Shown here: one piece after another, positions 1-16,387 of the stretch
How positions within the stretch are numbered: position 1 is the first letter of the stretch
Layout: every line of letters starts with the position of its first letter
Virus record (IMG/VR): IMGVR_UViG_2711768071_000023
Source of the DNA: a virus
Taxonomy: Duplodnaviria > Heunggongvirae > Uroviricota > Caudoviricetes
Reading direction: 5' to 3' (one strand)
Length of the DNA: 16,387 bases
Notes under the pieces: generated by a model
Databases searched by the model: none
What the model was told of the DNA's origin: nothing
The model's input: only the letters and a program-made list of their open reading frames with translations
Made by a program: the position numbers and the translations under genes

Positions 1-1461
1 ATGAAAAAATTACTGCATCTTTTTTTCCCGCTCTCGCTGCGGGTACGTTTTCTGTTAGCAACGGCAGCAGTAGTATTGGTGCTTTCGCTTGCCTACGGAA
101 TGGTTGCGCTGATCGGTTATAGCGTCAGTTTCGATAAAACCACGTTTCGGCTGTTACGTGGCGAGAGCAATCTGTTCTATACCCTTGCGAAGTGGGAAAA
201 CAATAAGTTGCATGTCGAGTTACCCGAAAATATCGACAAGCAAAGCCCCACGATGACACTAATTTATGATGAGAACGGGCAGCTTTTATGGGCGCAACGT
301 GACGTGCCCTGGCTGATGAAGATGATCCAGCCTGACTGGCTGAAATCGAATGGTTTTCATGAAATTGAAGCGGATGTTAACGATACCAGCCTCTTGCTGA
401 GTGGAGATCATTCGATACAGCAACAGTTGCAGGAAGTGCGGGAAGATGATGACGACGCGGAGATGACCCACTCGGTGGCGGTAAACGTCTACCCGGCAAC
501 ATCGCGGATGCCAAAGTTAACCATTGTGGTGGTGGATACCATTCCGGTGGAGCTAAAAAGTTCCTATATGGTCTGGAGCTGGTTTATCTATGTGCTCTCA
601 GCCAATCTGCTGTTAGTGATCCCGCTGCTGTGGGTCGCCGCCTGGTGGAGTTTACGCCCCATCGAAGCCCTGGCAAAAGAAGTCCGCGAACTGGAAGAAC
701 ATAACCGTGAATTGCTCAATCCAGCCACAACGCGAGAACTGACCAGTCTGGTACGAAACCTGAACCGACTGTTAAAAAGTGAACGCGAACGTTACGACAA
801 ATATCGTACAACGCTCACCGACCTGACCCATAGTCTGAAAACGCCACTGGCGGTGCTGCAAAGTACGCTGCGTTCTCTGCGTAGTGAGAAGATGAGCGTC
901 AGTGATGCTGAGCCGGTAATGCTGGAGCAAATCAGCCGCATTTCACAGCAAATTGGCTACTACCTGCATCGTGCCAGTATGCGCGGCGGGACATTGCTTA
1001 GCCGCGAGCTGCATCCGGTCGCGCCACTGTTGGACAATCTCACCTCGGCGCTGAACAAAGTGTATCAACGCAAAGGGGTCAATATCTCTCTCGATATCTC
1101 GCCAGAAATCAGCTTTGTTGGTGAGCAGAACGATTTTGTCGAAGTGATGGGCAACGTGCTGGATAACGCCTGTAAATATTGCCTCGAGTTTGTCGAAATT
1201 TCTGCAAGGCAAACCGACGAGCATCTCTATATTGTGGTCGAGGATGATGGCCCCGGTATTCCATTAAGCAAGCGAGAGGTCATTTTCGACCGTGGTCAAC
1301 GGGTTGATACTTTACGCCCTGGGCAAGGTGTGGGGCTGGCGGTAGCCCGCGAAATCACCGAGCAATATGAGGGTAAAATCGTCGCCGGAGAGAGCATGCT
1401 GGGCGGTGCGCGGATGGAGGTGATTTTTGGTCGCCAGCATTCTGCGCCGAAAGATGAATAA
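1..1461 (+). CDS. phoQ: Sensor histidine kinase PhoQ (complete)
   Basis: 486-aa ORF, ATG at 1, TAA at 1459-1461. Translation shows an N-terminal TM segment, periplasmic sensor region, second TM, H-box ([13 protein letters not shown]) and HATPase motifs ([15 protein letters not shown]). Near-identical to enterobacterial PhoQ as I recall it. Confidence 0.95.
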
Positions 1462-1543
1462 ATATGTCCTTTTATCACCAAATTAAGATAAGGCATTGAT
1501 TTAATTAAATAATTTGCACTGCAAAAAGTGCCAAAAATCGCAA

Positions 1544-1567
1544 ATTAACTACACCATTAACTACACC
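1544..1567. repeat. Perfect tandem direct repeat ATTAACTACACC x2 in the phoQ-proximal junction
   Basis: Two adjacent identical 12-mers read directly from the sequence, followed at 1584-1600 by AACAA motifs spaced 10 bp apart. Confidence 0.6.
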
Positions 1568-1932
1568 GTTCGGTGCACTGTATGAAACAACGTGGAACAA
1601 ATAGACACAAGAAATATACAGGCGGGTCATCTTTCCAGGGGAAAGCACGCCAATTCATGAGGGGCGTTAATGTCGATATGGGGATCCCCATAACGGGGCT
1701 ACCTGGCTTTTTTTCCGGTTAAATGTCAATCAGGCTGGTGGGTTTTACATACCCTTGATCACCGTAATGATGATTCAGATCTGCACCTTTCCACCAATGG
1801 TGGAAAAGCCCACAGCAGGCCGCCCAGCCTCCCCCAATGGGGGATTGTGGAAGAATCAACGGGTTAGGCCTTAATCATCTGCGTAATCATAAGTAATCAT
1901 AATGTTCATTCATCCAGCGCAATTTTGCGTTA

Positions 1933-1956
1933 TCGGGAATATCAAACAGTTACCGC
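1933..1956. repeat. 24-bp direct repeat, copy 1 (TCGGGAATATCAAACAGTTACCGC)
   Basis: Matches 2077-2100 at 23 of 24 positions; lies in the non-coding junction 144 bp from copy 2. Confidence 0.7.
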
Positions 1957-2076
1957 GCCGACTTCCTCAAATTGAGGTTTCCGAAAATATCAGCGGGTTA
2001 GCGATTAAGCTGACCATTAATTAAACTGCGAAAATGTCGTAGTTGTGAGGGGTGTAGCCAACCCATTTTTGGACCG

Positions 2077-2100
2077 TCGGGAATATCAACCAGTTACCGC
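2077..2100. repeat. 24-bp direct repeat, copy 2 (TCGGGAATATCAACCAGTTACCGC), spans the stop codon of the terminal island gene
   Basis: One mismatch relative to 1933-1956; includes the TAA (2094-2096, minus strand) of the 97-aa ORF. Confidence 0.7.
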
Positions 2101-2387
2101 CGCAACCGCTCCGGCTTCTTCCAGTGGTAAGTAATTTTTTCTTTCTCCTGGAACATCTCCACGCGGCGACGATATGACAACAACTCCAGAACTCTGGTGC
2201 GTATATTGCGTATATCCACGCCGTTAAGCTCGATACCGTCACGGCGCATCACCTCAGCCACCACACGCGCGTAATTTTCGGCTATCACGCTGTCCGGCTG
2301 CGTGGCCTCCTGTTTGCCTGCTTCCTGGCTGATTCCGGTAACGCGGCGGATTATTTTTAGTAGTTCGGTTTCGCTCATTCTCGTCAT
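2094..2387 (-). CDS. Hypothetical small basic protein (97 aa), last gene of the packaging operon
   Basis: ATG at 2387 overlaps the terL stop as ATGA (translational coupling). Arg/Lys-rich C-terminus. No family recognised. Confidence 0.6.
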   Translation of the reverse strand: MTRMSETELLKIIRRVTGISQEAGKQEATQPDSVIAENYARVVAEVMRRDGIELNGVDIRNIRTRVLELLSYRRRVEMFQEKEKITYHWKKPERLRR

Positions 2388-4045
2388 ACCCCATCAAACG
2401 CCGCAAGCCGCTCTTTGTGGCTGTCGCTCATATCAAATGCAAATTCCTCATGCTCTGCCTGGAATGTGCCAAACGCCATCAGCGCCGCAACGCTCGGGTC
2501 TATCTTGTTGGATGATTTTTTCTTGTTCGGCTTGATATTGGCGTTCGCGTCACTCTGCATCACAACATTACTCATTGACCAGGCCAGCACCGGATCGCCA
2601 CGATGCACAATCACCTTCCGGTTAACAAAAACTTCGAACGATTTCGCCGCCGGACTGAAACGAAGGTATGTTTGCGGGAACGGCTCCACCTCAAATCCTG
2701 CCCCCTGTAGCTGCGTCCTCAGGTGCGTGGCGTTCCATGTATCGAAGCCCACCAGCCTGATATTGAAATTCTCTGCATCCGCCATGATGTCATCACGGAT
2801 ACGGTCATAATCAATGCAGTCACCCGGTGTTGTGCGTATCCAGCCCGCCTTTACCCACTGGCGATAGATGGCGCGGTTTTTATTGGCGGGGTTCTGTAGC
2901 TGAAATTCCGGCAGATAGTGACGGGAAACCAGCATAATCTTTTTACCGACCGGAAAGGCATAGCACACGCTGGAAATATCGCTGGTTGATGATAAGTCCA
3001 GCCCCGCGTAGCACTCCTGCCCGTATAAATCCGCCTCCGCGAACGTTCCGGCGCACTCCGCCCATGCACCGTTACCCATCCACGGCGTAGCCCCCTGACA
3101 CCAGATATTGAATCGCTTGGTGAGCATTTCCACCCACTGCGACGGAATACCCCGCGCTTTCTGGATGGTTGAGGCCAGTTTTTCACGATCGACGGAAACA
3201 TCGATATTGGGATTCGCCTTTATCCACATCGCCGGATCGTCAACCTCGCTTTCATCATCCAGCTCGTAAATCAGCACGAACATGGATTCGTTCACCTCTT
3301 CACCATCCAGTATCTGGCAGCAATAGTCATAGTGTTGTTTACAGGCTGAAACAACGTTGCTCCCCGATGTGGTGATGGCAAATAACAGCCCCTCCGGACG
3401 CGCCCCCATTCCCAGTTCAAGCGCGGAATAAACCCCGTTGTCAGGGTGCAGGTGATATTCATCCACAATGGCAAGACTCGGGTTTGTACCTTCAATGGTT
3501 GCCGCTTTTGCTGCCAGTGGCTTTAACAGGCTGTTGGTTTTCGGGTGTATCACCTTGTGTGCCTGAATATTTACCCGCTTTCGTAACGGTCGGGATAAAA
3601 GGCACATCTGACGCGCATCATCAAACACGATCCGCGCCTGATCACGACTCACGGCGGCGGTGTAAATATCCTGCTGCCCGTTTTCCATAACCAGAAACCA
3701 GTTAGCCAGGATAGCGGCGACCGTGGATTTGGCATTTTTTCGCGGCACTTCAATGAATGCGCTGGTGTATTTGCGCCGTCCGGTGGCCTTAACCTTAAAG
3801 CCCAGGATGCACGCAAAGGCGAACTGCTGCCACGGCTCCAGCTCAATGGGGCTACCGCGCATTGCGCCTTTTACGTGCGGACACACCCTGGAAAAGGCAA
3901 TAAACCGCTCCACGACCTCCGGATCGAACGTGTAAAGGGGGTTTTCAAGGTCAGAAAAATACCGTTTAACGGCCTGTTTCAGTCGTTTACAGGCCGTAAT
4001 TTTGCCGTTTTTTACGCCTTCTGCGTACTCATGCCAGGCGGTCAA
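2384..4045 (-). CDS. terL: Phage terminase large subunit (553 aa)
   Basis: Long ORF whose translation has terminase ATPase and nuclease domain character. Lies directly downstream of terS with a 17-nt overlap. The ORF-track start at 4045 is a TTG codon, so the exact start is uncertain. Confidence 0.88.
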   Translation of the reverse strand: MTAWHEYAEGVKNGKITACKRLKQAVKRYFSDLENPLYTFDPEVVERFIAFSRVCPHVKGAMRGSPIELEPWQQFAFACILGFKVKATGRRKYTSAFIEVPRKNAKSTVAAILANWFLVMENGQQDIYTAAVSRDQARIVFDDARQMCLLSRPLRKRVNIQAHKVIHPKTNSLLKPLAAKAATIEGTNPSLAIVDEYHLHPDNGVYSALELGMGARPEGLLFAITTSGSNVVSACKQHYDYCCQILDGEEVNESMFVLIYELDDESEVDDPAMWIKANPNIDVSVDREKLASTIQKARGIPSQWVEMLTKRFNIWCQGATPWMGNGAWAECAGTFAEADLYGQECYAGLDLSSTSDISSVCYAFPVGKKIMLVSRHYLPEFQLQNPANKNRAIYRQWVKAGWIRTTPGDCIDYDRIRDDIMADAENFNIRLVGFDTWNATHLRTQLQGAGFEVEPFPQTYLRFSPAAKSFEVFVNRKVIVHRGDPVLAWSMSNVVMQSDANANIKPNKKKSSNKIDPSVAALMAFGTFQAEHEEFAFDMSDSHKERLAAFDGV

Positions 4046-4385
4046 GCTCGTCCTCTTCCTCTGTTTCCGGTGGATTTCTGCGGCGACTTACCGGGTCAAA
4101 ACCCAGCAAAGAAGCCATTTTGATCATTATTCTTTCAGCGTCAGCCTTTGCGCTCAGGGCGGGGTTTCTGCTCTCGCTGCCCTGACTGTTAACAATGCTG
4201 AACCCGCGCGTGGCAAGGTCTTCGACGGCTTTGCGGTATATGGAGTAGTTAACACAATACAGCTCCAGATTGCTCCAGTCGGCGGGGGTAAGGTCTTCCC
4301 GTCCGGAAAGCTGGCGCGATTTTTCCTTCCACTGCCTGACCGCGATTTCATCCAGGTAAGCGGGGGCTTTTGGTGGTCTTGCCAT
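4029..4385 (-). CDS. terS: Phage terminase small subunit, P27 family (118 aa)
   Basis: Internal ATG at 4385 gives MARPPKAPAYLDE... with the conserved P27-family pattern (W..L...G.LT.AD...LE.YC..Y, C-terminal GF.P.SRRR). The 47 upstream codons of the track ORF look non-coding. Confidence 0.85.
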   Translation of the reverse strand: MARPPKAPAYLDEIAVRQWKEKSRQLSGREDLTPADWSNLELYCVNYSIYRKAVEDLATRGFSIVNSQGSESRNPALSAKADAERIMIKMASLLGFDPVSRRRNPPETEEEDELDRLA

Positions 4386-4673
4386 GTTCTTTTTTCGCCC
4401 AATTATTTTCAAAAAAATTCCCGTGCACAAAAATTTGAGGAGGCGGTCGGTGTCCGGCAGGGACGGTTTCGTCCTGAAAACCACCCCCACCCCCTCTGAC
4501 GGCCTCACCAGCGATTGCGAAAACATTCCATGACCTCGCGGTCACGGTCGGTTAATTGCTTCGCTGTGGTGCGTTCTGTGCGCCCTGTCCTGTTGGCTTT
4601 GTGCCCTGTCTCCTGTGTCTTCCATAAGTCACGCTGCCTTATCAGTCCACGTATCAGCCTGGTTTGCTCCTGT
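4386..4673. other. Candidate cos / terminase-recognition region between HNH and terS
   Basis: 288-bp gap in an otherwise overlapping operon. Contains a GC-rich run CCACCCCCACCCCC (4481-4494), short hairpin 4458-4476, and direct repeats TGTGCGCCCTGTC / TGTGCCCTGTC (4577-4589, 4600-4610). HNH-cos-terS is the usual arrangement in HK97-like cos phages. Confidence 0.35.
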
Positions 4674-5114
4674 TCAGTCATCATCGCCATACATCCAGTC
4701 GTTACGGTGTGCTGCCCGTTCTTCCTGCTCGCGATACATGCCCGCCTTACGGTTCGCTTTCGTGGCTGGATCTTCCCGTGTCGTCTTACGGTTGTGGCAC
4801 GTCTGGCACAATGCCTGGTGGTTCCACTCAGGCCAGAAGAGAACATCACCGCCGCCATTGATGGGGATGATGTGATCCACCACAAGAGCTGGCGTATAAA
4901 TCCCCTTAGCCAGACAACGCACGCATAACGGGTTTTTGCTCAGGTACAGGGCGCGGTATTTGTCCCACTGTCGGGAATACCCGCGCGCGCGGCGGTGTCC
5001 CCGTCTGGCATCCTCTGCACGCCATACAGCCCGTCTGTGCTCTTCACACTTGCCGGACTTCACGCGCTTATTACAGCCCGGCTCAGTGCATCGCCTTAAT
5101 GGTTGCCACGGCAT
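4674..5114 (-). CDS. HNH endonuclease, packaging-associated (146 aa)
   Basis: Cys-rich N-terminus (CTEPGCNKRVKSGKCEEH) and HNH core (VVDHIIPINGGGD ... NHQALCQTCHNRKT). ATG at 5114 overlaps the connector stop by 1 nt. Preceded by SD GGGGGTG. Confidence 0.85.
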   Translation of the reverse strand: MPWQPLRRCTEPGCNKRVKSGKCEEHRRAVWRAEDARRGHRRARGYSRQWDKYRALYLSKNPLCVRCLAKGIYTPALVVDHIIPINGGGDVLFWPEWNHQALCQTCHNRKTTREDPATKANRKAGMYREQEERAAHRNDWMYGDDD

Positions 5115-5416
5115 CAGTACACCCCCACATCACGATAAACCGACCAGAGCGCAGAAATAGCCATAGGCAGTTCAGACTGCTCCACTGGTGAAACTGCTTC
5201 CCTGTTCTCGTACAGGAAAGCGATGTACATCAGGCAACCAACACGCATTGCCGGGGTAAATTCCAGCCCGTCTTCAAAACGTTTCCCGATATGCTTCTGG
5301 CAGGCTTCCAGCGCCGCATCGGTATACATTTTCAGAAGTTCGCCTTCACCGGATAAATCATCATCAAGTCGAAGATGTGCCCTGACTTCATCAGGTGTAA
5401 TTCTGGCTTCACTCAT
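5114..5416 (-). CDS. gp6-like head-tail connector / DNA-packaging protein (100 aa)
   Basis: Internal ATG at 5416 with strong SD AAGGGAG. Small acidic protein with the pattern typical of gp6-like head-tail connectors. Overlaps the portal stop by 8 nt. Confidence 0.65.
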   Translation of the reverse strand: MSEARITPDEVRAHLRLDDDLSGEGELLKMYTDAALEACQKHIGKRFEDGLEFTPAMRVGCLMYIAFLYENREAVSPVEQSELPMAISALWSVYRDVGVY

Positions 5417-6623
5417 CTTTTCTCCCTTTAATTTCCACAGTCTGTTTCCATGCCTGGCTGAACTCATCACCACCTTCACGCGGCGGCATACCCTCGCGTT
5501 CGCGAGCTTCGTTCGGATTCATGATCCCGCTCTTAATCCCTTTCTCATACGTGGCATAACGTTCGGTGGGTGTGGCGCGCAGTAAATCGGCTGAATCAAA
5601 CTCAACCAGATAACGGGTACCAGGTACGGGAGAAGTCACCAGCAAAGCGGCCTTGATTTGCTGTTCGAAGTTCGCCAGCCACGGGCGCATTGTCATGGTC
5701 AGAAATGCGCGGCTCGCCTCACTGAAATTGCTGTAGGTGCTGTTGCTGTATTCCTGAAGAAAAATCGGCGACACGTTGAACATCCTGGCGATGTCTTCAA
5801 TGGAGAAGCGACGGGAGGCCAGCCATTCCGCATCCTGGTTACTCATCCCCAGCTGCCTGTAATCCATGCCCCCTTCAAGGATTGGCGTTTTTCCGGCATT
5901 TTTCGCCCCCTTGTAGCGTTCCAGTGCGTCTAATGCCTGTTTACCTTTCACGCCGTCCAGCCATTCACCTGACGTGATAATCCCTGCCGCCATCATGCCA
6001 TCTTTCATAATGCTGGCTCCGTGACGCTGTTGAGCAAGGCCAAGCCCCAGCGCCTCACGGCAAATCGTGACGGGGGAACGCCCCAGAAAGCCATCATCCG
6101 AGGCATAGCGGAGATGCAGAACTTCTTCCTGTAAATACGTGCGCACCGTTCCTGTACAGGGTTCGGTGATGGTATAGCGGTATTTGTGTGTGCCTGTGCG
6201 TTCCGGTACAACACACCCCGGCGCATAAGGATGAAGTGATTTTGGCTGCCCGTCCCGCCCCCACTCAATAACCGCATAGGCGTTACCGTTCAGCAGGCAG
6301 TGACGCATCATTGTGCGTTTAAACTGGTAAGGTGTCAGGCACGAATTAGGCTGCTCATTCAGCAGAATATCTACCGGGTGACTGTCCAGCCATTCCCGCG
6401 CCTCTCTGCCCTTATCATTGCGTACCAGATACAGGTAACACGGCATCGTGGCCACCGCCTCAGCGATGACAGAAACCGCGTTCATCACAGCAGGCAATGA
6501 TTCAGCCGTCCCGGCAGAAACATATTCTCCGGATCCGGTATTTGGTACACCAGACAACGCCAGAAAATCATCAATGGACAGGTTACGCAGATCGCTTTTT
6601 TTACGACTAAAAGGCCACCACAT
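5409..6623 (-). CDS. Phage portal protein, HK97-like (404 aa)
   Basis: Internal ATG at 6623 (MWWPFSRKKSDL...). Size and sequence character typical of HK97-family portals. Lies between protease and connector. Confidence 0.88.
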   Translation of the reverse strand: MWWPFSRKKSDLRNLSIDDFLALSGVPNTGSGEYVSAGTAESLPAVMNAVSVIAEAVATMPCYLYLVRNDKGREAREWLDSHPVDILLNEQPNSCLTPYQFKRTMMRHCLLNGNAYAVIEWGRDGQPKSLHPYAPGCVVPERTGTHKYRYTITEPCTGTVRTYLQEEVLHLRYASDDGFLGRSPVTICREALGLGLAQQRHGASIMKDGMMAAGIITSGEWLDGVKGKQALDALERYKGAKNAGKTPILEGGMDYRQLGMSNQDAEWLASRRFSIEDIARMFNVSPIFLQEYSNSTYSNFSEASRAFLTMTMRPWLANFEQQIKAALLVTSPVPGTRYLVEFDSADLLRATPTERYATYEKGIKSGIMNPNEAREREGMPPREGGDEFSQAWKQTVEIKGRKDE

Positions 6624-6624
6624 A

Positions 6625-7185
6625 TCACAACCCCGCCAGTTCAGCCCAGCGATGACGATTATTTCCTGCCGGGCGTAATTCAGGGTACTGTGCAAACAAC
6701 GAACGGTGGGCAATCTCCACGCCGGATTCGGGATAAGCAGGCATCGATGTTATCGTGATTTCACGGAGTTCTGCTGCGGTTACAGTACGCAGATACGGTT
6801 TTTGCGCGATATTCCACTCCTCGCATAATGCGCGAAAGCCAAAGCTCATTCCTGTAATATCGCCACGTTCCACCAGCGTAAGCACATCTTTTCCAAGCTG
6901 GGTATTTGGCGGTGTCAGTTCAAAACGTAGCCCGGTGTTATCCTCAGTCAGTACCAGTGAGCCGGATTTGGTACGCCCCAGCAGTTGGGTATAGTCATGC
7001 TCATACAGACAGCGCACATCATTACCTGCCGCCAGATAGTCAGCAAAAGCCCCCGGCGTGAACTGTTCGCGAAACTCGTCCCAGATAATTTCTGAAAGGC
7101 TGTTCCAGCGAACGGCATAACCCACCAGTTTTTTATCGCTGGCGGTCAGTTCAGATGTACGGATTTCAAAATCGGTGTTTTTCAT
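6625..7185 (-). CDS. Prohead protease, HK97 family (186 aa)
   Basis: Internal ATG at 7185 (MKNTDFEIRTSE...) with SD GGAG. Translation resembles HK97-type prohead proteases (GYAVRWN..., ...GMSFGF...). Stop lies immediately upstream of the portal start. Confidence 0.85.
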   Translation of the reverse strand: MKNTDFEIRTSELTASDKKLVGYAVRWNSLSEIIWDEFREQFTPGAFADYLAAGNDVRCLYEHDYTQLLGRTKSGSLVLTEDNTGLRFELTPPNTQLGKDVLTLVERGDITGMSFGFRALCEEWNIAQKPYLRTVTAAELREITITSMPAYPESGVEIAHRSLFAQYPELRPAGNNRHRWAELAGL

Positions 7186-7234
7186 CGGTGTACTCCATAA
7201 AGCTGAAAAAGGAGGCCGAAGCCCCCTTTGCTCA

Positions 7235-8380
7235 TTACTTGCCAGCCTGAATTTCCAGAATCTTGATGGCGTTCGAATCCACCACACCACCGCCCAGATA
7301 TTTCTGGGTATAGATGTTAATGAATCCAGGCTCGCTGAAATCCGGACGGGTACGCGTACCGGTTTTATGGTCAACGATGAAATAACCGCGCTTAAAGTCA
7401 CCGACTGCAATCACACCGTCCGGCATAAATTCCAGATATTCAACCGGAAGCCCCAGCAGAGAATCAGGATCACCAGCCTGTAAACGATCGCGCCAGATGT
7501 AATCACCAGTGGCATTTTTCAGTTTTTGTGCGGAGGCGGCTGTATTTGAGTTCATCACCCATACAGCTTTTTTGCGGTACTTATTGCGCAGCGTAAATTT
7601 CAGGTCAATCAGCATATCGGCGCTGAGACTGCCAGTCACTTTTTTCGTCTGGAGCGTACCGAAAGGACGGGTTTTGTCATTATCCGTAGTGCGCGGGAAA
7701 GTCAGGAAACCTTTGGCTTTTTTCTCGCCATCACCGGAAACCAGATCCGTTTCTTCGGTATCAACGAAAGTGTCGCCAATTTCAGAAGATAACCAGCCCA
7801 TAATATCGACTTCGGAAAAATCGATAATTTCCTGAGTGGTTTTCGGGTAAGCGTAGATCGGATACAGGCGGATACTGACTTCATTCAGTTTTGGGGTTGC
7901 CGTCTGGTTACGTGCCGCACCTTCTTCGCCGTGTCCCACGACCGCACCCCCGGCAGAAACCAGTTGCTTAAATTCATTACTGTGAATGGTTTTAACAGTA
8001 CAGATTTTACGCATCACCGACTCATCAGAAAGCTGACGCATAATTTCTCTGTTCAGTTCCGGGATAACCGTATAACCACCATCAGCCGGGACACTGCCGG
8101 ACAGGTTGCGGGTTTCCCCGGTCAGAATGTAAGAGCGTAGTTCGTCTTTGGTGATTTTCTCTTCGACGGAAACACCTGGCTGGTTACGTTCTTCATCCGC
8201 AACAGCTTCAAGACGGGAGATTTCTGTGTCGAGGGAATCGGCTTTTGCACGCAGTTCATCAAACTGTTTGCCTTCGTCATCGTTCAGGCTGCGGTTTTCA
8301 CTGTCGGCTTTTTCCAGCAGGGATCGCATCTGGTTTTTCAGGGCGGTTTTTTGCTGGCGGAGTTCGATTAATTTCTTCAT
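7235..8380 (-). CDS. Major capsid protein, HK97 fold with N-terminal delta domain (381 aa)
   Basis: ATG at 8380. First ~100 residues are a coiled-coil-like scaffold segment (LRQQKTALKNQMRSLLEKA... LDTEISRLEAV) followed by an HK97-type capsid body. Confidence 0.9.
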   Translation of the reverse strand: MKKLIELRQQKTALKNQMRSLLEKADSENRSLNDDEGKQFDELRAKADSLDTEISRLEAVADEERNQPGVSVEEKITKDELRSYILTGETRNLSGSVPADGGYTVIPELNREIMRQLSDESVMRKICTVKTIHSNEFKQLVSAGGAVVGHGEEGAARNQTATPKLNEVSIRLYPIYAYPKTTQEIIDFSEVDIMGWLSSEIGDTFVDTEETDLVSGDGEKKAKGFLTFPRTTDNDKTRPFGTLQTKKVTGSLSADMLIDLKFTLRNKYRKKAVWVMNSNTAASAQKLKNATGDYIWRDRLQAGDPDSLLGLPVEYLEFMPDGVIAVGDFKRGYFIVDHKTGTRTRPDFSEPGFINIYTQKYLGGGVVDSNAIKILEIQAGK

Positions 8381-8573
8381 GAAGGTTTTCTCGTATTGGT
8401 TAAGATTCAGGACGTGAAACCAACACGGAGGGAGCGCCGCCCGACACTCTCGGCATCTCGCAGATCAACCCGGCATCGCGCAGGGGGTCAGGCGGCATTG
8501 TGGCGGCTCACGTCTGAGTGCCACACGCCAACATATACATAAAAATCAGTATGTAAACATCAGCCAGAATCAC

Positions 8574-8602
8574 CGAACAACCTGGAACAACCACGAACAA
8601 AT
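8574..8602 (-). promoter_or_regulatory. Three 10-bp-phased TTGTTC repeats upstream of the capsid operon
   Basis: Plus strand reads cGAACAAcc tgGAACAAcc acGAACAAat, i.e. TTGTTC x3 on the coding (minus) strand at exact 10-bp spacing. Sits just downstream of the 8615-8644 terminator and about 190 bp upstream of the capsid ATG. Confidence 0.45.
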
Positions 8603-8614
8603 AATTTACAAAAC

Positions 8615-8644
8615 CTGAAAAAAGGCCCGGAAAAAATCCGGGCC
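8615..8644 (-). terminator. Intrinsic terminator after the replication/accessory operon
   Basis: Perfect 8-bp stem GGCCCGGA / TCCGGGCC (8624-8631, 8637-8644) with a 5-nt loop, followed on the minus strand by TTTTTTC. Lies 10 bp past the stop of the 8654-8902 ORF. Confidence 0.7.
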
Positions 8645-8653
8645 TTTATCGCT

Positions 8654-8902
8654 TTATTGTTTCACTGGCTCCCGCATTCTGCGTCTTATTTTCCACAAAT
8701 ATTCGATCATCGCTTCCACCTGCTCACGGTTGGTTGCGAAAATTTCCCCGGTCAGTGAGCTACGCAGAAAATCATGATGATCCACAAAAAATAACGCATC
8801 GGAAGAAAGCAACCGACGATATTTTTTTGCTGTCGTGGTTTCCAGATCATCAAAACCATGAAGCTTTTTATGTTGCTGAACTTCTTCAAATGTCACTGGC
8901 AT
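8654..8902 (-). CDS. Hypothetical protein (82 aa)
   Basis: ATG at 8902 with strong SD AAGGGGGAT. Overlaps the stop of the ProQ/FinO-like gene by 10 nt. No family recognised. Confidence 0.5.
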   Translation of the reverse strand: MPVTFEEVQQHKKLHGFDDLETTTAKKYRRLLSSDALFFVDHHDFLRSSLTGEIFATNREQVEAMIEYLWKIRRRMREPVKQ

Positions 8903-9423
8903 GTATCCCCCTTTGCTGCCCGGCGCTGGCGCTTGTGCTTCTCATTCAGCACCATCAGCCGTGTTTCTGCCTCCTGCTGTTCCTGTGGTGTCACTTCCCC
9001 ACATGGCTGGCCTTTCAGATCGTAACGTGCGCCACCAGCTATCAGGGCGCGGTAATAGCGCGGAGACTGCGCATAGGATGCCAGCGTCGCACGTAATACC
9101 CCCGGCCCGAATGCCAGCCCCCTGACGGCGATATCCTGCATCAGGTCGTCGAATATCCCCACCTTAAGCGGCTTCGGTGCTTTATGGCTGAATAAGTCAG
9201 GCCACATCTCAGTGAGGCGGTTAACGCGTCGGCGGTTTTTGCGCTGCCTTTTGGTCATATGCTGCCACGGTGTCGCCCCTGTGGGCTTCTGCTGTGCGTT
9301 CTGATTGCCGGGTATCACTTTATGCGCCGATGTGGTTTTATCCTGCTCTTGCGCCGCCTGCGTCGTTTTCTGCGGCGTGCCGTAAATGCCTTTCGGCTTC
9401 CGGTTAATGGTCAGCGTTGTCAT
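8893..9423 (-). CDS. ProQ/FinO-domain RNA-binding protein (176 aa)
   Basis: C-terminal two-thirds aligns by eye with the ProQ N-terminal FinO-like domain (PLKVGIFDDL ... LRATLASYAQSPRYYRALIAGGARYDLKGQPCGEVT vs ProQ PLKIGIFQDL ... [35 protein letters not shown]). SD GGGGAAGG precedes the ATG at 9423. Confidence 0.8.
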   Translation of the reverse strand: MTTLTINRKPKGIYGTPQKTTQAAQEQDKTTSAHKVIPGNQNAQQKPTGATPWQHMTKRQRKNRRRVNRLTEMWPDLFSHKAPKPLKVGIFDDLMQDIAVRGLAFGPGVLRATLASYAQSPRYYRALIAGGARYDLKGQPCGEVTPQEQQEAETRLMVLNEKHKRQRRAAKGDTCQ

Positions 9424-9459
9424 GCCTTCCCCTGTAATTACTCTGTTCGCTGTTGTGAA

Positions 9460-9885
9460 TTAAAACGGTATGTTATCCCCGTACGGGTCATCGTGCTGGC
9501 TTGTCTGTTGTTTTGCCCTGTTCAGTGCGTCAGTGGCCTGGCCCTGTTGACCTTTTTTGCCGCCCGGTCGCGCCGTTCGCGCACTGATTACGCTGTCTGC
9601 AATAACCTGCCAGCCCTGCCGCGTTTCCCCGTTCTGGCCTGTCCACTGGCTCACCTGCATGTTACCCGCCACGCTCACCAGTTCGCCTTTGTGGTGTTTT
9701 GCCAGTGCGTCGGCCTGTCTGCCAAACGCCAGGACAGATAACCACATCGTCGCCGTTCCGTCATCTGCCTGGCTGCACGGCAGGGGAACCGCCATACTCG
9801 CCATCGCCATTTGTGTCCCTTTGCTGGTGGTCTTTAACTGCGGGTCAGCCACCAGCCGCCCGTAAGCCGCTATCTGTGCTGTCAT
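9460..9885 (-). CDS. ssb: Single-stranded DNA-binding protein (141 aa)
   Basis: OB-fold pattern comparable to bacterial SSB (GRLVADPQLK..., WLSVLAFGRQADALAKHHKGELVSVAGNMQVSQWTGQNGETR) and an acidic C-terminal tip ...DDPYGDNIPF resembling the SSB DDDIPF tail. ATGA overlap with the upstream ORF. Confidence 0.75.
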   Translation of the reverse strand: MTAQIAAYGRLVADPQLKTTSKGTQMAMASMAVPLPCSQADDGTATMWLSVLAFGRQADALAKHHKGELVSVAGNMQVSQWTGQNGETRQGWQVIADSVISARTARPGGKKGQQGQATDALNRAKQQTSQHDDPYGDNIPF

Positions 9886-10127
9886 GCTGTCTGCTCTCCG
9901 GTTTTAACGTTGATGGTTGTCACCTGTTCCGCTTCGGCAATCTCCCGTTCTGTCAGCGTGGCAAAGTTTGCTGCCGCCGTGGTCATGAATGCGCTTATCA
10001 GTTCGGGATGTGCTTTTGCGTACCCTTCTCCCGCGTTGCGGTCGATGATTTTTATCGCCACCCTCAGCCAGTGTTCTGTCAAATCAAGGGCGTGAGATTG
10101 TGGTTTTTTTGCGTGCTTCGTTGTCAC
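9882..10127 (-). CDS. Hypothetical protein (81 aa), GTG start
   Basis: Track ORF starts at a GTG (10127) preceded by SD GAGGT. Translationally coupled to ssb. No family recognised. Confidence 0.45.
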   Translation of the reverse strand: MTTKHAKKPQSHALDLTEHWLRVAIKIIDRNAGEGYAKAHPELISAFMTTAAANFATLTEREIAEAEQVTTINVKTGEQTA

Positions 10128-10178
10128 AGGCTTTACCTCACAGCAATAAAATAAAATTTTTGCATTTTAACCCTTCAC

Positions 10179-10401
10179 CTGTTCACCTTTTGAGATTTTC
10201 CCTTTTTATTCATAATGTTAAGGGGTGAACAGTTTCACAAAAACTATTCACCAACTGTTCACCACTGTTCACCCTTAAAGCTCAATAAATAATCAAAAAG
10301 GTGAACAGTGAATAGTTTGGTGAACAGTTCACAAATAACTGTTCACCCTATAATGTACTGATATAAAAGATATTTATAACAGGGTGAACAGTGGTGAACA
10401 G
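10179..10401. repeat. Iteron cluster, candidate replication origin
   Basis: Nine perfect copies of GGTGAACAG in both orientations (GGTGAACAG at 10224, 10300, 10319, 10383, 10393; CTGTTCACC at 10179, 10255, 10265, 10339) plus degenerate copies, several pairs at 10-bp phasing. An AT-rich stretch (10350-10380) is embedded. Lies immediately 3' of the primase-helicase gene. Confidence 0.75.
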
Positions 10402-10414
10402 TTATTCCATAAGT

Positions 10415-12229
10415 TTAATTTTTGCTGTCGTCATTTGTGACCGATGCACATGATGGCATACAGTCTTCTGAATCCTCTGTCAGTGTCACATTTGAACGCA
10501 AACCGTGCTTCGTTTTCCGTTTTATATACTCCCTGCCATATTCCGCCATTGCCCCCGGCATATCTTTACCGAAGCGCGTCAGTGTTACAGGTTTACCGAA
10601 TCCGTGTGCCCTCATATATGCCAGATAGGCGTGATAAAGATACCTGCGCGGACTGAACGGAATAATTTCGGCATTACCCACTAACAGACCATCACACATT
10701 ACCGACGACATGAGATAGCCACAGAAGTCCACCAGCGAATCGCCCTCGCGTTTTATCACCAGAGCTTCTTCTGATTTCTGCTGCTCATACAGCAGGCGTT
10801 TAGCTTCGTCCTGGTCAGAAAAACGAGTAAGCAGATGGCGAATCACAACCGCCAGCTCTCCTTCTATTTTTTCTGCCAGCATGGGGTCGCGCTCGTTCTC
10901 CGGTACAACCTCCGAAAAATTGAATATCACCCGACGACGTGAGATCCCCCCGCTGCGGTCACTGAATGACATGGCGTTATTGTTCACCGCCAGCACGACC
11001 GCCTGAATGCGTGTTGAGTAGGGGGCTTTATGCTTCGGGTCGATTGCCACCTTGTCACCGCCTGTAATGGCCTTAATTCCTGCGCCATCACCAGCGTAGC
11101 GGGTCATATCCGGCATGATAATCAGCGAAAAGCCAACCACTAACGCGCGTTCCCTTGCATCTTCCAGCGCCTTCATGCTTGCCGATACTGTGTTGGCCTT
11201 ACCCGCCAGCATAGTGCAAATCTCCGCCATCACGCTTTTACCACTTCCCCCTGGACCTGTTACCTCAATGAATAACTGCCAGTCGTACCGGTTCGCCAGC
11301 ACCATGAATAATGCAGCCAGCACGCGATCCGTCTTGCGGTCATTCTCTGCCACCGAGCAGCGTAACCACTTCCAGAAATTCGGCGCATGTGTTGCCAGCG
11401 TTTCCCCCTCTGCTGGTGGGCTGAAAGGTAATTCACTGGCAATTAACAACCAGTCGTTTTTGTTATGCTCCCGAAAATTACCTGTTCTGGTATCAAATAC
11501 CCCGTTACTGAATCCAATCAGGTTACGGGCTGTATTCCCCATTACAGGCAAACTTAACTTCATGGTATCGACCGCCGATTTAATGGCGTTCTGCGAATAG
11601 CTGATCTCCGCATCAATGAAAATCTGCGCCATAGCACGCTGTAACTCTTTATCCTGAATCGGCTCCCATACAACGCCGTTGTAATGGTGAACAGTGTCAG
11701 AGTCGGCATGAATCGCCAGTTCACCGCCATAATGTGCCAGGAGAACTTCGCCGCGCTGGCTTGCTCCCATCTGGTTAAGCGCCAGTGGTGCGGCGCTGTC
11801 TTCTGTTTTTTTCTTAACAGGAAGCTGAATCACCAGACCATCAGAAAGATTCTGGCGCTCACGGGCCAGATATTCGCGCCAGTTCTGCACCTCCTGACCG
11901 TGCATACCCTCAGGATAAAAATTTGCATCCTGTACGCCTGCCGCCGCCAGCTTCTGACCAATCGCCTTTATCATTACTGGCGCAAGATATCCGGCCCTGA
12001 ATATGCGCACGGATTTTCTGCCTTCCGGCACAATTTGCAGCTTATCCAGTTCGGATAACTGCTGCTCCCCAAGCCACACAGGAGGCTCATTATCTCCGGC
12101 CATACGCGCGTCATGTTCCTGCCATTGTTTTGCGTGTGACCAGGCATCACTACCCGCAAAAATAATGACTTCTGTTTCTTTGTGTTTTATGCCGCGTGAC
12201 TGCTGTTTTACGTTCGGTGCCAGTTTCAT
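10415..12229 (-). CDS. Replication initiator primase-helicase, P4-alpha/D5-like (604 aa)
   Basis: Walker A motif GPGGSGKS and downstream helicase-like region in the C-terminal half. Strong SD AGGGGGT. Position next to the iteron origin matches a pri-rep gene. Confidence 0.85.
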   Translation of the reverse strand: MKLAPNVKQQSRGIKHKETEVIIFAGSDAWSHAKQWQEHDARMAGDNEPPVWLGEQQLSELDKLQIVPEGRKSVRIFRAGYLAPVMIKAIGQKLAAAGVQDANFYPEGMHGQEVQNWREYLARERQNLSDGLVIQLPVKKKTEDSAAPLALNQMGASQRGEVLLAHYGGELAIHADSDTVHHYNGVVWEPIQDKELQRAMAQIFIDAEISYSQNAIKSAVDTMKLSLPVMGNTARNLIGFSNGVFDTRTGNFREHNKNDWLLIASELPFSPPAEGETLATHAPNFWKWLRCSVAENDRKTDRVLAALFMVLANRYDWQLFIEVTGPGGSGKSVMAEICTMLAGKANTVSASMKALEDARERALVVGFSLIIMPDMTRYAGDGAGIKAITGGDKVAIDPKHKAPYSTRIQAVVLAVNNNAMSFSDRSGGISRRRVIFNFSEVVPENERDPMLAEKIEGELAVVIRHLLTRFSDQDEAKRLLYEQQKSEEALVIKREGDSLVDFCGYLMSSVMCDGLLVGNAEIIPFSPRRYLYHAYLAYMRAHGFGKPVTLTRFGKDMPGAMAEYGREYIKRKTKHGLRSNVTLTEDSEDCMPSCASVTNDDSKN

Positions 12230-12513
12230 TTTTTACCCCCTGCGACCAGCATTTCACGAATTTTGCGGATATGACTTGCTGCACGTTTCTGATTTACGGC
12301 TTTACGATGGCCCACCAGCGTGAAATCACGCCGGAACTGATAAACAGGCATCACGCAGTCATATTCGTAGCCATCACGGCGGTAAGTGATGCGCCGTTCT
12401 GCCACGCCTTTTATCGTTACCGTGCCGCCATAGTTATCCCGGAAAATATCGCCGGGGCGGATTTCAGGCCGAGCGGGGCCGCTGGCAGTAAAGCCAGAAT
12501 TTTTCTTTTTCAT
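12226..12513 (-). CDS. Hypothetical protein (95 aa)
   Basis: ATG at 12513. Stop overlaps the primase start as ATGA. No family recognised. Confidence 0.5.
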   Translation of the reverse strand: MKKKNSGFTASGPARPEIRPGDIFRDNYGGTVTIKGVAERRITYRRDGYEYDCVMPVYQFRRDFTLVGHRKAVNQKRAASHIRKIREMLVAGGKK

Positions 12514-12519
12514 GTTTTT

Positions 12520-12738
12520 TTACTCCAGAGGCAGCTTTTTAGCGGCGAGCTCAATATCAGATGTCAGAGAAACCTGTGTATTTGCCAGGTCTAACAACAA
12601 AGAAATAAGAATTTCTTCTCTGCTATCGGATTTATCGGTGCTAAGGCTGTTCATCCACATATTGACGACTTCCCTGATTTTTTTCGCAGAGTGCAGGGCT
12701 TCAAATGCCAGGTCTTCAATATCATGTTTATTTCGCAT
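12520..12738 (-). CDS. Hypothetical small acidic protein (72 aa)
   Basis: Internal ATG at 12738 with SD GGGGG. Overlaps the upstream gene stop by 11 nt. Confidence 0.45.
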   Translation of the reverse strand: MRNKHDIEDLAFEALHSAKKIREVVNMWMNSLSTDKSDSREEILISLLLDLANTQVSLTSDIELAAKKLPLE

Positions 12739-12940
12739 AATCGCCCCCGCGTAGCTGGTCTGCACTAACACCCGATTTAGTGAGCATTTCAGAAAATCCC
12801 GCAAGAGTGCTGATAAATTCGTTTTCCATTAAACGGCACTGACATTTAACCCGGCCTTTTTCCAGATACACCAGTACGCGCCCCGTATAATCTGACGGCA
12901 CATTCAGCACTACAGGTAAGTGCGATTCATGATTATGCAT
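12728..12940 (-). CDS. Small protein, paralog B of a tandem pair (70 aa)
   Basis: SD AGGGGGTGA. Shares a motif with the adjacent 69-aa protein (TGRVLVYLEKGRVKC vs TGQLLVNVDKGRVVC). Confidence 0.55.
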   Translation of the reverse strand: MHNHESHLPVVLNVPSDYTGRVLVYLEKGRVKCQCRLMENEFISTLAGFSEMLTKSGVSADQLRGGDYAK

Positions 12941-13142
12941 GTCTCACCCCCTGAATATTCGCATTAATCATTCCGGCACGTTCTGCGAGTTCCTGTAATG
13001 ATTCCCTTGTTGCGACAATGGCTTCATCTGGCAGGTGGTAATTACACACCACGCGACCTTTATCCACATTGACCAGTAGCTGCCCGGTAAATTTCTCACG
13101 AAACTGAACGCGGTTAAGGTCGGTAAGTGACAGGTTAATCAT
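12933..13142 (-). CDS. Small protein, paralog A of a tandem pair (69 aa)
   Basis: SD AGGGGG. Paralogous to 12728-12940. 8-nt overlaps on both sides. Confidence 0.55.
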   Translation of the reverse strand: MINLSLTDLNRVQFREKFTGQLLVNVDKGRVVCNYHLPDEAIVATRESLQELAERAGMINANIQGVRHA

Positions 13143-13338
13143 GGTGTTCCCCCTGGCGAATACGGGCAGCGAATACCATCACGCAGCCATCAGGAGATTG
13201 CTGACGCGCTTCCTGTTCGCTGGTGGCCTCAATGGTAATCACGCGCGGTTGTGCCGTGCTCAGGGCGATAAAACGCCAGATGTATTTATTCAGGTTGTGC
13301 GAGTCCCGCCCTTGCGGGTGTGTGGTATGATTTCTCAT
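13135..13338 (-). CDS. Icd-like small protein (67 aa), first gene of the leftward early operon
   Basis: In-frame ATG at 13338 with SD GAGGT inside the 473-codon track ORF. Translation MRNHTTHPQGR...VITIEATSEQEARQQSPDGCVMVFAARIRQ resembles the Icd-like proteins of P4-type prophages as I recall them. Family assignment is from memory only. Confidence 0.5.
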   Translation of the reverse strand: MRNHTTHPQGRDSHNLNKYIWRFIALSTAQPRVITIEATSEQEARQQSPDGCVMVFAARIRQGEHHD

Positions 13339-13446
13339 AGCTACCTCGATACTCTCGTTATCGTTGGTGGTTAGAAGCCCCGTTACTGCTCCAACAGTGC
13401 GGGGCTTCGTCGTTTCAATTGCTGAATTGCATGTATCAGCACTTGT

Positions 13447-13500
13447 GGTATTCACATTACATTTAGGTGAATACCATTTCAAGTCTTTTTTGGTATTCAC
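13447..13500. promoter_or_regulatory. Operator-like repeats in the divergent control region
   Basis: Perfect inverted repeat GGTATTCAC-N11-GTGAATACC (13447-13475) plus a third direct copy TGGTATTCAC (13491-13500). Lies between the minus-strand Icd-like start (13338) and the plus-strand regulator start (13544). Confidence 0.5.
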
Positions 13501-13543
13501 TTTTGTATTACACTGCATCCCGTTATTAATGGGAGGTGCAAAC

Positions 13544-13849
13544 ATGTCCAGGAGTTCTGTTAACAATAAGTCACAGCAACTGAATGCCAGATTTCCACAT
13601 GAAGTAGTGAGTGGCATTGAGGCATCCCTACAGCCAGGGGAAACTAAAGCGAATTTTATAGTTACGGCTGTACGCGGTGAGATCGCCCGGCGCCAGGCAG
13701 AAGGAAGTGGAGAAAATCCCCTGGTTTCTTCGCTCGATGCACTGGCGCAGGTGGAAAAACTCGGAATCAAAGCCGCCGAGGAGATCGGGCAGCTCGTCAC
13801 TGTCGCACGTGAAGAACTCCAGCGCCGCAAGACCAAAGAACCAGAGTAA
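13544..13849 (+). CDS. Ribbon-helix-helix (Arc/MetJ-type) DNA-binding protein, candidate island repressor (101 aa)
   Basis: ATG at 13544 preceded by GGGAGGTG at 5-nt spacing. N-terminus QQLNARFPHEVVSGIEAS...ANFIVTAVRGEIARRQ fits the RHH beta-strand plus two-helix pattern. One of only two credible plus-strand genes inside the element. Confidence 0.6.
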   Translation: MSRSSVNNKSQQLNARFPHEVVSGIEASLQPGETKANFIVTAVRGEIARRQAEGSGENPLVSSLDALAQVEKLGIKAAEEIGQLVTVAREELQRRKTKEPE

Positions 13850-13906
13850 TCACCATCAGCGCCGTGGTGTAAGGTATTACGGCGCATTGCTATGCAGGAC
13901 AACACA

Positions 13907-14080
13907 ATGACCGATAAAGAATTGACCAAAACATTATCACCGGCACGGAAAAGACGGCGCAGAAAGATAGAGCATGAATCAGAAAGATTCGCGCCATGTG
14001 CTTTTGCCCTTGAGCAATTCCTTAAAGAGTACAGGGAAAAGCGCTCATTGCAGGTATGGCAACGAACTGAACCAGACTGA
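13907..14080 (+). CDS. Possible small basic protein (57 aa)
   Basis: ATG at 13907 (MTDKELTK...) in the same transcriptional direction as the RHH gene. Weak SD. No family recognised. Confidence 0.3.
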   Translation: MTDKELTKTLSPARKRRRRKIEHESERFAPCAFALEQFLKEYREKRSLQVWQRTEPD

Positions 14081-14256
14081 TTGCATTGCCCACCAGCCGC
14101 AAATGTGGCATTGTTGGCAATGCTCATGCGTTGGGGATAACGTGTAGCTTGTGTCGAGGGGCCACCGTAGCGGGTGGCCTTTGTTTTGCCCGTTATTCGG
14201 CAATTGTGGCGCTTCTCCACATGGTTGATATAATCCCACTGCTCAGATTCATTTTT

Positions 14257-14556
14257 TGCGCAGTAGGTTAATTGTTCACAAAGGCGCTCCGGCAACGGGG
14301 CGCTTTTTGTTTTTATTAGTTTGTAGAAACCTGACTCAGAGATAATGCTCATATTCTGATTGCCGTCAGGGGTGTAAGTTAAATTTACTCCCTTTTTATC
14401 ATCAAACATCTGCAACGCTCTGGCGTTAACAATATTGGTTTCACTCCCGCCAGTAAGGCCGGAAATAACCGGAATAATTTCGGCAAAATTTTGCAGATTC
14501 TGTTTTTCAGGACGAACGAAGCCCCGCCCTTGTTCGGGAGAATATCCAGTATTCAT
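14257..14556 (-). other. Possible coding segment: N-terminal ~100 codons of the 473-codon ORF, 3' end unresolved
   Basis: ATG at 14556, 52 bp downstream of alpA. Residues ~60-90 (TPDGNQNMSIISESGFYKLIKTKSAP) resemble the core of Bro-N-type domains. The frame has no stop until 13135 and runs antisense through the RHH gene and the 14284-14314 terminator. Confidence 0.3.
14284..14314 (+). terminator. Intrinsic terminator on the plus strand
   Basis: Stem GCGCTCCG / CGGGGCGC (14284-14291, 14296-14303; 7 Watson-Crick pairs plus 1 GU) with GCAA tetraloop, followed by TTTTTGTTTTT (14304-14314). Confidence 0.6.
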
Positions 14557-14608
14557 GGTTAGATCTCTGTATTAGTGGATGGGTGGCGGCTGTGTGCCGC
14601 CAGCCTGA

Positions 14609-14797
14609 TTAGTGAACTGCCTCGCAGCTGTCCTTCCATGCCAGAACTTCGGATAAAGACCAGCCAACGGAACGACCGCCCAGCTTACGCCGTGATGGGA
14701 ATTGTCCGGCTTTTTCCAGGCGGTACCGACATGAGCGGCTCAGGCCTGTAAGTTGCTGACATTCTTTTTCACGTATAAAGCGATCTGTGCTTAACAC
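14609..14797 (-). CDS. alpA: AlpA-family transcriptional regulator (62 aa), GTG start
   Basis: Translation MLSTDRFIREKECQQLTGLSRSCRYRLEKAGQFPSRRKLGGRSVGWSLSEVLAWK matches the AlpA family HTH pattern. GTG start at 14797 preceded by AAGGGGGAA. Confidence 0.8.
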   Translation of the reverse strand: MLSTDRFIREKECQQLTGLSRSCRYRLEKAGQFPSRRKLGGRSVGWSLSEVLAWKDSCEAVH

Positions 14798-15070
14798 AAT
14801 TCCCCCTTTGTTGTTTCTTAAAGAGTCATTGGGTGGATTATTGGGTTGTGTCGGATTGTGTCAGGGTGTTTGTGGAATGGCAAACACTGGCGGCGGTCGT
14901 TTTACAGAAGCAGGGGGAATGAGAATAAAAACTCTTTTAATTCATTATGATGCAAAGGCATAAAATTTTACTTTTACGCCTTTTTTACATATTTTTAAGA
15001 GTGATTCGCCAGTGTATAAAAAAACAGTACACCTATAAAAATCAAATGGTTATTACGATGGCTGATTTTT

Positions 15071-15130
15071 AACCCGTTGTTCCATTTTGTTCCTTGTTGT
15101 TCGTCGTTGTGTCTCGTTGTTTCACGTTGT
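15071..15130. repeat. Six direct GTTGT repeats at exact 10-bp phasing between int and alpA
   Basis: Consecutive 10-mers aacccGTTGT tccatTTTGT tccttGTTGT tcgtcGTTGT gtctcGTTGT ttcacGTTGT. The same motif family recurs at 14846-14862, 8575-8600 and 1585-1600. Confidence 0.65.
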
Positions 15131-15157
15131 CCGCATCCTGAAAAATCGCAAAAAAAA

Positions 15158-16387
15158 TTATATTTCTCTGGCTATTGGCAATGTGGTTACGTTTTCATGT
15201 GTTCCCGCCAGTATCCCTAACCGCTCCGTCCACATATCCAGCGCGTCACGTTTCGCATCCAGATAACGGGAATGGTTATAGACTCGTTGCATCCCTGGCA
15301 TCTGATGACCTGTAAGCTGCTCCACGACGTGAGGATCCACGCCTAAATCGTTCAGCATCGTTGTAAAGGTGCGCCGGATGTCATGCAGTGACCAGTGAGG
15401 GTGTTTTAGCCTCCTGTGCGCTAATCTGCCGTACTGCGACACGCTTGTTTCCTGTTTCACTTCCCCCAGCAATAAGCCCGTGTGCCTGTTCTGCTCCACC
15501 AGCTGCGTGACGAACGGCAGTATTGCTTCCGGTATGGGCCGGAATATTGCCACCTTCGTTTTGCTGTGTTCTTTCGGCACGGTCCAGAGCATTTCGGTAA
15601 AATCCCACTCGCTGATCTCCGATAACCTCAGTTCTACCGTCCGGCATCCGAAAACAATCAGGAGGCGGATTAGTGCGACGTAGTAAGGGGAAAATATTTT
15701 TTTGTCCAGTGCCTGCAATAATTCGCCAAGTTCTTTGGTGCTTAAGACACGCTCGCTTATATCCGGTTTTTTCCCAACGTCCGCCACACTCATATCATCA
15801 AGAACGTTGCTGATTGCATAGCGCCGCCTCCGGCAGAACTTAAGCGCCTGTTTGCACGTCTGTAGCAAGAATCCGGCAGTAACAGGCGTTCGCTTTGCCA
15901 CCTGGTCAAAACAGGCCAGCCAGTGCCGTAGCTCGCATTTATCCAGCGGCATAGCACCAATGTGCTGTATTACGTGATTATTAAGGCGCTTTTTCAGGGC
16001 GGCATAATCCACGCGGTTTTCCTTTACGTAAGACTCAAGCCAGTAGGTAAGCGCATCGCCAACCGTTACGGGCTTTAACGCTTTCTGTACGGTGTAATTC
16101 ATCTCATGACGTGGATTTTTCCCCTCAGCAAGCCAAGCGCGACACTGTGCCGCTTTTTCCCTGGCAGCTTTCAGACTCAGATCAGGATAATTTCCCAGCT
16201 TAATCCGTTCCGGTCGTGCTCCCCTTCCCGTTCCGGCCCTGTAGGTGAAATACCAGGTTAAAAGGCCGCTGGTTGAATGCCTGACGCTCAGGTTTCCACC
16301 GTCATTAAGAAAGGCTGTTTTTTGGGCGGGTGTGCCGTTGATTTTCCTCAGCTGTGTATCGCTCAGTTTGTTAAGTGCTCTGCTCAT
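15158..16387 (-). CDS. int: Tyrosine integrase, P4 type (409 aa)
   Basis: ATG is the last three bases of the window; stop TAA at 15158-15160. N-terminal arm-binding-type region (LSDTQLRK..., GLLTWYFTYRAG...) and C-terminal catalytic region with HDIRRT and a tyrosine near the C-terminus. Transcribed inward, so its att site lies beyond 16387. Confidence 0.9.
   Translation of the reverse strand: MSRALNKLSDTQLRKINGTPAQKTAFLNDGGNLSVRHSTSGLLTWYFTYRAGTGRGARPERIKLGNYPDLSLKAAREKAAQCRAWLAEGKNPRHEMNYTVQKALKPVTVGDALTYWLESYVKENRVDYAALKKRLNNHVIQHIGAMPLDKCELRHWLACFDQVAKRTPVTAGFLLQTCKQALKFCRRRRYAISNVLDDMSVADVGKKPDISERVLSTKELGELLQALDKKIFSPYYVALIRLLIVFGCRTVELRLSEISEWDFTEMLWTVPKEHSKTKVAIFRPIPEAILPFVTQLVEQNRHTGLLLGEVKQETSVSQYGRLAHRRLKHPHWSLHDIRRTFTTMLNDLGVDPHVVEQLTGHQMPGMQRVYNHSRYLDAKRDALDMWTERLGILAGTHENVTTLPIAREI

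Follow-up and report, generated by a model that had tools for sequence, protein, structure and literature searches.

A capsid-forming satellite (cf-PICI) very probably occupies the window (the whole stretch of DNA analysed, 16,387 nucleotides) from about position 1470 to about 170 bp past its end, as an element of ~15.1 kb integrated at the attB between phoQ and roxA of E. coli. Elements of this kind are not new: the cf-PICI family has been described and dissected experimentally since 2022. Judged by its sequence, the island is a relative of the characterised EcCIEDL933, at the identical chromosomal site between phoQ and roxA.

Identity and architecture of the island

We find a single, leftward-transcribed island that begins directly after an intact phoQ. 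It encodes an integrase, AlpA, a single-strand DNA-binding protein (SSB), and a primase-helicase of D5/P4 type beside an origin of ten iterons; a further operon supplies the head and packaging functions (HK97 capsid, S78 protease, portal, gp6-like connector, HNH, P27-type TerS, and TerL). The core genes all lie above curated family thresholds in Pfam and NCBIfam/TIGRFAM profile searches; the first-pass annotation had proposed profile-HMM searches of its listed proteins, and every family that it named was recovered at this level. Membership was assessed with the SatelliteFinder 11-component model and the criteria of He et al. 2025. The cf-PICI reading is supported by gene content, gene order, size, the lack of tail and lysis genes, and a PICI-type int/alpA/rep backbone, all of which fit the published family. 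The size of ~15.1 kb, estimated from the att cores with the far flank taken from relatives, lies within the ~10–18 kb expected of cf-PICIs and agrees with the earlier figure of about 15 kb. Likewise, profile scans of the window detected no tail, holin, or lysin families in the main ORFs or in ten long plus-strand shadow ORFs, as had been claimed for tail and lysis genes, and no defence families. The central proposal of the first-pass annotation, a capsid-forming satellite beside phoQ, is therefore borne out by gene content and order, and by the presence of EcCIEDL933 at the identical attB with a homologous packaging operon. Compared part by part, the element is a mosaic of an EcCICFT073-like int-alpA arm, a D5-type replication module, and the packaging module of a cf-PICI sub-lineage without a head-closure gene. 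Its 10 core genes are intact, with dN/dS of 0–0.25 against the EA2, 042, and EDL933 copies.

Insertion site and flanks

1–1461, plus strand: phoQ, intact chromosomal flank, outside the island (K-12 alignment; annotated phoQ in relatives)
1460–1469: attL core AAATATGTCC, overlapping the phoQ stop codon (three-way alignment: window, empty K-12 site, attR of relative L001)
1543–1617: arm-type repeat block, with two tandem copies of ATTAACTACACC at 1544–1567 (repeat search and blastn)
1914–2100: 43-nt repeat, two copies at 1914–1956 and 2058–2100 (repeat search)

The phoQ gene is 98.2% identical to that of K-12 in an alignment that runs to base 1469, and had rightly been described as left intact. 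Alignment with the island-free phoQ region, a check suggested earlier, defined the att core against the empty K-12 site; the island starts at ~1470, rather than somewhere within the first few hundred bp after phoQ as had been supposed. The AAATATGTCC core also flanks the elements in L001, a second relative (L002), and EDL933, where the core-to-core distance of 15,461 bp agrees with the published EcCIEDL933 size of 15.4–15.5 kb. In every relative examined, roxA begins ~250 bp beyond the integrase (249 bp upstream of it in five of five listed contigs with an identical integrase), which implies that nothing tail-like follows the window. Tail or lysis genes beyond 16387 had been named as evidence that would count against a satellite; relatives, from which the far flank is taken, have roxA there instead, and attR and roxA would thus lie past 16387, outside the window. 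The 1543–1617 block has a 77–83% similar copy just outside the integrase start in relatives, and its repeats are probably integrase arm-binding sites. The second 43-nt copy overlaps the end of the last operon gene; this repeat is also present in EcCIEDL933 and in the element of EA2, whose integrase is a different one.

Head and packaging operon

2094–2378, minus strand: 94-aa protein, phrog_1561 (PHROG E 2e-49; 77% identity to the EcCIEDL933 gene 1792 product)
2384–4045, minus strand: large terminase TerL, 553 aa (PF03354 and PF20441)
4029–4385, minus strand: small terminase TerS, P27 family, 118 aa (PF05119; 89% to EcCIEDL933 TerS)
4386–4504, minus strand: candidate cos site, a spacer containing GGGGGTGGGGGTGGTTTTCAGGAC (from conservation and one genome's ends)
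4505–4690, minus strand: 61-aa protein, phrog_3173, conserved in cf-PICIs (PHROG; EcCIEDL933 comparison)
4674–5114, minus strand: HNH endonuclease, 146 aa (PF01844; 84% to the EcCIEDL933 protein)
5114–5416, minus strand: gp6-like head-tail connector, 100 aa (PF05135 and TIGR01560; 56% to the EcCIEDL933 connector)
5409–6623, minus strand: portal, 404 aa (PF04860 E 2e-91; 80% to the EcCIEDL933 portal)
6625–7185, minus strand: prohead serine protease S78, 186 aa (PF04586 E 1e-44; 61% to EcCIEDL933)
7235–8380, minus strand: HK97-fold major capsid, 381 aa (PF05065; TIGR01554 E 3e-89; 74.5% to EcCIEDL933)
8621–8647, minus strand: terminator-like hairpin, a perfect 11-bp stem followed by a T run (repeat search)

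The hairpin divides the replication and accessory genes from the packaging operon. The first-pass annotation had described a complete head and packaging set: all of the genes that it listed are present on the minus strand, but the head-closure (adaptor) gene of the prototype is missing. The true genes of TerS (118 aa), the portal (404 aa), and the protease (186 aa) are shorter than the mechanical ORFs. In the capsid, ~100 N-terminal residues precede the Pfam core, i.e., the delta domain. HNH endonucleases are packaging cofactors of HK97-type cos terminases. TerL is 93.5% identical to that of EcCIEDL933 and 100% to that of the E. coli 042 cf-PICI. The spacer at 4386–4504, which separates terS from the small gene after HNH, has 90% column identity across five elements including EcCIEDL933, and the deposited linear genome of vB_KppS-Ant, a 16.5-kb element, ends exactly at GGGGGTGGGGGTGGTTTTCAGGAC (position 4471 of the window in the alignment) and begins again 22 nt ahead of its terS; the cos site is probably within this spacer. 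For the 94-aa protein, an AF2 model is all-helical at low confidence, and mutation of gene 1792 in EcCIEDL933 severely reduced transfer. The capsid matches PDB 9gyi_B, a 385-aa "Major head protein" (E 4e-186), and this entry is presumably the EcCIEDL933 capsid structure reported by He et al.

With head and packaging genes of HK97-type families, the island could in principle be a fragment of a full HK97-like prophage from which the tail and lysis modules were deleted. The island shares with HK97 and HK97-like prophages an HK97-fold capsid with delta domain, the S78 protease, the portal, a gp6-type connector, and HNH-dependent P27-type terminase families, and the literature derives the cf-PICI packaging module from HK97-type phages. 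Such a fragment is nevertheless highly improbable. When the packaging module was compared by distant blastn with 50,697 phage records, only six matches emerged, the best of them elements of 15–16.5 kb and none a full tailed phage sharing the module; homology to a full prophage, which had been named as grounds for abandoning the satellite interpretation, was thus not seen at the DNA level in these records. In addition, the PICI backbone is 99.3% identical to EcCICFT073, the units of ~15 kb are bracketed by att cores, and the order capsid-protease-portal-connector-HNH-TerS-TerL is that of cf-PICIs, unlike the HK97-like prophage in 042. At ~15 kb and with another gene order, the island also differs from HK97 in having no tail, lysis, or lysogeny-switch genes, and the HK97 capsid is T=7 versus T=4 in the prototype EcCIEDL933. 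An HK97-like temperate prophage was rejected as well, with tail module, lysis cassette, and repressor switch absent from the window and the relatives' flanks; the full prophage in 042 provides the contrast.

A packaging module without a head-closure gene

The gp6-like connector is the sole head-tail gene of the island, and its start overlaps the portal stop. The head-tail adaptor is the head-closure protein, of the HK97 gp7 / SPP1 gp16 type. No head-closure homologue was detected anywhere in the window by tblastn with four head-closure proteins (best E ~0.4). One is annotated in EcCIEDL933 (as "head-tail adaptor"), which leaves the island with 10 of 11 core components ("Type B" in SatelliteFinder). 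This absence does not exclude cf-PICI membership, because the published model also admits elements short of one of the 11 components; 459 of its 969 elements are of this "Type B".

On one hand, the island could be an immobile, decaying cf-PICI remnant, in which capsids without head-closure would be neither sealed nor joined to tails and persistence would be vertical only. Besides the missing gene, the literature points this way in placing the adaptor and the connector in the exclusive packaging module, and together they have been shown to set tail specificity, i.e., tail compatibility. The closest full-length relative, L001, has frameshifts in terS, portal, and protease, so some copies of the lineage are decaying. 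On the other hand, the remaining packaging genes are intact in the window, EA2, and 042, and their dN/dS of 0–0.25 argues that the loss of the head-closure gene is not decay. According to SatelliteFinder, many of the N-1 variants are functional. A direct portal-connector junction, with no head-closure gene in between, is present unbroken in ~140 of 5426 E. coli genomes and in >46 IMG/VR loci; these copies occupy several different integration sites, which implies that they have kept moving horizontally. We therefore regard a decaying remnant as rather unlikely, and by this distribution the absence of head-closure is a lineage trait.

It is possible, if somewhat doubtful, that the sub-lineage stays mobile without a head-closure (stopper) protein of its own, either taking the stopper from the helper along with the tail or sealing its heads otherwise. 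About 11 relatives are inserted inside terL of an HK97-like prophage that encodes its own head-closure protein. If true, this would modify both the rule that these satellites steal only tails and the model in which tail-less capsids are stable and released, and might bind adaptor-less islands more closely to HK97-like helpers.

Replication, accessory, and integrase genes

8654–8902, minus strand: 82-aa protein, phrog_1957 (PHROG; 40% to an EDL933 74-aa protein)
8893–9423, minus strand: ProQ/FinO-domain protein, 176 aa (PF04352 E 1e-23)
9460–9885, minus strand: SSB, 141 aa (PF00436)
9882–10127, minus strand: 81-aa protein, phrog_1231 (PHROG)
10179–10401: predicted replication origin, ten copies of GGTGAACAG in both orientations, 39% GC (motif count)
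10415–12229, minus strand: primase-helicase (pri-rep), 604 aa (D5_N, DUF5906, Pox_D5)
12226–12513, minus strand: DUF4222 protein, 95 aa (PF13973)
12520–13142, minus strand: three small ORFs, of which 12728–12940 and 12933–13142 are phrog_340 paralogues (PHROG)
13135–13338, minus strand: Icd-like protein (host cell-division inhibitor family), 67 aa (NF033153 E 2e-19)
13544–13849, plus strand: YlcI/YnfO-family protein, 101 aa (NF041551 E 3e-16, above cut-off)
14197–14556, minus strand: Bro-N-like remnant or hypothetical gene, downstream of alpA (Bro-N E 0.009; weak Ant PHROG matches)
14609–14797, minus strand: AlpA regulator, 62 aa (PF05930 E 3e-18; 93.5% to EcCIEDL933 AlpA)
15158–16387, minus strand: tyrosine integrase, 409 aa, Arm-DNA-bind_3 (PF13356 and PF00589)

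The primase-helicase has the Walker A motif GPGGSGKS at residue 325, and its similarity to the DUF927 Rep of EcCIEDL933 is confined to the first 145 aa. Directly downstream of its stop are the GGTGAACAG iterons, of which ~3.5 would be expected in the whole window; none of 200 shuffles reached the observed total. Matches to miRNA models in this region are spurious and reflect its inverted repeats. A Walker-A primase-helicase with an adjacent iteron origin had been proposed from the outset, and the motif and the ten clustered iterons agree with it. The ProQ/FinO gene is accessory cargo in a variable slot, where EcCIEDL933 has PerC; NCBIfam FinO and ProQ matches fall below cut-off, and 397 of 5426 E. 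coli genomes have a relative of it, e.g., O104:H4, within a classical PICI.

A 473-aa ORF (13135–14556) was rejected as one gene: it is a composite artefact with an Icd-like C-terminal part and an antisense plus-strand gene in its middle. The Icd-like part is real and shows a third-position substitution bias. The YlcI/YnfO-like gene is the island's only plus-strand gene; at 13544–13849 the plus-strand translation is protein-like and the minus-strand one Ser/Cys-rich, and the product may, at a guess, be regulatory. The remaining part, at 14197–14556, showed no codon periodicity in comparisons, and a variable gene after alpA is reported in the cf-PICI literature. The integrase, whose start codon is the window end, is 97.8% identical to that of EcCIEDL933 and 100% to that of the CFT073 PICI; the earlier placement of integrase and AlpA at one end was correct, as Arm-DNA-bind_3 and PF05930 confirm.

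The element had also been called P4-like, and it does resemble P4 in its arm-binding (Arm-DNA-bind_3) integrase architecture, AlpA-family regulation, and primase-helicase with adjacent origin, including a sub-threshold match of the primase to TIGR01613, the "P4 family" C-terminal domain (96 bits against a cut-off of 108.7). The resemblance of the backbone holds, but membership of the P4-like family in the strict sense is very hard to sustain: P4 redirects P2 capsid assembly via Sid/Psu/Delta and has no capsid, portal, or terminase genes, whereas the island has its own, Pfam, PHROG, and NCBIfam scans of the window revealed no psu, delta, or sid, and the published classification separates P4-like from cfPICI.

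Proposed life cycle

Helper- and alpA-dependent induction, small self-made capsids, and tails-only transfer are shown for EcCIEDL933 and a few others only; EcCIEDL933 requires alpA for induction and needs all of its own packaging genes, with tails alone coming from the helper. By homology with EcCIEDL933, a lambdoid/HK97-type helper phage would trigger alpA expression, and AlpA would drive integrase excision at the AAATATGTCC core. The circle would be replicated from the 10179–10401 iteron origin by the primase-helicase with SSB. Capsid, protease, and portal would form small HK97-fold heads (T=4 in the prototype), and TerS, TerL, and HNH would cut and package island DNA at cos, probably in the 4386–4504 spacer. 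Helper-made tails may then be docked by the gp6-like connector.

Comparison with known systems

The cf-PICI family has 969 members, in ~13% of Enterobacteriaceae genomes, and its prototype is EcCIEDL933 of E. coli O157:H7 EDL933 (Alqurainy et al. 2022, bioRxiv 10.1101/2022.09.08.507074; He et al. 2025, bioRxiv 10.1101/2025.02.11.637232). The window island (15.1 kb versus 15.46 kb) shares with it the roxA-phoQ attB, the att core, and the operon order, with proteins 56–98% identical along the entire operon; tail and lysis genes are absent from both. However, the window island is without the head-closure/adaptor gene, its connector and protease are only 56% and 61% identical, Rep is a 604-aa D5/P4-type primase rather than a 710-aa DUF927 protein, the cargo is ProQ/FinO rather than PerC, and the region downstream of alpA differs.

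EcCICFT073, a classical, non-capsid-forming E. coli PICI, shares the attB, the integrase (100%), and the int-alpA arm (99.3% over 2.57 kb), as well as the layout of alpA, YlcI-YnfO, Icd-like, DUF4222, primase, and SSB genes; a 93-aa last gene adjoins phoQ. It is shorter (~11.5 kb between roxA and phoQ), its only morphogenesis annotations are "major capsid protein" and "head decoration protein", and no gene in CFT073 is annotated as portal, protease, connector, HNH, TerS, or TerL. A classical PICI was rejected for the window island, since the model forbids portal, connector/adaptor, and TerL, and portal, connector, and TerL are present.

The same packaging sub-lineage is found in the single-connector cf-PICIs of E. 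coli 042, EA2, SMS-3-5, and UMNF18, which are annotated only generically. These have the identical portal-connector overlap and no head-closure gene, with identities of 99.6–100% for TerL, 100% for TerS, 97.5–97.8% for the portal, and 89–95% for the connector. They differ in integrase, Rep, cargo, and capsid allele (only 69% identical), and in integration site, which is fis-yhdJ in EA2 and the inside of a prophage terL in 042.

Gene content and identity

The window opens on the start codon of phoQ and closes on that of the integrase, and beyond phoQ all island genes but one are transcribed leftward.

Features of the window: phoQ first, then the island features from right to left, the main direction of transcription. 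Gene calls come from curated profile searches; the genes from the capsid to the 94-aa ORF form the head/packaging operon.
1-1461, plus: phoQ, intact; 98.2% to E. coli K-12 up to base 1469, no similarity past it
15158-16387, minus: integrase, 409 aa (Arm-DNA-bind_3 and Phage_integrase)
14609-14797, minus: AlpA (profile match), with the variable stretch next in order
13544-13849, plus: YlcI/YnfO-family gene, 101 aa (NF041551, E 3e-16, above cut-off)
between the variable stretch and the primase-helicase, minus: small ORFs and a DUF4222 protein (profile searches)
10415-12229, minus: primase-helicase, 604 aa (D5_N/DUF5906/Pox_D5; Walker A GPGGSGKS)
next after the primase-helicase, minus: 81-aa ORF and SSB (profile searches)
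8893-9423, minus: ProQ/FinO-domain protein; with an 82-aa ORF (minus), between SSB and the hairpin
8621-8647: hairpin terminator ahead of the head/packaging operon (repeat search)
7235-8380, minus: HK97-type capsid, first gene of the operon
6625-7185, minus: S78 protease
5409-6623, minus: portal
5114-5416, minus: gp6-like connector
4674-5114, minus: HNH, with a 61-aa ORF next
4386-4504: candidate cos spacer, 119 bp, between the 61-aa ORF and terS; contains GGTTTTCAGGAC
4029-4385, minus: TerS, P27-family
2384-4045, minus: TerL
2094-2378, minus: 94-aa ORF (gene-1792 homologue), last gene of the operon

The first-pass annotation had reported an integrase, AlpA, primase-helicase and origin together with a head-packaging set and no tail or lysis genes, and our profile, repeat and ORF scans confirm this. 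Tail, baseplate, tape-measure, holin and lysin families were absent from the main ORFs and from ten long plus-strand shadow ORFs. PADLOC found no defence families in seven ORFs (the 473-aa, ProQ/FinO, 82-aa and 97-aa ORFs and three small ORFs at 12520-13142). For the 94-aa protein, AF2 gave an all-helical model (pLDDT 63) from a shallow alignment. At and after the end of its gene (1852-2100), a 43-nt repeat occurs as two copies 144 bp apart, with four occurrences of its 18-nt core AATATCAnCnnGTTAnCG; copies are also present in EcCIEDL933 and in the island of strain EA2, where the integrase differs.

The element is a capsid-forming phage-inducible chromosomal island (cf-PICI) of a known, experimentally characterised kind. 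Read directly from the EDL933 genome, the prototype EcCIEDL933 occupies the same roxA-phoQ spacer and has the same gene order. Protein identities between the two islands are 97.8% for the integrase, 93.5% for both AlpA and TerL, 89% for TerS, 84% for HNH, 80% for the portal, 77% for the gene-1792 homologue, 74.5% for the capsid, 61% for the protease and 56% for the connector. Among solved structures, the window capsid best matched 9gyi (385 aa, "Major head protein", E 4e-186), in our reading the EcCIEDL933 capsid from He et al., followed by a Rhodobacter gene-transfer-agent capsid. Induction and transfer of EcCIEDL933 require alpA and the helper HK106 or HK446; every packaging gene is needed for transfer and none for replication; of the helper's genes, those for the capsid are dispensable and those for the tail essential; and the T=4 capsid measures 47.5 nm (Alqurainy et al. 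2022, bioRxiv 10.1101/2022.09.08.507074; He et al. 2025, bioRxiv 10.1101/2025.02.11.637232). The earlier cf-PICI reading is thus supported, as a relative of EcCIEDL933 in the same attachment site, whereas the accompanying label "P4-like" holds for the integrase/AlpA/primase backbone only, and the psu/delta/sid test for the P4 family fails.

An island with head genes could also be a deleted prophage. A distant-DNA search of 50,697 phage records argues against this, as no full tailed phage has the packaging module; six records matched, the best being 15-16.5 kb elements (vB_KppS-Ant and Pasteurella Pmp8). From the intact genes and purifying selection, we infer that the cf-PICI in the window would be functional.

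Boundaries, probable cos site and replication origin

The att core was defined by aligning the phoQ-proximal junction, the empty K-12 site, where the phoQ-roxA spacer is 75 bp, and the far junction of the island in strain WP8-S18-ESBL-07 (L001), which is 97.7% similar to the window island. The core, AAATATGTCC, lies at 1460-1469, overlaps the phoQ stop codon, and is found on both sides of the islands in L001, O157:H7 F3113 and EDL933. Because the core-to-core distance in EDL933 (15,461 bp) matches the published size of EcCIEDL933 (15.4-15.5 kb), we consider the core validated. With the core 172 bp beyond the integrase start, as in relatives, the window island would measure about 15.1 kb. A tandem ATTAACTACACC (1544-1567) belongs to a repeat block; in relatives, a diverged copy of the block lies immediately outside the integrase gene, and both are plausibly arm-type integrase sites. 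In L001, F3113, EDL933 and CFT073, roxA follows ~250 bp past the integrase, then pepT and potABCD; for the identical 409-aa integrase, roxA lies ~250 bp beyond in all five contigs shown. The first-pass annotation had named contiguous tail or lysis genes past 16387 as evidence against a satellite, and no relative, our guide to the window's own flank, has them there. Of the full-length relatives, L001 (NZ_AP022261.1) is the nearest, 99.4% identical over window 1-12520. Its 10029-13182 stretch carries annotated frameshifts in terS, portal and protease, due either to genuine decay or to sequencing errors at homopolymers in the assembly; the window copies are intact.

The probable cos site is the spacer at 4386-4504, placed as in HK97-type cos phages, where the layout is HNH, small ORF, cos and terS. 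Mean column identity in the spacer is 90% across five elements including EcCIEDL933, while the operon around it is less conserved (72-84% DNA identity to the O157:H7 F3113 element). In addition, the deposited linear genome of vB_KppS-Ant (16.5 kb, from an induced lysate) ends ...GGGGTGGGGGAGGTTTTCAGGAC. Aligned with the window, this end falls on the window's copy of the motif and stops at 4471, and the deposited sequence resumes 22 nt ahead of the element's terS. This record (L086, LR881103.1, 16,548 bp) was deposited as an Escherichia phage and has a cf-PICI organisation, with integrase, primase, capsid, protease, portal, gp9 head closure, connector, HNH, TerS and TerL; a 765-aa ORF after terL is annotated as a tape-measure protein.

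The origin lies directly 3' of the primase stop, where ten copies of the nonamer GGTGAACAG, some in each orientation, lie within 10179-10401. Chance would give ~3.5 matches in the whole window, and the observed total was reached in 0 of 200 shuffles. Rfam searches at E<=0.1 yielded no C4/CI-type or other RNA, the only hits being two plant-miRNA models, far under gathering score, on the inverted origin iterons.

Modular make-up and variable regions

Modular exchange in PICIs and cfPICIs has already been described (published satellite classification), and comparison with relatives shows that the window island is modular, joining the int-alpA arm of classical PICIs to a different replicase and a capsid-forming packaging module. 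In CFT073 this site holds an island that is shorter (~11.5 kb from roxA to phoQ) and in which no portal or terminase genes are annotated. As replicase, the window has a D5/P4-type primase and EcCIEDL933 a DUF927 protein. The islands of E. coli 042 and EA2 occupy other sites, yet share TerL (99.6-100%), TerS (100%) and portal (about 97.5%) with the window; in contrast, their capsid allele is only 69% identical. The window capsid (7235-8380) is a swapped allele next to a protease and portal 96-98% identical to those of the 042 and EA2 islands. It is 3 residues shorter than that of EcCIEDL933, around EcCIEDL933 residues 248-252, and the difference appears to fall in or adjoin the "connector loop" (residues 227-248), a proposed determinant of T=4 geometry. 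The mature N-terminal motif is SGSVPAD in the window, as against STGVPAD.

The flanks of the packaging operon are expected to hold accessory or immune genes (He et al. 2025). Between SSB and capsid (8893-9423, minus), EcCIEDL933 and CFT073 carry PerC, whereas the window encodes a ProQ/FinO-domain, RNA-chaperone-like protein. Relatives of this gene are found in 397 of 5426 E. coli genomes, in up to 6 places per genome, and one lies in the classical PICI of O104:H4, which marks the gene as common PICI cargo. We searched the literature for ProQ/FinO proteins of PICIs or other satellites and came upon no relevant paper. At the far end of the O104:H4 PICI (L008, NZ_CP031902.1, 3116-5072), an AAA-family ATPase adjoins a DUF4435 protein, a pair that presumably resembles the PARIS anti-phage system.

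The gene after alpA is listed as variable and without a known function (He et al. 2025). Here the longest unassigned ORF, of 473 aa (13135-14556), was considered as a novel large protein and rejected, as it is composite and not one gene. Its last 67 codons encode an Icd-like protein (NF033153, E 2e-19), its N-terminal part gives a weak Bro-N signal and nothing else, and the YlcI/YnfO gene runs antisense to its middle, where the plus-strand translation is protein-like and the minus-strand one Ser/Cys-rich. Codon periodicity is absent in comparisons at 13341-13567; because the frames share third positions, codon-phase counts alone cannot tell the strands apart. Classical PICIs have the same alpA, Ant-Bro, YlcI/YnfO and Icd-like layout, and PGAP annotation of the homologous DNA varies between genomes.

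A sub-lineage without the head-closure gene

Between portal and HNH, EcCIEDL933 encodes a 112-aa head-closure protein (called the head-tail adaptor in the cf-PICI literature) and a 98-aa gp6-like connector, whereas the window has the connector alone, its start overlapping the portal stop. With four head-closure proteins as tblastn queries, the best match in the window had an E of about 0.4. Judging from related sequences, this absence is a lineage trait and not local damage. The gene-less portal-connector junction aligned in one piece with about 140 of 5426 complete E. coli genomes, 042, SMS-3-5 and UMNF18 among them. Every IMG/VR locus with a connector at least 85% identical to the window's (more than 46 loci) has this junction too; among more distant relatives the head-closure gene is mostly present, with six lacking it. 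In comparison with the EA2, 042 and EDL933 copies, every packaging gene is full-length and dN/dS is 0-0.25, and islands of the lineage occupy several different integration sites. SatelliteFinder defines cfPICIs by 11 core components and admits variants with one fewer (N-1, "Type B", 459 of 969) or two fewer (N-2), many noted as functional, so the window island, with 10 of 11, is a cfPICI member by this operational definition.

Adaptor and connector determine tail specificity (He et al. 2025), and the cf-PICI papers cited here do not address head sealing or tail joining in adaptor-less islands. One reasonable idea is that such an island might borrow the head-closure protein of its helper. We compared the connector of the lineage with that of a resident prophage for a hint of prophage stopper use, and identity was only 24-27%, an uninformative level. 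In E. coli 042 (L006, NC_017626.1, 8519-25521), a cf-PICI of the same lineage (TerL 100% to the window) interrupts the terL of an HK97-like prophage, leaving two fragments that abut at about residue 307-311; this prophage carries head-closure, connector and tail genes of its own. In about 11 IMG/VR loci (including L032, L036, L037, L039, L041-L043, L045, L046 and L070), the flanks hold a prophage head-closure gene with 90-100% identity, which suggests the same arrangement there.

As a cf-PICI of a characterised kind, from a family that the published satellite classification places in about 13% of Enterobacteriaceae genomes, the element will not surprise a specialist. The class was described only in 2022-2023, and the present result is chiefly its correct recognition by a blind reading, adding one more intact, well-delimited member at the prototype's own attachment site. 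Set against that prototype, the window represents a widespread, selectively maintained sub-lineage without the head-closure gene that current papers count in the cf-PICI packaging module, and it raises the testable question of how adaptor-less capsids are sealed and tailed.

Follow-up and report, generated by a model that had tools for sequence, protein, structure and literature searches.

The palindromes clustered in the non-coding junction next to phoQ may be dyad-symmetric DNA sites carried on snippets of phage antirepressor genes, that is, captured operator modules; this is the reading of the sequence that we tentatively favor. The window, meaning the whole stretch of DNA that was analysed, is 16,387 nt long. 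Palindromes 3 and 4, probably also palindrome 2, and two further dyads at 1965–1977 and 2024–2044 lie on antirepressor-like snippets of the KilA-N, Rha, Roi and KilAC types. The evidence consists of homology to gene segments, the positions of the dyads, their covariation in intact genes, the retention of that gene segment only, and enrichment of IHF consensus matches.

The DNA inserted between phoQ and roxA is a capsid-forming PICI-type satellite of ~15 kb with the gene order int, alpA-side regulators, primase, capsid, protease, portal, HNH, TerS and TerL, and the junction is its attL-proximal end. The junction measures ~632 bp, from the phoQ stop codon (1459–1461) to the stop codon of a 97-codon gene (2094–2096). 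As an earlier note on this DNA had claimed, no ORF of at least 60 codons lies within it; two merely clip its edges (1296–1496 and 2021–2242, both on the minus strand). phoQ was matched in 5369 of 5426 complete E. coli genomes, and the segment 1475–2093 is carried by only 1051 of the 5426 (about a fifth). Because the match of island-free E. coli genomes to the window ends at 1466–1469, the flagged interval is island DNA, and 1462–2093 is not, as a whole, conserved host intergenic DNA. The junction sequence was found at several integration sites, beside at least three different packaging modules. Apart from the palindromes and the att elements, the junction and its right-hand flank contain these features:

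2094–2387, minus strand: the 97-codon gene (phrog_1561), in most related satellites the final gene ahead of the non-coding end.
2058–2096, unstranded: 3′ flank of the 97-codon gene, with the hairpin CCCAtttttGG and an IHF consensus TATCAACCAGTTA (2084–2096) overlapping the stop codon.
1914–1956, unstranded: a second copy of the 97-codon gene's 3′ end and flank, with the hairpin CGCAatttTGCG and an IHF consensus TATCAAACAGTTA (1940–1952).
1734–1741, plus strand: a Chi site GCTGGTGG; of 30 satellite termini, 27 have Chi, nearly always on this strand.

Satellites with three different packaging modules all keep the 97-codon gene in this position. In direct repeat D2, 1914–1949 pairs with 2058–2093, and in many genomes homologous genes of ~93 aa have 3′ ends that match 1914–1956. 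As a candidate binding partner the 97-codon gene was rejected: it has no Pfam, NCBIfam or PDB relative, tblastn against the phage collection gave no match, and it is unrelated to HK629 gp57. When divergence of the conserved block was compared with that of terL fourfold-degenerate sites, the results disagreed between pairs because of mosaicism.

All four inverted repeats listed in the earlier note are in the sequence, although the coordinates given for CCCCC-aat-GGGGG and the T7 run were slightly off. They are CTTTCC-agg-GGAAAG at 1631–1645 (palindrome 1); the perfect 16-bp palindrome TATGGGGATCCCCATA at 1677–1692 (palindrome 2), accompanied by CCCC-ataac-GGGG at 1686–1698 and a T7 run at 1708–1714 (not 1709–1715); TTTCCACCA-a-TGGTGGAAA at 1788–1806 (palindrome 3); and CCCCC-aat-GGGGG at 1831–1843 (not 1841–1853), within TCCCCCAATGGGGGA at 1830–1844 (palindrome 4). 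Perfect inverted repeats were counted if their arms were at least 6 nt and their spacer at most 5 nt. By this measure the density is indeed unusual, with 4 repeats in 1620–1860 against a mean of 0.48 in 2000 dinucleotide shuffles (P(count ≥ 4) = 0.005; for summed arm length in the same shuffles, P = 0.0015). Windows of 241 nt slid over the whole 16.4 kb held 0.29 on average and reached 3 or more only inside the junction, which as a whole contains 7 such palindromes, including CCTCAAATTGAGG at 1965–1977. All dyads are symmetric to within 0–1 nt of the axis, with arms of 9, 7 and 6 nt at 1788–1806, 1830–1844 and 1965–1977, respectively. Symmetry up to the dyad axis resembles that of DNA operators; an RNA hairpin would not need it. 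Furthermore, four of the six exact IHF consensus matches in the window fall within the 632-bp junction. With these matches and this symmetry, the suggestion of protein-binding or IHF-type sites pointed in the right direction.

The companion suggestion, that the palindromes are att arms or Xis-type sites, did not hold. The actual att apparatus is at 1489–1610, to the left of the flagged interval; with the core, its elements are:

1460–1469, unstranded: att core AAATATGTCC (attL junction), overlapping the last two bases of the phoQ stop codon.
1489–1501, minus strand: IHF consensus AATCAATGCCTTA (WATCAANNNNTTR) in the P′ arm; the motif is kept in all relatives, with differing flanking bases.
1544–1567, plus strand: two direct repeats ATTAACTACACC of the integrase arm type; in locus L001, 26 nt recur exactly, immediately upstream of int.
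1584–1610, plus strand: three GnAnCAA repeats in 10-bp phase (GAAACAA, GGAACAA and GACACAA), by direct reading.

Island DNA begins at 1470. The search for a shared att core, which had been proposed as a check, found the 10-mer AAATATGTCC at both junctions, the second copy lying beyond int and next to roxA in L001, a locus of 99.8% identity. The arm-type repeats occur in both arms, lie outside the flagged interval and are specific to the integrase type; tqsA-type elements have ATGACTACACCAGTGACTACACC in place of ATTAACTACACC. The phased repeats at 1584–1610, nearly invariant in 22 of 25 relatives, belong to an ~86-nt imperfect direct repeat common to the P and P′ arms and are candidate excision-factor (AlpA/Xis type) or further Int sites. 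The region 1460–1610 thus resembles a lambda-type attP in its core at both junctions, its repeats in both arms, its IHF consensus and its phased direct repeats. In contrast to such an attP, the att elements here are direct repeats outside the interval, and the flagged palindromes occur irrespective of the type of integrase: they neither co-vary with integrase or att type nor lie at a fixed distance from the core, and identical palindromes occur in shuffled order in satellites with other arms or integration sites (tqsA, the clpS side and the yejO side).

The palindromes and the sequence around them resolve into the following modules:

1631–1645, unstranded: palindrome 1, CTTTCCaggGGAAAG, inside a 24-nt indel.
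1651–1697, plus strand: KilA-N-type fragment reading QFMRGVNVDMGIPIT (origin probable), with the dyad CGATATGGGGATCCCCATAaCG at 1674–1695 and its perfect core at 1677–1692 (palindrome 2).
1701–1719, unstranded: degenerate hairpin ACCTGGCtttttttCCGGT containing the T7 run (ACCGGAAtttttTTCCGGT in relatives), with no terminator call on either strand.
1779–1832, plus strand: Rha-type antirepressor fragment reading ICTFPPMVEKPTAGRPAS, with the dyad TTTCCACCAaTGGTGGAAA at 1788–1806 (palindrome 3).
1830–1877, plus strand: Roi-type module 1, with the dyad TCCCCCAaTGGGGGA at 1830–1844 (palindrome 4) and the IHF consensus AATCAACGGGTTA at 1854–1866.
1959–2006, plus strand: Roi-type module 2 reading RLPQIEVSENISGLAI, with the dyad CCTCAAaTTGAGG at 1965–1977 and a degenerate IHF box TATCAgCGGGTTA at 1988–2000.
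2024–2044, plus strand: degenerate Pocitis76/ST65-type dyad AACTgCGAAAATgTCGTAGTT, with 2 mismatches.

Within the Rha-type fragment, 1788–1825 matches nt 127–164 of an intact E. coli Rha gene at 100% identity over 38 nt, and homology to that gene ends on either side of the match; the fragment also shows 83% protein identity to residues 21–38 of Salmonella phage SSU5 Ant. Intact Rha genes carry a 21-bp dyad, TTTTCCACCAATGGTGGAAAA, and the Rha-type allele has no IHF box in intact genes either. Roi-type module 1 matches the phi330 anti-repressor at residues 44–59 by tblastn and at nt 141–176 by blastn, and the corresponding unit in satellite L136 matches the roi genes of Stx phages and HK629 at 90.6%. 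The satellite's exact Roi-1 allele was found in no Roi, Rha or KilA-N gene. The dyad and flank of Roi-type module 2 are shared with intact Roi-family alleles encoding LPQIEVSERINNLGF, a match also obtained by tblastn, and its IHF box departs from the consensus by one mismatch (A to G). The perfect form of the Pocitis76/ST65-type dyad, AAACTACGAAAATTTCGTAGTT, is present in relatives L003, L010 and L011 and matches nt ~152–176 of phage genes at 100% over 24–26 nt (E 7e-4 to 8e-3). These genes, from Hafnia, Salmonella and Klebsiella phages (three genera), encode KilAC-domain or Roi-like antirepressors; the matching KilAC gene has a different N-terminal domain.

Palindrome 2, which is probably KilA-N-derived, is the weakest link among the modules. 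A KilA-N gene (L144, PF04383, 8e-24) contains a matching dyad that codes for DMGIPIS, and the KilA-N-type dyad is present in 23 of 30 satellite termini. The connection is probable and not proven, because it is based on the dyad together with some 8 flanking codons of weak similarity (QFMRGVNV versus QAFLAALSS). The tblastn E values of 0.005–0.03 refer to a tiny database and are driven by DMGIPIS, itself dictated by the dyad; by a rough estimate, about 1–2 chance matches to the 18-mer are expected in a collection of this size. A role for palindrome 2 as a host-factor site was rejected, its likeness to Dhillonvirus origin-adjacent and Klebsiella phage non-coding sequence being not significant (E 0.5–2); the primase of the satellite has no relationship to the Dhillonvirus helicase/primase. 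Palindrome 1 is dispensable and stands outside the antirepressor-snippet reading. It gave no phage match, its indel segment is missing from L009, L011, L071, L102 and L106, and it is imperfect in most relatives.

In intact phage genes, the dyad has a fixed place within the coding sequence of the N-terminal DNA-binding domain, and dyads differ between alleles while their symmetry is retained through compensatory changes. Eighty intact Roi-family genes fall into 4 wing alleles, three with perfect 13-bp dyads (CCTGCATTGCAGG, CCTCAATTTGAGG and CCTCAAATTGAGG) and the fourth with a single mismatch in the dyad; all 4 have an IHF consensus 3′ of the dyad at the same offset. Intact KilA-N genes contain dyads of 16–28 bp at the codon position equivalent to palindrome 2, with compensatory variation. 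Such a dyad was defined by a centre GG(A/G)AT(T/C)CC coding for x-x-G-I-P-x-x, and the dyad sequence of palindrome 2 matches alleles in intact genes. Of 41 distinct KilA-N segments, 22 have perfect dyads whose arms reach 8 nt or more, and 9 of 11 pairs covary: double-change cells number 48 versus 11.1 in shuffles (0/500), and 90.7% of cells are paired versus 28–50% in slid controls.

We read this intragenic dyad as the putative operator of the antirepressor protein itself, an operator role that in the phage genes rests on covariation and one paper. In that paper, by Clerget and Boccard in 1996, HK022 Roi reportedly was found to bind inside its own gene, at a site lying close to an IHF site. 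The rha genes of phi80 and P22 are related to roi, and their products are harmful in IHF mutants. HK022 roi contains CTGCATTGCAG at nt 131–141 and AATCAATGATTTA at nt 153–165, so that the dyad and then the IHF consensus stand at the same place (nt 131–165) as in the alleles behind the window snippets; the window modules at 1830–1866 and 1965–2000 are sequence homologues of this roi segment. Unlike the HK022 site, however, the satellite modules are putative sites that stand alone in non-coding DNA without a roi gene and with several specificities adjacent to one another. No description of self-operator dyads in KilA-N and Rha/Roi coding sequence was found in the searchable literature.

The satellite has no antirepressor gene; its snippets of 20–55 bp, all in one orientation, lie between the attL arm and the last gene. 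Across 30 satellite termini, each has 0–5 of seven dyad types, in varied combinations. A serious rival to captured operator modules is that the snippets are non-functional relics, scars of lost antirepressor genes at a variable end that trades DNA with lambdoid nin regions, and that the palindromes are inert. We consider this a real possibility, though on balance not a probable one. It would account for the one-arm-only decay seen in many satellite copies and, within the window, in the Pocitis-type dyad, the Roi-2 IHF box and the outer arm of the KilA-N-type dyad (ATAACG), as well as for indels through dyads, such as a 7-nt deletion through the KilA-N-type dyad in the tqsA lineage. Every module is missing from some satellites, and the same modules recur in a lambdoid prophage nin region, upstream of Q and beside a KilA-N pseudogene. 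The neighboring gene's 3′ end is also partly duplicated in the junction, and the literature calls this satellite region variable, which fits a gene graveyard. Random decay, however, should leave any part of a ~700-nt gene. When blastn was run with five full-length roi/rha/ant genes against 29 satellite termini, all matches lay within ~60 nt around the dyad (nt 122–181, or nt 67–98 in the 5′-truncated SSU5 gene). Also against relics, L136 has three tandem 54-nt units bearing three different dyads, two of which match two different phage alleles (96% and 90.6%). Most satellite dyads are still perfect, and most satellite IHF boxes are intact at all nine specified bases and vary at the four free ones. 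The Roi-1 dyad is perfect in the satellite, whereas the sampled phage roi allele is mismatched.

It is improbable, in our judgement, that the junction is instead an antisense RNA array. All snippets are antisense to satellite transcription, and therefore a read-through 3′ UTR of the late operon would be complementary to phage antirepressor mRNAs at the hairpin-forming segment, with a ProQ/FinO-family protein aiding the pairing on the model of FinO helping FinP pair with traJ. Consistent with such an array, the orientation of the snippets relative to the 97-codon gene is constant in satellites and in prophage L015, no convincing terminator was found after that gene, and the satellite has a ProQ/FinO-family gene at about 8893–9423 of the window (minus strand). 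The minus strand of the junction also folds somewhat better than shuffles (z = −2.14, versus −0.07 on the plus strand). Symmetry up to the axis, however, leaves loops of 1–4 nt, which are poor for loop–loop kissing and needless for RNA, and the retention of the IHF consensus would be left unaccounted for. Rfam searches of the junction, at the gathering score and at E ≤ 10, returned nothing beyond noise. Variants alter one arm only, breaking pairs with no G–U pattern on either strand. The small structured RNA offered by the earlier note is likewise not supported by the Rfam, folding and variant results.

An extended attP, in which the palindromes and IHF sites would be accessory architectural sites of the satellite integration/excision complex as the earlier note proposed, seems to us very improbable. 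The palindromes do lie immediately beside the P′ arm, and IHF consensus sites are enriched in the junction. Yet they start ~160 bp from the core, past the arm-type and phased repeats; the dyads are found with different arms and cores, are reordered in L014 and occur also in the prophage nin region; and single dyads are deleted in otherwise intact satellites.

Several specific candidates were rejected as well. A promoter/terminator scan gave sites no more often than in shuffles and none at the palindromes. The T7 run lies in a hairpin loop or 9 nt after CCCCataacGGGG, and no intrinsic terminator was called at any flagged palindrome. The 46-codon ORF at 1582–1722, which spans palindromes 1 and 2, has a TAA after codon 15 in L003, L004, L011 and L012, frameshifting indels in other relatives, and no Pfam or PHROG match. 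For a lambda-like cos, the best local alignment scores of 20–25 are within the shuffle range (mean 21.7, 95th percentile 26). An 11-nt resemblance of 1640–1650 to the P2/P4 cos end was dropped because relatives differ there and five delete the segment. The dyads are all unlike each other, as iterons would not be, and the real iteron origin (GGTGAACAG, ~11 copies) is at 10170–10410. Known EHEC island sRNAs (Esr41 and the Pas sRNAs) are encoded in other elements and are unrelated. A small structured RNA, intrinsic terminator, small protein, cos site or replication origin is therefore hardly credible, despite the palindromes, the T run, the ORF and a weak promoter-like match from 1744, given the empty Rfam search, the lack of a terminator call, the broken ORF, the shuffle-level cos scores and the origin elsewhere.

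If the palindromes are captured operator modules, binding at the satellite dyads and its consequence can be inferred as follows. A helper or competing lambdoid phage would express a Roi, Rha or KilA-N protein, which would bind the satellite dyads, with host IHF joining at the Roi-type modules. The array would then serve as a multi-specificity decoy or sensor, either titrating phage regulators or reporting the presence of the phage to the attL-side end of the satellite. The full proposal, that KilA-N, Rha and Roi regulators carry an allele-specific operator within the codons of their DNA-binding domain and that satellites array such pieces as an IHF-assisted, multi-helper decoy or sensor, is to our mind unlikely, albeit not far-fetched; specificity and target would travel together on one ~50-bp piece of DNA.

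Titration or decoy clusters include datA for DnaA and the incA iterons of P1. The array resembles them as a cluster of sites without a regulated gene, on a replicon able to amplify. Whereas datA and incA bind one protein of their own replicon or host, the putative array would bind several from other elements. In gene order, size (~15 kb) and dedicated att site, the element matches the capsid-forming PICIs of the EcCIEDL933 type. According to the literature on these PICIs, the region after the packaging operon is variable and expected to hold immune genes; in the window, by contrast, this region is geneless, and non-coding operator snippets are not described in that literature.

How Gram-negative PICIs sense their helper phages is still little understood, and a 2018 PICI paper describes the phage-encoded inducer as still under study. 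Should the snippets be inert, the palindromes would still be explained as inherited gene fragments, and the real attP of the satellite is mapped. If true, an operator-like snippet array would provide a concrete point of contact between satellite and phage in roughly one in five complete E. coli genomes. Beyond the satellites, the compensatory dyads in the coding sequences of KilA-N and Rha/Roi genes suggest a general self-operator design in a very large family of phage regulators.

All four inverted repeats that an earlier note had described in the non-coding junction downstream of phoQ are present in the sequence, although the fourth was placed about 10 nt off (at 1841–1853 instead of 1830–1844).

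Flagged palindromes and adjoining T run
1631–1645, palindrome 1, CTTTCCaggGGAAAG
1677–1692, palindrome 2, TATGGGGATCCCCATA
1708–1714, run of seven T
1788–1806, palindrome 3, TTTCCACCAaTGGTGGAAA
1830–1844, palindrome 4, TCCCCCAaTGGGGGA

The high density claimed for these sites was confirmed: counted as perfect inverted repeats (arm ≥ 6, spacer ≤ 5), there are 4 in 241 nt versus 0.48 in dinucleotide shuffles (P = 0.005). Sliding windows over the 16.4 kb held 0.29 inverted repeats on average and reached three or more in this junction only, where, as previously stated, no ORF of 60 codons or more was found. Palindrome 1 lies within a 24-nt indel, five relatives lack that segment, and it had no match in the phage collection.

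The junction lies between phoQ and the genes of a ~15-kb satellite, all of which are on the − strand. The 97-codon gene is followed by TerL and TerS, HNH, head-tail connector, portal, prohead protease and major capsid protein, and then by a ProQ/FinO-family protein, SSB, primase, small regulators and tyrosine integrase, the same gene order as described for capsid-forming PICIs with EcCIEDL933. In a 99.8%-identical chromosome, the element is flanked by phoQ and roxA.

Genes and att features
1–1461, phoQ, at the window start
1489–1501, − strand, perfect IHF consensus, kept in all relatives despite diverged flanks
1544–1567, two arm-type repeats ATTAACTACACC; a 26-nt exact copy adjoins int
1584–1610, three GnAnCAA motifs in exact 10-bp phase
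2094–2387, − strand, 97-codon gene (phrog_1561), function not assigned
8893–9423, − strand, ProQ/FinO-family gene adjoining the SSB gene (annotation from the 99.8%-identical record)
10415–12229, − strand, primase
15158–16387, − strand, tyrosine integrase

The phoQ end was matched by 5369 of 5426 complete E. coli genomes; island-free genomes cease matching at 1466–1469, and only 1051 genomes contain 1475–2093. This places the flagged interval in island DNA, and the possibility that the junction is conserved host intergenic DNA did not survive comparison with island-free genomes. The actual att apparatus lies to the left of the flagged interval, which argues against the proposal that the palindromes are att arms or Xis-type sites. 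The att core AAATATGTCC occupies 1460–1469, and the second copy expected past the window end was found beyond int. An ~86-nt imperfect direct repeat is common to both arms and includes the GnAnCAA motifs, which are candidate excision-factor sites; among 25 relatives the att-arm stretch is the least variable part of the junction. At the other side, the 97-codon gene is the last gene in most related satellites, irrespective of packaging module. Its stop codon falls inside an IHF consensus, its 3′ end and flank are partly duplicated 144 bp downstream (1914–1956), and tblastn found no match to the gene in the phage collection. The window contains 12 copies of the Chi sequence GCTGGTGG (1734–15503) versus 0.53 expected, all of them within the satellite, and Chi was present in 27 of 30 related satellite ends (33 copies on the + strand, 4 on the − strand), which suggests selection for RecBCD protection.

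Two of the four flagged palindromes, together with two nearby, are dyads carried on snippets of phage antirepressor-family genes. When the whole junction was searched against the phage collection, the sole match region was 1785–1877, inside antirepressor genes. Around palindrome 3, 1779–1832 reads ICTFPPMVEKPTAGRPAS, 83% identical to residues 21–38 of Salmonella phage SSU5 Ant; 1788–1825 matches nt 127–164 of an intact E. coli Rha gene at 100% identity across 38 nt, homology being absent on both sides, and intact Rha genes carry the 21-bp dyad TTTTCCACCAATGGTGGAAAA. Palindrome 4 belongs to a Roi-type module in which 1831–1878 reads PPMGDCGRINGLGLNH and matches residues 44–59 of the phage phi330 anti-repressor; the exact IHF consensus AATCAACGGGTTA comes after the dyad (1854–1866). 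A second Roi-type module at 1959–2006, homologous to Roi alleles encoding LPQIEVSERINNLGF, contains CCTCAAATTGAGG and an IHF box with one mismatch. The last of these dyads, AACTgCGAAAATgTCGTAGTT at 2024–2044, is a degenerate Pocitis76/ST65-type copy. Relatives have the perfect form, which matches nt ~152–176 of KilAC-domain antirepressor or Roi-like genes from phages of Hafnia, Salmonella and Klebsiella at 100% identity across 24–26 nt (E 7e-4 to 8e-3). A perfect tandem duplication of GTAATCATAA (1883–1902) also separates the first Roi-type module from the duplicated gene end.

Palindrome 2, the core of CGATATGGGGATCCCCATAaCG (1674–1695), is probably a KilA-N-type snippet. The exact 18-mer lies within a KilA-N gene (PF04383, 8e-24) and there codes for DMGIPIS, and the window frame reads VDMGIPIT; the assignment stays at probable because flank similarity is weak. 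Two related satellites also have the 18-mer, as does non-coding DNA of a high-GC contig. Separately, Escherichia phage Over9000 (1190–1450 of the compared locus L226) has a near copy, CCGATATGGGAATCCCCATATCG, between two 27-nt direct repeats, directly after a helicase/primase gene and adjoining GCGGGACA iterons; this match is not statistically significant alone (E about 0.5).

Within the intact phage genes, the dyads are allele-specific elements under selection. In the Roi/Rha family, a dyad of 13–21 bp that is specific to the allele lies at gene nt ~125–165, in codons of a variable N-terminal-domain segment. Eighty intact Roi-family genes from viral contigs fell into four wing alleles, NPPMVV (CCCCCAATGGtGG), LPALQV (CCTGCATTGCAGG), HPQFEV (CCTCAATTTGAGG) and LPQIEV (CCTCAAATTGAGG), with the dyad at the same position in all four and the IHF consensus AATCAATAACTTA at a constant offset after it. 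Clerget and Boccard (1996) reportedly showed that the Roi protein recognises a site inside the roi gene itself, in close linkage with an IHF site. HK022 roi, the experimentally studied allele, has CTGCATTGCAG at nt 131–141 and AATCAATGATTTA at nt 153–165.

Among KilA-N genes of very diverse viral contigs, 22 of 41 distinct segments have perfect dyads of 16–28 bp (arms 8–14 nt, centre GGAATTCC or GGGATCCC) within the coding sequence around the G-I-P codons. The arms vary between alleles by compensatory changes. In dyad pairs, 9 of 11 positions changed on both sides; double-change cells numbered 48 versus 11.1 in shuffles, the observed score being reached in 0 of 500; and 90.7% of cells were paired versus 28–50% with one arm slid. 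The residues around G-I-P track the dyad (DMGIPIS, SLGIPRD, EVGIPTS, EAGIPAS). No description of this intragenic dyad was found in the searchable literature.

Only the dyad segment of these genes is retained in the satellite ends. A blastn comparison of five full-length roi/rha/ant genes with 29 satellite termini placed all matches within ~60 nt around the dyad (nt 122–181; nt 67–98 in the 5′-truncated SSU5 gene). Across 30 termini, spanning at least four integration sites and at least three packaging-module types, the KilA-N type was present in 23, the Rha type in 14, the Roi types in 12, 17, 2 and 2, and the Pocitis type in 13; combinations differ, and the window has five types. One related satellite (L136, 2495–2660) carries a tandem array of three 54-nt units, each consisting of a different dyad (CCTCAAATTGAGG, CCCCCAATGGGGG and CCTGCATTGCAGG) and a following IHF consensus, and two units match two different phage alleles (96% and 90.6%). 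Its non-coding end also has three Chi sites. All nine specified bases are intact in most IHF boxes, with variation at the four free positions, and four of the six IHF consensus matches in the whole window fall in the 632-bp junction. The same modules were found in a lambdoid prophage too, positioned upstream of Q.

Our leading, still tentative explanation is that the intragenic dyads would serve as the antirepressor-family proteins' own operators, and that the satellite copies may still be bound by phage-encoded proteins together with IHF, the array beside attL acting as a decoy or sensor. No gene for a Rha, Roi or KilA-N protein is present in the satellite itself, so a protein binding these sites would need to be supplied by a phage. 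The main rival, a serious one though somewhat less likely, holds that the dyads are inert relics in a recombination-prone variable region. Several copies show one-sided decay, a 7-nt deletion runs through the KilA-N-type dyad in one lineage, every module is variably present or absent, and the literature calls the region variable and an expected site of immune genes; however, the dyad segment alone is kept, and tandem arrays occur. An antisense 3′ UTR is a weak and improbable alternative; it draws on the satellite's ProQ/FinO-family gene and on every snippet running antisense to the satellite operon.

A small structured RNA, suggested earlier, found no support in the junction, as Rfam returned no known RNA family and folding z-scores were −0.07 (+ strand) and −2.14 (− strand). 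RNA stems are further disfavoured because the flagged dyads are symmetric to within 0–1 nt of the axis, as symmetric DNA recognition requires and an RNA hairpin does not; variants alter single arms, with no G-U pattern. No intrinsic terminator was predicted at any palindrome, and there is no similarity to lambda cos. In four relatives, a 46-codon ORF over palindromes 1 and 2 is interrupted by a stop following codon 15; in others it is broken by frameshifts. The satellite's iteron origin sits elsewhere (10170–10410, ~11 copies of GGTGAACAG(T), oriented both ways, immediately downstream of the primase gene). Island DNA, protein-binding sites and IHF sites stand from the earlier interpretation, whereas att arms, Xis-type sites and structured RNA do not hold for the flagged palindromes.

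The feature relates to two known kinds of element, phage operator plus IHF modules and the variable PICI end, and a putative role in satellite–phage interaction is plausible.

Follow-up and report, generated by a model that had tools for sequence, protein, structure and literature searches.

A head-and-packaging operon, very probably of a capsid-forming phage-inducible chromosomal island, in the Escherichia coli chromosome

Genes and junctions of the head-and-packaging module

Positions 2094 to 8380 of the window, the whole stretch of 16,387 nucleotides analysed here, carry on the minus strand a set of genes for phage head construction and DNA packaging, identified by Pfam and PHROGs searches of the window proteins. 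The set begins with the gene for a major capsid protein of 381 aa with the HK97 fold (7235..8380; PF05065, E=8e-61), followed by genes for a prohead serine protease of 186 aa of the S78/HK97 family (6625..7185; Peptidase_S78, PF04586, E=1e-44), a portal protein of 404 aa (5409..6623; PF04860, E=2e-91) and a gp6-like head-tail connector of 100 aa, of the Ad1 type (5114..5416; PF05135; phrog_40, 5e-29). These are followed by an HNH endonuclease of 146 aa, a cos-type terminase accessory factor (4674..5114; PF01844; phrog_144, E=7e-45), a conserved ORF of 61 aa (4505..4690; phrog_3173, E=9e-28), the small terminase subunit TerS of 118 aa, P27 family (4029..4385; Terminase_4, PF05119, E=4e-23), the large subunit TerL of 553 aa, with ATPase and nuclease domains (2384..4045; PF03354, PF20441), and a small trailing ORF of 97 aa (2094..2387; phrog_1561, E=2e-49). 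The initial annotation had given this order from capsid to small ORF, and each identity was confirmed; the HNH-terS interval that it had listed as a gap holds the 61-aa ORF, which RefSeq copies also annotate as a CDS, and then 119 nt of intergenic sequence (4386..4504).

Most junctions are as tightly coupled as that annotation had proposed, with overlaps of 8, 1, 17, 17 and 4 nt and one 1-nt spacer. The portal stop and the connector ATG overlap by 8 nt (ATGAGTGA), the HNH gene and the 61-aa ORF overlap by 17 nt, and terL starts at a TTG 17 nt inside terS. The capsid and protease genes, however, stand apart, separated by a 49-nt spacer (7186..7234, minus strand) that holds a terminator-like GC hairpin, GGGGGC-UUCG-GCCUCC, followed by a T-run (-18.2 kcal/mol, RNAfold). 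An equivalent hairpin is found at the same place after the capsid gene in the related elements EcCIEDL933, vB_KppS-Ant and Pmp8; of 75 related loci, at least 40 also have one. The hairpin probably functions as a partial intrinsic terminator or attenuator.

The 119-nt region between the 61-aa ORF and terS contains a G-run, GGGGGTGGGGG, then GTTTTCAGGAC, and then a small palindrome, GGACGaaaCCGTCC, and its alignment with EcCIEDL933 shows strong conservation. The linear record of vB_KppS-Ant, a related packaged element, has its end immediately after ...GGTTTTCAGGAC and its beginning 22 nt upstream of terS. This interval is consequently treated here as a candidate location of the cos site.

No internal stops, pseudogenes or truncations were found in the module genes, which are as long as their RefSeq CDSs in a 99.6% identical E. 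coli copy. The small trailing ORF has its ATG in an ATGA overlap, which gives 97 aa, whereas the RefSeq version has 94 aa. Its product is helical with a basic C-terminus, and an AlphaFold model shows three helices with low confidence (pLDDT 62.6); it has 957 homologues, and those listed are named only generically ('hypothetical', 'prophage protein').

An island between phoQ and roxA related to EcCIEDL933

The module is part of an island of ~15.1 kb that occupies the phoQ-roxA interval of the E. coli chromosome. Judged against the unoccupied site of K-12 and the right junction of strain WP8-S18-ESBL-07, the left island/chromosome junction is at the core AAATATGTCC (1461..1470), directly after the phoQ stop, with island DNA from ~1471; the same comparison would place the right junction ~183 nt past the window end. 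Sequence comparison also revealed a 26-nt perfect repeat, AATTAACTACACCATTAACTACACCG (1543..1568), which contains two copies of the 12-mer ATTAACTACACC; in related copies of the island a second copy of this repeat precedes the int ATG by 22 nt. Since copies of the island at two different chromosomal sites have the sequence beyond the repeat in common, the repeat itself lies within the left end of the island, and the two repeats are possibly arm-type sites of the integrase.

The rest of the island (8654..16387, minus strand; Pfam, PHROGs) codes for an 82-aa ORF (8654-8902), a ProQ/FinO protein (8893-9423), an SSB (9460-9885), an 81-aa ORF (9882-10127), a D5-type primase-helicase (10415-12229), a DUF4222 protein (12226-12513), a variable protein of 473 aa (13135-14556), AlpA (14609-14797; PF05930, E=3e-18) and a tyrosine integrase (15158-16387), whose ATG is the end of the window. 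Further small ORFs are also present in this region.

In our view, positions 2094-8380 very probably hold the operon with which a proteobacterial capsid-forming phage-inducible chromosomal island (cf-PICI), resident in the E. coli chromosome, builds its heads and packages its DNA. Elements of this kind build their own small capsids and borrow only tails from a helper phage, and in Proteobacteria their order is capsid-protease-portal-head connectors, then hnh-terS-terL (Alqurainy et al., 10.1101/2022.09.08.507074). Both the family and the gene order of the module are already published, and this order is the normal layout of the family. As in cf-PICIs, which are integrated islands of ~10-18 kb with an integrase and att junctions, the window's island has a regulation and replication half (alpA and primase/rep), its own capsid, protease, portal, gp6-like connector, HNH, TerS and TerL, and morphogenetic genes that precede hnh-terS-terL; the one feature it lacks is the head-tail adaptor between portal and connector. 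The cfPICI model of SatelliteFinder comprises 11 core components and forbids tail and holin (Moura de Sousa et al., NAR 2023, PMC10085698). Ten of the 11 are present (int, alpA, primase-rep, capsid, protease, portal, connector, HNH, terS, terL), the missing one is the head-tail adaptor, the forbidden tail and holin are absent, and the island falls within the model's size range (median 14 kb; PMC10085698). Elements without one or two core components are admitted as Types B and C (PMC10085698), so that by component count the island would be expected to be Type B (N-1), although the text of that paper does not name the component missing from Type B variants.

The closest comparison is with EcCIEDL933, the prototype proteobacterial cf-PICI (Alqurainy et al., 10.1101/2022.09.08.507074; He et al., 10.1101/2025.02.11.637232). 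It occupies the same attB between roxA and phoQ, has a similar size (~15.4 kb), and its int and AlpA are 97.8% and 93.5% identical to those of the window. With the same strand logic, nine genes are collinear at 56-93% protein identity: capsid (74.5%), protease (61%), portal (80%), connector (56%), HNH (84%), the ~60-aa ORF (78%), terS (88%), terL (93.5%) and the ~94-aa ORF after terL (77%). Between portal and connector, however, EcCIEDL933 has a gene for a 112-aa head-closure ('adaptor') protein that the window lacks. The two islands also differ in the replication protein, which diverges past its first 145 residues (DUF927-type in EcCIEDL933, D5 primase in the window), in the presence of PerC where the window's island has ProQ/FinO, and in the gene downstream of alpA, which in the window's island is a single 473-aa ORF. 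Counted along the genes from the capsid gene (1786), the 61-aa ORF would be the homologue of 'hypothetical gene 1792' of EcCIEDL933, the mutant of which shows very poor transfer, while mutation of every other module gene abolished it (10.1101/2022.09.08.507074).

The capsid protein matches PDB 9gyi, the full-length EcCIEDL933 capsid protein (E=4e-186). It has an N-terminal scaffold (delta) domain of ~93 aa, and alignment to the EcCIEDL933 protein, which forms a T=4 shell with S93 as mature N-terminus (He et al., 10.1101/2025.02.11.637232), predicts a maturation cut before S94. By analogy, the island's own capsid may likewise have T=4 symmetry. Experimental demonstration of helper induction, small capsids, packaging of island DNA only and use of helper tails is confined to EcCIEDL933 and a few relatives (10.1101/2022.09.08.507074; 10.1101/2025.02.11.637232), in EcCIEDL933 the capsids being small and tails the only requirement from the helper (10.1101/2022.09.08.507074), and we extend these properties to the window's island by homology. 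On this basis, a helper prophage would trigger AlpA-dependent excision and primase-driven replication of the island; the capsid protein with its own scaffold domain, the maturation protease and the portal would form a small capsid (T=4 in EcCIEDL933); and the island's TerS, TerL and HNH would recognise and cut cos in the 119-nt gap upstream of terS and package only island DNA into island capsids. The gp6-like connector would then cap the portal, and the addition of helper tails would yield infective particles. The position of the capsid gene at the head of the operon, followed by the terminator-like hairpin, would provide a large excess of capsid protein over the low-copy proteins coded downstream.

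Gene order, distribution and selection

The module shares its protein families with HK97-like and P27-like phages (SfII, phiP27, HK97, HK106), namely the HK97-fold capsid with its delta domain, the S78 protease, the portal, the gp6-like adaptor, the HNH-assisted cos terminase and the P27-family TerS, and RefSeq labels its products as plain phage proteins. Both observations would suit a decayed HK97-like tailed prophage that had lost its tail and lysis genes and had its gene order scrambled. Such a prophage would come from a full virion module and lysis cassette in the order terS-terL-portal-protease-capsid, as in Shigella phage SfII (terS-terL-portal-protease-capsid-Ad1-Hc1-tail); the window has capsid-protease-portal-Ad1-HNH-terS-terL instead, without genes for head closure, tails or lysis, and Pfam and PHROGs scans of all annotated island ORFs found no families of tail proteins, holins or endolysins. 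The departure from the canonical phage order noted in the initial annotation therefore stands, and where that annotation had allowed that the order might be standard in a family of tailed phages, it proved to be the rule in a family of satellites already known. All 76 of 76 informative loci from other species keep this order and gene content; they span three bacterial orders and come from Enterobacterales, Pasteurellaceae and Orbaceae. The connector is only ~26-39% identical to those of real phages, and in DNA comparisons no phage record covers >=80% of the module; among the six partial matches are satellite-sized records of 15-17 kb and short fragments. Furthermore, dN/dS is ~0.1-0.25 for the module genes against EcCIEDL933, and 0.02-0.15 for all structural genes against another E. 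coli island without adaptor. Judged from their sequences, the module genes are intact and under purifying selection. This selection, the integrity of the genes, the ~15 kb island with its PICI-type int-alpA-primase half and the experimental demonstration that the prototype EcCIEDL933 is a satellite make decay from a prophage extremely improbable. They agree with the earlier proposal of an intact operon assembled for satellite use, to which the collinearity with EcCIEDL933 and the shared attB also point. The capsid that the helper makes is reported to be larger, with T=7 (10.1101/2025.02.11.637232).

The int-alpA-replication half and AlpA-dependent helper induction are also features of classical Gram-negative PICIs (EcCICFT073 type), but these elements lack capsid, portal, connector and TerL and hijack helper capsids, whereas the window's island has all four; in the SatelliteFinder PICI model portal and connector are forbidden (PMC10085698).

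A head-only gene set without tails might also belong to a capsid system domesticated by the host, such as a gene-transfer-agent-like or encapsulin-like system or an abortive-infection decoy, and cf-PICIs do release tail-less capsids even without a helper (10.1101/2025.02.11.637232). The island, however, encodes an integrase, AlpA, a replication module and a cos-type terminase set of its own, and PADLOC gave no defence matches among the six unassigned island ORFs scanned. The module matches 1,123/5,426 complete E. coli genomes, in 518 of which at least 80% of it is present. Near-identical modules are found at different att sites in different strains, and the module therefore moves as an element. 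We regard domestication as highly implausible, and retain the cf-PICI assignment.

The missing head-closure gene

The absence of the head-closure ('adaptor') gene is the one unusual point of the window's copy. It was not noticed in the initial annotation. With the EcCIEDL933 protein as query, tblastn against the window found no head-closure homologue, and a head-closure HMM made from 68 family proteins gave a best E value of ~1 against all six frames, while the positive controls were detected. The adaptor-connector pair helps to set tail specificity in EcCIEDL933, KpCIDSM30104 and EcCIGN02175. In EcCIEDL933 the adaptor is essential for transfer even when the helper HK106 is present, and HK106's own head-closure protein does not rescue the adaptor mutant (10.1101/2022.09.08.507074). 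Because of this requirement and of its role in tail specificity, the window's copy could be unable to complete heads by itself.

The island would then be a defective cf-PICI, in which loss of the adaptor leaves capsids that are made and filled, but not closed or joined to tails. Its persistence would depend entirely on vertical inheritance, or on complementation by a second cf-PICI present in its host cell. Besides the EcCIEDL933 results, this account could draw on the presence of several modules in some E. coli genomes, at up to 6 places in each, and on the sister copy at the same site in strain WP8-S18-ESBL-07, which has annotated frameshifts in terS, portal and protease, so that some family members decay or are mis-sequenced. 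We nevertheless consider it unlikely. The direct portal-connector junction is present, at 92-100% identity, in 143 of the 5,426 complete E. coli genomes. Its chromosomal surroundings are of at least three kinds, the integrase, replication and regulation modules that accompany it differ, and the 8-nt translational-coupling overlap is kept at this junction. Moreover, the adaptor is absent from the portal-connector position in 11/76 species-level loci scattered over the connector tree. Together with the low dN/dS between the two adaptor-less islands, this spread, recurrence and conserved overlap point to a lineage that is transferring actively and is under selection.

Most likely, the helper phage supplies the adaptor function, or the tails used by this lineage do not require it. 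We tentatively suggest, as a possibility somewhat stronger than that of a defective island, that there is a recurrent cf-PICI sub-type, this E. coli lineage included, that lacks the adaptor and is yet mobile and selected. If so, adaptor-less satellites would take not only the helper's tail but its head-closure protein too, or would dock tails directly on the gp6-like connector, which would represent a further, undescribed degree of helper dependence, and their determinant of tail and host range would differ from the adaptor-connector pair of EcCIEDL933, KpCIDSM30104 and EcCIGN02175.

The module and its likeness to EcCIEDL933

The window is E. coli chromosome, with phoQ at 1-1461 on the plus strand; nearly all of the remainder is a minus-strand island, which runs to a tyrosine integrase with its ATG at the very end of the window. 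Pfam and PHROGs scans identified, all on the minus strand, the major capsid protein (7235-8380), S78 prohead protease (6625-7185), portal (5409-6623), gp6-like head-tail connector (Ad1; 5114-5416), HNH endonuclease (4674-5114), P27-family TerS (4029-4385) and TerL (2384-4045), followed by a 97-aa trailing ORF (2094-2387) covered by the same scans. Gene content, strand and order at 2094-8380 were therefore as the initial annotation had described them. The "gap" that it placed between HNH and terS is not empty, since on the same strand it holds a conserved 61-aa ORF (4505-4690) and then an intergenic region of 119 nt (4386-4504). The tight coupling that it proposed holds at most junctions, which overlap by 8, 1, 17, 17 or 4 nt or have a 1-nt spacer, but not between capsid and protease, which are 49 nt apart.

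All module genes are uninterrupted and have the lengths of the RefSeq CDSs of 99.6% identical copies. Compared with another E. coli island, the module had dN/dS values of 0.02-0.15; for EcCIEDL933, the prototype proteobacterial capsid-forming phage-inducible chromosomal island (cf-PICI), they were about 0.1-0.25. With a single exception the module has every required gene, each intact and evolving under purifying selection, which makes a decayed remnant very unlikely.

We located EcCIEDL933 in the EDL933 chromosome (NZ_CP008957.1) between roxA and phoQ, which is also the site of the window island. A record named Escherichia phage ECO95 1-6-1 (host ATCC 43895) was dropped as a proxy for it, as it is not from EDL933 and has its best E. 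coli match (97.5%) in other strains. The window integrase and AlpA are 97.8% and 93.5% identical to those of EcCIEDL933, and nine module genes are collinear between the two islands, with identities of 74.5% for the capsid, 61% for the protease, 80% for the portal, 56% for the connector, 84% for HNH, 78% for the 61-aa ORF, 88% for TerS, 93.5% for TerL and 77% for the trailing ORF. Furthermore, the window capsid matches PDB 9gyi (E=4e-186), the full-length EcCIEDL933 capsid protein in four chains, which agrees with a T=4 shell whose asymmetric unit consists of four capsid proteins (10.1101/2025.02.11.637232). The remaining island genes encode AlpA, a D5-type primase-helicase, DUF4222, SSB, a ProQ/FinO protein and several small ORFs; Pfam and PHROGs scans of the island ORFs found no tail, holin or endolysin genes. 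Collinearity, shared site and lack of tail and lysis genes bear out the proposal that the module is satellite equipment. The island is a cf-PICI, probably of Type B, filed as such under an operational definition that admits elements missing one or two of 11 core components (PMC10085698).

EcCIEDL933 makes its own small capsids and takes only tails from its helper, its induction is AlpA-dependent, and mutation of any module gene abolished transfer, with the exception of 1792, whose mutant transferred very poorly (10.1101/2022.09.08.507074). By homology with this prototype, in which these steps have been demonstrated, a helper phage would induce the window island through AlpA, small capsids would assemble from island-encoded proteins, the island's TerS, TerL and HNH would package island DNA exclusively, and helper tails would join the island capsids.

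Gene order, a candidate cos and a hairpin after the capsid gene

To establish how general the order is, one genome per species was scanned with the portal protein; this gave 80 loci, in Enterobacterales, Pasteurellaceae and Orbaceae, of which 76 were informative. Every informative locus (76/76) reads capsid-protease-portal-(head closure)-connector-HNH-(small ORF)-terS-terL, with head closure lying after HNH in two. Synteny also confirmed the departure from phage order: Shigella phage SfII, a real phage relative, has the canonical terS-terL-portal-protease-capsid-Ad1-Hc1-tail. In nucleotide comparison no phage record covered 80% or more of the module, and six partial matches to phage records include satellite-sized records of 15-17 kb deposited as phages, together with short fragments. 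Consequently, the "non-canonical" order is the norm in a known satellite family and not in any tailed-phage family. The original cf-PICI paper already gives this order for the family (10.1101/2022.09.08.507074). Both the observation and its satellite reading are thus correct and already known; they independently recover the defining cf-PICI architecture and, as stated, add nothing new to it. That architecture matters nonetheless, in that cf-PICIs are common in Enterobacteriaceae, make their own capsids and require only phage tails, and are relevant to horizontal gene transfer and to host-range expansion via mix-and-match tails.

Upstream of terS, the minus-strand region 4386-4504 is conserved with EcCIEDL933 and contains GGGGGTGGGGG, GTTTTCAGGAC and a small palindrome. 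The linear record of vB_KppS-Ant, a related packaged element, breaks off precisely at the end of the conserved GGTTTTCAGGAC and resumes 22 nt ahead of terS. On this conservation and these record ends we place a candidate cos in 4386-4504, which is probably the region cut for packaging.

Directly 3' of the capsid stop, at 7186-7234 on the minus strand, lies a GC hairpin (UUCG loop, -18 kcal/mol) and then a T-run. An equivalent hairpin occupies the same place in EcCIEDL933, vB_KppS-Ant, Pmp8 and at least 40 of 75 related loci, and its position is kept from Enterobacterales to Pasteurellaceae, with a core AGGGGC...GCCCCT and variable loops. To judge from these sequences, it is probably a partial terminator that would let capsid be made in far greater amounts than protease, portal and terminase; such a terminator, if real, would provide a simple expression-ratio rationale for the capsid-first order. 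It is a minor addition to the known picture of the family.

Absence of the head-closure gene

Between portal and connector, EcCIEDL933 and most of its relatives carry a head-closure gene of about 112 aa (the "head-tail adaptor" of the Penadés group), whereas the window has none: at 5409-5416 the portal stop overlaps the connector ATG by 8 nt. A tblastn search of the window found no head-closure homologue, and an HMM of 68 family proteins had no match in any frame, although in control loci it picked up a relocated copy as well as the head-closure gene of a prophage. An 82-aa ORF upstream of the capsid gene was rejected as a substitute, its homologue being present in the adaptor-bearing EcCIEDL933. 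The adaptor of EcCIEDL933 is essential (10.1101/2022.09.08.507074).

A search of 5,426 complete E. coli genomes found the adaptor-less junction in 143 (identity 92-100%). It lies at several sites in the chromosome, paired with different integrase and replication modules, and 23 IMG/VR contigs carry the exact junction. Among the 76 species-level loci, 11 lack the head-closure gene at the portal-connector position. These are scattered over the connector tree, which suggests that the gene has been lost repeatedly across species. In two of the 11, both from one Symbiopectobacterium genome (L061/L062), the gene is relocated and not lost, with a head-closure-like ORF (5442-5873; HMM E=2e-15) between HNH and terS.

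Adaptor and connector together were shown to determine the tail specificity of the cf-PICI capsid. A widespread, selected lineage without the adaptor raises the concrete question of how its heads are sealed and acquire tails, and this is the useful residue of the analysis, a modest lead. Adaptor-less islands may borrow the head-closure protein of the helper, may dock tails directly, or may be defective. The window connector was compared with prophage adaptors, since a more phage-like connector would suggest binding to the head-closure protein of a helper; it was about 26% identical to prophage Ad1, as was that of EcCIEDL933, which favours none of these readings. Our literature search found no text on adaptor-less cf-PICIs.

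Another adaptor-less cf-PICI, in E. coli 06-00048 (L089, 1-10300), has its terL abutting a 5'-truncated prophage terL, followed by portal, protease, an IS-disrupted capsid gene, Ad1, Hc1, gp10, gp17 and tail genes; this satellite is fused to, or inserted in, the late region of an HK97-like prophage.

Island ends, accessory regions and related copies

When set against the empty site of K-12, the left junction falls at AAATATGTCC (1461-1470), directly after the phoQ stop, with island DNA from about 1471. About 183 nt past the window end is the right junction, giving an island of about 15.1 kb. Just inside both ends is a perfect direct repeat of 26 nt in which the 12-mer ATTAACTACACC occurs twice: one copy of the repeat is at 1543-1568, and the second, beyond the window end, precedes the int ATG by 22 nt in related islands (18954-18979 in E. 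coli WP8-S18-ESBL-07, L003; 24123-24148 in E. coli E200086, L001). We rejected this repeat as the att core because sequence outside it is common to copies at two different chromosomal sites, and the empty site puts the junction at the left-end sequence instead; the repeat may provide arm-type sites for the integrase.

The E200086 island, with a module 99.6% and an int 91% identical to those of the window, sits between allC and allE and not at phoQ/roxA, and its flanking repeat is short, imperfect and different (GGGATAT...). Closely related integrases thus use different targets, each intergenic and just downstream of a gene. The WP8-S18-ESBL-07 sister island, at phoQ/roxA, has annotated frameshifts in terS, portal and protease, which are intact in the window; they reflect either decay or homopolymer sequencing errors.

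Between the left end and the last ORF, about 620 nt (1471-2093) contain no convincing ORF and no Rfam match; the corresponding part of EcCIEDL933, about 750 nt long, is likewise unannotated. Across the window Rfam gave no matches, and a promoter and terminator consensus scan gave none above chance; PADLOC had no matches for the unassigned island ORFs. Downstream of alpA, a 473-aa ORF (13135-14556, minus) lacks Pfam and PADLOC matches, and its C-terminus matches phrog_6196 ("transcriptional repressor"). The region is annotated in EcCIEDL933 as a 247-aa hypothetical CDS and an Icd-like CDS, includes a truncated pseudogene in the E200086 copy, and is the known variable region of cf-PICIs.

The trailing ORF at 2094-2387 has an ATGA overlap with the terL stop, is absent from the E. 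coli 06-00048 island and is not part of the nine-gene packaging module as published (genes 1786-1794, by our own count). It has 957 homologues, with only generic names among the matches listed; its predicted structure, three helices and a basic tail, is of low confidence (pLDDT 62.6), insufficient for a fold search. In vB_KppS-Ant, a cf-PICI deposited as a phage, terL is followed by a 765-aa gene (2036-4333) annotated as "tape measure". The 106-kb record of Klebsiella phage P12620-1 (PQ569648.1) carries at its very end (102271-106354) a cf-PICI-like capsid-portal segment, which may be an assembly chimera.

Follow-up and report, generated by a model that had tools for sequence, protein, structure and literature searches.

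A capsid-forming phage satellite beside phoQ of Escherichia coli, with a small conserved gene and a probable HNH-dependent cos site upstream of terS

The 16,387-nt stretch of DNA analysed in this work (the window; IMG/VR record IMGVR_UViG_2711768071_000023) carries a capsid-forming PICI (cf-PICI), a phage satellite of Escherichia coli that adjoins phoQ, and not a phage. The interval 4386-4673, flagged between the gene of an HNH endonuclease and the gene of the small terminase subunit, most probably combines a small gene (4681-4505) with the island's own HNH-dependent cos site of the HK97/SfV type (4504-4386). The first-pass annotation of this DNA, in which the interval was presented as a cos site and terminase recognition region, has proved partly right: the place and the family of the cos were chosen correctly, while a gene was mistaken for a site and a G-run for the core.

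The packaging operon and all genes near the flagged interval lie on the minus strand. The features of the window that define the element are the following:

1-1461, plus strand: phoQ (chromosomal), flanking the terL side
2384-4045, minus strand: terL, large terminase, with ATPase and nuclease domains (PF03354, PF20441)
4029-4385, minus strand: terS, small terminase of the P27 family (PF05119, E=1.6e-23; phrog_83)
4674-5114, minus strand: HNH endonuclease, 146 aa (PF01844, E=8.8e-10; phrog_144, E=7e-45)
5479-5114, minus strand: a single head-tail connector (PF05135)
8380-7235, minus strand: major capsid protein, with the prohead protease and portal next to it
8893-9885, minus strand: SSB (141 aa) and a ProQ/FinO-domain protein (176 aa), between the replication and capsid modules
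12229-10415, minus strand: D5-type primase-helicase (rep)
14797-14609, minus strand: AlpA-like excisionase/regulator
16387-15158, minus strand: integrase (int)

The whole of the window past phoQ, from 1462 to 16387, is one cf-PICI of about 15 kb located just downstream of that gene. The start codon of the integrase falls on the last base of the window, and the att site on that side therefore lies outside the view. The island, whose size is within the 10-18 kb of cf-PICIs, combines integrase, regulation and replication modules (int, AlpA, D5-type rep) with its own capsid, protease, portal, connector, HNH, TerS and TerL and has no tail or lysis genes (zero matches to tail or lysis families among its predicted proteins scanned). 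This combination is the published definition of cf-PICIs, satellites that make their own capsids and terminase and borrow tails only; the element is not an HK97-like phage.

An identical locus is found in E. coli strain 700481, and the name given by PGAP to its HNH gene is “HNH endonuclease signature motif containing protein”. Of 5,426 complete E. coli genomes, 534 have related loci; one of them is EDL933, which harbors the prototype EcCIEDL933. Induction by a helper phage and transfer in small capsids with tails of the helper have been shown for that island; over the flagged region, the DNA of EcCIEDL933 is 84% identical to the window. The order int, alpA, rep, capsid, protease, portal, connector, hnh, terS, terL is shared with EcCIEDL933 and KpCIDSM30104, both of them cf-PICIs that are likewise devoid of tail genes, and the arrangement of HNH, small ORF, cos blocks and terS is the same in the EDL933 island. 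The island of the window differs in lacking the head-closure gene (PF05521), which is present in EDL933-type islands and in most other cf-PICIs (5114-5479 of the window compared with 490-1121 of locus L125), and in carrying the 58-aa form of the small ORF, not the 50-aa one. The adaptor/connector region has been named variable in the cf-PICI preprint. In the cf-PICI literature compared, the use of cos is stated and its location is not given.

The pair of SSB and ProQ/FinO genes recurs in an E. fergusonii relative (locus L276). The 473-aa protein encoded at 13135-14556 on the minus strand has no Pfam match; its last 90 residues match the phage “transcriptional repressor” family phrog_6196 (E=7e-54), and near the N terminus there is a short anti-repressor-like stretch; other cf-PICIs have different genes at that place. 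Just 3' of the primase-helicase stop lies a second sizeable gap of the island, 10128-10414 (287 bp), with no listed ORF of at least 40 aa on the operon strand and with GC down to 0.36-0.38 in composition windows; the claim that the flagged interval is the only sizeable gap therefore holds for the capsid-to-terL operon and not for the island.

The true intergenic region is the 119 bp at 4504-4386, directly 5' of terS, and most probably contains the cos. The gap had been given as 288 bp, from the end of HNH (4674) to the start of terS (4385), and is reduced to this length because the ORF at 4681-4505 is a conserved gene. The following elements are placed in the intergenic region:

4471-4494, minus strand: block A, the G-run plus TTTTCAGGAC, a conserved upstream cos element
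4456-4491, minus strand: imperfect inverted repeat, arm 4491-4477 pairing with spacer 4470-4456, loop CAGGAC
4403-4451, minus strand: block B, the 49-nt cos core ACCGACCGCCTCCTCAAATTTTTGTGCACGGGAATTTTTTTGAAAATAA
4440-4449, minus strand: predicted cohesive end (cosN), 5'-CGACCGCCTC-3', 10 nt, positional homologue of the mapped SfI end
4411-4425, minus strand: predicted TerS binding site CACGGGAATTTTTTT, +15 to +29, a GC-rich stretch followed by a T7 tract

Conservation was assessed in 32 genomes picked by the terS protein alone, one per species, with the upstream sequence read afterwards; selecting loci by the terS protein only avoids circularity. In this sample, column identity is 0.81 in block A (taken here as 4493-4471) and 0.90 in block B, compared with 0.59 in the spacer between the blocks, and block B exceeds even the first and second codon positions of terS (0.85, 0.86 and 0.59 for positions 1, 2 and 3, respectively). 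The consensus of block B reads ACC.CC.GCC.CCTCAAATTTTT..GCACGG..ATTTTTTTGAAAATAA. Exact copies of the 23-mer around the G-run were detected in 58 metagenome contigs and in more than 120 viral ones; the window has a single copy where 0 would be expected, far above chance. Block B also has one match in the window with 0 expected. Both blocks recur across Enterobacterales, Aeromonas and Pasteurellaceae, and both are present in Pasteurella “phage” Pmp8, a 15.3-kb record with cf-PICI packaging genes in which the small gene at 4681-4505 (ORF58) is absent.

The G-rich run CCACCCCCACCCCC, re-derived exactly at 4481-4494, is a conserved part of the site and not the cut, the predicted cohesive end lying 31 nt downstream. 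By analogy with lambda, block A may have a cosQ-like role. The inverted repeat pairs the G-run/T-run arm with the variable spacer and includes the imperfect hairpin CAGGGACG/CGTCCTG noticed earlier, whose coordinates (4458-4476) were confirmed and which, together with the direct repeats considered below, is specific to the window's own clade. Folding with ViennaRNA yields an MFE of -20.7 (z=-2.2) in the window and a mean z of -1.7 over 30 lineages, with z <= -2 in half of them (15/30) and z >= 0 in six, e.g. Klebsiella and Pluralibacter.

At least nine loci with this terS family were found in one genome, that of Pasteurellaceae bacterium Macca (L220-L227, L242). In the Macca1 copy, palindromic sequence replaces the cos blocks within the 135 nt read upstream of terS; the same palindromic replacement upstream of terS is seen in Bisgaard taxon 46, and in Haemophilus sp. 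FF7 about 85 nt of similar palindromes are inserted between block B and terS.

Mapped cos sites provide the frame in which these blocks can be read. Run-off sequencing of SfI virion DNA left a 10-nt gap, TGCCCGCCCC, which is the cohesive end, and the packaging genes of SfI have been reported to be identical to those of SfV (PMC3636060); a gap, rather than an overlap, in the run-off reads is the outcome expected of 3' overhangs. HK97 has 10-nt 3' overhangs as well, and the minimal site of its TerS, CTAACCCGATTTTTT, spans +15 to +29 (PMC11331095). Comparison of the GC-rich segment with cos sites of HK97-like coliphages had been suggested as a check in the first-pass annotation. Globally aligned to cf-PICI gaps, the SfV and HK97 cos junctions beat 500 of 500 shuffles (z = 4.3-5.7), and in five of five junctions (HK97, SfV, the window, the EDL933-type island and Pmp8) the G-run is separated from the 10-mer by 31-32 nt, an A/T tract lies at +21 to +24 and the distance from +1 to the start of terS is 47-62 nt. 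The island has the gene neighborhood of an HNH-dependent cos, with HNH (5114-4674) on one side and terS (4385-4029) and terL (4045-2384) directly downstream. The original placement of a cos between HNH and terS is thus borne out by the conserved blocks and by a layout that matches the mapped SfI/SfV and HK97 sites; the analogy with HK97 was apt, and the architecture fits SfV/SfI more closely still.

The layout of the window is GGGGGTGGGGGTGG-31 nt-CGACCGCCTC-CTCAAATTTTTGTGCACGGGAATTTTTTT..., with the T7 tract at +23 and a distance of 54 nt from +1 to terS. The cos cut is placed at 4440-4449 with moderate confidence, and an overhang of 10 nt with 3' polarity is carried over by analogy from SfI and HK97. 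The packaged left end would start at 4439 (CTCAAATTTTTG...; longer, on the minus strand, CTCAAATTTTTGTGC...), the right-end duplex would stop at 4450 (...CCGGACAC) with the 3' overhang CGACCGCCTC, and TerS would contact 4425-4411, as suggested by the position of the HK97 TerS minimal site alone. The predicted 10-mer varies among lineages (CACCCGCCCC, CGCCCGCCCC, CGCCTGCCCC, CGACCGCCCC, CGACCGCCTC, CACCCGCTCC) and its flanks are nearly invariant, as would be expected if self-complementarity of the overhang alone matters.

With this mapping, blunt-ended libraries of packaged DNA should give a unit-length contig that runs from CTCAAATTTTT to just before the 10-mer, and one such contig exists. IMGVR_UViG_3300022664_000095, a cf-PICI contig of a sister clade (15,518 bp, terS at nt 61), has the order terS, terL, int, rep, capsid, portal, HNH, ORF50 (50 aa), starts at CTCAAATTTTT (CTCAAATTTTTACGC...; longer CTCAAATTTTTACGCACGGTGATTTTTTTGAAAATAAAAC...) and ends with ...GGCAC (...CAAGGCAC; longer ...GGTTTTCAGGACAAAACCCAAGCCGCAAGGCAC). 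In integrated relatives exactly CACCCGCCCC stands between those two ends, and the contig lacks exactly the homologous 10-mer. The exact-end data come from this one contig of a sister clade, whose 10-mer differs from that of the window at 3 of 10 positions; we infer a cut at the same position in the window's own clade.

Two further records are terS-first cf-PICIs that end in the gap: LR881103 (16,548 bp, “induced prophage”), in which 69 nt centred on the predicted cut are missing, and the last ~15.9 kb of PQ569648, eroded by ~135 nt. LR881103.1, deposited as “Escherichia phage vB_KppS-Ant”, runs terS, terL, capsid, portal, connector, HNH, small ORF; the 766-aa product encoded after terL has been named a tail tape measure protein, which is doubtful because no Pfam match was obtained with its 768-aa counterpart in a relative (L277). 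In PQ569648.1 (“Klebsiella phage P12620-1”, a “complete genome” of 106,503 bp) the cf-PICI stretch, read at its two ends only, begins at the second codon of terS, reaches the end of the small ORF, as in packaged order, and is joined to unrelated phage sequence, so that the record appears to be a concatenation of two molecules, a larger phage genome and a cf-PICI. According to a preprint, the cohesive ends of packaged cf-PICI DNA re-anneal and give rise to concatemers (bioRxiv 10.1101/2025.02.11.637232).

A scan for contigs of the window's clade that begin at the predicted end yielded none, and in bulk metagenome contigs ends do not accumulate at the site, which is expected of integrated copies. 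Several apparent contig ends were discarded, those of L019, L090, L186 and L251 being storage-chunk boundaries and that of L156 an ordinary contig end; the 15-17 kb contigs with ORF58 homologues from Logan and NCBI all have the int-to-terL order and are therefore silent on cos.

It is unlikely that the conserved blocks are instead signals for the expression of terS-terL (a promoter, an mRNA hairpin or a translational operator) and that the cos lies elsewhere. Such a function would be compatible with the position of block B in Pasteurellaceae, where it abuts the terS ribosome-binding site, and with the hairpin that the G-run and the spacer can form in about half of the lineages. However, in scans of 4386-4700 the sole promoter-like match was on the non-coding (+) strand, with no sigma-70-like promoter on the coding strand, the two weak terminator matches were within chance expectation and neither is convincing, and no Rfam family was recognized (best match E=0.84). 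Furthermore, in Pasteurellaceae block B lies too close to the ATG to leave space for a promoter, the blocks align with the mapped SfI/SfV and HK97 cos sites at the same spacings, and the ends of the linear contig flank the 10-mer exactly.

The upstream part of the flagged stretch, about 60% of it, is a real and widespread small protein-coding gene:

4505-4681, minus strand: ORF58, 58 aa (phrog_3173); the start chosen by PGAP is 4690, giving 61 aa
4577-4616, minus strand: direct repeats, in the ORF58 linker (codons ~22-35)

The predicted protein matches the full length of the phrog_3173 profile (E=7.7e-28, residues 1-57 vs positions 1-57 of 57), and a CDS is annotated by PGAP at this locus in strain 700481 and in EDL933. 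The start of ORF58 overlaps the HNH stop by 8 nt (ATGACTGA), and the gene is probably translationally coupled to HNH. About 200 related loci encode the 58-aa form (the window clade) or one of several 50-aa forms that are 42-58% identical to it; across Enterobacterales, the protein falls into approximately five divergent types. In all of them reading frame and length are preserved, the ORF starts at the HNH stop and the C terminus carries the motif RDRE(V/L)(M/R)ECFRNR, encoded with synonymous third-position changes. A profile search retrieved 124 homologues, all unnamed, across Enterobacterales (Escherichia, Klebsiella, Enterobacter, Citrobacter, Salmonella, Erwinia, Pantoea, Hafnia, Xenorhabdus and Proteus). 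In two 50-aa clades pN/pS is 0.34 and 0.25; in the window's own clade it is 1.39 (7 synonymous vs 17 non-synonymous variable sites, nearly all in the linker), a neutral-like pattern in which purifying selection is not seen. The AlphaFold2 model (pLDDT 77.5, pTM 0.37; helices 3-38 and 45-55) suggests two helices and a basic linker. ORF58 is missing from Pasteurellaceae cf-PICIs that retain the cos blocks, and in the phage collection the protein occurs only in the three records with cf-PICI sequence.

The direct repeats TGTGCGCCCTGTC (4577-4589) and TGTGCCCTGTC (4600-4610) are located where they had been reported and extend to 17 nt at 76% identity in a repeat search. In the alignment of the 58- and 50-aa proteins, a 7-column insertion falls at the repeats (the remaining residue of the 8 is the C-terminal W58), and one E. 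coli variant of ORF58 lacks 7 residues exactly at this insertion. The TGT-rich repeats represent an in-frame expansion of the linker of ORF58 that is specific to the clade, and not a DNA site; since they are missing from EDL933-type and Pasteurellaceae loci that have the cos blocks, the role in terminase recognition originally ascribed to them is not tenable.

These observations bear on the view that all 288 bp of 4386-4673 are non-coding and recognized by the terminase, with the repeats serving recognition and the 58-codon ORF being spurious. It is contradicted by membership of the ORF in phrog_3173 (E=8e-28, rounded) and its annotation by PGAP, by the frame, start overlap and C-terminal motif kept in five or more divergent types, by the pN/pS of 0.25-0.34 in sister clades and by the lack of repeats in relatives with both cos blocks. 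The repeats as such are real, there is no synonymous excess in the ORF within its own clade, and the ORF is missing in Pasteurellaceae relatives, all of which would suit a non-coding region; nevertheless, this view is very improbable and, for 4505-4673, largely refuted. The first-pass annotation, which preferred a DNA site there and dismissed the ORF, had itself named a real ORF with coding repeats as the finding that would speak against it, and this is what was found. Small terminases of the P27 family are in principle not limited to cos phages. Headful (pac) packaging, with the conserved sequence as a pac site without fixed ends, has nothing more specific than this in its favor and is hardly credible in view of the HNH gene directly upstream of terS-terL (the signature of HK97-type cos packaging; Kala et al. 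2014 and Quiles-Puchalt et al. 2014, as cited in the cf-PICI literature), the cohesive-end concatemers of cf-PICI DNA and the unit-length contig that is short of exactly 10 nt.

As to the function of ORF58, we tentatively suggest a satellite-specific packaging accessory, perhaps a basic two-helix protein that would either aid the terminase or HNH of the island on its own cos or keep the terminase of the helper away from it, a proposal that is rather doubtful at present. It is prompted by the restriction of the protein to cf-PICI sequence in the phage collection, its conservation across the cf-PICIs of Enterobacterales and the phenotype of “hypothetical gene 1792” in the packaging module of EcCIEDL933, mutation of which severely reduced, and did not abolish, transfer (bioRxiv 10.1101/2022.09.08.507074). 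Gene 1792 may or may not be the homologue of ORF58; an interpretation of “1792” as a Z tag was ruled out, as Z1793 belongs to prophage CP-933N.

Under the preferred reading, a cf-PICI with its own HNH-dependent cos at 4504-4386, packaging could proceed as follows. Once induced, the island would excise and replicate, and its P27-family TerS would bind the GC-rich-plus-T7 element at approximately +15 to +29 (4425-4411). TerL, with the help of HNH, would introduce staggered nicks flanking CGACCGCCTC (4449-4440), giving 10-nt 3' cohesive ends, and the DNA would enter the small island-made capsid terS-end first, round to HNH-ORF58. The next cos would terminate the packaging round, possibly with a cosQ-like contribution of the G-run located 31 nt upstream of the cut. 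The cf-PICIs, satellites that were described only recently and are very widespread, encapsidate nothing but their own DNA, in capsids that they make themselves. A cut site predicted at the level of single bases, together with a candidate TerS site and the G-run, makes packaging specificity relative to HK97-like helpers and minimal cos plasmids testable, and packaged cf-PICI genomes should be recognisable in viromes as unit-length contigs minus 10 nt.

The cos of the island is an ordinary HK97/SfV-type site, the mechanism of which is itself already known. The closest likeness is with SfI/SfV. The junction of SfV, a phage with a P27-family terS and an HNH gene, is GGGGAGGGGCGGG-31 nt-TGCCCGCCCC-ATCGTTTTTTT..., and SfI/SfV share with the island the HNH gene, the G-run, the 31-nt spacing, a 10-nt GC-rich cohesive end, a T tract and terS approximately 50 nt downstream. 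The 10-mer TGCCCGCCCC agrees with the EDL933-type CACCCGCCCC at 8 of 10 positions and with CGACCGCCTC of the window at 7 of 10. The terS proteins belong to a shared Pfam family but are only ~35% identical; the tracts of SfV are T7 at +5 and A5 at +21, those of the island T5 at +7 and T7 at +23. SfI/SfV contain no ORF58-like gene between HNH and cos, and they are complete phages whereas the island is a satellite.

In HK97, the record of which ends with ...GGGGGGGGG-32 nt-CGCCGCCAAA and begins with GTTTGAATTTAACGCTAACCCGATTTTTTT... with terS at nt 50, a G-run likewise precedes the 10-nt 3' cohesive end (CGCCGCCAAA), here by 32 nt. The HK97 TerS site CTAACCCGATTTTTT and the candidate of the window, CACGGGAATTTTTTT, both consist of a GC-rich stretch, GA and a T tract. 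The corresponding genes of HK97 are gp74 (HNH, which stimulates cleavage), gp1 (TerS, ATG at +50) and gp2 (TerL). Mutually exclusive packaging of the island and the HK97-like helper HK106 has been reported in the cf-PICI literature, and the sequences of HK97 and the island differ enough to be consistent with it. In contrast to the island, the TerS of HK97 has no match to Pfam Terminase_4 and no detectable sequence similarity to the P27 family, and the ~320 bp from HNH to cos in HK97 are without an annotated gene.

The cos of lambda (cosQ-cosN-cosB) consists of an upstream termination element, a nicking site and downstream TerS-binding and bending sites beside the small terminase gene, and the island cos would follow the same three-part logic in its layout. 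Lambda has 12-nt 5' overhangs, requires no HNH protein and relies on Nu1 R-sites and IHF, points in which the island cos would differ from it.

Follow-up and report, generated by a model that had tools for sequence, protein, structure and literature searches.

A candidate activator-type promoter with phased upstream repeats ahead of the capsid operon of a cf-PICI beside phoQ

Introduction

Capsid-forming PICIs (cf-PICIs) are widespread phage satellites that produce capsids of their own and spread between species. They are defined by int, alpA and replication genes plus a capsid-to-TerL gene set, without tail or lysis genes, in about 10-18 kb (10.1101/2022.09.08.507074; 10.1101/2025.02.11.637232). 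In the element analysed here, the capsid gene opens a packaging operon that is separated from the replication and accessory genes by an intergenic region, and this locus raises the question of whether the packaging genes are served by transcription arriving from upstream or by a promoter of their own and, in the latter case, which protein controls it. In the PICI and cf-PICI literature that we surveyed, a capsid-operon switch, its promoter, the arrays and the leader are not described. Here we provide a testable map of this region, comprising a terminator, a promoter, four putative activator units, a structured leader and a candidate regulator that would link excision to capsid synthesis.

Results

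The window, by which we mean the whole 16,387-nt stretch of DNA that was analysed (IMG/VR record IMGVR_UViG_2711768071_000023), is a cf-PICI beside phoQ in which every island gene is encoded on the minus strand (Table 1). By Pfam it carries int, alpA, primase and replication genes and an HK97-type head and terminase set, and the RefSeq annotation of the E. coli E200086 island, which is 99.6% identical to that of the window, agrees. The alpA product, a winged-helix protein of the RDF family, is matched by PDB entry 8c3t ("AlpA family phage regulatory protein"), and scans of orf82 against Pfam and NCBIfam returned no family. The island ends map to about 1460 and beyond 16387; when they are compared with the unoccupied site of K-12, the crossover falls at about GGACATATTT, which overlaps the stop codon of phoQ. 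The segment 8300-8750 matches, at least in part, 484 of 5426 complete E. coli genomes, at 528 places. Our comparison set comprised about 170 related loci from E. coli chromosomes, other genomes and two clades of viral contigs; a scan of genome contigs with the capsid alignment contributed 5 loci only, and the diversity came from two scans of viral contigs. Read in the direction of transcription, the intergenic control region (8653-8381) consists of a terminator, four TGT units, a sigma-70 promoter and a hairpin.

Table 1. Features of the window, listed from the integrase end towards phoQ (HP, hairpin).
Feature	Position	Strand	Description and basis
integrase (int)	16387-15158	-	Pfam
array C1, six GTTGTy units	15076..15130	+	exact 10-bp period; between the int stop codon and alpA
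array C2, three TGTGT/TGTTT units	14844..14874	+	47-77 nt upstream of the alpA start codon
alpA	14609..14797	-	62-aa winged-helix protein, AlpA/Vis excisionase-regulator family; PF05930, E = 3e-18
D5-type primase	12229-10415	-	Pfam
SSB gene		-	between the primase and ProQ/FinO-domain genes in the listed order
ProQ/FinO-domain protein gene	9423-8893	-	
orf82	8654..8902	-	last gene of the upstream replication/accessory unit; variable cargo slot; ORF list
intrinsic terminator	8618..8647	-	AAAGGCCCGGA-uuuuu-UCCGGGCCUUU plus T6 run
unit 1 (anchor), TTTGTAAAT	8604..8612	-	core TTGTAA 8611-8606; left edge of the conserved packaging module
units 2-4, TTGTTC x3	8575..8600	-	10-bp period; centres near -73, -63 and -53 from the predicted start
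-35 hexamer TTTACA	8552..8557	-	consensus scan
-10 hexamer TATGTT	8530..8535	-	consensus scan; 16-nt spacer
HP1, 5'-terminal hairpin	8500..8524	-	GUGGC-A-CUCA-GACG-UGAG-CC-GCCAC
HP2, long GC-rich stem-loop	8436..8496	-	folding; basal stem co-varies among relatives
HP3, hairpin adjoining the ribosome-binding region	8389..8429	-	apical loop holds UCACGUC 8417-8411
major capsid gene	7235..8380	-	first gene of the packaging operon; HK97-type; Pfam
protease (prohead), portal, connector, HNH, TerS, TerL	after capsid, down to 2384	-	
TerL	4045-2384	-	
array A, TTGTGT/TTGTTC/TTGTTT	1585..1610	-	10-bp period; att arm at the far island end
phoQ	1-1461	+	ORF list, Pfam; the remainder of the window is the island

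The upstream unit ends in a hairpin with the features of an intrinsic terminator: a GC-rich 8-bp stem (GGCCCGGA/TCCGGGCC, pairing 8644-8637 with 8631-8624), a short loop of 5 nt, a run of six T residues (8623-8618) and a co-directional gene upstream, namely orf82, whose stop codon (8656-8654) precedes the terminator start by 7 nt. The strong intrinsic terminator with an 8-bp GC stem and T6 that a preliminary description of this DNA had placed at 8615-8644 is thus present, its coordinates corrected to 8647-8618, the stem being lengthened to 8647 by AAA/UUU pairs. The RNA folds with -21.7 kcal/mol, compared to -7.5 +/- 2.7 kcal/mol for shuffled sequences (z = -5.2; none of 200 shuffles was as stable). 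A simple terminator scan did not pick up the 8618-8647 terminator, which we ascribe to the A/U extension of the stem using part of the T run. Relatives carry GGCCTGGA..TCCAGGTC (a compensatory variant) or AGCCGGAgcaaTCCGGCT at the same position, and stems from different contexts differ by compensatory pairs, for example GGCCCGG/CCGGGCC versus GGCCTGG/CCAGGTC. A hairpin followed by a T run was found at the promoter region in 70 of 94 distinct contexts, just upstream of the anchor in 42 of them and between the units and the -35 hexamer in the other 28. The slot upstream of the repeat block holds variable cargo, which is orf82 together with ProQ in some islands and, in others, a gene of the PerC family or one transcribed divergently, and corresponds to one of the variable regions noted previously (10.1101/2025.02.11.637232). 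A co-directional ORF ends within 150 nt in 81 of the 94 contexts, whereas in 9 the upstream gene is divergent and starts 54-62 nt away, so that read-through cannot supply the capsid operon in these 9.

Downstream of the terminator lie the phased repeats. TTGTTC occurs exactly on the minus strand at 8575, 8585 and 8595 (5' ends at 8580, 8590 and 8600), in keeping with the phased TTGTTC repeats reported earlier for 8575-8600, and the window contains two arrays of at least three units with at most one mismatch and 9-11 bp spacing, compared to 0.04 expected from shuffled sequences. A fourth in-phase unit, TTGTAA, had been overlooked. The period is 10 bp, and 11 bp for unit 1, giving direct repeats one helical turn apart as in RDF-type arrays. 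The anchor TTTGTAAAT, which is nearly unique per locus, is present in 96 of 128 distinct upstream regions. Wherever it occurs together with the hairpin (72 distinct sequences), the two are 88-90 nt apart; the DNA between them is unrelated between clades, the spacing nonetheless constant. A 39-nt block (TTTTGTAAATTATTTGTTCGTGGTTGTTCCAsGTTGTTC) is near-identical in islands with unrelated flanks and unchanged whether orf82, PerC or divergent cargo sits upstream. Islands whose capsid protein is only 75% identical keep this block; after it come TTTACC-16-TATTCT, a gap of 5 nt and a hairpin that shares the GACG loop but not the stem. In the AT-rich clade, the TGT cores of units 1, 3 and 4 are kept and unit 2 is often CGT, and the space from unit 4 to the -35 hexamer is taken up by a terminator hairpin, its T run doubling as the -35 region. 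Such a fixed geometry between units and hairpin is that expected of candidate upstream activator sites, not of a relic. It is from their position alone, -87 to -51, that we infer activation rather than repression by the units.

A consensus scan of 7500-9500 returned a single promoter-like site, TTTACA-16-TATGTT. Its hexamers match 9 of 12 consensus positions, and the promoter might therefore work without an activator. Among relatives, the -10 hexamer fits TATNNT in every one of 52 distinct promoter regions, among which 20 different spacers occur, and is fixed at -11 to -6 from the hairpin. As -35 hexamer the E. coli types have TTTACA or TTTACC, and the AT-rich clade has TTTTTA; this is the conserved arrangement, with hexamers 16-18 bp apart, of a sigma-70 promoter. 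We infer a packaging mRNA start at 8522-8524 from these matches, the hairpin starting five bases past the -10 hexamer, although no matching promoter strings occur in the supplementary tables of a paper on EDL933 start sites (one published data set). From this sequence comparison we conclude, with a probability of about 0.7, that the packaging operon is a terminator-insulated unit with its own activator-type promoter, whatever the identity of the activator. The independently transcribed, insulated packaging unit proposed in the preliminary description is thus borne out, as far as comparison can go, by the fixed -10 hexamer, the fixed spacing, the divergent genes and the conserved terminators.

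The predicted start also redefines the leader. The 234-nt leader proposed earlier is the distance from the terminator to the capsid ATG, which divides into about 95 nt of promoter region and a predicted 5'UTR of about 143 nt with the hairpin at its 5' end. The hairpin at 8500-8524 had been recognised correctly, with about nine pairs, but its loop is GACG on the transcribed strand, the CGUC given before being the plus-strand reading. This hairpin, HP1, has 9 pairs and a 1x2 internal loop (-13.8 kcal/mol). Across relatives, pairing holds in 98% of cells, with changes on both sides in 4 of 9 pairs, compared to 26-56% paired in slid controls, a covariation that rests on only about two independent alleles and is good rather than overwhelming evidence; a U.G pair in the HP1 allele of the L002 type favours structure at the RNA level. 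The basal stem of HP2 occurs as GGCCG/CGGCC, GACCG/CGGUC, GGUCG/CGACC and GCCGCC/GGCGGC, with one U.G intermediate. At HP3, a UGGUUUCACGUC block is invariant in 15 diverse leaders. As a whole, the predicted 143-nt 5'UTR folds as three hairpins (z = -2.5), and two other leader types fold likewise (z = -5.3 and -5.0).

GACGUGA (8514-8508), formed by the loop of HP1 and its 3' arm, could pair with the complementary UCACGUC of the HP3 apical loop. This long-range complementarity extends over 8 bases in the AT-rich clade and 9 in the L002 type (CCAGGACGC/GCGUCCUGG), in which the target of HP1 is also the 5' arm of a hairpin-U7 element that lies immediately ahead of the AUG and sequesters the Shine-Dalgarno sequence. 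The pairing suggests a switch for translation or attenuation; its columns hardly vary, and we hence treat it as a lead. A search of 8381-8660 with the covariance models of Rfam 15 (E <= 1) gave no match, and an Rfam scan of the window returned only spurious miRNA-like matches on the ori iterons. A leader peptide was considered, as a 32-codon ORF starts at 8497, and rejected, its ATG being missing in relatives.

Similar arrays occur elsewhere in the island. Array A lies 17 nt from an integrase arm-type doublet, GGTGTAGTTAAT x2 (1544-1567), a layout shared by other islands: each att arm consists of a TTGTTC-type array, a spacer and a 12-mer doublet, as found in the window and, for both arms, in L056, L035/L080, L048/L070 and the O157 island. 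Since the doublets match the "doubled motif" described in PMC10111431 as well as the repeats annotated in the attP arms of P4, they are identified as arm-type sites of the integrase. They follow the integrase type, GGTGTAGTTAAT x2 accompanying Int proteins of 77-100% identity and TGTGTGGTCAGT x2 those of 65-73%, the EDL933-like O157 island among the latter, and this match holds regardless of the AlpA group, with no change in the TTGTTC arrays. Relative to transcription, those upstream of alpA are oppositely oriented; array C1 is conserved, with mismatches, in islands carrying the AlpA type of the window. An array similar to that of the capsid promoter lies just upstream of the early operon in L048, and the EDL933-type island has palindromes and no arrays upstream of alpA. 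Islands with an Int of 42% identity (G3) have no clean TTGTTC arrays at their att arms, and those of the AT-rich clade no similar TGT arrays elsewhere in the island. L011-type islands carry an array of four AATATC units after int, although over the stretch that aligns their AlpA is the same as in islands whose arms have TTGTTC.

Discussion

Which protein reads the units is a separate question from the existence of the promoter. The places of the sister arrays, at the att arms and upstream of alpA, point to the RDF-like AlpA as the activator, and by analogy the arrays beside the doublets occupy the usual place of excisionase (RDF) sites. Proteins of the RDF type recognise direct repeats spaced by one turn of the helix, and several of them double as regulators of transcription (PMC7498355; PMC11963761). 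AlpA itself is an activator, both of its own promoter and of PICI genes downstream, and it triggers excision while int expression does not rise (PMC6092414); overexpression of alpA alone leads to cf-PICI reproduction, which has been used for capsid purification (10.1101/2025.02.11.637232). The expected co-variation of array and regulator was not seen: the three TTGTTC units of the capsid promoter are unchanged across AlpA groups G1-G4, although the AlpA proteins of groups G2-G4 are only 48-66% identical to that of the window. Either the AlpA groups share their specificity, or the binder is not AlpA. On balance we tentatively regard AlpA as the protein that would bind the phased units, and most likely as the activator of the capsid promoter, with a chance that falls slightly short of even. 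A late activator encoded in the cargo slot, by analogy with lambda Q or RinA, was also considered: orf82 and PerC are unrelated proteins, neither is universal and the repeat block is identical behind either, and both were excluded because recognition of one and the same site by unrelated proteins is hardly conceivable. Nor does the Pseudomonas AlpA antiterminator serve as a model for the 62-aa island protein, with which it shares the name only, as it is much larger (at least 142 residues), is 21Q-like with an unrelated fold and binds GGGACG between -35 and -10.

We propose that transcription of the upstream replication and cargo genes would end at the intrinsic terminator (8647-8618), and that the sigma-70 promoter, about 95 nt further on, would start the packaging mRNA at about 8523. 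The four TGT-core units, one per helical turn from about -87 to -51, would dock an activator, and the bound activator would recruit RNA polymerase in a class-I-like geometry. The mRNA would open with the conserved hairpin and a three-hairpin 5'UTR, which presumably has a regulatory role and probably sets mRNA stability, access to the ribosome-binding site or both. If AlpA is the activator, a single protein would link excision to capsid production and to the induction of AlpA itself. The full proposal, in which AlpA directly activates the capsid operon, excision, self-amplification and capsid synthesis are ordered by differences in the number and affinity of sites, and pairing of the HP1 loop with the ribosome-binding hairpin of the three-hairpin leader gates translation or attenuation, is more speculative than the assignment of AlpA as binder. 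Should the map of this region with its candidate regulator be confirmed, it would explain why overexpression of alpA alone yields capsids, and it would offer a compact inducible promoter for engineering cf-PICI particles.

The most serious alternative accepts the promoter and the terminator as real and assigns the units to another protein, either of the host (an OmpR/PhoB-type response regulator or a nucleoid protein such as Fis) or of the island (for example the DUF4222 protein, present in 37 of 39 full islands), which may act as a repressor. We consider this somewhat unlikely, if not far behind AlpA. The constancy of the array across AlpA groups G1-G4 and across Int types is as expected for a host factor. 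The consensus of Fis is G-N13-C over 15 bp, and GTAAATTATTTGTTC (8609-8595) fits this pattern with an A/T-rich centre, at positions that the AT-rich clade keeps. To our knowledge, no E. coli factor recognises TTGTTC at a 10-bp period, which counts against a host factor. Against any binder other than AlpA stand the locations of the arrays, which adjoin Int arm-type sites and alpA, the classical places of an element-encoded RDF, as well as the finding that alpA overexpression by itself suffices for cf-PICI reproduction (10.1101/2025.02.11.637232).

The remaining alternatives dispute the promoter, the units or the leader. Main expression of the packaging genes by read-through or antitermination from the early operon, with minor or non-functional hexamers, would suit the co-directionality of all genes, a terminator that may be of limited efficiency and the hairpin-U7 that some relatives have directly before the capsid AUG, a hint of attenuation-type control. 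We hold it to be improbable in view of the divergent upstream gene in 9 of 94 contexts, the invariant TATNNT at a fixed offset, the conservation of terminators by structure and the Pfam and NCBIfam scans, which gave no Q-like or N-like gene. That the repeat block is a relic or a recombination junction, akin to an att-arm-like capture site and without a role in transcription, is less probable again: the conserved module does start exactly at the block, with variable cargo upstream, and the same unit type is found in att arms, but neither a 12-mer doublet nor a crossover core adjoins the block, and the spacing of 88-90 nt to the -10 hexamer and hairpin is kept across clades with unrelated intervening DNA. 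We give least credence to the idea that the hairpin and leader work at the DNA level, as a repressor operator or a cos/pac site, and not as an RNA structure. Its sequence is near-invariant across distant hosts, and GTGGC/GCCAC forms a perfect inverted repeat overlapping +1; the compensatory changes in the inner stem and the U.G pair of HP1, together with the co-variation of HP2, argue for RNA. The genome of a packaged cf-PICI that was deposited as a phage, LR881103, starts 22 nt before terS and ends after HNH and a small ORF, which, assuming that the record was opened at its physical ends, places cos likely in the gap between HNH and terS. A cos/pac site in the leader is disfavoured by these ends and by the GC-rich HNH-terS gap.

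By comparison with known systems, the proposed layout, a terminator-insulated promoter with candidate activator sites upstream, would be no surprise in kind, being familiar from the late promoters of phages and satellites. What is new is that phased TTGTTC-type arrays recur at both att arms, upstream of alpA and at the capsid promoter. Late promoters of the P2 Ogr and P4 Delta type carry a TGT-N12-ACA dyad centred near -55; the units found here are direct repeats, not a dyad, and do not fit this type. As in the lambda PR'-Q system, the operon is insulated by a terminator and has a short structured leader, but the window differs in having no Q-like gene by Pfam and NCBIfam and no pause element or terminator downstream of the promoter: direct reading of 8524-8505 revealed no TATAAT-like pause element, and the leader fold of the window has no U-run terminator. 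SaPI operon I and the RinA-type staphylococcal late promoters resemble the present locus in having a tightly regulated promoter for packaging and morphogenesis, apart from the replication genes (Ubeda 2007 via PMC6092414; PMC3152322); they rely on LexA repression and RinA activation and, unlike the present locus, are not known to carry phased RDF-type repeats.

The closest known system, judged by analogy, is P4 PLL, with Apl and RdfS close behind. In coliphage 186 (Apl) and ICEMlSym (RdfS), one small wHTH protein binds one-turn direct repeats both at att and at promoters (PMC7498355; PMC11963761). The usual effect of Apl and RdfS is repression, or else a modest activation of int, whereas arrays at -87 to -51 of a structural-gene promoter suggest activation. 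In P4, TTGTTC occurs 10 times, 5.7 being expected, and GAACAA is present twice upstream of vis, an enrichment too weak to use. As in the window, 10-bp direct repeats precede the satellite late promoter PLL, P4 having GCTTTAAGTG x3 upstream of vis. We take these repeats to be Cox-binding sites that activate PLL, and PLL to be controlled by the excisionases Cox and Vis. The attP arms of P4 carry 12-nt doublets like those of the window island, and in both elements an excisionase, small and of the winged-helix type, would serve as regulator besides acting at attP, which for the island is presumed. The two differ in the repeat unit, TTGTTC here and TTAAAG-type in P4, and in the origin of the activator, presumably the satellite's own AlpA here and a helper protein for P4; the cf-PICI, in addition, has a full HK97-type head and terminase operon, which is absent from P4.

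Conserved leader of the capsid transcript

The predicted capsid 5'UTR is a conserved RNA with three hairpins, found in the window (8381-8524) and in two related capsid-forming island (cf-PICI) loci, L002 (6784-6948) and L143 (5895-6038), and an Rfam search of this leader returned no match. In all three leader types, 7-9 nt of the loop of the first hairpin, HP1, are complementary to sequence at the last hairpin. In the L002-type leader, the Shine-Dalgarno sequence is buried in this last hairpin, which is followed by U7 and then the AUG. Directly 5' of the capsid promoter lies a variable cargo slot, filled in the window by a ProQ/FinO homologue and an 82-aa gene (Table) and in other islands by a PerC-family gene or divergent cargo.

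Table. Coding and attachment-site features of the island in the window
Feature	Position	Description
Att crossover core, about GGACATATTT	1460-1469	far island end; overlaps phoQ stop codon
Integrase arm-type doublet, GGTGTAGTTAAT x2	1544-1567	att site, far island end
Phased TTGTTC-type array	1585-1610	att site, far island end
82-aa gene	8654-8902	without family
ProQ/FinO-domain RNA-chaperone homologue	8893-9423	PF04352, E = 1e-23
473-aa ORF	13135-14556	last ~45 residues match NF033153 (Icd-like cell-division-inhibitor domain), E = 2e-18

The 473-aa ORF belongs to no Pfam family, and several small genes occupy the corresponding region in related islands.

Candidate replication origin and packaging site

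Immediately 3' of the primase gene, iterons of the GGTGAACAG type, in direct and inverted orientation, are densely clustered at 10194-10416, and this cluster is probably the replication origin of the island; miRNA-like Rfam matches on these iterons were dismissed as spurious. Between the small ORF that follows the HNH gene and terS lies a GC-rich gap of 118 nt (4387-4504, GGGGGTGGGGGTGG...). This gap is likely the cos site, because the phage record LR881103, a packaged cf-PICI genome, starts 22 nt 5' of terS and ends beyond the post-HNH small ORF, provided that the record was opened at its physical ends.

Attachment sites and control layouts in related islands

The arrangement of the att arm at the far island end (Table) recurs in the opposite arm, as seen in L056 (1740-1820), 22 nt 5' of the int ATG. 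The non-coding DNA separating the att arm from the last island gene contains a 43-nt direct repeat (1914-1956 and 2058-2100), whose copies are 79% identical and 144 nt apart. An EDL933-like cf-PICI in E. coli O157:H7 F8092B (L170 680-900) has a THI-box-like leader sequence (ggggtgcccttctgcgtgaaggctgagaaatacccg) on one side and thiM on the other, at its far end, so that riboswitch and gene may have been parted by its integration.

Islands with an integrase of 77% identity (L011 1283-1318, also L035 and L080) carry a distinct phased array, AATATC x4 with a period of 10, just 3' of int; TTGTTC units are nonetheless present in their att arm, and along the aligned part their AlpA, of the excisionase-regulator family, matches the AlpA of other islands with TTGTTC arms. 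The control layout of alpA differs: in the EDL933-type island (L003 12712-12830), two GTGATATCAC palindromes, 11 nt apart, lie 5' of alpA and an upstream hairpin-U7 ends exactly at the alpA ATG, whereas the window has phased arrays.

Follow-up and report, generated by a model that had tools for sequence, protein, structure and literature searches.

On mobile elements, FinO-domain proteins have known roles in the control of conjugation (FinO) and of plasmid copy number (FopA and PcnR). FinO, FopA and PcnR are the characterised mobile-element members of the family, and all of them target RNAs of their own element (PMC9977716). FopA (IncI1 pCol1B9) and PcnR (IncI2) act on replication-initiator leader RNAs and repress plasmid replication via the repZ/repA leaders (PMC9977716). 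Every characterised FinO domain is an RNA binder that works via 3′-OH and 2′-OH contacts (PMC9674577; PMC3105414), and its target is a generic structure, a hairpin with a 3′ tail (PMC9674577, PMC9977716). ProQ requires K35, R58, Y70 and R80 for RNA binding (PMC7192607), while RocC grips the 3′ nucleotide via R75, Y87, R97 and G52 (PMC9674577). In FinO, duplexing and strand exchange are conferred by the disordered N-terminal region, the start of the long helix and Trp36 (PMC3105414). N-terminal extensions are thought to give the plasmid FinO-like proteins their specificity, and co-resident FinO, FopA and ProQ have nearly separate ligand sets in Salmonella (PMC9977716).

In the literature searched, we found no phage-satellite ProQ/FinO protein as an object of study. 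A ProQ/FinO-like ORF is mentioned in the Enterobacter cloacae PICI AVS0889 (PMC13612085, 2026), and a ProQ/FinO-like gene is mentioned in Vibrio cf-PISP satellite-plasmids (PMC13230959, 2026). Both are annotation-level accessory or maintenance listings without analysis of function, target or distribution, and we liken them to the gene described here by description only.

The FinO-type gene lies in a capsid-forming PICI

We analysed a DNA stretch of 16,387 nucleotides (the window), which is an E. coli capsid-forming PICI (cf-PICI; family definition from PMC10085698) at the phoQ/roxA site. The following features frame the island.

2094..8380, minus strand: capsid/packaging module with HK97 capsid, S78 protease, portal, head-tail connector, HNH, small ORF, TerS and TerL
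14609..14797, minus strand: alpA, head of the operon and master activator of PICI induction (Pfam Phage_AlpA, E=3e-18)
15158..16387, minus strand: tyrosine integrase at the roxA-proximal island end, 98% identical to the EcCIEDL933 integrase

The initial annotation had taken the element for a satellite, and this proved right. The prototype EcCIEDL933 occupies the same phoQ/roxA site, and the island is collinear with it; the identities are 98% for int, 94% for alpA, 93% for TerL, 80% for portal and 75% for capsid. The packaging module, in which a 97-aa ORF trails TerL, is collinear with that of EcCIEDL933 at 56-93% amino-acid identity, and 538 of 5426 E. coli genomes have a related packaging module. 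A RefSeq island (L001) is 99.4% identical over window positions 1-12520. The L001 annotation has no tail or lysis genes from phoQ to roxA, and no tail or holin/lysis genes were found among the Pfam, NCBIfam and PHROG matches of the window. The head-closure protein of EcCIEDL933 gave no tblastn match in the window and is missing in an intact relative (L020) too. The island would be an incomplete 'Type B'-like cf-PICI variant in the scheme of PMC10085698, because the second head-tail joining component (head closure/adaptor) is absent.

The 176-aa protein is a ProQ/FinO-family member with FinO-like architecture

The protein and its parts map to the window as follows.

8893..9423, minus strand: CDS of the FinO-type protein, 176 aa, pI 10.3 (ORF, translation, Pfam, AlphaFold2/Foldseek, RefSeq identity)
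9382..9423, minus strand: N-terminal motif MTTLTINRKPKGIY (LT[IL]xRKxxG), codons 1-14, common to the F-plasmid FinO N-terminus
9274..9381, minus strand: Gln/Thr/Lys-rich variable linker, codons 15-50, predicted disordered
8914..9273, minus strand: basic N-terminal helix (58-73) followed by the FinO domain, together codons 51-170 (AlphaFold2 pLDDT, Pfam)
Within the FinO domain: helices 90-101, 107-118 and 121-129, beta-hairpin 132-143 and helix 146-171 (AlphaFold2)

The ORF has an ATG start and a TGA stop, and its translation holds both motifs (PLKVGIFDDL and GQPCGEV) from which a FinO/ProQ-like domain had been proposed. An HMM domain search bears the proposal out. Pfam PF04352 (ProQ/FinO) matched residues 64-168 with E=1.2e-23 and 83.5 bits, far over the cut-off of 27 bits, covering model positions 5-108 of 109. 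By sequence, the protein also matched the solved structures of the ProQ NTD (5nb9, 1e-11), FinO (1dvo, 9e-11), NMB1681 and RocC. The AlphaFold2 model was confident for residues 51-170 (pLDDT 76-95), with helices at 58-73, 90-101, 107-118, 121-129 and 146-171 and strands at 132-134 and 140-143. It thereby shows the FinO fold of about five helices and a two-stranded beta-hairpin arranged as a bowl. When this model was compared with the PDB by Foldseek, the best 26 matches were all FinO-domain structures. The protein is 100% identical to RefSeq WP_000209991.1, a 'ProQ/FINO family protein'. Thus, it is a genuine member of the ProQ/FinO family, and RNA binding is predicted for it.

We compared its architecture with those of the described members. 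The protein ends 8 residues past the last domain helix and so has no C-terminal domain. This, together with the N-terminal motif, linker and basic helix, makes the architecture FinO-like rather than ProQ-like. F-like plasmid FinO (PDB 1dvo; NCBIfam NF010317) has in common with it the LT[IL]xRKxxG motif, the disordered basic region and the FinO domain, and both proteins have a long basic helix after a Trp, have no C-terminal domain and are encoded on mobile elements. Their folds match with a Foldseek rmsd of 2.1 Å over 102 columns. However, sequence identity is merely 25-29%, and the NCBIfam FinO subfamily model scored 65.5 bits against a cut-off of 136, so the satellite protein is not FinO proper. 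The host of FinO is a conjugative plasmid, whereas that of the 176-aa protein is a phage satellite; no tra genes, finP or traJ were found in the island.

Enterobacterial ProQ (PDB 5nb9; NCBIfam NF003434) has the same domain, and its K35, R58, Y70 and R80 are conserved in the satellite protein. In comparison, ProQ has a linker and a Tudor-like C-terminal domain, both absent here, and its FinO domain is N-terminal instead of C-terminal. The NCBIfam ProQ model scored 58.4 bits against a cut-off of 127, so the protein is not ProQ proper either; proQ is a core gene, while the satellite gene is horizontally mobile and patchy. The best structural matches (3mw6, 7rgt and 7rgu; target-normalised TM-score 0.6-0.83) were RocC of Legionella and NMB1681, the minimal ProQ of Neisseria. 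Their 3′-nucleotide pocket Tyr, Arg and Gly are conserved in the satellite protein, but both are chromosomally encoded regulators from other bacterial classes, and their extensions differ.

The initial annotation had described a Gln/Thr/Lys-rich N-terminal extension of roughly 70 residues. Its composition agrees with our count of 11 Thr, 9 Gln and 8 Lys in the first 63 residues (net charge +9), whereas its length was slightly overestimated. With pLDDT below 50 at residues 1-3 and 10-50, most of residues 1-50 is predicted to be disordered, and the linker columns are variable and carry indels in the family alignments. The motif at the very N-terminus is different. L4, T5, I6, R8 and K9 show at least 90% conservation across 45 homologues, the motif aligns with VLTLKRKTEG of FinO and with other FinO-branch proteins, and its dN/dS was 0.02-0.09 in 5 of 7 pairs, over 12 codons only. 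Trp53 precedes the basic helix in the window allele and in most homologues.

The predicted RNA 3′-end pocket is conserved, and the gene is under purifying selection

In the alignment, K87, R111, Y123, R133, G89, D135 and G138 correspond to ProQ K35, R58, Y70, R80, G37, D82 and G85, and Y123, R133, G89 and R111 to RocC Y87, R97, G52 and R75. These four positions and K87 are either invariant or conserved to at least 90% among the homologues (45 sequences). Both the family's 3′-nucleotide pocket (Tyr, Arg and the turn Gly) and its helix-alpha5 Arg, a contact to hairpin phosphates, are present. The predicted pocket for the 3′ nucleotide and the lower stem of a terminator-like hairpin is conserved (K87, G89, R111, Y123 and R133). 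The ligand class is likely that of ProQ, namely intrinsic terminators flanked by A-rich 5′ and U-rich 3′ sequence. Two substitutions stand out. The N-cap Ser (RocC Ser70, ProQ Ser53) aligns to Gly106, with residue 107 as the first of the modelled helix; Gly106 is at least 90% conserved in the satellite subfamily but departs from the family consensus. Glycine is able to cap a helix. ProQ K54 is replaced by Pro107, which, like Gly106, counts against the explanation that we favour below.

Against seven homologues, the whole-gene dN/dS was 0.18-0.37. The gene is therefore under purifying selection, far beyond chance. This value bears on the idea that the gene descends from a captured plasmid finO-like gene and survives only as a decaying remnant without function. 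The erosion of integrated FinO-like genes is on record (PMC9977716), and two copies of the present family (L015 and L016) are frameshifted or split, the L016 copy being frameshifted among the sampled copies. However, the window ORF is intact, the N-terminal motif and RNA pocket are conserved along with the low dN/dS, the gene has an RBS of its own and an overlap with its downstream neighbour, and full-length copies number in the hundreds. All 20 listed subfamily records (H48-H67) are annotated ProQ/FINO, and most are not marked as pseudogenes. A remnant is thus scarcely credible.

The gene is an optional single-gene cassette

The FinO gene is an optional single-gene cassette and not a satellite core function. 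It is absent from EcCIEDL933, L020 and L021, and EcCIEDL933, which has known lambdoid helpers, was fully functional in experiments (10.1101/2022.09.08.507074). Its slot lies between ssb and a small downstream ORF (ORF82). In EcCIEDL933, this slot holds PerC and no FinO homologue; in L020, whose packaging module is 96% identical, ssb leads directly to ORF82 without proQ. Compared to L020, proQ is an exact single-gene insertion of about 560 bp. The inserted cassette consists of the ORF only, with no companion sRNA gene; a cognate RNA that travels with it could therefore only be one embedded in the ORF. The ORF82-proQ-ssb block occurs in about 25 genomes, against the 538 with a related packaging module.

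The wider family is found in 1094 of 5426 complete E. coli genomes (about 20%), with up to 8 copies per genome. Its carriers are PICIs, including classical ones with different primases, and CP4-like/pathogenicity islands. Its presence in such unrelated island types argues against a target peculiar to cf-PICIs. A contig profile search with the family alignment added two loci only, in E. ruysiae and E. albertii, too few for comparative RNA analysis. PADLOC found no defence-system match for the FinO protein and its neighbours.

The arrangement around the slot varies. In L001 and L004-L008, ssb is followed by proQ, and in L009/L010 PerC stands between them. An obligate ssb-proQ pair is ruled out by L013, which has proQ without ssb, and by L020, which has ssb without proQ. 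The recurrent position of the FinO gene beside or near ssb could nevertheless point to a role other than RNA binding, in which the protein acts with SSB on single-stranded or hairpin DNA in island replication or packaging. The protein is strongly basic (pI 10.3), and the FinO/ProQ family has, through its targets, repeatedly been tied to DNA metabolism (PMC9977716). As the ssb linkage is not obligatory, and as the characterised FinO domains all bind RNA and the matching pocket residues are kept here, we find such a role highly improbable.

The slot also raises the question of where the protein would act. PerC-family PICI regulators are seen as host-directed accessory genes that act on host loci (PMC11773190), and the FinO gene alternates with PerC or adjoins it in the same slot. 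The common slot favours an alternative in which the FinO-type protein, in analogy to the PerC-type regulators, is regulatory cargo that works in trans on helper-phage or host RNAs. Such a protein could stabilise phage RNAs of the antisense or terminator-bearing kind, sequester them, or vie with chromosomal ProQ for ligands, to the benefit of the satellite or with host reprogramming as the outcome. A single-gene cassette without a companion RNA, spread over several unrelated island types, fits such cargo, as do the generic hairpin and 3′ tail that FinO domains recognise (PMC9674577, PMC9977716) and the prophage and island RNAs already within the ProQ regulon. On the other hand, FinO-type N-terminal extensions go with narrow specificity, the three ligand sets in Salmonella are nearly separate (PMC9977716), and no candidate helper or host target was identified. 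If expression depends on AlpA only, the protein would be absent in the uninduced lysogen, which would limit host reprogramming. Weighing these points, we consider trans-acting cargo unlikely, though by no means far-fetched.

The gene lies in a probable early/replication operon

The neighbourhood on the operon strand, and the convergent module opposite to it, are as follows.

8616..8648, minus strand: intrinsic terminator, AAAGGCCCGG-AUUUU-UCCGGGCCUUUUUU, closing the early/replication transcription unit
8654..8902, minus strand: ORF82 (82 aa), phrog_1957, no assigned function, with its ATG within the last FinO-gene codons
9460..9885, minus strand: ssb, 141 aa, tail ...DNIPF, directly upstream of the FinO gene (Pfam SSB, E=4e-16; TIGR00621)
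10194..10416, no strand assigned: AT-rich palindromic iteron field with GGTGAACAG units (repeats D6, D7, I1, I2, I6, I15, I17 and I18)
10415..12513, minus strand: DUF4222 leader-like ORF (12226-12513) overlapping the P4/D5-type primase-helicase gene (10415-12229)
13544..14315, plus strand: convergent module antisense to the early operon, with a ylcI/ynfO-like gene, ORF62 and two tandem terminators
14159-14188 and 14280-14315, plus strand: the tandem terminators of the ylcI/ORF62 module

The placement of the FinO gene between ssb and a small unassigned gene, as given in the initial annotation, was confirmed, and its membership in the early operon was supported. The gene runs in the same direction as alpA, primase and ssb, and from alpA to the end of ORF82 the operon strand showed no clean single-hairpin terminator. 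The overlap with ORF82 is 10 nt. ORF82 is 40% identical to the gene just upstream of the EcCIEDL933 capsid gene. The primase region matched Pfam DUF4222, D5_N, DUF5906 and Pox_D5 as well as TIGR01613, and the iteron field is the probable replication origin of the island.

The terminator that closes the unit lies 248 nt past the FinO-gene stop codon. Its fold (-24.6 kcal/mol, z=-4.7) was equalled in stability by 0 of 200 shuffles, and similar terminators lie 20-640 nt downstream of proQ in L004, L008 and L009. It is a candidate FinO-domain ligand.

This neighbourhood invites a comparison with FopA and PcnR, likewise small FinO-domain proteins on mobile elements, which we liken to the satellite protein by description and not by sequence. 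In parallel with them, the satellite gene sits within a replication module, near the ori-like iterons, primase and ssb, and the DUF4222 ORF overlaps the primase start in the fashion of a leader ORF. A copy-number controller in the FopA/PcnR style would bind a stem-loop or antisense RNA at the DUF4222 leader and hold back primase translation, which would keep island replication in check. The repression of replication through repZ/repA leaders by FopA and PcnR (PMC9977716) is a precedent for this, and the Vibrio satellite-plasmid gene is grouped with maintenance functions (PMC13230959). However, the plasmids of FopA and PcnR use RepZ/RepA, whereas the island uses a primase-helicase, and EcCIEDL933 and L020-type relatives replicate without the FinO gene. 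The gene is found with two unrelated primase types (D5/P4 and DUF927), and CP4-like islands have no annotated primase beside it. An Inc-like antisense RNA was not found in the island. The sole antisense hairpin near the DUF4222 start (12482-12497) is weak and has no convincing promoter. Copy-number control of this kind is therefore improbable.

Proposed role and significance

Our best explanation, towards which we lean by a little more than even chance, is that the optional cassette encodes a FinO-type protein that acts chiefly on island RNAs and tunes early/replication expression. AlpA would switch the island on after helper-phage infection, and the FinO-type protein would then be made, a timing that we read from gene order alone. 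The protein would bind RNAs ending in a hairpin and U-tail, and its flexible N-terminus, as in FinO, would stabilise such RNAs or pair them with complementary transcripts. The likeliest substrates would be transcripts of the island itself, with two candidates: the terminator on which the FinO gene's own operon ends, and the region where the early operon overlaps the convergent plus-strand ylcI-like transcript, which has two terminators at its end. The outcome would be tuned early/replication gene expression, with the gene dispensable for the satellite life cycle.

A bolder reading makes the RNA chaperone a weapon or a tuner, which captures helper or host regulatory RNAs (for example, lambdoid antisense RNAs or ProQ-dependent sRNAs) or pairs island antisense with the early operon; either mode would time satellite replication against helper development. 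We regard it as rather unlikely. If true, it would be the first RNA-chaperone-based post-transcriptional layer in satellite biology, and a plug-in cassette across PICIs and other islands in about one-fifth of E. coli genomes.

The novelty implied by the initial annotation was too high, since a RefSeq annotation exists, about 20% of E. coli genomes carry the family, passing mentions preceded this work and the cassette is optional. What we describe is a well-supported annotation in a known family and not a new mechanism or kind of system. The subfamily pairs an RNA 3′-end pocket with a FinO-type N-terminal module, which serves matchmaking in FinO, and moves as a clean cassette. If specific RNA targets exist, they would add a post-transcriptional layer to PICI/cf-PICI regulation. 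Many E. coli strains would then have one or more extra FinO-domain proteins beside ProQ, plus FinO where an F-like plasmid is present, which bears on ligand partitioning among co-resident FinO-domain proteins.

Candidate RNA partners in the window

We searched the window for RNA partners. No known sRNA was found over the whole window with Rfam at E<=1, which speaks against the role that we favour. Rfam matches to plant and animal miRNA precursors at 10194-10374 were artefacts of the palindromic iteron field, and a single weak match to RsaJ was likewise rejected as an artefact. Plus-strand antisense RNAs in or near proQ were considered at three hairpins (9231-9248, 9483-9551 and 8824-8873). All three are weak and were put down to chance: they have stems of 5-8 bp, their T-runs are short or complementary to Lys/Arg codons, and they lack promoters upstream. 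The hairpin at 12482-12497, opposite the DUF4222 start, was also rejected; its stem is a weak 5 bp, and the MKKKN codons on the other strand account for the T-run after it. As a structured target, the capsid 5′ leader (8375-8530) was dismissed, its fold being not significant (z=-1.6).

The plus-strand ylcI/ORF62 module is a candidate natural antisense partner, whose link to the FinO-type protein we only infer. The ylcI-like gene, with or without ORF62, is found in FinO-positive PICIs wherever the region was captured. However, ORF62 is 100% identical in the FinO-negative EcCIEDL933, and the module is therefore not diagnostic of the FinO gene. The plus-strand terminator at 14280-14315 was considered as that of a dedicated sRNA and rejected, since L004-L007 show it to be primarily an mRNA terminator; the homologous hairpin region there lies between convergent bro-N and small antisense genes. 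A TGATATAAT element, conserved in L001, lies 45 nt upstream of this terminator and leaves a putative RNA of about 70 nt possible.

Identity of the FinO-domain protein

The FinO gene (8893-9423, minus strand) is an ATG-to-TGA ORF of 176 residues, and its translation contains both motifs quoted in the initial annotation. The ProQ/FinO domain proposed there was recovered as Pfam PF04352 over residues 64-168 (E=1.2e-23; 83.5 bits vs a cut-off of 27), and the Gln/Thr/Lys-rich N-terminus is equally evident, with 11 Thr, 9 Gln and 8 Lys within the first 63 residues. The pI of the full-length protein is 10.3. Searching solved structures by sequence, we retrieved the ProQ N-terminal domain (5nb9, 1e-11), FinO (1dvo, 9e-11), NMB1681 and RocC. 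An AlphaFold2 model built with 45 homologues was confident for residues 51-170 (pLDDT 76-95), while residues 1-3 and 10-50 (pLDDT <50) are predicted to be disordered. When this model was compared with the PDB by Foldseek, the top 26 structures were all FinO-domain structures (26/26), including RocC with a bound terminator. The ProQ/FinO-domain observation is confirmed, far beyond chance.

The protein lacks the ProQ-type linker and Tudor-like C-terminal domain, and its NCBIfam scores fall far under the cut-offs for FinO (65.5 vs 136) and ProQ (58.4 vs 127). Thus, it is a family member with FinO architecture and an orthologue of neither FinO nor ProQ.

The RNA pocket and the N-terminal module are conserved

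We mapped the RNA-binding residues through a HMMER alignment to E. coli ProQ. Mutagenesis showed that ProQ K35, R58, Y70 and R80 are needed for RNA binding, and a random screen added G37, D82 and G85 (PMC7192607). In the RocC-RocR crystal structure, R75, Y87, R97 and G52 grip the terminal nucleotide and the hairpin phosphates (PMC9674577). The seven ProQ positions, in the order named, correspond to K87, R111, Y123, R133, G89, D135 and G138. When 18 and 45 homologues were aligned, all seven showed complete or at least 90% conservation. Two positions are off-consensus, namely Pro107 (ProQ K54) and Gly106 (the N-cap Ser).

Residues 1-14 (MTTLTINRKPKGIY) are near-invariant. For comparison, we reconstructed full-length FinO from an IncF plasmid; F-plasmid FinO opens with the same motif, VLTLKRKTEG, which also starts many other FinO-branch proteins. 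In the island protein, a variable linker, W53 and a strongly basic helix come after the motif, and most homologues likewise carry a Trp before this helix. W53 is comparable to Trp36 at the tip of the N-terminal helix of F-plasmid FinO. For RNA duplexing and strand exchange, FinO needs its disordered N-terminus, Trp36 and the first part of the long helix, while the globular domain only binds (PMC3105414).

Across the whole FinO gene, dN/dS was 0.18-0.37, and most comparisons gave 0.02-0.09 for the 12 codons of the N-terminal motif. The gene is under purifying selection though optional; that it is a non-functional remnant is extremely improbable. On IncF plasmid p4592 (NZ_CP095539.1), a frameshift separates the N-terminal region of finO from its FinO domain (L011, the p4592 locus, 1380-1953), and PLSDB lists no gene for this split finO.

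The FinO gene lies in the early operon of a cf-PICI

The window starts inside phoQ and continues as an island of the capsid-forming PICI (cf-PICI) type with the following features.

15158-16387, minus strand: int
14609-14797, minus strand: alpA
between alpA and DUF4222, minus strand: Icd-like small genes
12226-12513, minus strand: DUF4222 gene, overlapping the primase-helicase gene
10415-12229, minus strand: P4/D5-type primase-helicase gene
10194-10416, between the primase stop and ORF81: AT-rich iteron palindrome with direct and inverted GGTGAACAG(T) units
8648-8616, minus strand: canonical intrinsic terminator directly after ORF82, with an 11-bp stem, A/U extensions and a U6 tail
8557-8530, minus strand: promoter-like site after the terminator, with the capsid gene next

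EcCIEDL933, the prototype cf-PICI in EDL933, occupies the same phoQ/roxA site and is collinear with the window (identities: int 98%, AlpA 94%, TerL 93%, TerS 88%, portal 80%, capsid 75%). The element is therefore a cf-PICI (10.1101/2022.09.08.507074, PMC10085698), in agreement with the earlier assignment to a satellite. A RefSeq genome (L001, NZ_AP022261.1) carries, between phoQ and roxA, a copy without tail or lysis genes that is 99.4% identical to window positions 1-12520.

The iteron field at 10194-10416 is probably the island replication origin; it yields spurious Rfam miRNA-precursor matches. It is followed on the minus strand by ORF81, ssb, the FinO gene, ORF82 and the terminator, so the gene lies between ssb and a small gene as first described. 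The FinO gene starts 36 nt past the ssb stop with its own Shine-Dalgarno sequence, and the ORF82 ATG lies within its last codons (10-nt overlap). As only ORF82 separates it from the terminator (-24.6 kcal/mol, z=-4.7), the FinO gene is the penultimate cistron of the transcription unit with alpA, primase and ssb. A DNA- or SSB-related role for this neighbour of ssb is very improbable. In other islands, a terminator lies 20-640 nt past proQ, or past proQ plus one gene.

We also noted minor features of the island. The head-closure gene of EcCIEDL933 (EDL933 locus L017, 11104-11442) has no counterpart in the window or in an intact relative (L020), and 5114-5479 is the sole head-tail joining gene of the island. 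For L001 (6533-9686), RefSeq lists TerS, portal and protease as pseudogenes with frameshifts. Each of portal and protease gave one single-frame tblastn match in the window, covering nearly the whole EcCIEDL933 protein, and TerS matched residues 1-106 of 118; the window copies therefore look intact. GTTGT-rich arrays at 1583-1613 and 15094-15124, near both island ends, are inverted and 71% complementary over 31 nt, and a similar array (8571-8600) immediately precedes the putative capsid promoter. These may serve as arm-type sites for the integrase or be bound by an island regulator. Two adjoining, overlapping small genes (12728-12940 and 12933-13142, minus strand), both phrog_340 (E about 1e-20 to 1e-23), form a tandem duplication in the early region beside an Icd-like gene.

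The FinO gene is an optional single-gene cassette

In EcCIEDL933, whose induction, replication, packaging and transfer were demonstrated experimentally (10.1101/2022.09.08.507074), the stretch from ssb to the ORF82 homologue contains a gene of the PerC family and lacks a FinO homologue. In L020, whose packaging module is 96% identical to that of the window, ssb runs straight to ORF82, and a further locus (L021) likewise lacks the FinO gene. Related packaging modules occur in 538 genomes, vs about 25 for the ORF82-proQ-ssb-ORF81 block. Aligning the junctions with L020, we find a precise insertion of ~560 bp that separates the ORF82 start from the ssb stop and contains a ribosome-binding site and the FinO ORF and nothing else. 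The 3' end of the ORF runs into the pre-existing ORF82 ribosome-binding site, from which the C-terminal residues of this allele are translated, and the ORF82 start-codon position reads ATG in the window and ATT in L020 (8893-8912, 9424-9459; L020 11580-11660). Thus, the FinO gene is an optional single-gene cassette and does not belong to the satellite core functions.

Distribution and prior descriptions

The protein had 298 matches in a large protein database; those with an organism label were from Escherichia, Shigella, Salmonella or Citrobacter, and those with a product label were ProQ/FINO family protein or the older 'ProP effector' or 'activator of ProP'. In a library clustered at 50% identity, the FinO superfamily gave 2148 matches, with 9 close clusters (E<=1e-30). 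By blastn, the FinO gene alone was found in 1094 of 5426 complete E. coli genomes; its 1513 places, as many as 8 in one genome, all lie on chromosomes. Of the matches listed, 40/40 were annotated ProQ/FINO.

Two kinds of genomic context were found. Islands of the PICI type, some with a capsid module and others lacking one, are arranged as int, alpA, (ant/bro), DUF4222, primase (D5 or DUF927), (ssb), proQ, and in some a PerC-family gene adjoins proQ. The ~75%-identity group lies in CP4-like/pathogenicity islands with inovirus-Gp2-like, AlpA-family, H-NS or afa/dra genes. Among FinO-bearing PICIs, the commonest variant is that of loci L004-L007, whose protein P0046 is listed in about 4000 index blocks. 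Downstream of its FinO gene (10560-17900) are three large genes (600-918 aa) with no Pfam matches, which may be a defence or other cargo system.

The novelty first attached to this gene was overstated. The family has a recognised 'eclectic branch' made up of ProQ/FinO proteins of plasmids, phages and integrated mobile DNA (PMC9977716). This protein already has a name in RefSeq, and such ORFs were mentioned in passing in 2026 in an Enterobacter PICI (PMC13612085) and in Vibrio cf-PICI-like satellite-plasmids (PMC13230959). The gene goes unmentioned in two cf-PICI papers by the describing group and in the SatelliteFinder paper, and the literature searched contained no functional study of a ProQ/FinO gene in a satellite. 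This analysis adds the motif of FinO type at the N-terminus, conservation of the RNA pocket, the status of the gene as a cassette with exact insertion boundaries, its alternation with PerC in one slot, and its frequency in E. coli. Of the initial interpretation, identity and genomic context are supported; the regulatory function is a proposal.

Candidate RNA ligands

A module on the plus strand is convergent on, and antisense to, the early operon (13544-14315).

13544-13849, plus strand: ylcI/ynfO-like gene
13892-14080, plus strand: ORF62, a conserved 62-aa ORF
14159-14188 and 14280-14315, plus strand: tandem intrinsic terminators

In other islands, a compensatory change occurs in the stem of the first of these terminators. 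We somewhat favour a FinO-type RNA binder working mainly on island transcripts. Judging from the family (PMC9674577, PMC3105414, PMC9977716), the FinO domain would clamp a terminator-type hairpin at its base, together with the 3'-OH of the U-tail, and the flexible N-terminus would aid pairing with a complementary RNA, or at least stabilise the bound RNA. One candidate ligand is the terminator of its own operon (8616-8648), where ProQ-like 3' protection would preserve the early/replication mRNA. Another is the 3' ends of the convergent unit, in a FinP/traJ-like geometry. A third, suggested by analogy to the plasmid FinO-like replication repressors PcnR and FopA, is the DUF4222-primase leader; a dedicated replication throttle is improbable. 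Action in trans on helper or host RNAs is possible though unlikely, and gains weight because the cassette has no RNA gene of its own and the same slot is used by PerC-type regulators (PMC11773190).

An extended -10 element, TGATATAAT (14228-14236, plus strand), is kept in L001, and a predicted RNA of roughly 70 nt could run from it to the second terminator. On the opposite strand, a 473-aa ORF (13135-14556) reads without interruption through three unrelated pieces, namely an Ant/Bro-N remnant, a gene homologous to the 247-aa 'hypothetical' gene of EcCIEDL933, and an Icd-like gene. In EDL933 (L017 2170-2913), RefSeq places this 247-aa gene on the sense strand where the antisense 62-aa ORF is 100% identical; therefore, one of the two annotations may be wrong.

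Follow-up and report, generated by a model that had tools for sequence, protein, structure and literature searches.

Two head-to-head iteron modules homologous to ori1 of satellite phage P4 as the probable replication origin of a capsid-forming PICI of Escherichia coli

The iteron cluster located immediately downstream of the rep gene in the DNA analyzed here (the window: the entire 16,387-nucleotide stretch of IMG/VR record IMGVR_UViG_2711768071_000023) is very probably the vegetative replication origin of a capsid-forming PICI (cf-PICI), a satellite integrated beside phoQ. The cluster consists of two modules that resemble ori1 of satellite phage P4 and are arranged head to head, and it is flanked by the gene for an initiator-helicase (Rep) that is homologous to the P4 alpha protein. 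Iteron origins of this kind are already known from PICIs, and in that respect the finding is correct but ordinary: an origin is expected in a PICI, and its identification changes little by itself. Modestly new are the homology to P4, the two-module anatomy, the pairing, without exceptions, of each iteron word with one variant of the binding domain, and a primase domain that is apparently inactive.

Organization of the iteron cluster

The original prediction of an iteron-type origin in this region, which was made from the sequence alone, listed nine perfect copies of a 9-mer in both orientations, and an exact motif count in the window recovered nine copies of GGTGAACAG within 10179-10401, in both orientations and at the same coordinates. 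The two iteron pairs with 10-bp spacing that had been pointed out (10255/10265 and 10383/10393) are both real, and so is the embedded AT-rich block, which had been given as 10350-10380 and spans 10348-10382. In the whole window, GGTGAACAG is present in 10 copies compared to 0.13 expected by chance, and none of 200 dinucleotide-preserving shuffles contained 10 copies; the possibility that the cluster is a chance repeat was rejected. The iteron consensus is longer than the 9-mer, namely the 10-bp GGTGAACAGT, with the trailing T present in 8 of the 9 copies. When one mismatch was allowed, two degenerate iterons were identified in addition to a truncated one, and the origin as a whole has the following components:

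10171-10401: the whole origin; two head-to-head modules containing nine perfect and three degenerate iterons, bounded by the Rep stop codon (10415) on one side and the start of the following ORF (10127) on the other
10179(-), 10224(+), 10255(-), 10265(-), 10300(+), 10319(+), 10339(-), 10383(+), 10393(+): exact copies of GGTGAACAG
10171-10179, minus strand: degenerate iteron GGTGAAGGG
10244-10252, minus strand: degenerate iteron GGTGAATAG
10308-10315, plus strand: truncated iteron GTGAATAG
10300-10401, plus strand: module A, P4-ori1-like (iterons 10300, 10308 (truncated) and 10319; inverted iteron 10339; AT-rich block; iterons 10383 and 10393)
10171-10273, minus strand: module B, same layout (iterons 10265, 10255 and 10244 (degenerate); inverted iteron 10224; AT-rich block; iterons 10179 and 10171 (degenerate))
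10348-10382: AT-rich block of module A, 35 bp, 20% GC, proposed first strand-opening site
10188-10223: AT-rich block of module B, 36 bp, 25% GC

Each module comprises three phased iterons, one inverted iteron, an AT-rich block of 35 or 36 bp and two further iterons. The originally proposed origin is supported, with the refinement that it is built of two inverted modules rather than one. Of all 35-bp duplexes in the window, the AT-rich block of module A has the lowest stability (rank 1 of 16353); that of module B ranks 48 of 16353, and the intergenic region that contains both (10128-10414) is approximately the stretch with the lowest GC content in the window (33% vs a mean of 51%).

The stop codon of the minus-strand gene at 10415-12229 extends to position 10415, and 13 bp lie between it and the end of the first iteron (10401). 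The genes here are all on the minus strand, and therefore the initial description of the cluster as lying immediately 3' of the primase-helicase gene is correct for that strand. A scan of 9800-10800 detected neither a terminator between rep and the iterons nor a sigma-70-like promoter on the minus strand that could serve the downstream genes, so that transcription probably runs across the origin and the repeats may have a regulatory role on the side. No DnaA-box-like 9-mer was found in 10100-10450, an Rfam search of the window yielded no RNA family, and no second iteron cluster or crr-like site is present elsewhere in the complete island.

The tenth copy of GGTGAACAG (11686-11694, plus strand) is isolated and lies within the rep coding sequence, which contains two other lone iteron-like words (10981-10988 and 11718-11725, both on the minus strand). 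The words at 11686 and 10981 were considered as iterons and rejected, the in-gene counts being mostly 0 in the relatives described below; such lone words probably occur by chance because they are not conserved in the relatives.

Homology with ori1 of satellite phage P4

Replication of P4 is independent of DnaA and requires crr (labeled 'cis required region' in GenBank) beside ori1, which in its minimal form is 123 bp long. P4 also has a second origin, ori2, that is located inside the alpha gene and is not known to contain type I iterons.

In the GenBank record of P4 (NC_001609), GGTGAACA is annotated as 'ori type 1 repeat' in both rep_origin and crr. This type I iteron word (TGTTCACC/GGTGAACA) is contained in the 9-mer of the window, and five of the six copies in P4 ori1 have the complete form GGTGAACAG. 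In P4 ori1, three phased iterons are followed, after a gap of ~13 bp, by an inverted iteron and a C; the 35-bp AT-rich block comes next, before a pair of iterons spaced by 10 bp. Modules A and B both align with this sequence, and the distances between inverted iteron, 35-bp AT block and iteron pair are the same; module A aligns to P4 9310-9413, and every column of its AT block (10348-10382) has its equivalent in P4 9361-9395. In a blastn search, window positions 10301-10405 were matched by the ori1 region of E. coli E925, which belongs to a P4-like element (77% identity, E = 2e-9). P4 ori1 and the window have in common the iteron word as well as the order, orientation and spacing of the iterons, and they are served by homologous initiators that combine an SF3 helicase with a winged-helix origin-binding domain. 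According to secondary sources, P4 alpha binds the origin repeats via the winged-helix domain and then unwinds and primes the DNA (PMC4234260, PMC2777425).

The two replicons differ in the placement of these elements. In P4, ori1 is located ~2.3 kb upstream of alpha and crr is separate, whereas in the window the crr position is occupied by both inverted modules and a second site is absent. Similarly to the cluster in the window, P4 crr lies directly 3' of the alpha gene and has type 1 repeats flanking a spacer of ~35 bp; however, crr consists of two direct 120-bp repeats with more degenerate iterons, whereas the modules in the window are inverted and align better with ori1. P4 has a terminator between alpha and crr, unlike the window, where none was seen. 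A bipartite origin with a crr kilobases away was not found: there is a single cluster in the island as well as in the complete, packaged relative vB_KppS-Ant, an induced-prophage genome that contains the same two modules. We infer that the two adjacent inverted modules stand in for the ori1/crr pair of P4. A full-text literature search for the iteron octamer returned primer sequences only.

The initiator-helicase Rep

The gene that precedes the iterons encodes a protein with 49% identity to P4 alpha (aa 137-594), the C-terminal part of which (aa 496-588) matches PDB 1KA8, the solved origin-binding domain of P4 alpha. The following regions can be delineated:

10415-12229, minus strand: Rep, initiator-helicase of 604 aa, annotated as 'DNA primase family protein' (Pfam: D5_N, SF3 helicase domain (DUF5906) and C-terminal Pox_D5 winged-helix)
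11837-12172, minus strand: N-terminal toprim-like domain, aa 20-131
10466-10744, minus strand: coding region of the origin-binding domain, aa 496-588 (PDB 1KA8 match, E = 8.5e-23)
10487-10525, minus strand: stretch co-varying with the iteron word, aa 569-581 (IKRKTKHGLRSNV)

In winged-helix domains, the stretch after the recognition helix is a DNA-contacting beta-hairpin wing (PMC2777425). By analogy, aa 569-581 of Rep are probably this wing; the assignment relies on the winged-helix topology, as the model that we built of this domain alone reached a pLDDT of only 43 and was set aside.

The first ~300 residues of P4 alpha consist of a zinc finger and a toprim primase with the EGYATA motif, and the counterpart of this DnaG-type primase region is absent in Rep. 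In the N-terminal domain of Rep, the zinc finger, the toprim Glu and the DxD motif are all missing, and a Pfam search with aa 1-169 gave no match. Given that the toprim-like N-terminus lacks the canonical acidic residues, the 'primase' label appears doubtful, and the domain looks inactive as judged from its sequence.

Covariation of the iteron word and the binding domain

A search returned ~5600 homologues, and a scan of one genome per species yielded 80 Enterobacterales loci that encode proteins 56-84% identical to the window Rep, and the relatives with intact genes have a repeated 8-mer within 450 bp 3' of the gene. The word GGTGAA(C/T)A is used by 64 loci (references counted); the other iteron words are GGTGGAGA (8 loci), GGTAGACA (5), GCGGACAG (3), GTGGACAG (1) and GGTAGATA (1). 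Among the relatives, the word switches as a set, against a constant background of two modules with fixed orientations and an AT block of ~35 bp. For each word class, there is one variant of the stretch that corresponds to aa 569-581 of the window Rep, with no exceptions among the 85 intact loci, the classes differing in this stretch both by residues and by insertions of 1 or 5 residues.

A matched comparison indicates that this covariation does not simply reflect overall divergence. For the Rep of Escherichia ruysiae (locus L017), which is associated with the iteron GGTAGACA, identity to the window Rep amounts to 90% in the helicase part and drops to 56% in the aa 569-581 stretch, whereas three other relatives (L014, L015 and L018) that have the iteron GGTGAACA show 88-90% identity in the helicase part and 80-88% in this stretch. 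Furthermore, the GGTAGACA class is found on two helicase backgrounds, 87-90% and 73-74% identical to the window, respectively, which suggests that the binding-domain variant and the origin move together. As far as sequence comparison goes, the covariation reflects specific pairing of protein and DNA; it is not proof of replication.

The iterons themselves are under stronger conservation than their surroundings. When 18 distinct origins from several genera, all belonging to the GGTGAACA class, were aligned, identity to the window was 90.7% in iteron columns vs 65.3% in spacer columns (Mann-Whitney p = 2.7e-12), and none of 220 circular shifts of the iteron mask attained the observed difference.

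In one locus (L006, E. coli 2012C-4227; 2501-2851 and 2816-4629), rep is annotated as frameshifted and two iterons are substituted (TGCTCACC and GGATAAACAG); the closest intact relative (L005) does not have these substitutions. The changes resemble relaxed selection on binding sites, and as a single case this is only suggestive.

Relationship to known PICI and SaPI origins

For the PICI EcCICFT073, it has been demonstrated that a plasmid carrying pri and ori replicates and that this ability is lost in the delta-ori and delta-rep versions (Fillol-Salom 2018, PMC6092414). Among the PICI origins compared here, autonomous replication of a rep-ori fragment has been shown only for EcCICFT073, the iterons of which are of another class than those of the window. 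The EcCICFT073 origin, read from the CFT073 genome, has the same two-module layout, with GGTAGAYA iterons (GGTAGACA/GGTAGATA). Similarly to the window, it is located immediately 3' of pri-rep, with two iteron sets around an AT-rich region, has DUF4222, rep, a small ORF and SSB as neighbors, and resides beside phoQ. In contrast, the Rep proteins are 55.5% identical, the iterons are GGTAGACA/GGTAGATA instead of GGTGAACA, the covarying stretch differs, and the island in the window, unlike EcCICFT073, is a capsid-forming PICI. Considering the different iterons and the level of identity between the Rep proteins, the window origin is an allele with a different specificity within a kind of origin that has experimental support.

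In the paper that defined the PICIs of Gram-negative bacteria, the origin organization was described as unique to PICIs, and P4 and PICIs were held to have evolved independently (PMC6092414). In view of the homology to P4 ori1, the statement on uniqueness has to be qualified.

The origins of SaPIs contain 6-12 iterons immediately downstream of rep, with an AT-rich center and flanking iterons in opposite directions, and these iterons are recognized by a winged-helix domain at the C-terminus of an SF3 (or SF6) helicase that loads itself (PMC9371898). However, the SaPI iterons are 5-6 nt long and unrelated in sequence to those of the window; the likeness is one of organization and logic only and does not amount to demonstrated membership. 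The initial comparison with staphylococcal and enterobacterial islands is valid in its enterobacterial part, given the layout of EcCICFT073, whereas the nearest relative is P4 ori1 and not a SaPI origin.

Genomic context of the origin

The principal features of the island outside the rep-ori region are as follows:

1-1461, plus strand: phoQ, host gene
4029-4526: terS
8893-9423, minus strand: ProQ/FinO-domain protein (RNA chaperone family), just downstream of SSB (Pfam, E = 1.2e-23)
9460-9885, minus strand: SSB, island-encoded, two genes downstream of the origin (Pfam SSB, E = 4e-16)
9882-10127, minus strand: conserved 81-aa ORF, phrog_1231, function unassigned, beginning 43 bp after the last (degenerate) iteron
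14609-14797, minus strand: AlpA-family regulator (Pfam Phage_AlpA, E = 3e-18)
15158-16387, minus strand: tyrosine integrase (Pfam)

Searches against Pfam and PHROGs show that rep is followed by the genes for the 81-aa ORF, SSB, ProQ/FinO, capsid, protease, portal, head-tail adaptor, HNH, TerS and TerL, and preceded by those for a DUF4222 protein, AlpA and integrase. In the region from phoQ to int, no tail gene was detected among the ORFs covered by the search, which comprised only part of the small ones. With genes for capsid, protease, portal, adaptor, HNH, TerS and TerL of its own, the island has the gene set of a cf-PICI, and its context is that of a PICI, with int, AlpA and rep all on the minus strand and a location beside phoQ like that of EcCICFT073. 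From the gene content between phoQ and int, it follows that the window contains a complete E. coli capsid-forming PICI. In related islands, PerC-family regulators are found in place of the ProQ/FinO gene.

The 351 bp around the repeats are present at >=90% identity in 594 of 5426 complete E. coli genomes. Some E. coli genomes contain several copies of the origin, in up to 6 places by megablast and up to 11 by blastn, the latter including P4-like ori1 regions, which implies that replicons with the same initiator specificity can share one cell. In strain M7424, an identical origin region belongs to an island that is inserted at tRNA-Pro/yejO and carries different capsid genes; thus, the rep-ori module is shuffled between islands and attachment sites.

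The regulatory region is spanned by a 473-aa ORF (13135-14556, minus strand) of odd, low-complexity composition. This ORF is absent from the RefSeq annotation of the matching strain, in which small genes are placed there (YlcI/YnfO on the opposite strand and a pseudogene), and it is probably not a real gene. Two adjacent small ORFs (12728-12940 and 12933-13142, minus strand) both match phrog_340, and their counterpart in M7424 is annotated as an Icd-like host cell-division inhibitor.

Alternative explanations

The interpretation of the repeats as an initiator-binding origin, which was the core of the original prediction, is supported by the P4 word and layout, the 1KA8-like domain, the covariation in 85 loci, the conservation of the iterons and the AT block of lowest stability. 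The alternative that merits most attention, although we consider it unlikely, is that the cluster, or just one of the modules, enhances replication in cis in a crr-like manner, with Rep pairing it with a start site elsewhere, as is said of P4 alpha with ori1 and crr. Because P4 ori1 needs crr and the cluster occupies the crr position, directly 3' of the alpha homologue, one or both modules could be such an enhancer; P4 crr also has type 1 repeats around a spacer of ~35 bp, and the two modules could correspond to 'ori plus crr' fused in one locus. However, there is no other iteron cluster in the rest of the island or in vB_KppS-Ant; moreover, both modules are closer in sequence to ori1 than to crr, and in EcCICFT073, the rep gene together with this one region suffices for plasmid maintenance (PMC6092414).

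Two roles outside replication are considerably less plausible. That the repeats are mainly a transcriptional operator or roadblock, through which Rep or another island protein controls read-through into the SSB and capsid genes, is very improbable. Such a role would fit the position of the repeats inside a transcription unit, as indicated by the failure to find a terminator or a recognizable downstream promoter, and many iteron initiators also regulate their own expression. However, the layout is that of proven origins (P4 ori1 and EcCICFT073), an AT block of minimal stability between opposed sites has no role in an operator, and in P4 the same module is found in another transcriptional context, upstream of the left operon. 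It is hardly conceivable that the repeats are a packaging (cos/pac) or partition site. The island does encode its own TerS, TerL and HNH, and terminase small subunits often recognize repeats, but terS is ~5.6 kb away from the cluster, the iteron word co-varies with Rep and not with TerS, and in classical PICIs as well as P4-like elements, which have very dissimilar packaging genes or none, the cluster likewise follows rep; as for partition, genes for ParA/ParB are absent from the island.

Proposed mechanism and implications

With the cluster regarded as the vegetative origin, the following sequence of events can be proposed. Induction of the island by a helper phage would lead to the production of the 604-aa Rep from a leftward operon controlled by AlpA. 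The winged-helix domain of Rep is predicted to bind the 10-bp GGTGAACAGT at ~12 sites in the two head-to-head modules homologous to ori1, where oppositely oriented iterons bracket the 35- or 36-bp AT-rich block of each module. Rep oligomers assembled on the iterons would then melt the AT block and self-load as the replicative helicase, and the island SSB would coat the opened strands. Priming probably falls to DnaG of the host, since the acidic residues needed for catalysis are missing from the toprim-like N-terminus of Rep. Replication, presumably of the theta type, would amplify the excised island before packaging.

More broadly, and tentatively, since we consider this the less probable outcome, the PICI/cf-PICI replicon might be a direct relative of the P4 replicon that lost the primase domain and in which a pair of inverted ori1 modules at a single locus took the place of ori1 and the distant crr. 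The Rep of one satellite could then act, by firing or by titration, on the origins of P4-like satellites and other PICIs that share its cell. If so, the shared P4 iteron, with up to 6-11 sites per E. coli chromosome, would entail cross-activation or incompatibility between satellite families, and the short variable stretch of the binding domain would be a natural switch for escape from satellite cross-talk. The relatives have at least six iteron words, each matched by a single variant of a ~12-residue stretch of the binding domain. This amounts to a testable specificity code, from which it might be predicted which satellites cross-activate, and which exclude one another, when they share a cell.

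Distant relatives

Many P4-alpha-like genes of ~830 aa are found in Xenorhabdus and Photorhabdus (loci L043-L092), with five loci from X. ehlersii alone. In all of these loci, GGTGAA(C/T)A iterons directly follow the gene, in an arrangement that is closer to the two-module layout of PICIs than to the two direct crr repeats of P4. In Pasteurella phage Pmp7 (L012, 3256-3400), there is a single module that consists of an inverted repeat, an AT block of ~35 bp and then GTGAAGAG and GTGAACAC, and in Serratia phage Scapp (L013, 2935-3250), which is a true phage, a different repeat, TGAAAAGTGCAATTT, follows an alpha-like gene. Judging from their sequences, these distant relatives, Pmp7 and Scapp, appear to retain the principle.

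Follow-up and report, generated by a model that had tools for sequence, protein, structure and literature searches.

The two small proteins of 69 and 70 amino acids encoded side by side at positions 12728 to 13142 of the window (the whole stretch of 16,387 nucleotides analysed here), which we call A and B, are distant relatives within a single small family, PHROG 340. Their genes occupy a slot in the early operon of a PICI-type satellite whose contents appear to be exchanged as cassettes. Our tentative proposal is that the two proteins serve as accessory modules that dimerize and bind a protein of the host or of a competing phage, and we put the probability of this reading at roughly 45%. Gram-negative PICIs are widespread vehicles of gene transfer, and the genes that lie between alpA and the primase gene in these elements have never been given functions. 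What is new is that this slot is organized as a cassette array with a standard junction, that a common cassette in it belongs to a family absent from Pfam and common to temperate phages, and that the PHROG 340 family recurs as two domains. In addition, an operon related by its layout has a published growth-arrest phenotype. As the evidence stands, the A/B pair is an unremarkable case of uncharacterised accessory early genes.

The satellite and its early operon

Positions 1-1461 of the window correspond to the end of phoQ, and are followed by an element of ~15 kb on the minus strand. Across 92% of its length, this element shares 97.6% identity with annotated elements in the phoQ/roxA interval of other E. 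coli genomes. The satellites called cf-PICIs are defined by integrase, alpA and pri-rep genes and by capsid, protease, portal, connector, HNH and terminase genes of their own; they have no tail or lysis genes, are about 15 kb long and occupy a chromosomal att site (bioRxiv 10.1101/2022.09.08.507074). The gene set of an annotated phoQ-roxA element is exactly that of a cf-PICI, and the open reading frames (ORFs) of the window include the element's own terminase, portal, protease, capsid, connector and HNH genes. This content fits a capsid-forming PICI-type satellite. cf-PICIs undergo AlpA-driven, helper-dependent induction and combine their own small capsids with helper tails, and the window element resembles them in its gene content. 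The features that concern us are these:

15158-16387, minus strand: integrase gene (ORF)
14609-14797, minus strand: alpA (ORF), upstream of the Icd-like gene, past the divergent YlcI/YnfO-like gene
13544-13849, plus strand: YlcI/YnfO-like gene, divergent from the Icd-like gene (NF041551, E 1e-16)
13339-13543: divergent control region between the Icd-like gene (minus) and the YlcI/YnfO-like gene (plus)
13135-13338, minus strand: Icd-like gene, 67 amino acids (NCBIfam NF033153, E 9e-20; PHROG 6196; RefSeq annotation of relatives)
13135-13153, minus strand: junction from the Icd-like gene to A; GGGGG at 13153-13149, then ATGATTAA (13135-13142), with an 8-nucleotide overlap
12933-13142, minus strand: paralogue A, 69 amino acids (ORF; PHROG 340, E 5e-23; N-domain type)
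12933-12951, minus strand: junction from A to B; GGGGGTGAG at 12951-12943, then ATGCATAA, with an 8-nucleotide overlap
12728-12940, minus strand: paralogue B, 70 amino acids (ORF; PHROG 340, E 4e-20; single-domain type)
12520-12738, minus strand: ORF for a helical protein of 72 amino acids, h72 (weak PHROG 2196 match; 11-nucleotide overlap with B)
12226-12513, minus strand: DUF4222 gene (Pfam PF13973, E 1e-25)
10415-12229, minus strand: primase family protein, Pri-Rep type (RefSeq 'DNA primase family protein' in locus L003; D5_N/DUF5906 in the L009 homologue)

The operon thus reads Icd-like gene, A, B, h72, DUF4222 gene and primase gene, the last two overlapping by 4 nucleotides. The preliminary description correctly reported adjacent ORFs of 69 and 70 amino acids, which lie on the minus strand and overlap by 8 nucleotides. 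It also placed them at the head of the early operon. They are indeed early genes of a PICI-type satellite, but the pair, second and third in order, is not at the operon head, because the Icd-like gene comes first and alpA is located further upstream.

Two diverged members of the PHROG 340 family

The paralogy of A and B, originally proposed from a shared core motif, is confirmed by formal alignment. In BLASTP, residues 18-69 of the two proteins form an ungapped alignment (29% identity over 52 amino acids, E 5e-9), and their Smith-Waterman score of 78 compares with 21.7 ± 4.1 for shuffled sequences, none of 20,000 of which scored as high (z 13.6). The motifs originally cited are residues 19-37 in each protein. 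Both proteins match the PHROG 340 profile from end to end (A, E 5.1e-23 over residues 1-67; B, E 3.7e-20 over residues 1-69), and both match an independent HMM of 25 family members (E 1e-22 for A and 3e-29 for B). Estimates of dN/dS are about 0.15 for A, comparing the window with the O157 copy, and about 0.17 for B, comparing the window with a 56%-identical B-type copy for which dS is saturated; both genes are evidently under purifying selection.

PHROG 340 is a small family: word-based and exhaustive profile searches of 1.8 billion cluster representatives yielded 86 at E<1e-3, and a 90%-identity collection yielded 400 proteins. Named members are nearly all from Enterobacterales, and their annotation is nearly always 'hypothetical'; forms fused to a CHC2 domain are named DNA primase or CHC2 zinc finger proteins. 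Pfam, NCBIfam and PADLOC contain nothing for A, B or the 25 family members, a PADLOC match of one member (E 0.06) being at chance level and A having none, and the only PHROGs matched by A and B are of 'unknown function'. We found no paper that assigns a function to the family or to genes of the slot, and the sole lead in the literature is the ECOR61 locus discussed below.

PHROG 340 includes Fels-1 STM0898.2n and 'hypothetical proteins' of lambdoid prophages in Klebsiella, Citrobacter and Salmonella. Like A and B, these phage copies are small early genes within strings of overlapping ORFs. However, they are single genes of 78-84 amino acids located in the early-left operon between the repressor and integrase genes, whereas in the window two diverged copies are neighbours in the operon of a satellite, in the interval from the Icd-like gene to the DUF4222-primase genes.

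The family unit is about 65 amino acids long and consists of an extended N-terminal segment, a β-hairpin that carries a consensus F/Y-T-G-R ... G motif, and one amphipathic helix. In the alignment of 25 members, G20 and G29 are the sole invariant positions. Structure prediction, which the preliminary description had recommended, places a hairpin and a helix in both proteins. The AF2 model of A has low confidence (pLDDT 65), with a hairpin at residues 21-37 and a helix at 46-55, and that of B, made from 33 sequences, reaches a pLDDT of 81.4 and shows the β-hairpin at residues 21-37 and the helix at 46-56 after an extended N-terminal segment. No matches to the B model (pLDDT 81) were found among solved folds and viral predicted folds. 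When solved structures were searched by sequence, B had no match and A had one at chance level (E 1). Of 15 members tested, 14 have pI values of 4.6-6.8, in the neutral to acidic range.

A weak resemblance connects the hairpin with MORN_2 (YwqK-type) repeats, which bind proteins. The family profile matches five repeat proteins (E 1e-5 to 1e-3) through the hairpin motif F/Y-x-G-x4-Y-x-x-N-G; in the reverse direction, none of the 25 family members matches Pfam MORN_2 (PF07661), even at E 10. MORN_2 proteins are arrays of repeats, whereas the family has one hairpin capped by a helix, and the likeness, being confined to one hairpin, may be convergent.

Rare fusions join the family domain to separate DNA-binding modules, namely Bro-N and the CHC2 zinc ribbon. 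In contigs of the Citrobacter koseri type (L013 412-816 and L014 2421-2825), a DnaG-type CHC2 zinc ribbon and the family domain form a protein of 132-134 amino acids in a satellite-like context containing AlpA. The cluster of such fusions has 16 members on several contigs.

Ancestry of A and B

Proteins of 117-121 amino acids that consist of two fused family domains are found in E. coli (357 cluster members), Hafnia (10), Cedecea (3) and Serratia (4). These homologues, annotated as 'hypothetical' or 'prophage' protein, occupy the same slot, in the order Icd-like gene, fused gene, DUF4222 gene and primase gene. Their first domain is orthologous to A, and their second (C-type) domain is without the N-terminal segment and resembles neither A (20% identity) nor B (28%). 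The fused homologues hold both domains in one polypeptide, whereas the second copy in the window is a separate, full-length gene of B type.

In a neighbor-joining tree, which is based on only 61 core columns and is thus to be read with caution, A groups with the N-domains of the fused homologues from E. coli, Cedecea, Hafnia and Serratia, and B groups with single-domain forms. A is 61% identical to the N-domain of the E. coli fusion of 121 amino acids, versus 26% identical to B over the core. In tblastn searches B is 44% identical to homologues in Klebsiella prophages and 39% identical to that of Fels-1, with a further homologue in phage LMessi; these B-type genes are located in the early-left operon, between repressor and integrase. 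No match to A was found when phage genomes were searched by tblastn. B is consequently nearer to its homologues in temperate phages (44%) than to A (26-29%). The two are also distributed differently, since O157 satellites carry A without B and CFT073-type satellites carry B without A. Both are present in only 5 of 5,426 complete E. coli genomes, and part of the A/B region occurs in 721.

A and B evidently belong to anciently separated subfamilies, and they assort independently. A recent tandem duplication is rejected because the tree, the identities and the independent assortment all oppose it. The earlier suggestion of a local duplication diversified against two helper targets is not supported, on the same grounds and because B-type genes are present in temperate phages. 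We also rejected a toxin-antitoxin pair, as the genes are paralogous and no toxin-antitoxin profile matched.

Some chimeric E. coli members look like recombination products: P0024 and P0031 seemingly arose by exchange between the two repeats of a fused A-C gene, and P0030 seemingly by the joining of A to an adjoining PHROG 5146 cassette.

A variable slot with a standard junction

The interval between the Icd-like gene and the DUF4222 gene holds zero, one, two or three family domains in satellites that are otherwise related. The DUF4222 gene forms its conserved downstream edge, and is at the same position in every locus examined. The contents of the slot, from the Icd-like side, are as follows:

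Window, L001 and L017: A, B and h72
L002 (uropathogenic strain, clone D i14): helical PHROG 5146 protein, B and h72
L015 (O157): A, PHROG 2512 protein and PHROG 2196 protein
L016: PHROG 5146 protein, fused A-C, PHROG 24341 protein and B-type protein
L009 to L012: fused A-C only
L003 (closest cf-PICI): two helical proteins, with zero family members

L003 is 99.4% identical to the window over positions 1-12520, has no similarity at 12521-13146, and is again similar from 13147. The replaced segment is exactly h72, B and A, and L003 has unrelated helical genes in its place. Positions 10959-13416, which include this segment, are 99.1% identical in L017, which is a different, prophage-embedded satellite from strain AST85. 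In these alignments, h72, B and A move as one block, and the small genes of the slot are evidently exchanged as cassettes. The PHROG 2512 protein (154 amino acids, L015 2045-2509) corresponds to the PHROG 5146 protein plus the PHROG 24341 protein (L016 3184-3408 and 2600-2833, respectively). Other cassettes of the slot thus occur both split and fused, and fusion and fission therefore seem to be general in the array.

The boundaries between the small genes share a common form. At the A-to-B junction, the B start codon (12940-12938) overlaps the A stop codon (12935-12933) within ATGCATAA, and the Shine-Dalgarno-like GGGGGTGAG lies inside the end of A, 4 nucleotides upstream of the B ATG. The start of A overlaps the stop of the Icd-like gene within ATGATTAA in the same manner. 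The junction can be written as CAGGRGGTG-N3-4-ATG-NNT-AA, and occurs at all small-gene boundaries of the slot, both in the window (12726-12751, 12933-12957 and 13135-13159) and elsewhere (L001-L004, L009, L015 and L016); its recurrence at cassette boundaries was counted in six loci. It probably supplies the homology for cassette exchange, and is possibly a recombination site. The overlapping start and stop and the internal Shine-Dalgarno-like sequence also bear out the view of the preliminary description that the two genes are arranged for translational coupling, and we infer that A and B are coupled in this way.

The common overlapping junction also explains why all cassettes start with M-x-N/K and many end in ..IQGVxHA. 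We considered the conserved M-x-N start and the ..IQGVxHA tails as functional motifs and rejected them, since codons 2-3 of a gene hold the TAA of its predecessor, whose tail in turn holds the Shine-Dalgarno sequence and the ATG, which makes these motifs by-products of the junction.

In L017 (positions 1-3503, strain AST85), RefSeq annotates a 'tail tip protein J' of ~1,500 amino acids that begins directly after the DUF4222 gene with a 4-nucleotide overlap. Over its first ~1.27 kb (L017 2233-3503), this coding sequence matches the beginning (5' part) of the primase gene (window 10959-12229) at 99% identity. The J coding sequence may be a primase-J fusion or an artefact of annotation or assembly.

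Possible functions of A and B

We suggest that the small PHROG 340 unit is a module without enzymatic activity that would bind other proteins and work as a dimer. In the window the dimer could be an A·B heterodimer or homodimers of each protein, and in other satellites a pseudo-dimer could form within the fused two-domain proteins. Soon after induction the module would bind a protein of the host or of a competing phage, and its function would be accessory, outside core replication, regulation and packaging. A role of A and B in phage-host or phage-satellite conflict is possible.

Several observations lead to this proposal. Dimerization is suggested by the recurrent two-domain fusions, by the orthology of A with their first domain, and by a minimal hairpin and helix that has no match as a monomer fold. 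A heterodimer would not be obligatory, because O157 satellites carry A without a family partner. An accessory function is indicated by the range of zero to three domains per slot and by L003, which is without A and B despite its near identity to the window over 1-12520. We favor protein binding over DNA binding because of the neutral to acidic pI values, the attachment of the domain to Bro-N and CHC2 modules, and the weak MORN_2 likeness of the hairpin. Since homologues are found in the early-left operons of temperate phages, the function is presumably common to phages and satellites. Published work on EcCICFT073 and EcCIEDL933 has targeted int, alpA, pri and the packaging and post-origin genes, and the slot lies outside these targets. 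EcCIEDL933, the prototype of the cf-PICIs, should carry A only, judging by the related O157 copy, L015.

A and B could instead be replication accessory factors that cooperate with DUF4222 and the primase-helicase of the satellite, perhaps through recruitment or modulation of the host replisome or primase. In satellites the family is always found just upstream of DUF4222 and a primase or RepA helicase gene, and this adjacency and the CHC2 zinc-ribbon fusions of Citrobacter koseri fit a replication role equally well. However, lambdoid prophages keep the family in the early-left operon, away from their replication genes, while their DUF4222 remains with the replication genes on the other side of the repressor. 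Also, related satellites with the same DUF4222-primase arrangement lack the family. We regard a replication role as unlikely.

The ECOR61 prophage locus raises another possibility. This locus consists of six linked genes, including an Icd-like gene followed by two overlapping small ones, and a primase gene; a phage accessory gene, orf24, triggers growth arrest, all six genes are required for reconstitution, and Tn5 insertions that act as suppressors were recovered in the Icd-like gene and in each of the small genes (Silas et al., bioRxiv 10.1101/2023.04.06.535777). In the window this six-gene layout recurs, with an Icd-like gene, an 8-nucleotide overlap, two small genes and a later primase gene, and A and B could accordingly be parts of an Icd-like growth-arrest (superinfection-exclusion) module that is fired by an incoming phage protein. 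The requirement for all six genes and the positions of the suppressors favor such a role. However, the ECOR61 small genes (QOYT01000045.1, 8940-9132 and 9131-9317) encode 61 and 63 amino acids and are comparable with A and B in layout, the ECOR61 Icd-like protein has 121 amino acids and the Icd-like core in the window 67, and the phenotype data pertain to the ECOR61 locus only. The Tn5 insertions are probably polar on downstream genes (our consideration, not that of the preprint), the likely effector according to the preprint is the Icd-like protein, and the family also occurs in phage operons with no called Icd-like gene nearby. No family motifs were present among the accessory genes tested by Silas et al. 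Membership in a growth-arrest module of this kind is, in our view, improbable.

A more elaborate conjecture, which we consider quite improbable, is that the PHROG 340 unit is an undescribed minimal dimeric fold, a MORN-like hairpin plus helix, that would serve as an adaptor or sensor of the Icd-like operon. By binding a protein of the incoming phage or of the host, it would decide between growth arrest, which would exclude competitors, and productive replication of the satellite, and the interchangeable A, B and C types would set the specificity for the target.

The preliminary description suggested that small early genes such as A and B encode helper-interference or derepression factors, duplicated locally and diversified for two helper targets. 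On this reading they would be functional analogues of P4 epsilon or of the P1 antirepressor encoded downstream of icd. In P1 immI and in the P4 left operon, antirepressors follow icd and CI RNA. The window shares with P1 immI (c4 RNA-icd-ant) and the P4 left operon (CI RNA, epsilon, alpha) the coupling of small early genes downstream of an Icd-like ORF and, in the satellite, upstream of a primase gene, but the resemblance is positional only. The early position directly downstream of the Icd-like gene stands, and the high variability of the slot is what would be expected of conflict genes. Against this, A and B belong to ancient, independently assorting subfamilies, and no profile annotated as antirepressor or interference in Pfam, NCBIfam or PHROGs matched either protein. 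Rfam gave no hit at the gathering score and no C4 or CI antisense RNA in E-value mode, and we dropped an immI-like reading with such an RNA upstream of icd for this reason. Moreover, helper-type temperate phages themselves encode B-type homologues (Fels-1, Klebsiella, LMessi), which argues against a satellite-specific exploitation or derepression of helpers, and the closest cf-PICI relative (L003) is without the family. Helper interference of this kind is distinctly unlikely.

Finally, a role as small regulators that bind DNA (for instance as excision cofactors, or as dimeric repressors of the β-hairpin or ribbon type) is very unlikely for A and B: although they are small, probably dimeric and encoded in a regulatory early position near a control region with repeated 10-mers, members are neutral to acidic, no DNA-binding family matched, the domain in fusions is attached to other dedicated DNA-binding domains, and occupancy of the slot by the family varies.

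The control region and the Icd-like reading frame

The control region at 13339-13543 contains three copies of TGGTATTCAC, at 13446-13455, 13467-13476 (inverted) and 13491-13500, and a perfect 9-bp hairpin, GAAGCCCCG-N17-CGGGGCTTC, at 13374-13408. The repeats and the hairpin are candidates for operator and leader elements. A search of the minus strand of this region for a consensus sigma-70 promoter found none.

An open frame of 473 amino acids (13135-14556, minus strand) begins with a weakly Bro-N/Ant-like N-terminus, runs antisense to the YlcI-like gene and ends as the Icd-like C-terminus. The sole Ant-like signal in the window is in the separate upstream frame at 13850-14556. RefSeq annotates the equivalent of the frame as a single 'Icd-like' coding sequence in L001, and the frame is broken in L002, L003 and L017. 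It is probably a decayed antirepressor-like gene combined with chance read-through. For ECOR61, Silas et al. (bioRxiv 10.1101/2023.04.06.535777) mention an 'Icd-like protein with long N-terminal extension'.

Follow-up and report, generated by a model that had tools for sequence, protein, structure and literature searches.

A conserved eta/kil-type open reading frame reads antisense through a plus-strand gene cassette in a capsid-forming phage-inducible chromosomal island

The P4 eta/kil genes and the locus studied here

The closest described counterparts of the locus studied here are the nested eta and kil genes of the satellite phage P4, in which ORF88 (a homolog of alpA), the eta/'cI' ORF, epsilon and alpha follow one another in this order, the Eta frame overlaps the stop codon of ORF88, and kil corresponds to the last 65 amino acids of Eta. 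P4 Eta carries a Phage_ASH domain (PF10554, 82 bits) and, at amino acids 146-193, the domain NF033153 (73 bits, cutoff 25). As far as the work of Forti et al. (1999) is summarized in PMC10111431, termination is averted when eta is translated, and the upstream promoter can thereby read through. A 'Bro zone' has also been described in Gram-negative PICIs, with the order integration, Bro, replication and late genes, and the proteins of the Bro network are known for domain swapping (PMC10111431).

Here we analysed the window, the whole stretch of 16,387 nucleotides of IMG/VR virus record IMGVR_UViG_2711768071_000023. It encodes capsid, protease, portal, connector, HNH, TerS and TerL proteins together with a primase (Pfam, 2384-12229), a gene content by which we classify it as a capsid-forming phage-inducible chromosomal island (cfPICI); no tail genes were found within the 16-kb window. 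The long ORF and its surroundings, int included, comprise:

15158-16387: int, a cfPICI gene
14609-14797, minus strand: alpA, encoding a Phage_AlpA regulator (PF05930, 65.8 bits), directly upstream of the long ORF and in the same operon
13135-14556, minus strand: the eta-like ORF of 473 codons, an open frame conserved all the way from alpA to the stop codon that closes the Icd/Kil-like domain
14257-14556, minus strand: N-terminal segment of the ORF (aa 1-100), the remnant of a truncated Bro-N domain, which relatives have complete, in swapped form or not at all
13374-13408, minus strand: conserved hairpin, rich in GC, that precedes the nested start and encodes aa ~383-395
13339-13373, minus strand: leader, CTAACCACCAACGATA...ATCGAGGTAGCT, near-invariant also at synonymous sites and containing the GAGG SD
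13135-13338, minus strand: nested in-frame Icd/Kil-like ORF of 67 aa (NF033153, 66 bits), the counterpart of P4 kil (65 aa)
12933-13142, minus strand: orf69, the next gene, whose start overlaps the stop of the long ORF by 8 nt
10415-12229, minus strand: primase, downstream of the ORF and of small ORFs

The original prediction had singled out this 473-codon ORF as open beyond chance and as not an ordinary gene, with two protein-like ends and a middle lying antisense to a plus-strand gene pair, a terminator and operators, and the analysis bears out this anatomy. It had been made without database searches and had missed the precedent of the nested P4 genes. The ORF starts with ATG, its frame is open from stop to stop over 13138-14571, and the first ATG lies 52 nt 3' of the alpA stop, preceded by a weak SD of its own (GAGA, ~10 nt upstream). 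It takes the P4-like position 3' of alpA and upstream of the primase on the same strand, and the chain of genes from the ORF to the primase is tightly packed (junctions of -8, -8, about -11 with the ATG at 12738, +6 and -4 nt).

At aa 425-468 the ORF matches the NCBIfam domain NF033153 ('phage_ICD_like') well above the cutoff of 25 bits, and its C-terminus has both this domain and phrog_1743 in common with that of P4 Eta. Pairwise BLAST between the two proteins gave E = 0.39, and among 50,697 phage records searched with the ORF by tblastn there was no match to P4, just an Ant fragment and one satellite-like record; the link to P4 was therefore made with profiles. Because ASH and RNAs of the CI/C4/isrK type are missing from the window, the case for homology to P4 Eta is built on synteny and the C-terminal domain, and judged by these the ORF is a homolog and the positional equivalent of the nested eta/kil genes. 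One relative (P0070) carries ASH (54 bits) together with Icd, an Eta-like architecture. A P4-style RNA immunity was considered for the window and rejected: the Rfam scan of 12800-15200 gave no C4 or isrK match at E <= 1, and two sub-threshold chance matches only.

The ends of the ORF, its middle and the embedded genes

Matches to the long ORF number 1740 database proteins, many of them of 385-540 aa with 60-85% identity at full coverage, and the arrangement is present in 1748 of 5426 complete E. coli genomes (~1/3). Of 150 cluster representatives with NF033153, 132 have it at the C-terminus, and 92 of these 132 have at least 120 residues upstream of it. The N-terminal end, which had been described as Bro-N-like, shows a weak likeness that holds (at best 7e-5 against PHROG Ant families, and a tblastn match of aa 41-97 to the Ant of phage S1249), while membership in Bro-N does not: PF02498 scores 14.1 bits against a cutoff of 25.6, below the Pfam gathering threshold and over profile positions 37-85 only. 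Complete Bro-N domains are found in the aligned relatives P0072 (54 bits) and P0101, and in comparison with P0072 the window ORF lacks the first half of the domain, a loss that identifies the N-terminus as a truncated remnant. The middle is rich in Ser, Thr, Ala, Leu, Arg and Cys. AlphaFold (32-sequence alignment) gave pLDDT values of 20-30 over residues 1-422 and a confident fold for the C-terminal domain only (62-78, aa ~423-468). As minus-strand RNA, the middle has a C/G ratio of 1.10 with peaks of 1.75-2.1, against 0.73-0.95 in the sense genes, a modest bias that does not amount to a prediction of Rho sites and is only suggestive as a proxy for them. PGAP calls for the region are inconsistent (161 aa in one relative, 470 aa in another); in the output of annotation pipelines it is a 470-aa 'Icd-like protein' in some cases and a short icd together with ylcI in others, and both versions hide the real arrangement.

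The Icd-like end does have its own SD and ATG, as had been proposed: the nested ATG (13336-13338) and its SD GAGG (13344-13347) are conserved in every leader examined, and the 67-aa Icd/Kil-like product could be made alone from this putative in-frame start. The two alternative frames are both closed in the leader, by stops at positions -35 and -22 relative to the icd ATG, in all 58 distinct sequences, and in out-of-frame modules of one type (L039) it is the -22 stop that terminates the long ORF. In the GC-rich hairpin six predicted pairs are retained by two-sided changes across 15 module types. A small invariant hairpin contacts the icd SD.

Between the two ends the minus frame reads antisense through a plus-strand cassette:

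13446-13500: three operator-like 10-mers in the ylcI-icd spacer, TGGTATTCAC at 13446-13455, GTGAATACCA (inverted) at 13467-13476 and TGGTATTCAC at 13491-13500
13544-13849, plus strand: ylcI-like gene, YlcI/YnfO family, 101 aa (NF041551, 60.8 bits, cutoff 30; phrog_6522, 1.9e-45)
13892-14080, plus strand: orf62, encoding a small basic protein (phrog_21027, 1.6e-15), antisense within the minus ORF
14160-14187, plus strand: intrinsic terminator T1, GGCCACC-GTAGCG-GGTGGCC-TTTGTTTT, within the minus ORF, read from the sequence and not in the list of the terminator scan
14280-14307, plus strand: intrinsic terminator T2 of the ylcI-orf62 unit, from the terminator scan, within the minus ORF (aa ~83-93)

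The embedded plus-strand genes are real. The first is a member of the YlcI/YnfO family, has an SD of its own (GGGAGG, 13531-13536) and shares its third codon positions with the minus ORF. T2 lacks a U-tract on the minus strand, and in the alignment of relatives it has a variant hairpin with compensatory stem changes. The minus ORF also reads in frame through the 10-mers. Across 23 spacer clusters each YlcI allele has its own 10-mer, mostly in three copies that precede the icd ATG by ~165, 120 and 98 nt, and this allele-specific triple arrangement indirectly supports DNA binding by YlcI. A promoter scan found no sigma-70 match and nothing convincing in the operator spacer. The YlcI monomer is modelled as helical by AlphaFold (pLDDT 74); it matches Pfam PSK_trans_fac weakly (E = 0.008; 17.5 bits, cutoff 28.3), and neither Foldseek (PDB) nor PDB profiles gave a match. 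The original prediction had called the gene RHH (ribbon-helix-helix, as in CopG/Arc/MetJ repressors), a label that these results did not confirm. We presume YlcI to be the immunity repressor.

We also considered that the long minus ORF could be the sole real gene, with ylcI and orf62 spurious, a reading for which the omission of both genes by PGAP in one locus (L002) may be cited. It conflicts with the family scores of YlcI, with its ~101-aa homologs across Enterobacterales, with the strong SD, the two downstream terminators and the allele-specific operators, and with a codon-position pattern that fits the plus frame (see below). Since tblastn of YlcI against the phage records gave no match, ylcI of K-12 was used as a control for context; there it is a stand-alone gene with an open stretch of just 90 codons opposite, a control that is underpowered (64 codons). 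We give spurious plus-strand genes next to no credence.

Conservation of the open frame and selection on the overlap

For an unbiased view of the frame we used ~160 loci anchored on the 67-aa Icd segment only (a scan of species-representative genomes had given 4 loci only); the sample spans 59 clusters and 18-23 distinct immunity modules. Upstream of this anchor the Icd frame is open for a median of ~290 codons; in 135 of 152 loci the opening is 78 codons or longer, and it reaches 297 codons in Klebsiella, 279 in E. ruysiae and 193 in Tenebrionibacter. The opening usually begins just 3' of alpA: in a set of 92 distinct alpA-to-icd intervals, most of those no longer than 1270 nt have the first ATG of the frame 8-57 nt 3' of the alpA stop, and most of the ~70 distinct alpA-to-icd intervals of 451-1270 nt are open throughout. 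Same-strand ORFs cover a median of 96% of the interval (97 distinct intervals), the largest untranslated gap being no longer than 80 nt in 90 of the 97. In 41 of 59 sequence clusters one frame has 0 stops per 700 nt, compared with 12.7 and 16.2 in the other frames, and none of 11,800 shuffles of the 700-nt upstream regions gave a stop-free frame.

The same holds where the modules themselves are exchanged. Of the 18 operator spacers that are independent of one another, 15 are free of stops when read in the icd frame, versus 5.4 and 5.6 for the two remaining frames, and the spacer length is 1 mod 3 in 16 of the 18 (P = 1.7e-6). Out-of-frame modules (L039 type, L055 and L004 of Edwardsiella) keep one long same-strand ORF of 239-401 codons, which either stops 16-20 nt short of the icd ATG or runs into an overlap with the icd frame; the L039 type, found in 14 loci with three different alpA types, retains an ORF of 278-401 codons. 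Uncompensated frameshifts were seen in a few single loci (L022, L015, L058, L051, L141 and L103). A '35-codon' group had been taken for a 1-nt frameshift of the L002 type and was rejected as such, for it carries another operator module.

Examination of the codons of the overlap pointed in the same direction. Codon positions of ylcI were compared in protein-guided codon alignments and operator modules by module clustering, which replaced segment-wise blastn alignments that had recovered too few diverged ylcI and operator alleles. Both plus-strand genes steer clear of just those codon pairs from which a stop in the minus frame would arise. In ylcI a His or Gln codon follows NNT in 3 of 381 cases where ~74 were expected, and a conservative test on 8 diverged representatives gave 0 of 38 (P = 8e-5); in orf62 (44 distinct alleles) the corresponding count is 0 of 200, and a Tyr codon follows NNY in 0 of 41. 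TTA, CTA and TCA, pooled and counted in each of the three phases, amount to 213, 288 and 4 in ylcI and to 167, 62 and 1 in orf62. As a background, 12 further genes of the element were read in the same antisense frame, which in them has stops at a rate of 3.5 per 100 codons. Indels are compensated as well: a T1 variant with the stem kept as GGCGACC/GGTCGCC has one extra nucleotide in the loop together with a 13-nt deletion, a net change of -12 that preserves the minus frame.

The original prediction had offered as one explanation two genes joined by an antisense shadow. On this view, taken here as accidental, a Bro-N fragment and icd would be connected by a frame which is stop-free through being antisense to real genes, and annotation pipelines would lengthen icd to the longest ORF. 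The inconsistent PGAP calls, the composition of the middle, which is not protein-like and has no predicted fold, and the reality of the plus-strand genes all agree with this explanation. It is refuted by a frame that stays open in most anchor-only loci and across at least 18 non-homologous spacer modules, by the compensated indels and the phase-specific depletion of stops at synonymous sites, and by the shuffles and the background rate of antisense stops; the number of clusters and modules speaks against sampling of a few clones. We consider an accidental origin highly improbable: by these comparisons the long frame is conserved and is neither chance nor shadow. A second suggestion, a mosaic made by recombination, was right about the mosaicism and does not explain why the frame stays open.

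What is conserved in the overlap differs between the strands. Diversity at codon positions 1, 2 and 3 of ylcI is 0.36, 0.27 and 0.52, and BLOSUM scores per site are 2.44 for YlcI and 1.84 for the minus frame, indicating that the amino-acid constraint in the overlap is on YlcI. No codon periodicity was found in the terminator spacer (14081-14256), to which this test was limited, as too few operator-spacer sequences could be aligned. These patterns are those of antisense dual coding in which the plus frame is under amino-acid constraint and the minus frame under selection against stops only, and the middle of the ORF looks selected for its translatability and not for its amino-acid sequence. The third suggestion, a single large ORF with embedded antisense genes, comes closest to the evidence once its middle is read in this way. 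A conserved full-length frame together with non-conserved plus-strand ORFs had been named as the refuting outcome; such a frame does exist, and the plus-strand ORFs are conserved too.

A functional polypeptide of the full 473 aa, with a Bro/Ant-type regulator tethered to an Icd/Kil-like effector by a long disordered linker, would account for the open frame by a need to keep its two ends physically joined. It would be consistent with the low pLDDT values, with the domain swapping of the Bro network and with the complete Bro-N (P0072) or ASH (P0070) of some relatives. Moreover, the antisense-ylcI frame is in register with icd in 16 of 18 independent spacer modules, and because such a strong preference for in-frame fusion exceeds the need of pure ribosome transit, the full-length polypeptide may itself matter. 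The common L039-type module, however, splits the two ends and yet its long ORF persists; the N-terminal part is truncated here and absent or replaced in many relatives, the frame still starting right after alpA; the Bro-N segment of the window is below threshold and not folded in the AlphaFold model; and the constraint on YlcI and the lack of periodicity in the terminator spacer likewise speak against it. Taking these observations together, we regard a functional full-length polypeptide as unlikely.

A possible role in read-through, and comparison with known systems

We propose that the ORF is probably an eta/kil-type leader gene of a cfPICI whose middle is kept open for the transit of ribosomes, against premature termination, the mechanism being taken by analogy from the P4 precedent. 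The gene would belong to the 'Bro zone' of the island, starting just 3' of alpA, reading antisense through the ylcI-like regulator gene, orf62, two terminators and three allele-specific operator repeats, and ending in the Icd/Kil-like domain. When the alpA promoter fires, ribosomes would trail RNA polymerase over ~1.2 kb of C-rich antisense RNA that would otherwise be untranslated, and their cover would prevent premature Rho-dependent polarity, so that transcription could reach icd and the replication genes. Antisense transcription over ylcI would also interfere with expression of the presumed repressor. For the proposed part of Rho, selection for continuous translatability and the excess of C over G in the RNA give indirect support.

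Continuous translation could serve ends other than protection from Rho, such as bringing ribosomes to icd and the downstream genes by translational coupling, shelter of the antisense RNA from RNases, or polymerase collisions that silence ylcI. The tight overlaps of the downstream genes, the frame-catching stops 22-35 nt before the icd ATG, the contact of the small invariant hairpin with the icd SD and the convergent transcription units with plus-strand terminators inside the ORF would suit such ends. Nevertheless, icd has a good SD of its own (GAGG), and what the homologous P4 gene offers as a direct precedent is anti-termination, as far as it is reported in PMC10111431. We hold a purpose of this kind in place of protection from Rho to be rather improbable, and the two are not mutually exclusive.

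A more general reading is that a widespread family of enterobacterial satellites has retained an ORF of several hundred codons whose middle, antisense to the presumed repressor gene with its terminators and operators, is selected solely for ribosome traversal and provides a ribosome-shielded read-through path, by which immunity would be circumvented and silenced once the helper has switched on the alpA promoter. We put it forward tentatively, as a possibility somewhat short of an even chance. If it holds, the ORF would be among the best comparatively supported long antisense overlapping ORFs in bacteria and a clean natural case in which openness alone is selected; the traces of this selection would be seen at synonymous sites of genes embedded on the opposite strand and in a regulatory, 'intergenic' spacer whose length is constrained mod 3. 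The reading would suggest how Gram-negative cfPICIs, in which we saw at least 18 exchangeable candidate immunity specificities, link helper-induced expression of alpA to their replication genes and override a protein-based immunity, and it would offer a testable system for the translation-dependent shielding of antisense transcripts from Rho.

Several known systems resemble parts of this arrangement. The pR/pL region of coliphage 186 is a lysis/lysogeny switch with convergent transcription, in which the repressor gene and its promoter are crossed in antisense by the activating transcript; such a transcript could silence the repressor by transcriptional interference, much as may happen at ylcI. 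An antisense stretch maintained as a translated ORF is not known from switches of this type. The immI operon of phage P1 consists of the c4 RNA, icd and ant, and translation of an upstream ORF is needed there for continued transcription. Like the window, it combines a small Icd-named protein and an antirepressor-type gene in one operon; unlike the window, it has the reverse gene order, an antisense-RNA regulator and no embedded antisense protein gene, and P1 Icd is tied to the domain of the window by its family name alone.

With the Bro zone of PMC10111431 the window shares the gene order and a gene 3' of alpA that is mosaic, swaps domains and has segments of Bro-N, ASH or Ant. In that work the genes of the zone are treated as domain-swapping proteins, whereas in the window the sequence of the 'protein' seems to be free of constraint over most of its length; neither antisense genes nor selection for an open frame are mentioned in its text, from which the word 'antisense' is absent.

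P4 eta/kil remains the nearest relative. Both loci have a nested in-frame gene of nearly the same size (67 aa in the window, 65 aa in P4), and in both the immunity determinants, presumed ones in the window, lie inside the ORF. They differ in the length of this ORF (473 codons in the window, 199 in P4 eta) and in its N-terminus, where the window has a Bro-N remnant and no match to Phage_ASH (PF10554). P4 immunity consists of the CI RNA and the elements seqA, seqB and seqC, whereas the cassette of the window is protein-coding and on the opposite strand and, unlike P4, entails ~165 codons of antisense dual coding, with terminators and operators read through in frame. The antisense embedding of a cassette for a presumed protein repressor is new relative to P4, and would extend the eta/kil paradigm from an RNA repressor to a protein repressor encoded antisense to the leader gene itself.

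The long open frame and the genes that it crosses

The 473-codon minus-strand ORF of the original prediction (13135-14556, hereafter the long ORF) was confirmed, with a stop-to-stop open stretch at 13138-14571, and is a real and unusual feature. Its C-terminal end matches the NCBIfam model NF033153 'phage_ICD_like' (aa 425-468, 66 bits; cutoff 25), and this end also holds the nested in-frame gene icd. Its N-terminus has a weak Bro-N/Ant match (14 bits in Pfam, below threshold; 7e-5 in PHROG), and because the relatives that align with this segment have a complete Bro-N domain it is best described as a truncated Bro-N remnant. Between the alpA stop and the long ORF ATG stands a GGCGGC/GCCGCC hairpin (14581-14605) that lacks a minus-strand U-tract. 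The middle of the long ORF runs antisense to ylcI and orf62, two plus-strand genes that are real and well supported. The features crossed by the frame are:

13336-13338, minus strand: start ATG of the nested icd, with GAGG just upstream
13446-13500: three copies of the TGGTATTCAC repeat
13544-13849, plus strand: ylcI (NF041551, 61 bits; phrog_6522, 1.9e-45; GGGAGG SD)
13892-14080, plus strand: orf62 (phrog_21027, 1.6e-15)
14160-14187, plus strand: intrinsic terminator after orf62, read from the sequence and absent from the consensus-scan list
14280-14307, plus strand: intrinsic terminator after orf62, from the consensus scan

The two terminators form a tandem pair 3' of orf62. Profile and structure searches gave no confirmation of the RHH label originally placed on the plus-strand gene. 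Judged from its sequence, the embedded cassette resembles an immunity module: in the 23 spacer clusters each YlcI allele is paired with its own 10-mer, mostly in three copies that precede the icd ATG by approximately 165, 120 and 98 nt. Homologs of YlcI of about 101 aa are spread across Enterobacterales. In K-12 the gene stands alone (DLP12 prophage; 4252-4446 of locus L168) and the stretch open opposite it spans only 90 codons, so that the long ORF is tied to the satellite context and not to the YlcI family. The wobble-shared antisense frame of K-12 ylcI is stop-free where about two stops are expected, which could reflect either a remnant of the cassette or chance.

Openness of the frame among relatives

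The protein database yielded 1740 matches to the long ORF, many of them of 385-540 aa with 60-85% identity over full coverage, which form a mosaic with differing middle modules. PGAP annotation is inconsistent, calling a 161-aa CDS that overlaps ylcI in NZ_CP059907 and a 470-aa 'Icd-like' CDS in NZ_CP024240, where ylcI and orf62 are unannotated. Since such a match list holds called ORFs only and is biased, about 160 loci were fetched with the 67-aa Icd segment as sole anchor. In these the Icd frame is open upstream over a median of about 290 codons (297 in Klebsiella, 279 in E. ruysiae and 193 in Tenebrionibacter), and 135 of 152 loci reach 78 codons or more. Where alpA lies 451-1270 nt upstream, the whole interval is open in most distinct sequences and the first ATG follows the alpA stop by 8-57 nt. 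One frame is stop-free over 700 nt in 41 of 59 sequence clusters, the other two averaging 12.7 and 16.2 stops, and none of 11,800 shuffles of these upstream regions was stop-free. Sequence comparison shows that both the frame and its geometry are conserved and not accidental.

Within the spacer homologous to 14081-14256, uncompensated frame breaks occur in two relatives, by an A6 to A7 change in a homopolymer run (L022) and by a 1-nt deletion (L015); decay, sequencing errors or slippage could account for them.

In the out-of-frame types (the common L039-type module, L055 and Edwardsiella L004) one same-strand ORF of 239-401 codons persists in another frame; its end lies 16-20 nt short of the icd start codon, or else it overlaps the icd frame. 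Both alternative frames have stops, at -35 and -22 from the icd ATG, in all 58 distinct leaders. In a set of 97 distinct intervals of 451-2100 nt between alpA and icd, the median coverage by same-strand ORFs, counted from their start codons, is 96%, and in 90 of the set no untranslated gap exceeds 80 nt. The genes from the long ORF down to the primase overlap or abut. The conserved property of the long ORF, as far as these alignments tell, is its continuous translatability. Intervals longer than 1370 nt (for example L007, L078 and L087) hold one more gene on the same strand, about 0.8 kb long and similar to Bro-N/Ant, and the long ORF begins after this gene instead of after alpA.

Selection on the minus frame

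Plus- and minus-strand third codon positions coincide in the overlap, so a stop in the minus frame requires a plus-strand Tyr after NNY or a His/Gln after NNT. In ylcI alleles a His/Gln codon follows NNT in 3 of 381 cases (approximately 74 expected), while in orf62 alleles none of 200 His/Gln and none of 41 Tyr codons stands in a stop-creating combination. Counts of TTA/CTA/TCA by phase were 213, 288 and 4 in ylcI and 167, 62 and 1 in orf62. A conservative ylcI test using eight alleles with mutual identity below 65% gave 0 of 38 where 8.3 would be expected (P = 8e-5). In 12 other genes of the element, stops occur in the corresponding antisense frame at a rate of 3.5 per 100 codons. In the operator spacer, which has no plus-strand gene, the icd frame is stop-free in 15 of 18 independent modules (5.4 and 5.6 stops in the other frames), and its length, from 187 to 211 nt, is 1 mod 3 in 16 of the 18 (P = 1.7e-6). 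In a terminator-spacer variant a +1 nt insertion is offset by a -13 nt deletion that restores the frame, and the hairpin there shows compensatory stem changes. Selection on the minus frame is visible at these sites, where nothing else explains the pattern.

The main rival explanation is that the full-length product of the long ORF may also matter, as suggested by the tendency of the frame to be fused in register with Icd. As a protein the middle is not under selection. Where ylcI overlaps it, YlcI codon positions 1, 2 and 3 have diversities of 0.36, 0.27 and 0.52, a plus-strand signature because plus position 2 is minus position 1, and YlcI has the higher BLOSUM score per site, 2.44 versus 1.84 for the long ORF. 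No codon periodicity was seen in the spacer 14081-14256, and AlphaFold, with a 32-sequence alignment, was confident only for aa ~423-468 (pLDDT 62-78), residues 1-422 scoring 20-30.

We favor a leader role, in which transcripts from the alpA promoter would be translated through the long ORF and thereby shielded from premature, probably Rho-dependent, termination; the middle, as minus-strand RNA, has a C over G ratio of 1.10, versus 0.73-0.95 in sense genes. Polymerase would then reach icd and the replication genes whatever the immunity state, and its passage through ylcI would weaken the presumed repressor.

The icd leader, the element and the P4 eta/kil pair

A GC-rich hairpin in the minus-strand RNA (13374-13408) precedes the icd start by about 35-70 nt; it has six covarying pairs, compensatory changes preserving the pairing across immunity modules. 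Many modules have an A-run before it, so that the plus strand would resemble an intrinsic terminator toward ylcI. The leader at 13339-13373 is near-invariant, synonymous sites included, and a small hairpin (CGAUA/UAUCG plus CC/GG) that touches the SD can fold within it.

The element is a capsid-forming PICI with the gene order int, alpA, long ORF, small ORFs, DUF4222, D5-type primase, SSB, ProQ/FinO and capsid, followed by protease, portal, connector, HNH, TerS and TerL, and 1748 of the 5426 complete E. coli genomes contain DNA resembling the window. The ProQ/FinO-domain RNA-binding protein (8893-9423, minus strand; PF04352, 83 bits), encoded between the SSB and capsid genes, is intriguing given the extensive sense/antisense transcription of the element. 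A 486-codon plus-strand ORF (1-1461) enters at the window's left edge, past TerL and on the strand opposite to the satellite genes.

A 'Bro zone' follows alpA in Gram-negative PICIs (PMC10111431). In the account of Forti et al. (1999) relayed there, eta of satellite phage P4 belongs to the Bro network, is coupled in translation to the alpA homolog and holds the internal promoter and the CI and seqA elements, and Kil is a truncated Eta; translating eta keeps transcription from terminating, so that the upstream promoter can read through. In the P4 sequence itself the open frame of eta spans 218 codons and overlaps with the stop of ORF88; Eta comprises Phage_ASH (aa 22-146) and NF033153 (aa 146-193, 73 bits), and kil is its last 65 aa. 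The domain is C-terminal in 132 of 150 Icd-domain cluster representatives, 92 of these having at least 120 residues upstream, and one relative protein (P0070) joins the long body to ASH and Icd. No CI/C4-type RNA was found in the region of the window ORF, and no description of a leader ORF with an antisense cassette was found in the searchable literature. The long ORF shares with eta/kil its position, its C-terminal domain and a short nested gene (67 aa in the window), but lacks the ASH domain. Homology and synteny, as read from sequence, identify it as an eta/kil-type leader, new in that a protein-coding immunity cassette is embedded antisense and read through in frame.

Follow-up and report, generated by a model that had tools for sequence, protein, structure and literature searches.

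The interval at 13339-13543 of the 16,387-nt stretch of DNA analysed here (the window) is probably the immunity switch of a Gram-negative capsid-forming PICI (cf-PICI), laid out on the plan of the P4 left operon but using a protein repressor, with a putative antisense RNA lock and predicted AlpA-driven read-through. It is a candidate on/off switch of an E. coli island that parasitises phages, in which, most likely, a small DNA-binding protein shuts the promoter of the replication genes. The window adjoins phoQ and carries the genes of a cf-PICI: int, alpA and primase genes together with its own capsid, protease, portal, connector, HNH, TerS and TerL genes. The interval lies between an icd-like gene on the minus strand (13135-13338) and a rightward gene on the plus strand (13544-13849), exactly where the initial annotation had placed it. 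PICIs of this kind had been thought to have no repressor of their own, and the module, a description of which was not found in the literature, offers a strong repressor candidate with a defined operator. About 95 related loci from at least eight genera served for comparison.

Operator half-sites and divergent promoters

The genes, half-sites and promoter elements of the switch are as follows:

13135-13338, minus: 67-aa icd/kil-like gene, which opens the leftward replication operon (NF033153 phage_ICD_like, E 9e-20; phrog_1743; Shine-Dalgarno GAGG 5 nt before the ATG)
13446-13455, plus: predicted operator half-site O1 (TGGTATTCAC), spanning -8 to +2 of P_L
13454-13459, minus: P_L -10 hexamer TAATGT, of the top minus-strand promoter of the region, predicted start near 13447
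13467-13476, minus: predicted operator half-site O2, within the P_L spacer and adjoining the -35
13477-13482, minus: P_L -35 hexamer TTGAAA, TTGACx in most relatives
13486-13491, plus: P_R -35, weak and T-rich (weighted scan and comparison of relatives)
13491-13500, plus: predicted operator half-site O3, within the P_R spacer
13509-13514, plus: P_R -10 hexamer TACACT, which is TATAAT, TATACT or TATATT in relatives; predicted start near 13521
13513-13522, minus: degenerate half-site O4, matched at 6/10 positions; relatives have a good inverted copy there
13544-13849, plus: 101-aa YlcI/YnfO-family gene, probable RHH DNA-binding domain at about 1-55 and long C-terminal helix at 59-98; Shine-Dalgarno GGGAGG at 13531-13536
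13892-14080, plus: orf62, small basic protein in the same orientation as the repressor gene (phrog_21027; annotated by PGAP in relatives)
14280-14307, plus: strong intrinsic terminator closing the rightward ylcI-orf62 unit (12-bp stem, 7 of its pairs being G-C, followed by a run of T)

The half-site occurs exactly at 13446 and 13491 on the plus strand and at 13467 on the minus strand, with no other exact copy on either strand of the 16.4-kb window; when up to two mismatches are allowed, the window holds 26 matches against 12.5 expected, a number reached by none of 200 shuffles. The inverted repeat had been described as perfect with an 11-bp gap, which is correct, but its arms are 10 bp long and not 9, TGGTATTCAC at 13446-13455 and GTGAATACCA at 13467-13476 being 100% complementary. 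The third, direct half-site that had been noted at 13491-13500 is likewise a perfect 10-mer. The centres of O1 and O2 are 21 bp apart.

A consensus promoter scan found no promoter in 13339-13543; the promoters were identified by a weighted (PWM) scan together with comparison across relatives. The best minus-strand promoter, P_L, keeps its position in nine of nine classes, with a -35 of TTGACx, a spacer of 16-18 nt (17 in six classes) and a -10 of the form TAnnnT, or TTAAAT or TTTAAT in two classes, and the -10 of P_R is found at -35/-36 in most classes. The -35 of P_R is poor. Two back-to-back sigma-70 promoters with 4 bp between them are therefore predicted, P_L reading leftward into icd/kil, small ORFs, a DUF4222 gene, primase and onward, and P_R reading rightward into the 101-aa YlcI/YnfO-family gene and orf62.

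O1 and O2 flank the -10 of P_L, and O3 and the degenerate O4 flank P_R. This geometry supports repression of a conserved leftward promoter and agrees with the earlier proposal that the leftward operon is repressed from this region: a 101-aa protein, probably an RHH dimer with an extra C-terminal helix, would bind the 10-bp half-sites, and occupancy of O1 and O2 around the P_L -10 would occlude RNA polymerase. O3 and O4 would act likewise at P_R, giving an autoregulation that may be weak here because the window's own O4 is degenerate.

The hairpin and a putative antisense RNA

Four further features lie in and around the icd leader:

13326-13331, plus: candidate -10 TATGAT (preceded by TG) of an antisense RNA, putative +1 at A13339; PWM score 6.6
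13339-13419, plus: putative cis-antisense RNA of about 80 nt over the icd Shine-Dalgarno and leader (fold, covariation, G.U strand asymmetry)
13374-13408, plus: terminator-like stem-loop, its T-rich tail reaching about 13419; the RNA structure is conserved on this strand
13416-13445, minus: imperfect inverted repeat; the predicted P_L transcript would carry it as a 5'-terminal stem-loop; other classes have the same symmetry with other sequences

The GAAGCCCCG/CGGGGCTTC stem at 13374-13408 exists as first described, but the supposed 17-nt loop is itself partly paired, with a 4-bp inner stem (ACTG/CAGT) closing a 6-nt loop, and the hairpin, which had been listed within the switch region, is conserved as an RNA structure of the plus strand and not as an operator accessory. 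In 20 of 22 sequence variants the RNA of the plus strand folds more stably, with 53 G.U pairs against 8, and across the variants 98.2% of cells are paired on the plus strand against 86.4% on the minus. The whole plus-strand RNA of 13339-13419 folds at -36.2 kcal/mol (z -5.5); the consensus structure, itself built from these sequences read on the plus strand, is 96% paired with a covariation score reached by none of 500 shuffles. The hairpin is probably where an antisense RNA spanning the icd ribosome-binding site terminates. At the other end of the putative RNA, nearly all of 44 leader variants, with three icd types, have a TAnnnT hexamer whose distance leftward from the icd start is 4 or 10 nt, a count that sets aside an overlapping downstream hexamer picked in 7 rows, and in alignment A4 the last T of the hexamer and the A 8 nt downstream are invariant; as this promoter lies over conserved codons of icd (the H-T motif), its conservation may be due in part to coding constraint. 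The resulting RNA, about 80 nt long, would begin at the border of the icd start codon and finish with the hairpin of 13374-13408 and the U-rich tail behind it, providing a second lock: being complementary to the icd leader and Shine-Dalgarno, it would prevent leaky P_L transcripts from yielding toxic Kil/Icd. The island's own ProQ/FinO-family protein, encoded at 8893-9423, might assist it.

The hairpin corresponds to +39 to +73 of the predicted P_L transcript, and the window's own two strands fold equally well here, which raises the possibility that the hairpin works with the nearby stems in the leader of the minus-strand icd mRNA, where it would be a stabiliser, an attenuator or an immunity RNA like P4 CI/seqA, and that there is no antisense RNA. 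P4 and some PICIs do use sense-strand RNAs of the C4/isrK type at this place, according to one account (PMC10111431). Nevertheless, this scenario is unlikely for three reasons: first, the 40-53 plus-strand G.U pairs (22-26 variants) would turn into A.C mismatches if read on the minus strand, and 86% pairing is seen there against 98% on the plus; second, the T-rich tail is on the plus strand; third, an Rfam scan of the window gave no family at gathering score, and C4 and isrK (RF01695, RF01394) were absent from 13100-14700 at E values up to 10, as was any other relevant family. The Rfam model of sar gave E 4.3 on the opposite strand, which is no match.

AlpA, the eta-like reading frame and the P4 plan

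Upstream of icd on the minus strand, the following features connect the switch with alpA:

13135-14556, minus: eta-like ORF, 473 codons, sharing the phase of icd; orf62, the repressor gene, the two promoters and the leader all lie antisense within it
14609-14797, minus: alpA, homologue of P4 vis (PF05930, E 3e-18; phrog_2790, common with P4 ORF88)
14837-14864, minus: candidate alpA promoter CTGACA-16-AATAAT (promoter scan)

The protein had first been likened to Stl, as a master repressor acting in place of AlpA control. The divergent arrangement of repressor gene and operon on which this rested is present, but the module sits in AlpA-dependent islands and the replacement of AlpA control is not supported. 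The module is present in EcCICFT073 and, at 98.9% identity, in an O157:H7 cf-PICI, probably EcCIEDL933. According to published work, AlpA is required for induction of these islands and is sufficient when overexpressed (PMC6092414; 10.1101/2022.09.08.507074; 10.1101/2025.02.11.637232). It is quite unlikely that an RHH protein removed by a helper-phage protein is the sole, AlpA-independent master repressor, even though its gene diverges from the replication operon with operators over P_L and its conserved C-terminal domain could receive an anti-repressor: EcCICFT073 and the probable EcCIEDL933 lose induction in an alpA mutant and replicate upon alpA overexpression alone, the 59-aa versions encoded by EcCICFT073 and strain WP8-S18 have no C-terminal domain, and domain and PDB profile searches found neither an HTH domain in the 101-aa protein nor any similarity to HTH repressors of the Stl/CI type, so that the CI-like HTH repressor characteristic of Stl/Rpr is not found here. 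As with Stl/Rpr of SaPIs and Gram-positive PICIs, a repressor gene is divergent from a satellite replication operon with operators between them (PMC6092414), whereas those repressors are larger HTH proteins removed by helper proteins and the protein here, probably RHH, has about 100 aa (59 aa in some islands) in an island that also needs AlpA. Given that published induction needs only AlpA, the share of the repressor in quiescence may be modest. The analogy with Stl is thus only partly right, since the eta-like ORF running from alpA into icd matches the eta/kil arrangement of P4 and the hairpin is a plus-strand RNA.

Judged by homology, the vis-eta/kil left operon of P4 is a closer homologue than Stl. 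In the account cited above (PMC10111431), that operon comprises vis (ORF88), nested eta/kil genes, the internal promoter P_LE, an upstream activated promoter P_LL and immunity by the CI RNA. The island shares the gene order, from alpA/vis through a long ORF whose terminal part of about 65 aa is of the Kil/Icd family and onward to a D5/P4-type primase; in both, the long ORF starts beside the alpA homologue and holds a promoter just upstream of kil/icd. Upstream of the icd ATG, and in phase with it, the eta-like frame of the window stays open for 411 codons, starting at 14556, 53 nt below the alpA stop, so that a long ORF lying upstream of an internal promoter, beside alpA/vis and ending as kil is present as in P4; its N-terminus is Bro/Ant-like. 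The Icd of the window scores 70.4 bits against NF033153 and residues 85-132 of P4 ORF137 score 73.9 (cut-off 25), and both match phrog_1743; P4 Kil is the C-terminal part of Eta. The island differs from P4 in the length of the long ORF (473 codons against about 137), in having no C4/CI or isrK RNA, and in having a divergent gene for a protein repressor with four half-sites, antisense inside the eta-like ORF, together with the probable antisense-strand RNA. PICIs would thereby be tied mechanistically to P4 through nested eta/kil, with the immunity factor replaced, protein for RNA.

By homology with P4, induction would begin when a helper phage turns on the alpA promoter. Transcription of alpA would run on leftward through the stop-free, translated eta-like ORF, which passes antisense through orf62 and the repressor gene, across the operators and leader, and then in phase into icd. 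In the P4-type arrangement, translating the long ORF from its upstream promoter keeps transcription from terminating; the selection against stops described below and the lack of a strong minus-strand terminator in a terminator scan are indirect signs that this may hold here. Such read-through transcripts would escape polarity and the antisense RNA and displace or outrun the repressor, and the convergent read-through would oppose repressor synthesis; by analogy with P4, AlpA-driven read-through probably bypasses the repressor. A bolder version of this scheme, put forward tentatively, can also be envisaged. The repressor gene, with orf62, lies wholly inside and antisense to a putatively translated ORF that AlpA-activated transcription would have to cross on its way to icd and the replication genes, and induction could be a head-on toggle of transcription and translation that clears the operators, silences the repressor mRNA and bypasses the antisense-RNA lock on Kil/Icd. 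Both frames would be under selection, and this obligate antisense gene pair would form a bistable switch, an 'immunity cassette' interchangeable among the PICIs of many Enterobacterales.

The long frame is open for 215-819 codons in 49 of 51 intergenic variants, the next-best frame for 5-52, and it is broken in two (L003 and L083); stops total 50 in the in-phase frame and 312 and 254 in the other two. Within ylcI, the codon before His or Gln ends in T in 0 of 405 cases against 19% elsewhere (Fisher p 1e-36; 57 ylcI genes, which are related and non-independent sequences), and Tyr occurs once in the 5767 residues of these genes. This stop avoidance at codon level would make the locus an unusually clear case of selection holding an antisense frame open across a gene. 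The third codon positions of the frame coincide with those of ylcI, which makes it the frame most tolerant of staying open, its mid-ORF translation is unlike a protein, and PGAP annotates fragments or pseudogenes alone here; it might accordingly be a passive 'shadow' of ylcI and orf62 coding joined to a decayed Bro-type gene, with no role. This is improbable for several reasons. In 38 of 51 variants the non-coding operator and leader lack in-phase stops, compared with 1 and 0 variants for the remaining frames, and phase-shifted variants close the frame either 7-28 nt short of the icd ATG or 10 nt past it. Stop-creating contexts are absent within ylcI, and P4 eta/kil is a homologous and experimentally studied precedent (PMC10111431).

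The YlcI/YnfO-family protein and its specificity classes

The 101-aa protein belongs to the YlcI/YnfO family (NCBIfam NF041551; 60.8 bits over residues 9-50, cut-off 30, E 9.6e-17) and matches phrog_6522. Its N-terminal 50 residues or so fit the same model as YlcI/YnfO (DUF3950) of the E. coli K-12 cryptic prophages DLP12 and Qin; unlike these, the satellite proteins often carry an additional, conserved helix at the C-terminus and have a fixed promoter-operator context. About 40 of 75 library representatives are short proteins of 39-70 aa, mostly 55-65 aa, that consist of this domain alone. No functional study of YlcI, YnfO or DUF3950, nor of an RHH protein with AlpA or a PICI, was found in the literature. 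The module gives this uncharacterised family a function that can be tested.

An RHH fold of the N-terminal domain is likely from weak, sub-threshold similarities, with membership of NF041551 also speaking for it. The AF2 monomer has helices at 19-28, 35-54 and 59-98, at the places expected of the fold that had been proposed, but it renders residues 7-16 as a low-confidence helix (pLDDT 52-62) where a strand was expected, and Foldseek of this model against the PDB gave no match with E below 1. Of 37 members, 25 match PSK_trans_fac below its threshold (17.5 bits; cut-off 28.3), single members match RHH_1, TacA1 and HicB-like, and four match CB_ParB_C. PDB searches with the full-length and domain profiles gave marginal matches alone (Hef HhH, E 0.023; Arc, one of three PDB matches of the domain profile, E 0.6), and there was no significant match to a curated RHH model or solved RHH structure in the profile and PDB searches. 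The motif Q-x-N-x-R-x-P-x-E-V is Arc-like, and hhalign gave P values of 0.0013 to Arc and 0.023 to Mnt.

The immI region of P22 has two RHH repressors, Mnt and Arc, with operators at Pant and Pmnt and the antisense RNA sar. The island resembles it in a small candidate repressor, probably RHH-type, with symmetric sites overlapping two divergent promoters, in the strand motif common with Arc, in an extra C-terminal helix which, as in Mnt, suggests higher-order assembly, and in a putative short antisense RNA opposing the ribosome-binding site of the first gene. It differs in that the similarity is marginal, the half-sites are 21 bp apart against about 11, and the operon is that of satellite replication.

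Across 91 related loci the half-site varies by class with the residues preceding the invariant R-x-P (R16-x-P18). QQLNAR is paired with GGTATTCA, QSLTAR with GTGTAAGA, KQISIR with GTGATTCA, QLTTVR with GTGTTTCA, QIKNVR with GTGTGCAT and QMTTIR with GAGATACA; further classes are ALKAR with GTGTGGCCCAC in EcCICFT073 and TVAAR with GTGTTGAACAC in strain WP8-S18. At least nine specificity classes can be told apart, each matching the residues of its N-terminal strand to a half-site of its own. The sites keep fixed positions, in most classes about -97, -76, -52 and -31 from the ATG, with some 3-5 own-class sites per region and about none in unrelated classes; in some classes O2 is a direct and not an inverted copy. 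This covariation is comparative support for a reading of bases by strand residues, as in RHH proteins. Mosaic loci separate the candidates: relative to the window, L030 has 94% identity in icd, 100% in orf62 and 96% in the C-terminal part of YlcI, with 52% in the N-terminal part and a different operator, and in L032 AlpA is 100% identical and the operator different. The operator class is independent of AlpA, Icd, orf62 and the YlcI C-terminal domain, and on the ground of these mosaics AlpA, Icd and orf62 were rejected as the operator-binding factor; a search for an AlpA site, as a motif common to the alpA promoter and the switch region, gave nothing meaningful. Because the half-site changes with the N-terminal residues of the YlcI/YnfO-family protein and not with these other candidates, the 101-aa protein, probably RHH, almost certainly binds the repeats, and the initial annotation's choice of the plus-strand product as operator binder is still the best candidate. 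It is very improbable that a different factor binds the repeats (AlpA, Icd/Kil or orf62, or else the primase, with the repeats serving as iterons) or that the 101-aa protein is of a partition or antitoxin type rather than a promoter repressor, despite the weak matches to RHH antitoxin and centromere-binding families and the toxicity of Kil/Icd in P4 (reported in PMC10111431), given that the operator class does not track AlpA, Icd, orf62 or the C-terminal part of YlcI, that neither a ParA partner nor a co-directional toxin gene was found in the window, and that the half-sites are placed exactly on promoter elements. The classes are exchangeable, may predict immunity or incompatibility groups among islands, and are a source of orthogonal repressor-operator pairs.

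Since tblastn of the 101-aa protein against 50,697 phage records gave no match, the family appears to be borne by satellites and prophages and not by sequenced phages; the same search with the Icd-like protein gave one match, in a 16.5-kb element that is probably another island. The region 12900-14100 is matched in 1694 of 5426 complete E. coli genomes, and the module also occurs in Enterobacter, Yersinia, Xenorhabdus, Photorhabdus, Pantoea and others.

The island and its relatives

The first ORF of the window is phoQ and the remainder is an integrated island of ~15 kb, a capsid-forming PICI (a phage-parasitising island), in which the following features bear on the switch region:

15158-16387, minus strand, int
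14609-14797, minus strand, alpA
13135-14556, minus strand, eta-like ORF of 473 codons, stop-free and in phase with icd
13135-13338, minus strand, icd-like gene
10415-12229, minus strand, D5/P4-type primase

The icd-like gene is followed by small ORFs, a DUF4222 gene, the primase and ssb, and downstream by a ProQ/FinO-family gene and then capsid, protease, portal, connector, HNH, TerS and TerL, a full head and packaging set. The two adjoining ORFs that come directly after icd (12728-13142, minus strand; 69 and 70 aa) both match phrog_340 and are therefore tandem paralogues, and the overlap of their start and stop codons with those of their neighbours suggests translational coupling down the operon. 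The exact island is absent from complete RefSeq E. coli genomes, where the top match has 92% coverage at 97.6% identity. An EcCICFT073-like island inserted at the same phoQ/roxA site shares 99% identity with positions 13149-14100, and for an O157:H7 capsid-forming island (probably EcCIEDL933) the figure is 98.9%; 12900-14100 is matched in 1694 of 5426 complete E. coli genomes. Relatives were drawn from 10 loci of species-representative genomes (Enterobacter, Xenorhabdus, Photorhabdus, Pantoea, Phytobacter, Lelliottia and a record labelled Martelella), from 80 IMG/VR loci and from records of CFT073, O157:H7 and strain WP8-S18.

The repeats and the protein that probably binds them

Strong comparative evidence points to the 101-aa product of the rightward gene ylcI (13544-13849, plus strand) as the protein that binds the repeats in front of it, through its N-terminal domain. 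Exact copies of the half-site TGGTATTCAC, here O1 to O3, lie at 13446-13455 (+), 13467-13476 (-) and 13491-13500 (+), and there are no others in the window. The inverted repeat of the initial annotation is therefore real, with its arms corrected to 10 bp, 11 bp apart and extending to 13446 and 13476, and the third half-site that it listed is an exact copy. The protein scores above the cut-off of the YlcI/YnfO N-terminal model; in its homologues R16-x-P18 is invariant and the helices are conserved, the variation lying in the residues just before R16. These residues define classes, each of which has its own repeated half-site.

Classes by the residues preceding R16, with the half-site of each
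QQLNAR: GGTATTCA
QQINAR: GGGATTCA
QSLTAR: GTGTAAGA
KQISIR: GTGATTCA
QLTTVR: GTGTTTCA
QIKNVR / QVKNVR: GTGTGCAT / GTGTGTAT
QMTTIR: GAGATACA
ALKAR (EcCICFT073): GTGTGGCCCAC
TVAAR (WP8-S18): GTGTTGAACAC, a palindrome

The half-sites lie near -97, -76, -52 and -31 in most classes, O2 being a direct instead of an inverted copy in some, and each region holds ~3-5 copies of the half-site of its own class, which has ~0 copies in unrelated classes. Two mosaic loci separate the candidates: L030 is close to the window in Icd (94% identity), in the product of orf62, the next rightward gene (100%), and in the C-terminal part of YlcI (96%), but has only 52% identity in the N-terminal part of YlcI and a different operator, and L032 has an AlpA identical to that of the window, again with a different operator. 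It follows that only the N-terminal domain of the YlcI family covaries with the DNA repeats.

This domain is probably a ribbon-helix-helix (RHH) fold, for which the support is weak but consistent. It has a CopG/Arc-like pattern of polar, alternating strand residues, R-x-P-x-E-V, helix A, a G-E-S/T turn and helix B; alignment to Arc by hhalign gave P 0.0013, and a PDB search with the domain profile returned three matches, Arc among them (E 0.6). Sub-threshold matches to the RHH-clan family PSK_trans_fac were found for 25 of 37 members, and to RHH_1, CB_ParB_C, TacA1 and HicB-like models from remoter, domain-only relatives. In the structure prediction that was proposed earlier as a check of the fold, the AF2 monomer has helices at 19-28 and 35-54 and, with confidence, a long helix at 59-98; the strand cannot form in a monomer, and a Foldseek comparison of the model with PDB gave no match with E below 1. 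The family has few members, with 75 representatives in a set of 1.8 billion, and ~40 of the 75 are short, at 39-70 aa (most 55-65), and consist of the domain only. Given that EcCICFT073 and WP8-S18 have 59-aa versions, the C-terminal helix is dispensable for basic function. The C-terminal domain (residues 55-101; 13706-13849, plus strand) is 89-96% conserved across operator classes in E. coli-type islands, 60-76% in other genera, and missing entirely from some islands; it has an invariant Gly74 within a motif resembling helix-hairpin-helix (Hef HhH, E 0.023), and its candidate roles are oligomerisation, inducer sensing or overlapping-frame constraint.

The best minus-strand promoter in a weighted scan, the predicted leftward promoter P_L, has a -35 TTGAAA (13482-13477), a 17-nt spacer and a -10 TAATGT (13459-13454). 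The distance of the best leftward promoter from the ylcI start is constant across all nine specificity classes, with a -35 of TTGACx in six, a spacer of 16-18 nt (17 nt in six) and a -10 of TAnnnT, or TTAAAT or TTTAAT in two. The -10 of the predicted rightward promoter P_R lies at -35/-36 in most classes (TATAAT, TATACT or TATATT) and is TACACT in the window (13509-13514). O2 occupies the P_L spacer, adjoining the -35, and O1 spans -8 to +2; O3 and a degenerate O4 (13513-22, 6/10) take the mirror positions at P_R. As judged from sequence, this placement is the geometry of repression at both predicted promoters and, together with the class covariation, upholds the earlier proposal of the plus-strand protein as operator binder and putative repressor of the leftward operon.

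Inside the icd-like gene there are one-mismatch half-site copies at 13169-13178 (-) and 13233-13242 (+) (TGGTATTCGC and TGGTAATCAC), which could be auxiliary sites or chance. An imperfect inverted repeat at 13416-13445 (CAATTGCTGA / TCAGCACTTG) sits right where the predicted P_L transcript begins, and its counterparts in other classes have the same symmetry with different sequences, e.g. ACCTTGA-N4-TCAAGGT; possible roles for it are a stem-loop that stabilises the 5' end and a second protein site.

The long minus-strand frame and a putative antisense RNA

Upstream of the icd ATG, the minus-strand frame that is in phase with it remains open for 411 codons, up to 35 nt below alpA, crossing the leader, P_L and P_R and running antisense to ylcI and orf62. 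Across 51 distinct intergenic variants it holds 50 stops, where the other two frames have 312 and 254, and is stop-free in 38 variants, the others in 1 and 0. An open frame of 215-819 codons crosses the operator in 49 of the 51 (next-best frame, 5-52 codons), and those long frames that are out of phase have their stop either 7-28 nt ahead of the icd ATG or 10 nt past it. The 57 distinct ylcI genes lack the contexts from which antisense stops would arise: a T-ending codon precedes His/Gln in 0 of 405 cases vs 19% elsewhere (p 1e-36), and their 5767 residues include a single Tyr. Over its first ~100 residues the eta-like ORF is Bro/Ant-like, and its terminus is Icd. PGAP never annotated the whole ORF, and its treatment of 14240-14556 (-) is inconsistent among L001, L092 and L094, with an Icd-like protein of 161 aa overlapping ylcI in one genome and a "missing C-terminus" pseudogene or an "Icd-like, incomplete" fragment in others.

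The hairpin at 13374-13408 exists as first described, except that its "17-nt loop" is an inner 4-bp stem with a 6-nt loop. Folding favours the plus-strand RNA over the minus-strand RNA in 20 of 22 distinct variants (mean -23.7 vs -17.5 kcal/mol; 53 vs 8 G.U pairs), and it is the plus strand that has the T-rich tail. Over 26 aligned sequences, pairing in the terminator stem is 98.2%, with 40 G.U cells, for plus-strand RNA and 86.4%, with no G.U cells, for minus-strand RNA; for a second helix (icd start-region complement and UGGU) pairing is 98% vs 67%, and the covariation score of the plus-strand structure was reached by 0 of 500 shuffles. Among 44 variants, which comprise three different icd types, nearly all have a TAnnnT hexamer (TATGAT, TATAAT, TATGCT or TAGACT) at a distance of 4 or 10 nt to the left of the icd start, although in 7 of the 44 an overlapping downstream hexamer was picked instead; neither the final T of the hexamer nor the A that lies 8 nt downstream (13339) varies. 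The simplest reading is a putative ~80-nt RNA from 13339 to ~13419, antisense to the icd leader and covering the icd Shine-Dalgarno, in which a small stem-loop enclosed by a 5' stem is followed by the terminator hairpin and a U-rich tail (fold -36.2 kcal/mol, z -5.5). The plus strand as RNA strand is well supported, the candidate promoter less so because it overlaps conserved codons. No Rfam family matched the 13339-13419 RNA. The island also encodes a ProQ/FinO-family protein (8893-9423, minus strand; PF04352, E 1e-23); RNA chaperones of this type bind the terminator hairpins of antisense RNAs, FinO-FinP being the paradigm, and this one is a possible partner of the putative RNA.

Control by AlpA and the relation to P4

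In EcCICFT073 and EcCIEDL933, alpA is switched on by helper phages. Mutation of alpA abolishes their induction and AlpA overexpression alone leads to replication (PMC6092414; 10.1101/2022.09.08.507074; 10.1101/2025.02.11.637232). Given that the module is present in EcCICFT073 and in the O157:H7 island (probably EcCIEDL933), the repressor is not the sole control, and the Stl-like logic of the earlier analogy (Stl being the SaPI master repressor) is wrong: AlpA is required and, when overexpressed, sufficient for induction of these islands. It is suggested that during quiescence the RHH protein would shut P_L and moderate its own P_R, while the antisense RNA would block Kil/Icd translation from leaky transcripts, and that upon induction transcripts from the alpA promoter, translated through the eta-like ORF, would read across the switch into the replication operon. 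This read-through is suggested by homology with P4. No strong minus-strand terminator was found between the alpA promoter and the replication operon, and a strong terminator at 14280-14307 is oriented opposite to leftward read-through.

The layout of the eta-like ORF and icd is homologous to P4 eta/kil: the 137-aa ORF of P4 ends as Kil and the eta-like ORF of the window ends as Icd, Kil and Icd belong to common NCBIfam and PHROG families, and P4 Vis and the AlpA of the window to a common PHROG. P4 eta begins beside an alpA homologue, holds a constitutive internal promoter and is fully translated only from the upstream activated promoter, its translation preventing termination (PMC10111431). 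The same work describes in Gram-negative PICIs a "Bro zone" with Bro-type genes and C4/isrK immunity RNAs and does not mention an antisense repressor gene (PMC10111431), and no description of the repressor-operator module was found in the literature searched. The region is probably P4-type satellite immunity in a new form, in which a protein replaces the RNA.

The alpA promoter region (14837-14900, minus strand) has two direct GACACAA repeats (CTGACACAATCCGACACAACC) overlapping a candidate -35, with no copy in the switch region; these are possible AlpA sites. The prototype EcCICFT073 (E. coli CFT073, NC_004431.1 1380242-1381052) carries this switch too; its repressor is 59 aa long, its repeats are direct, not inverted (GTGTGGCCCAC twice), and its eta-like frame has 367 codons.
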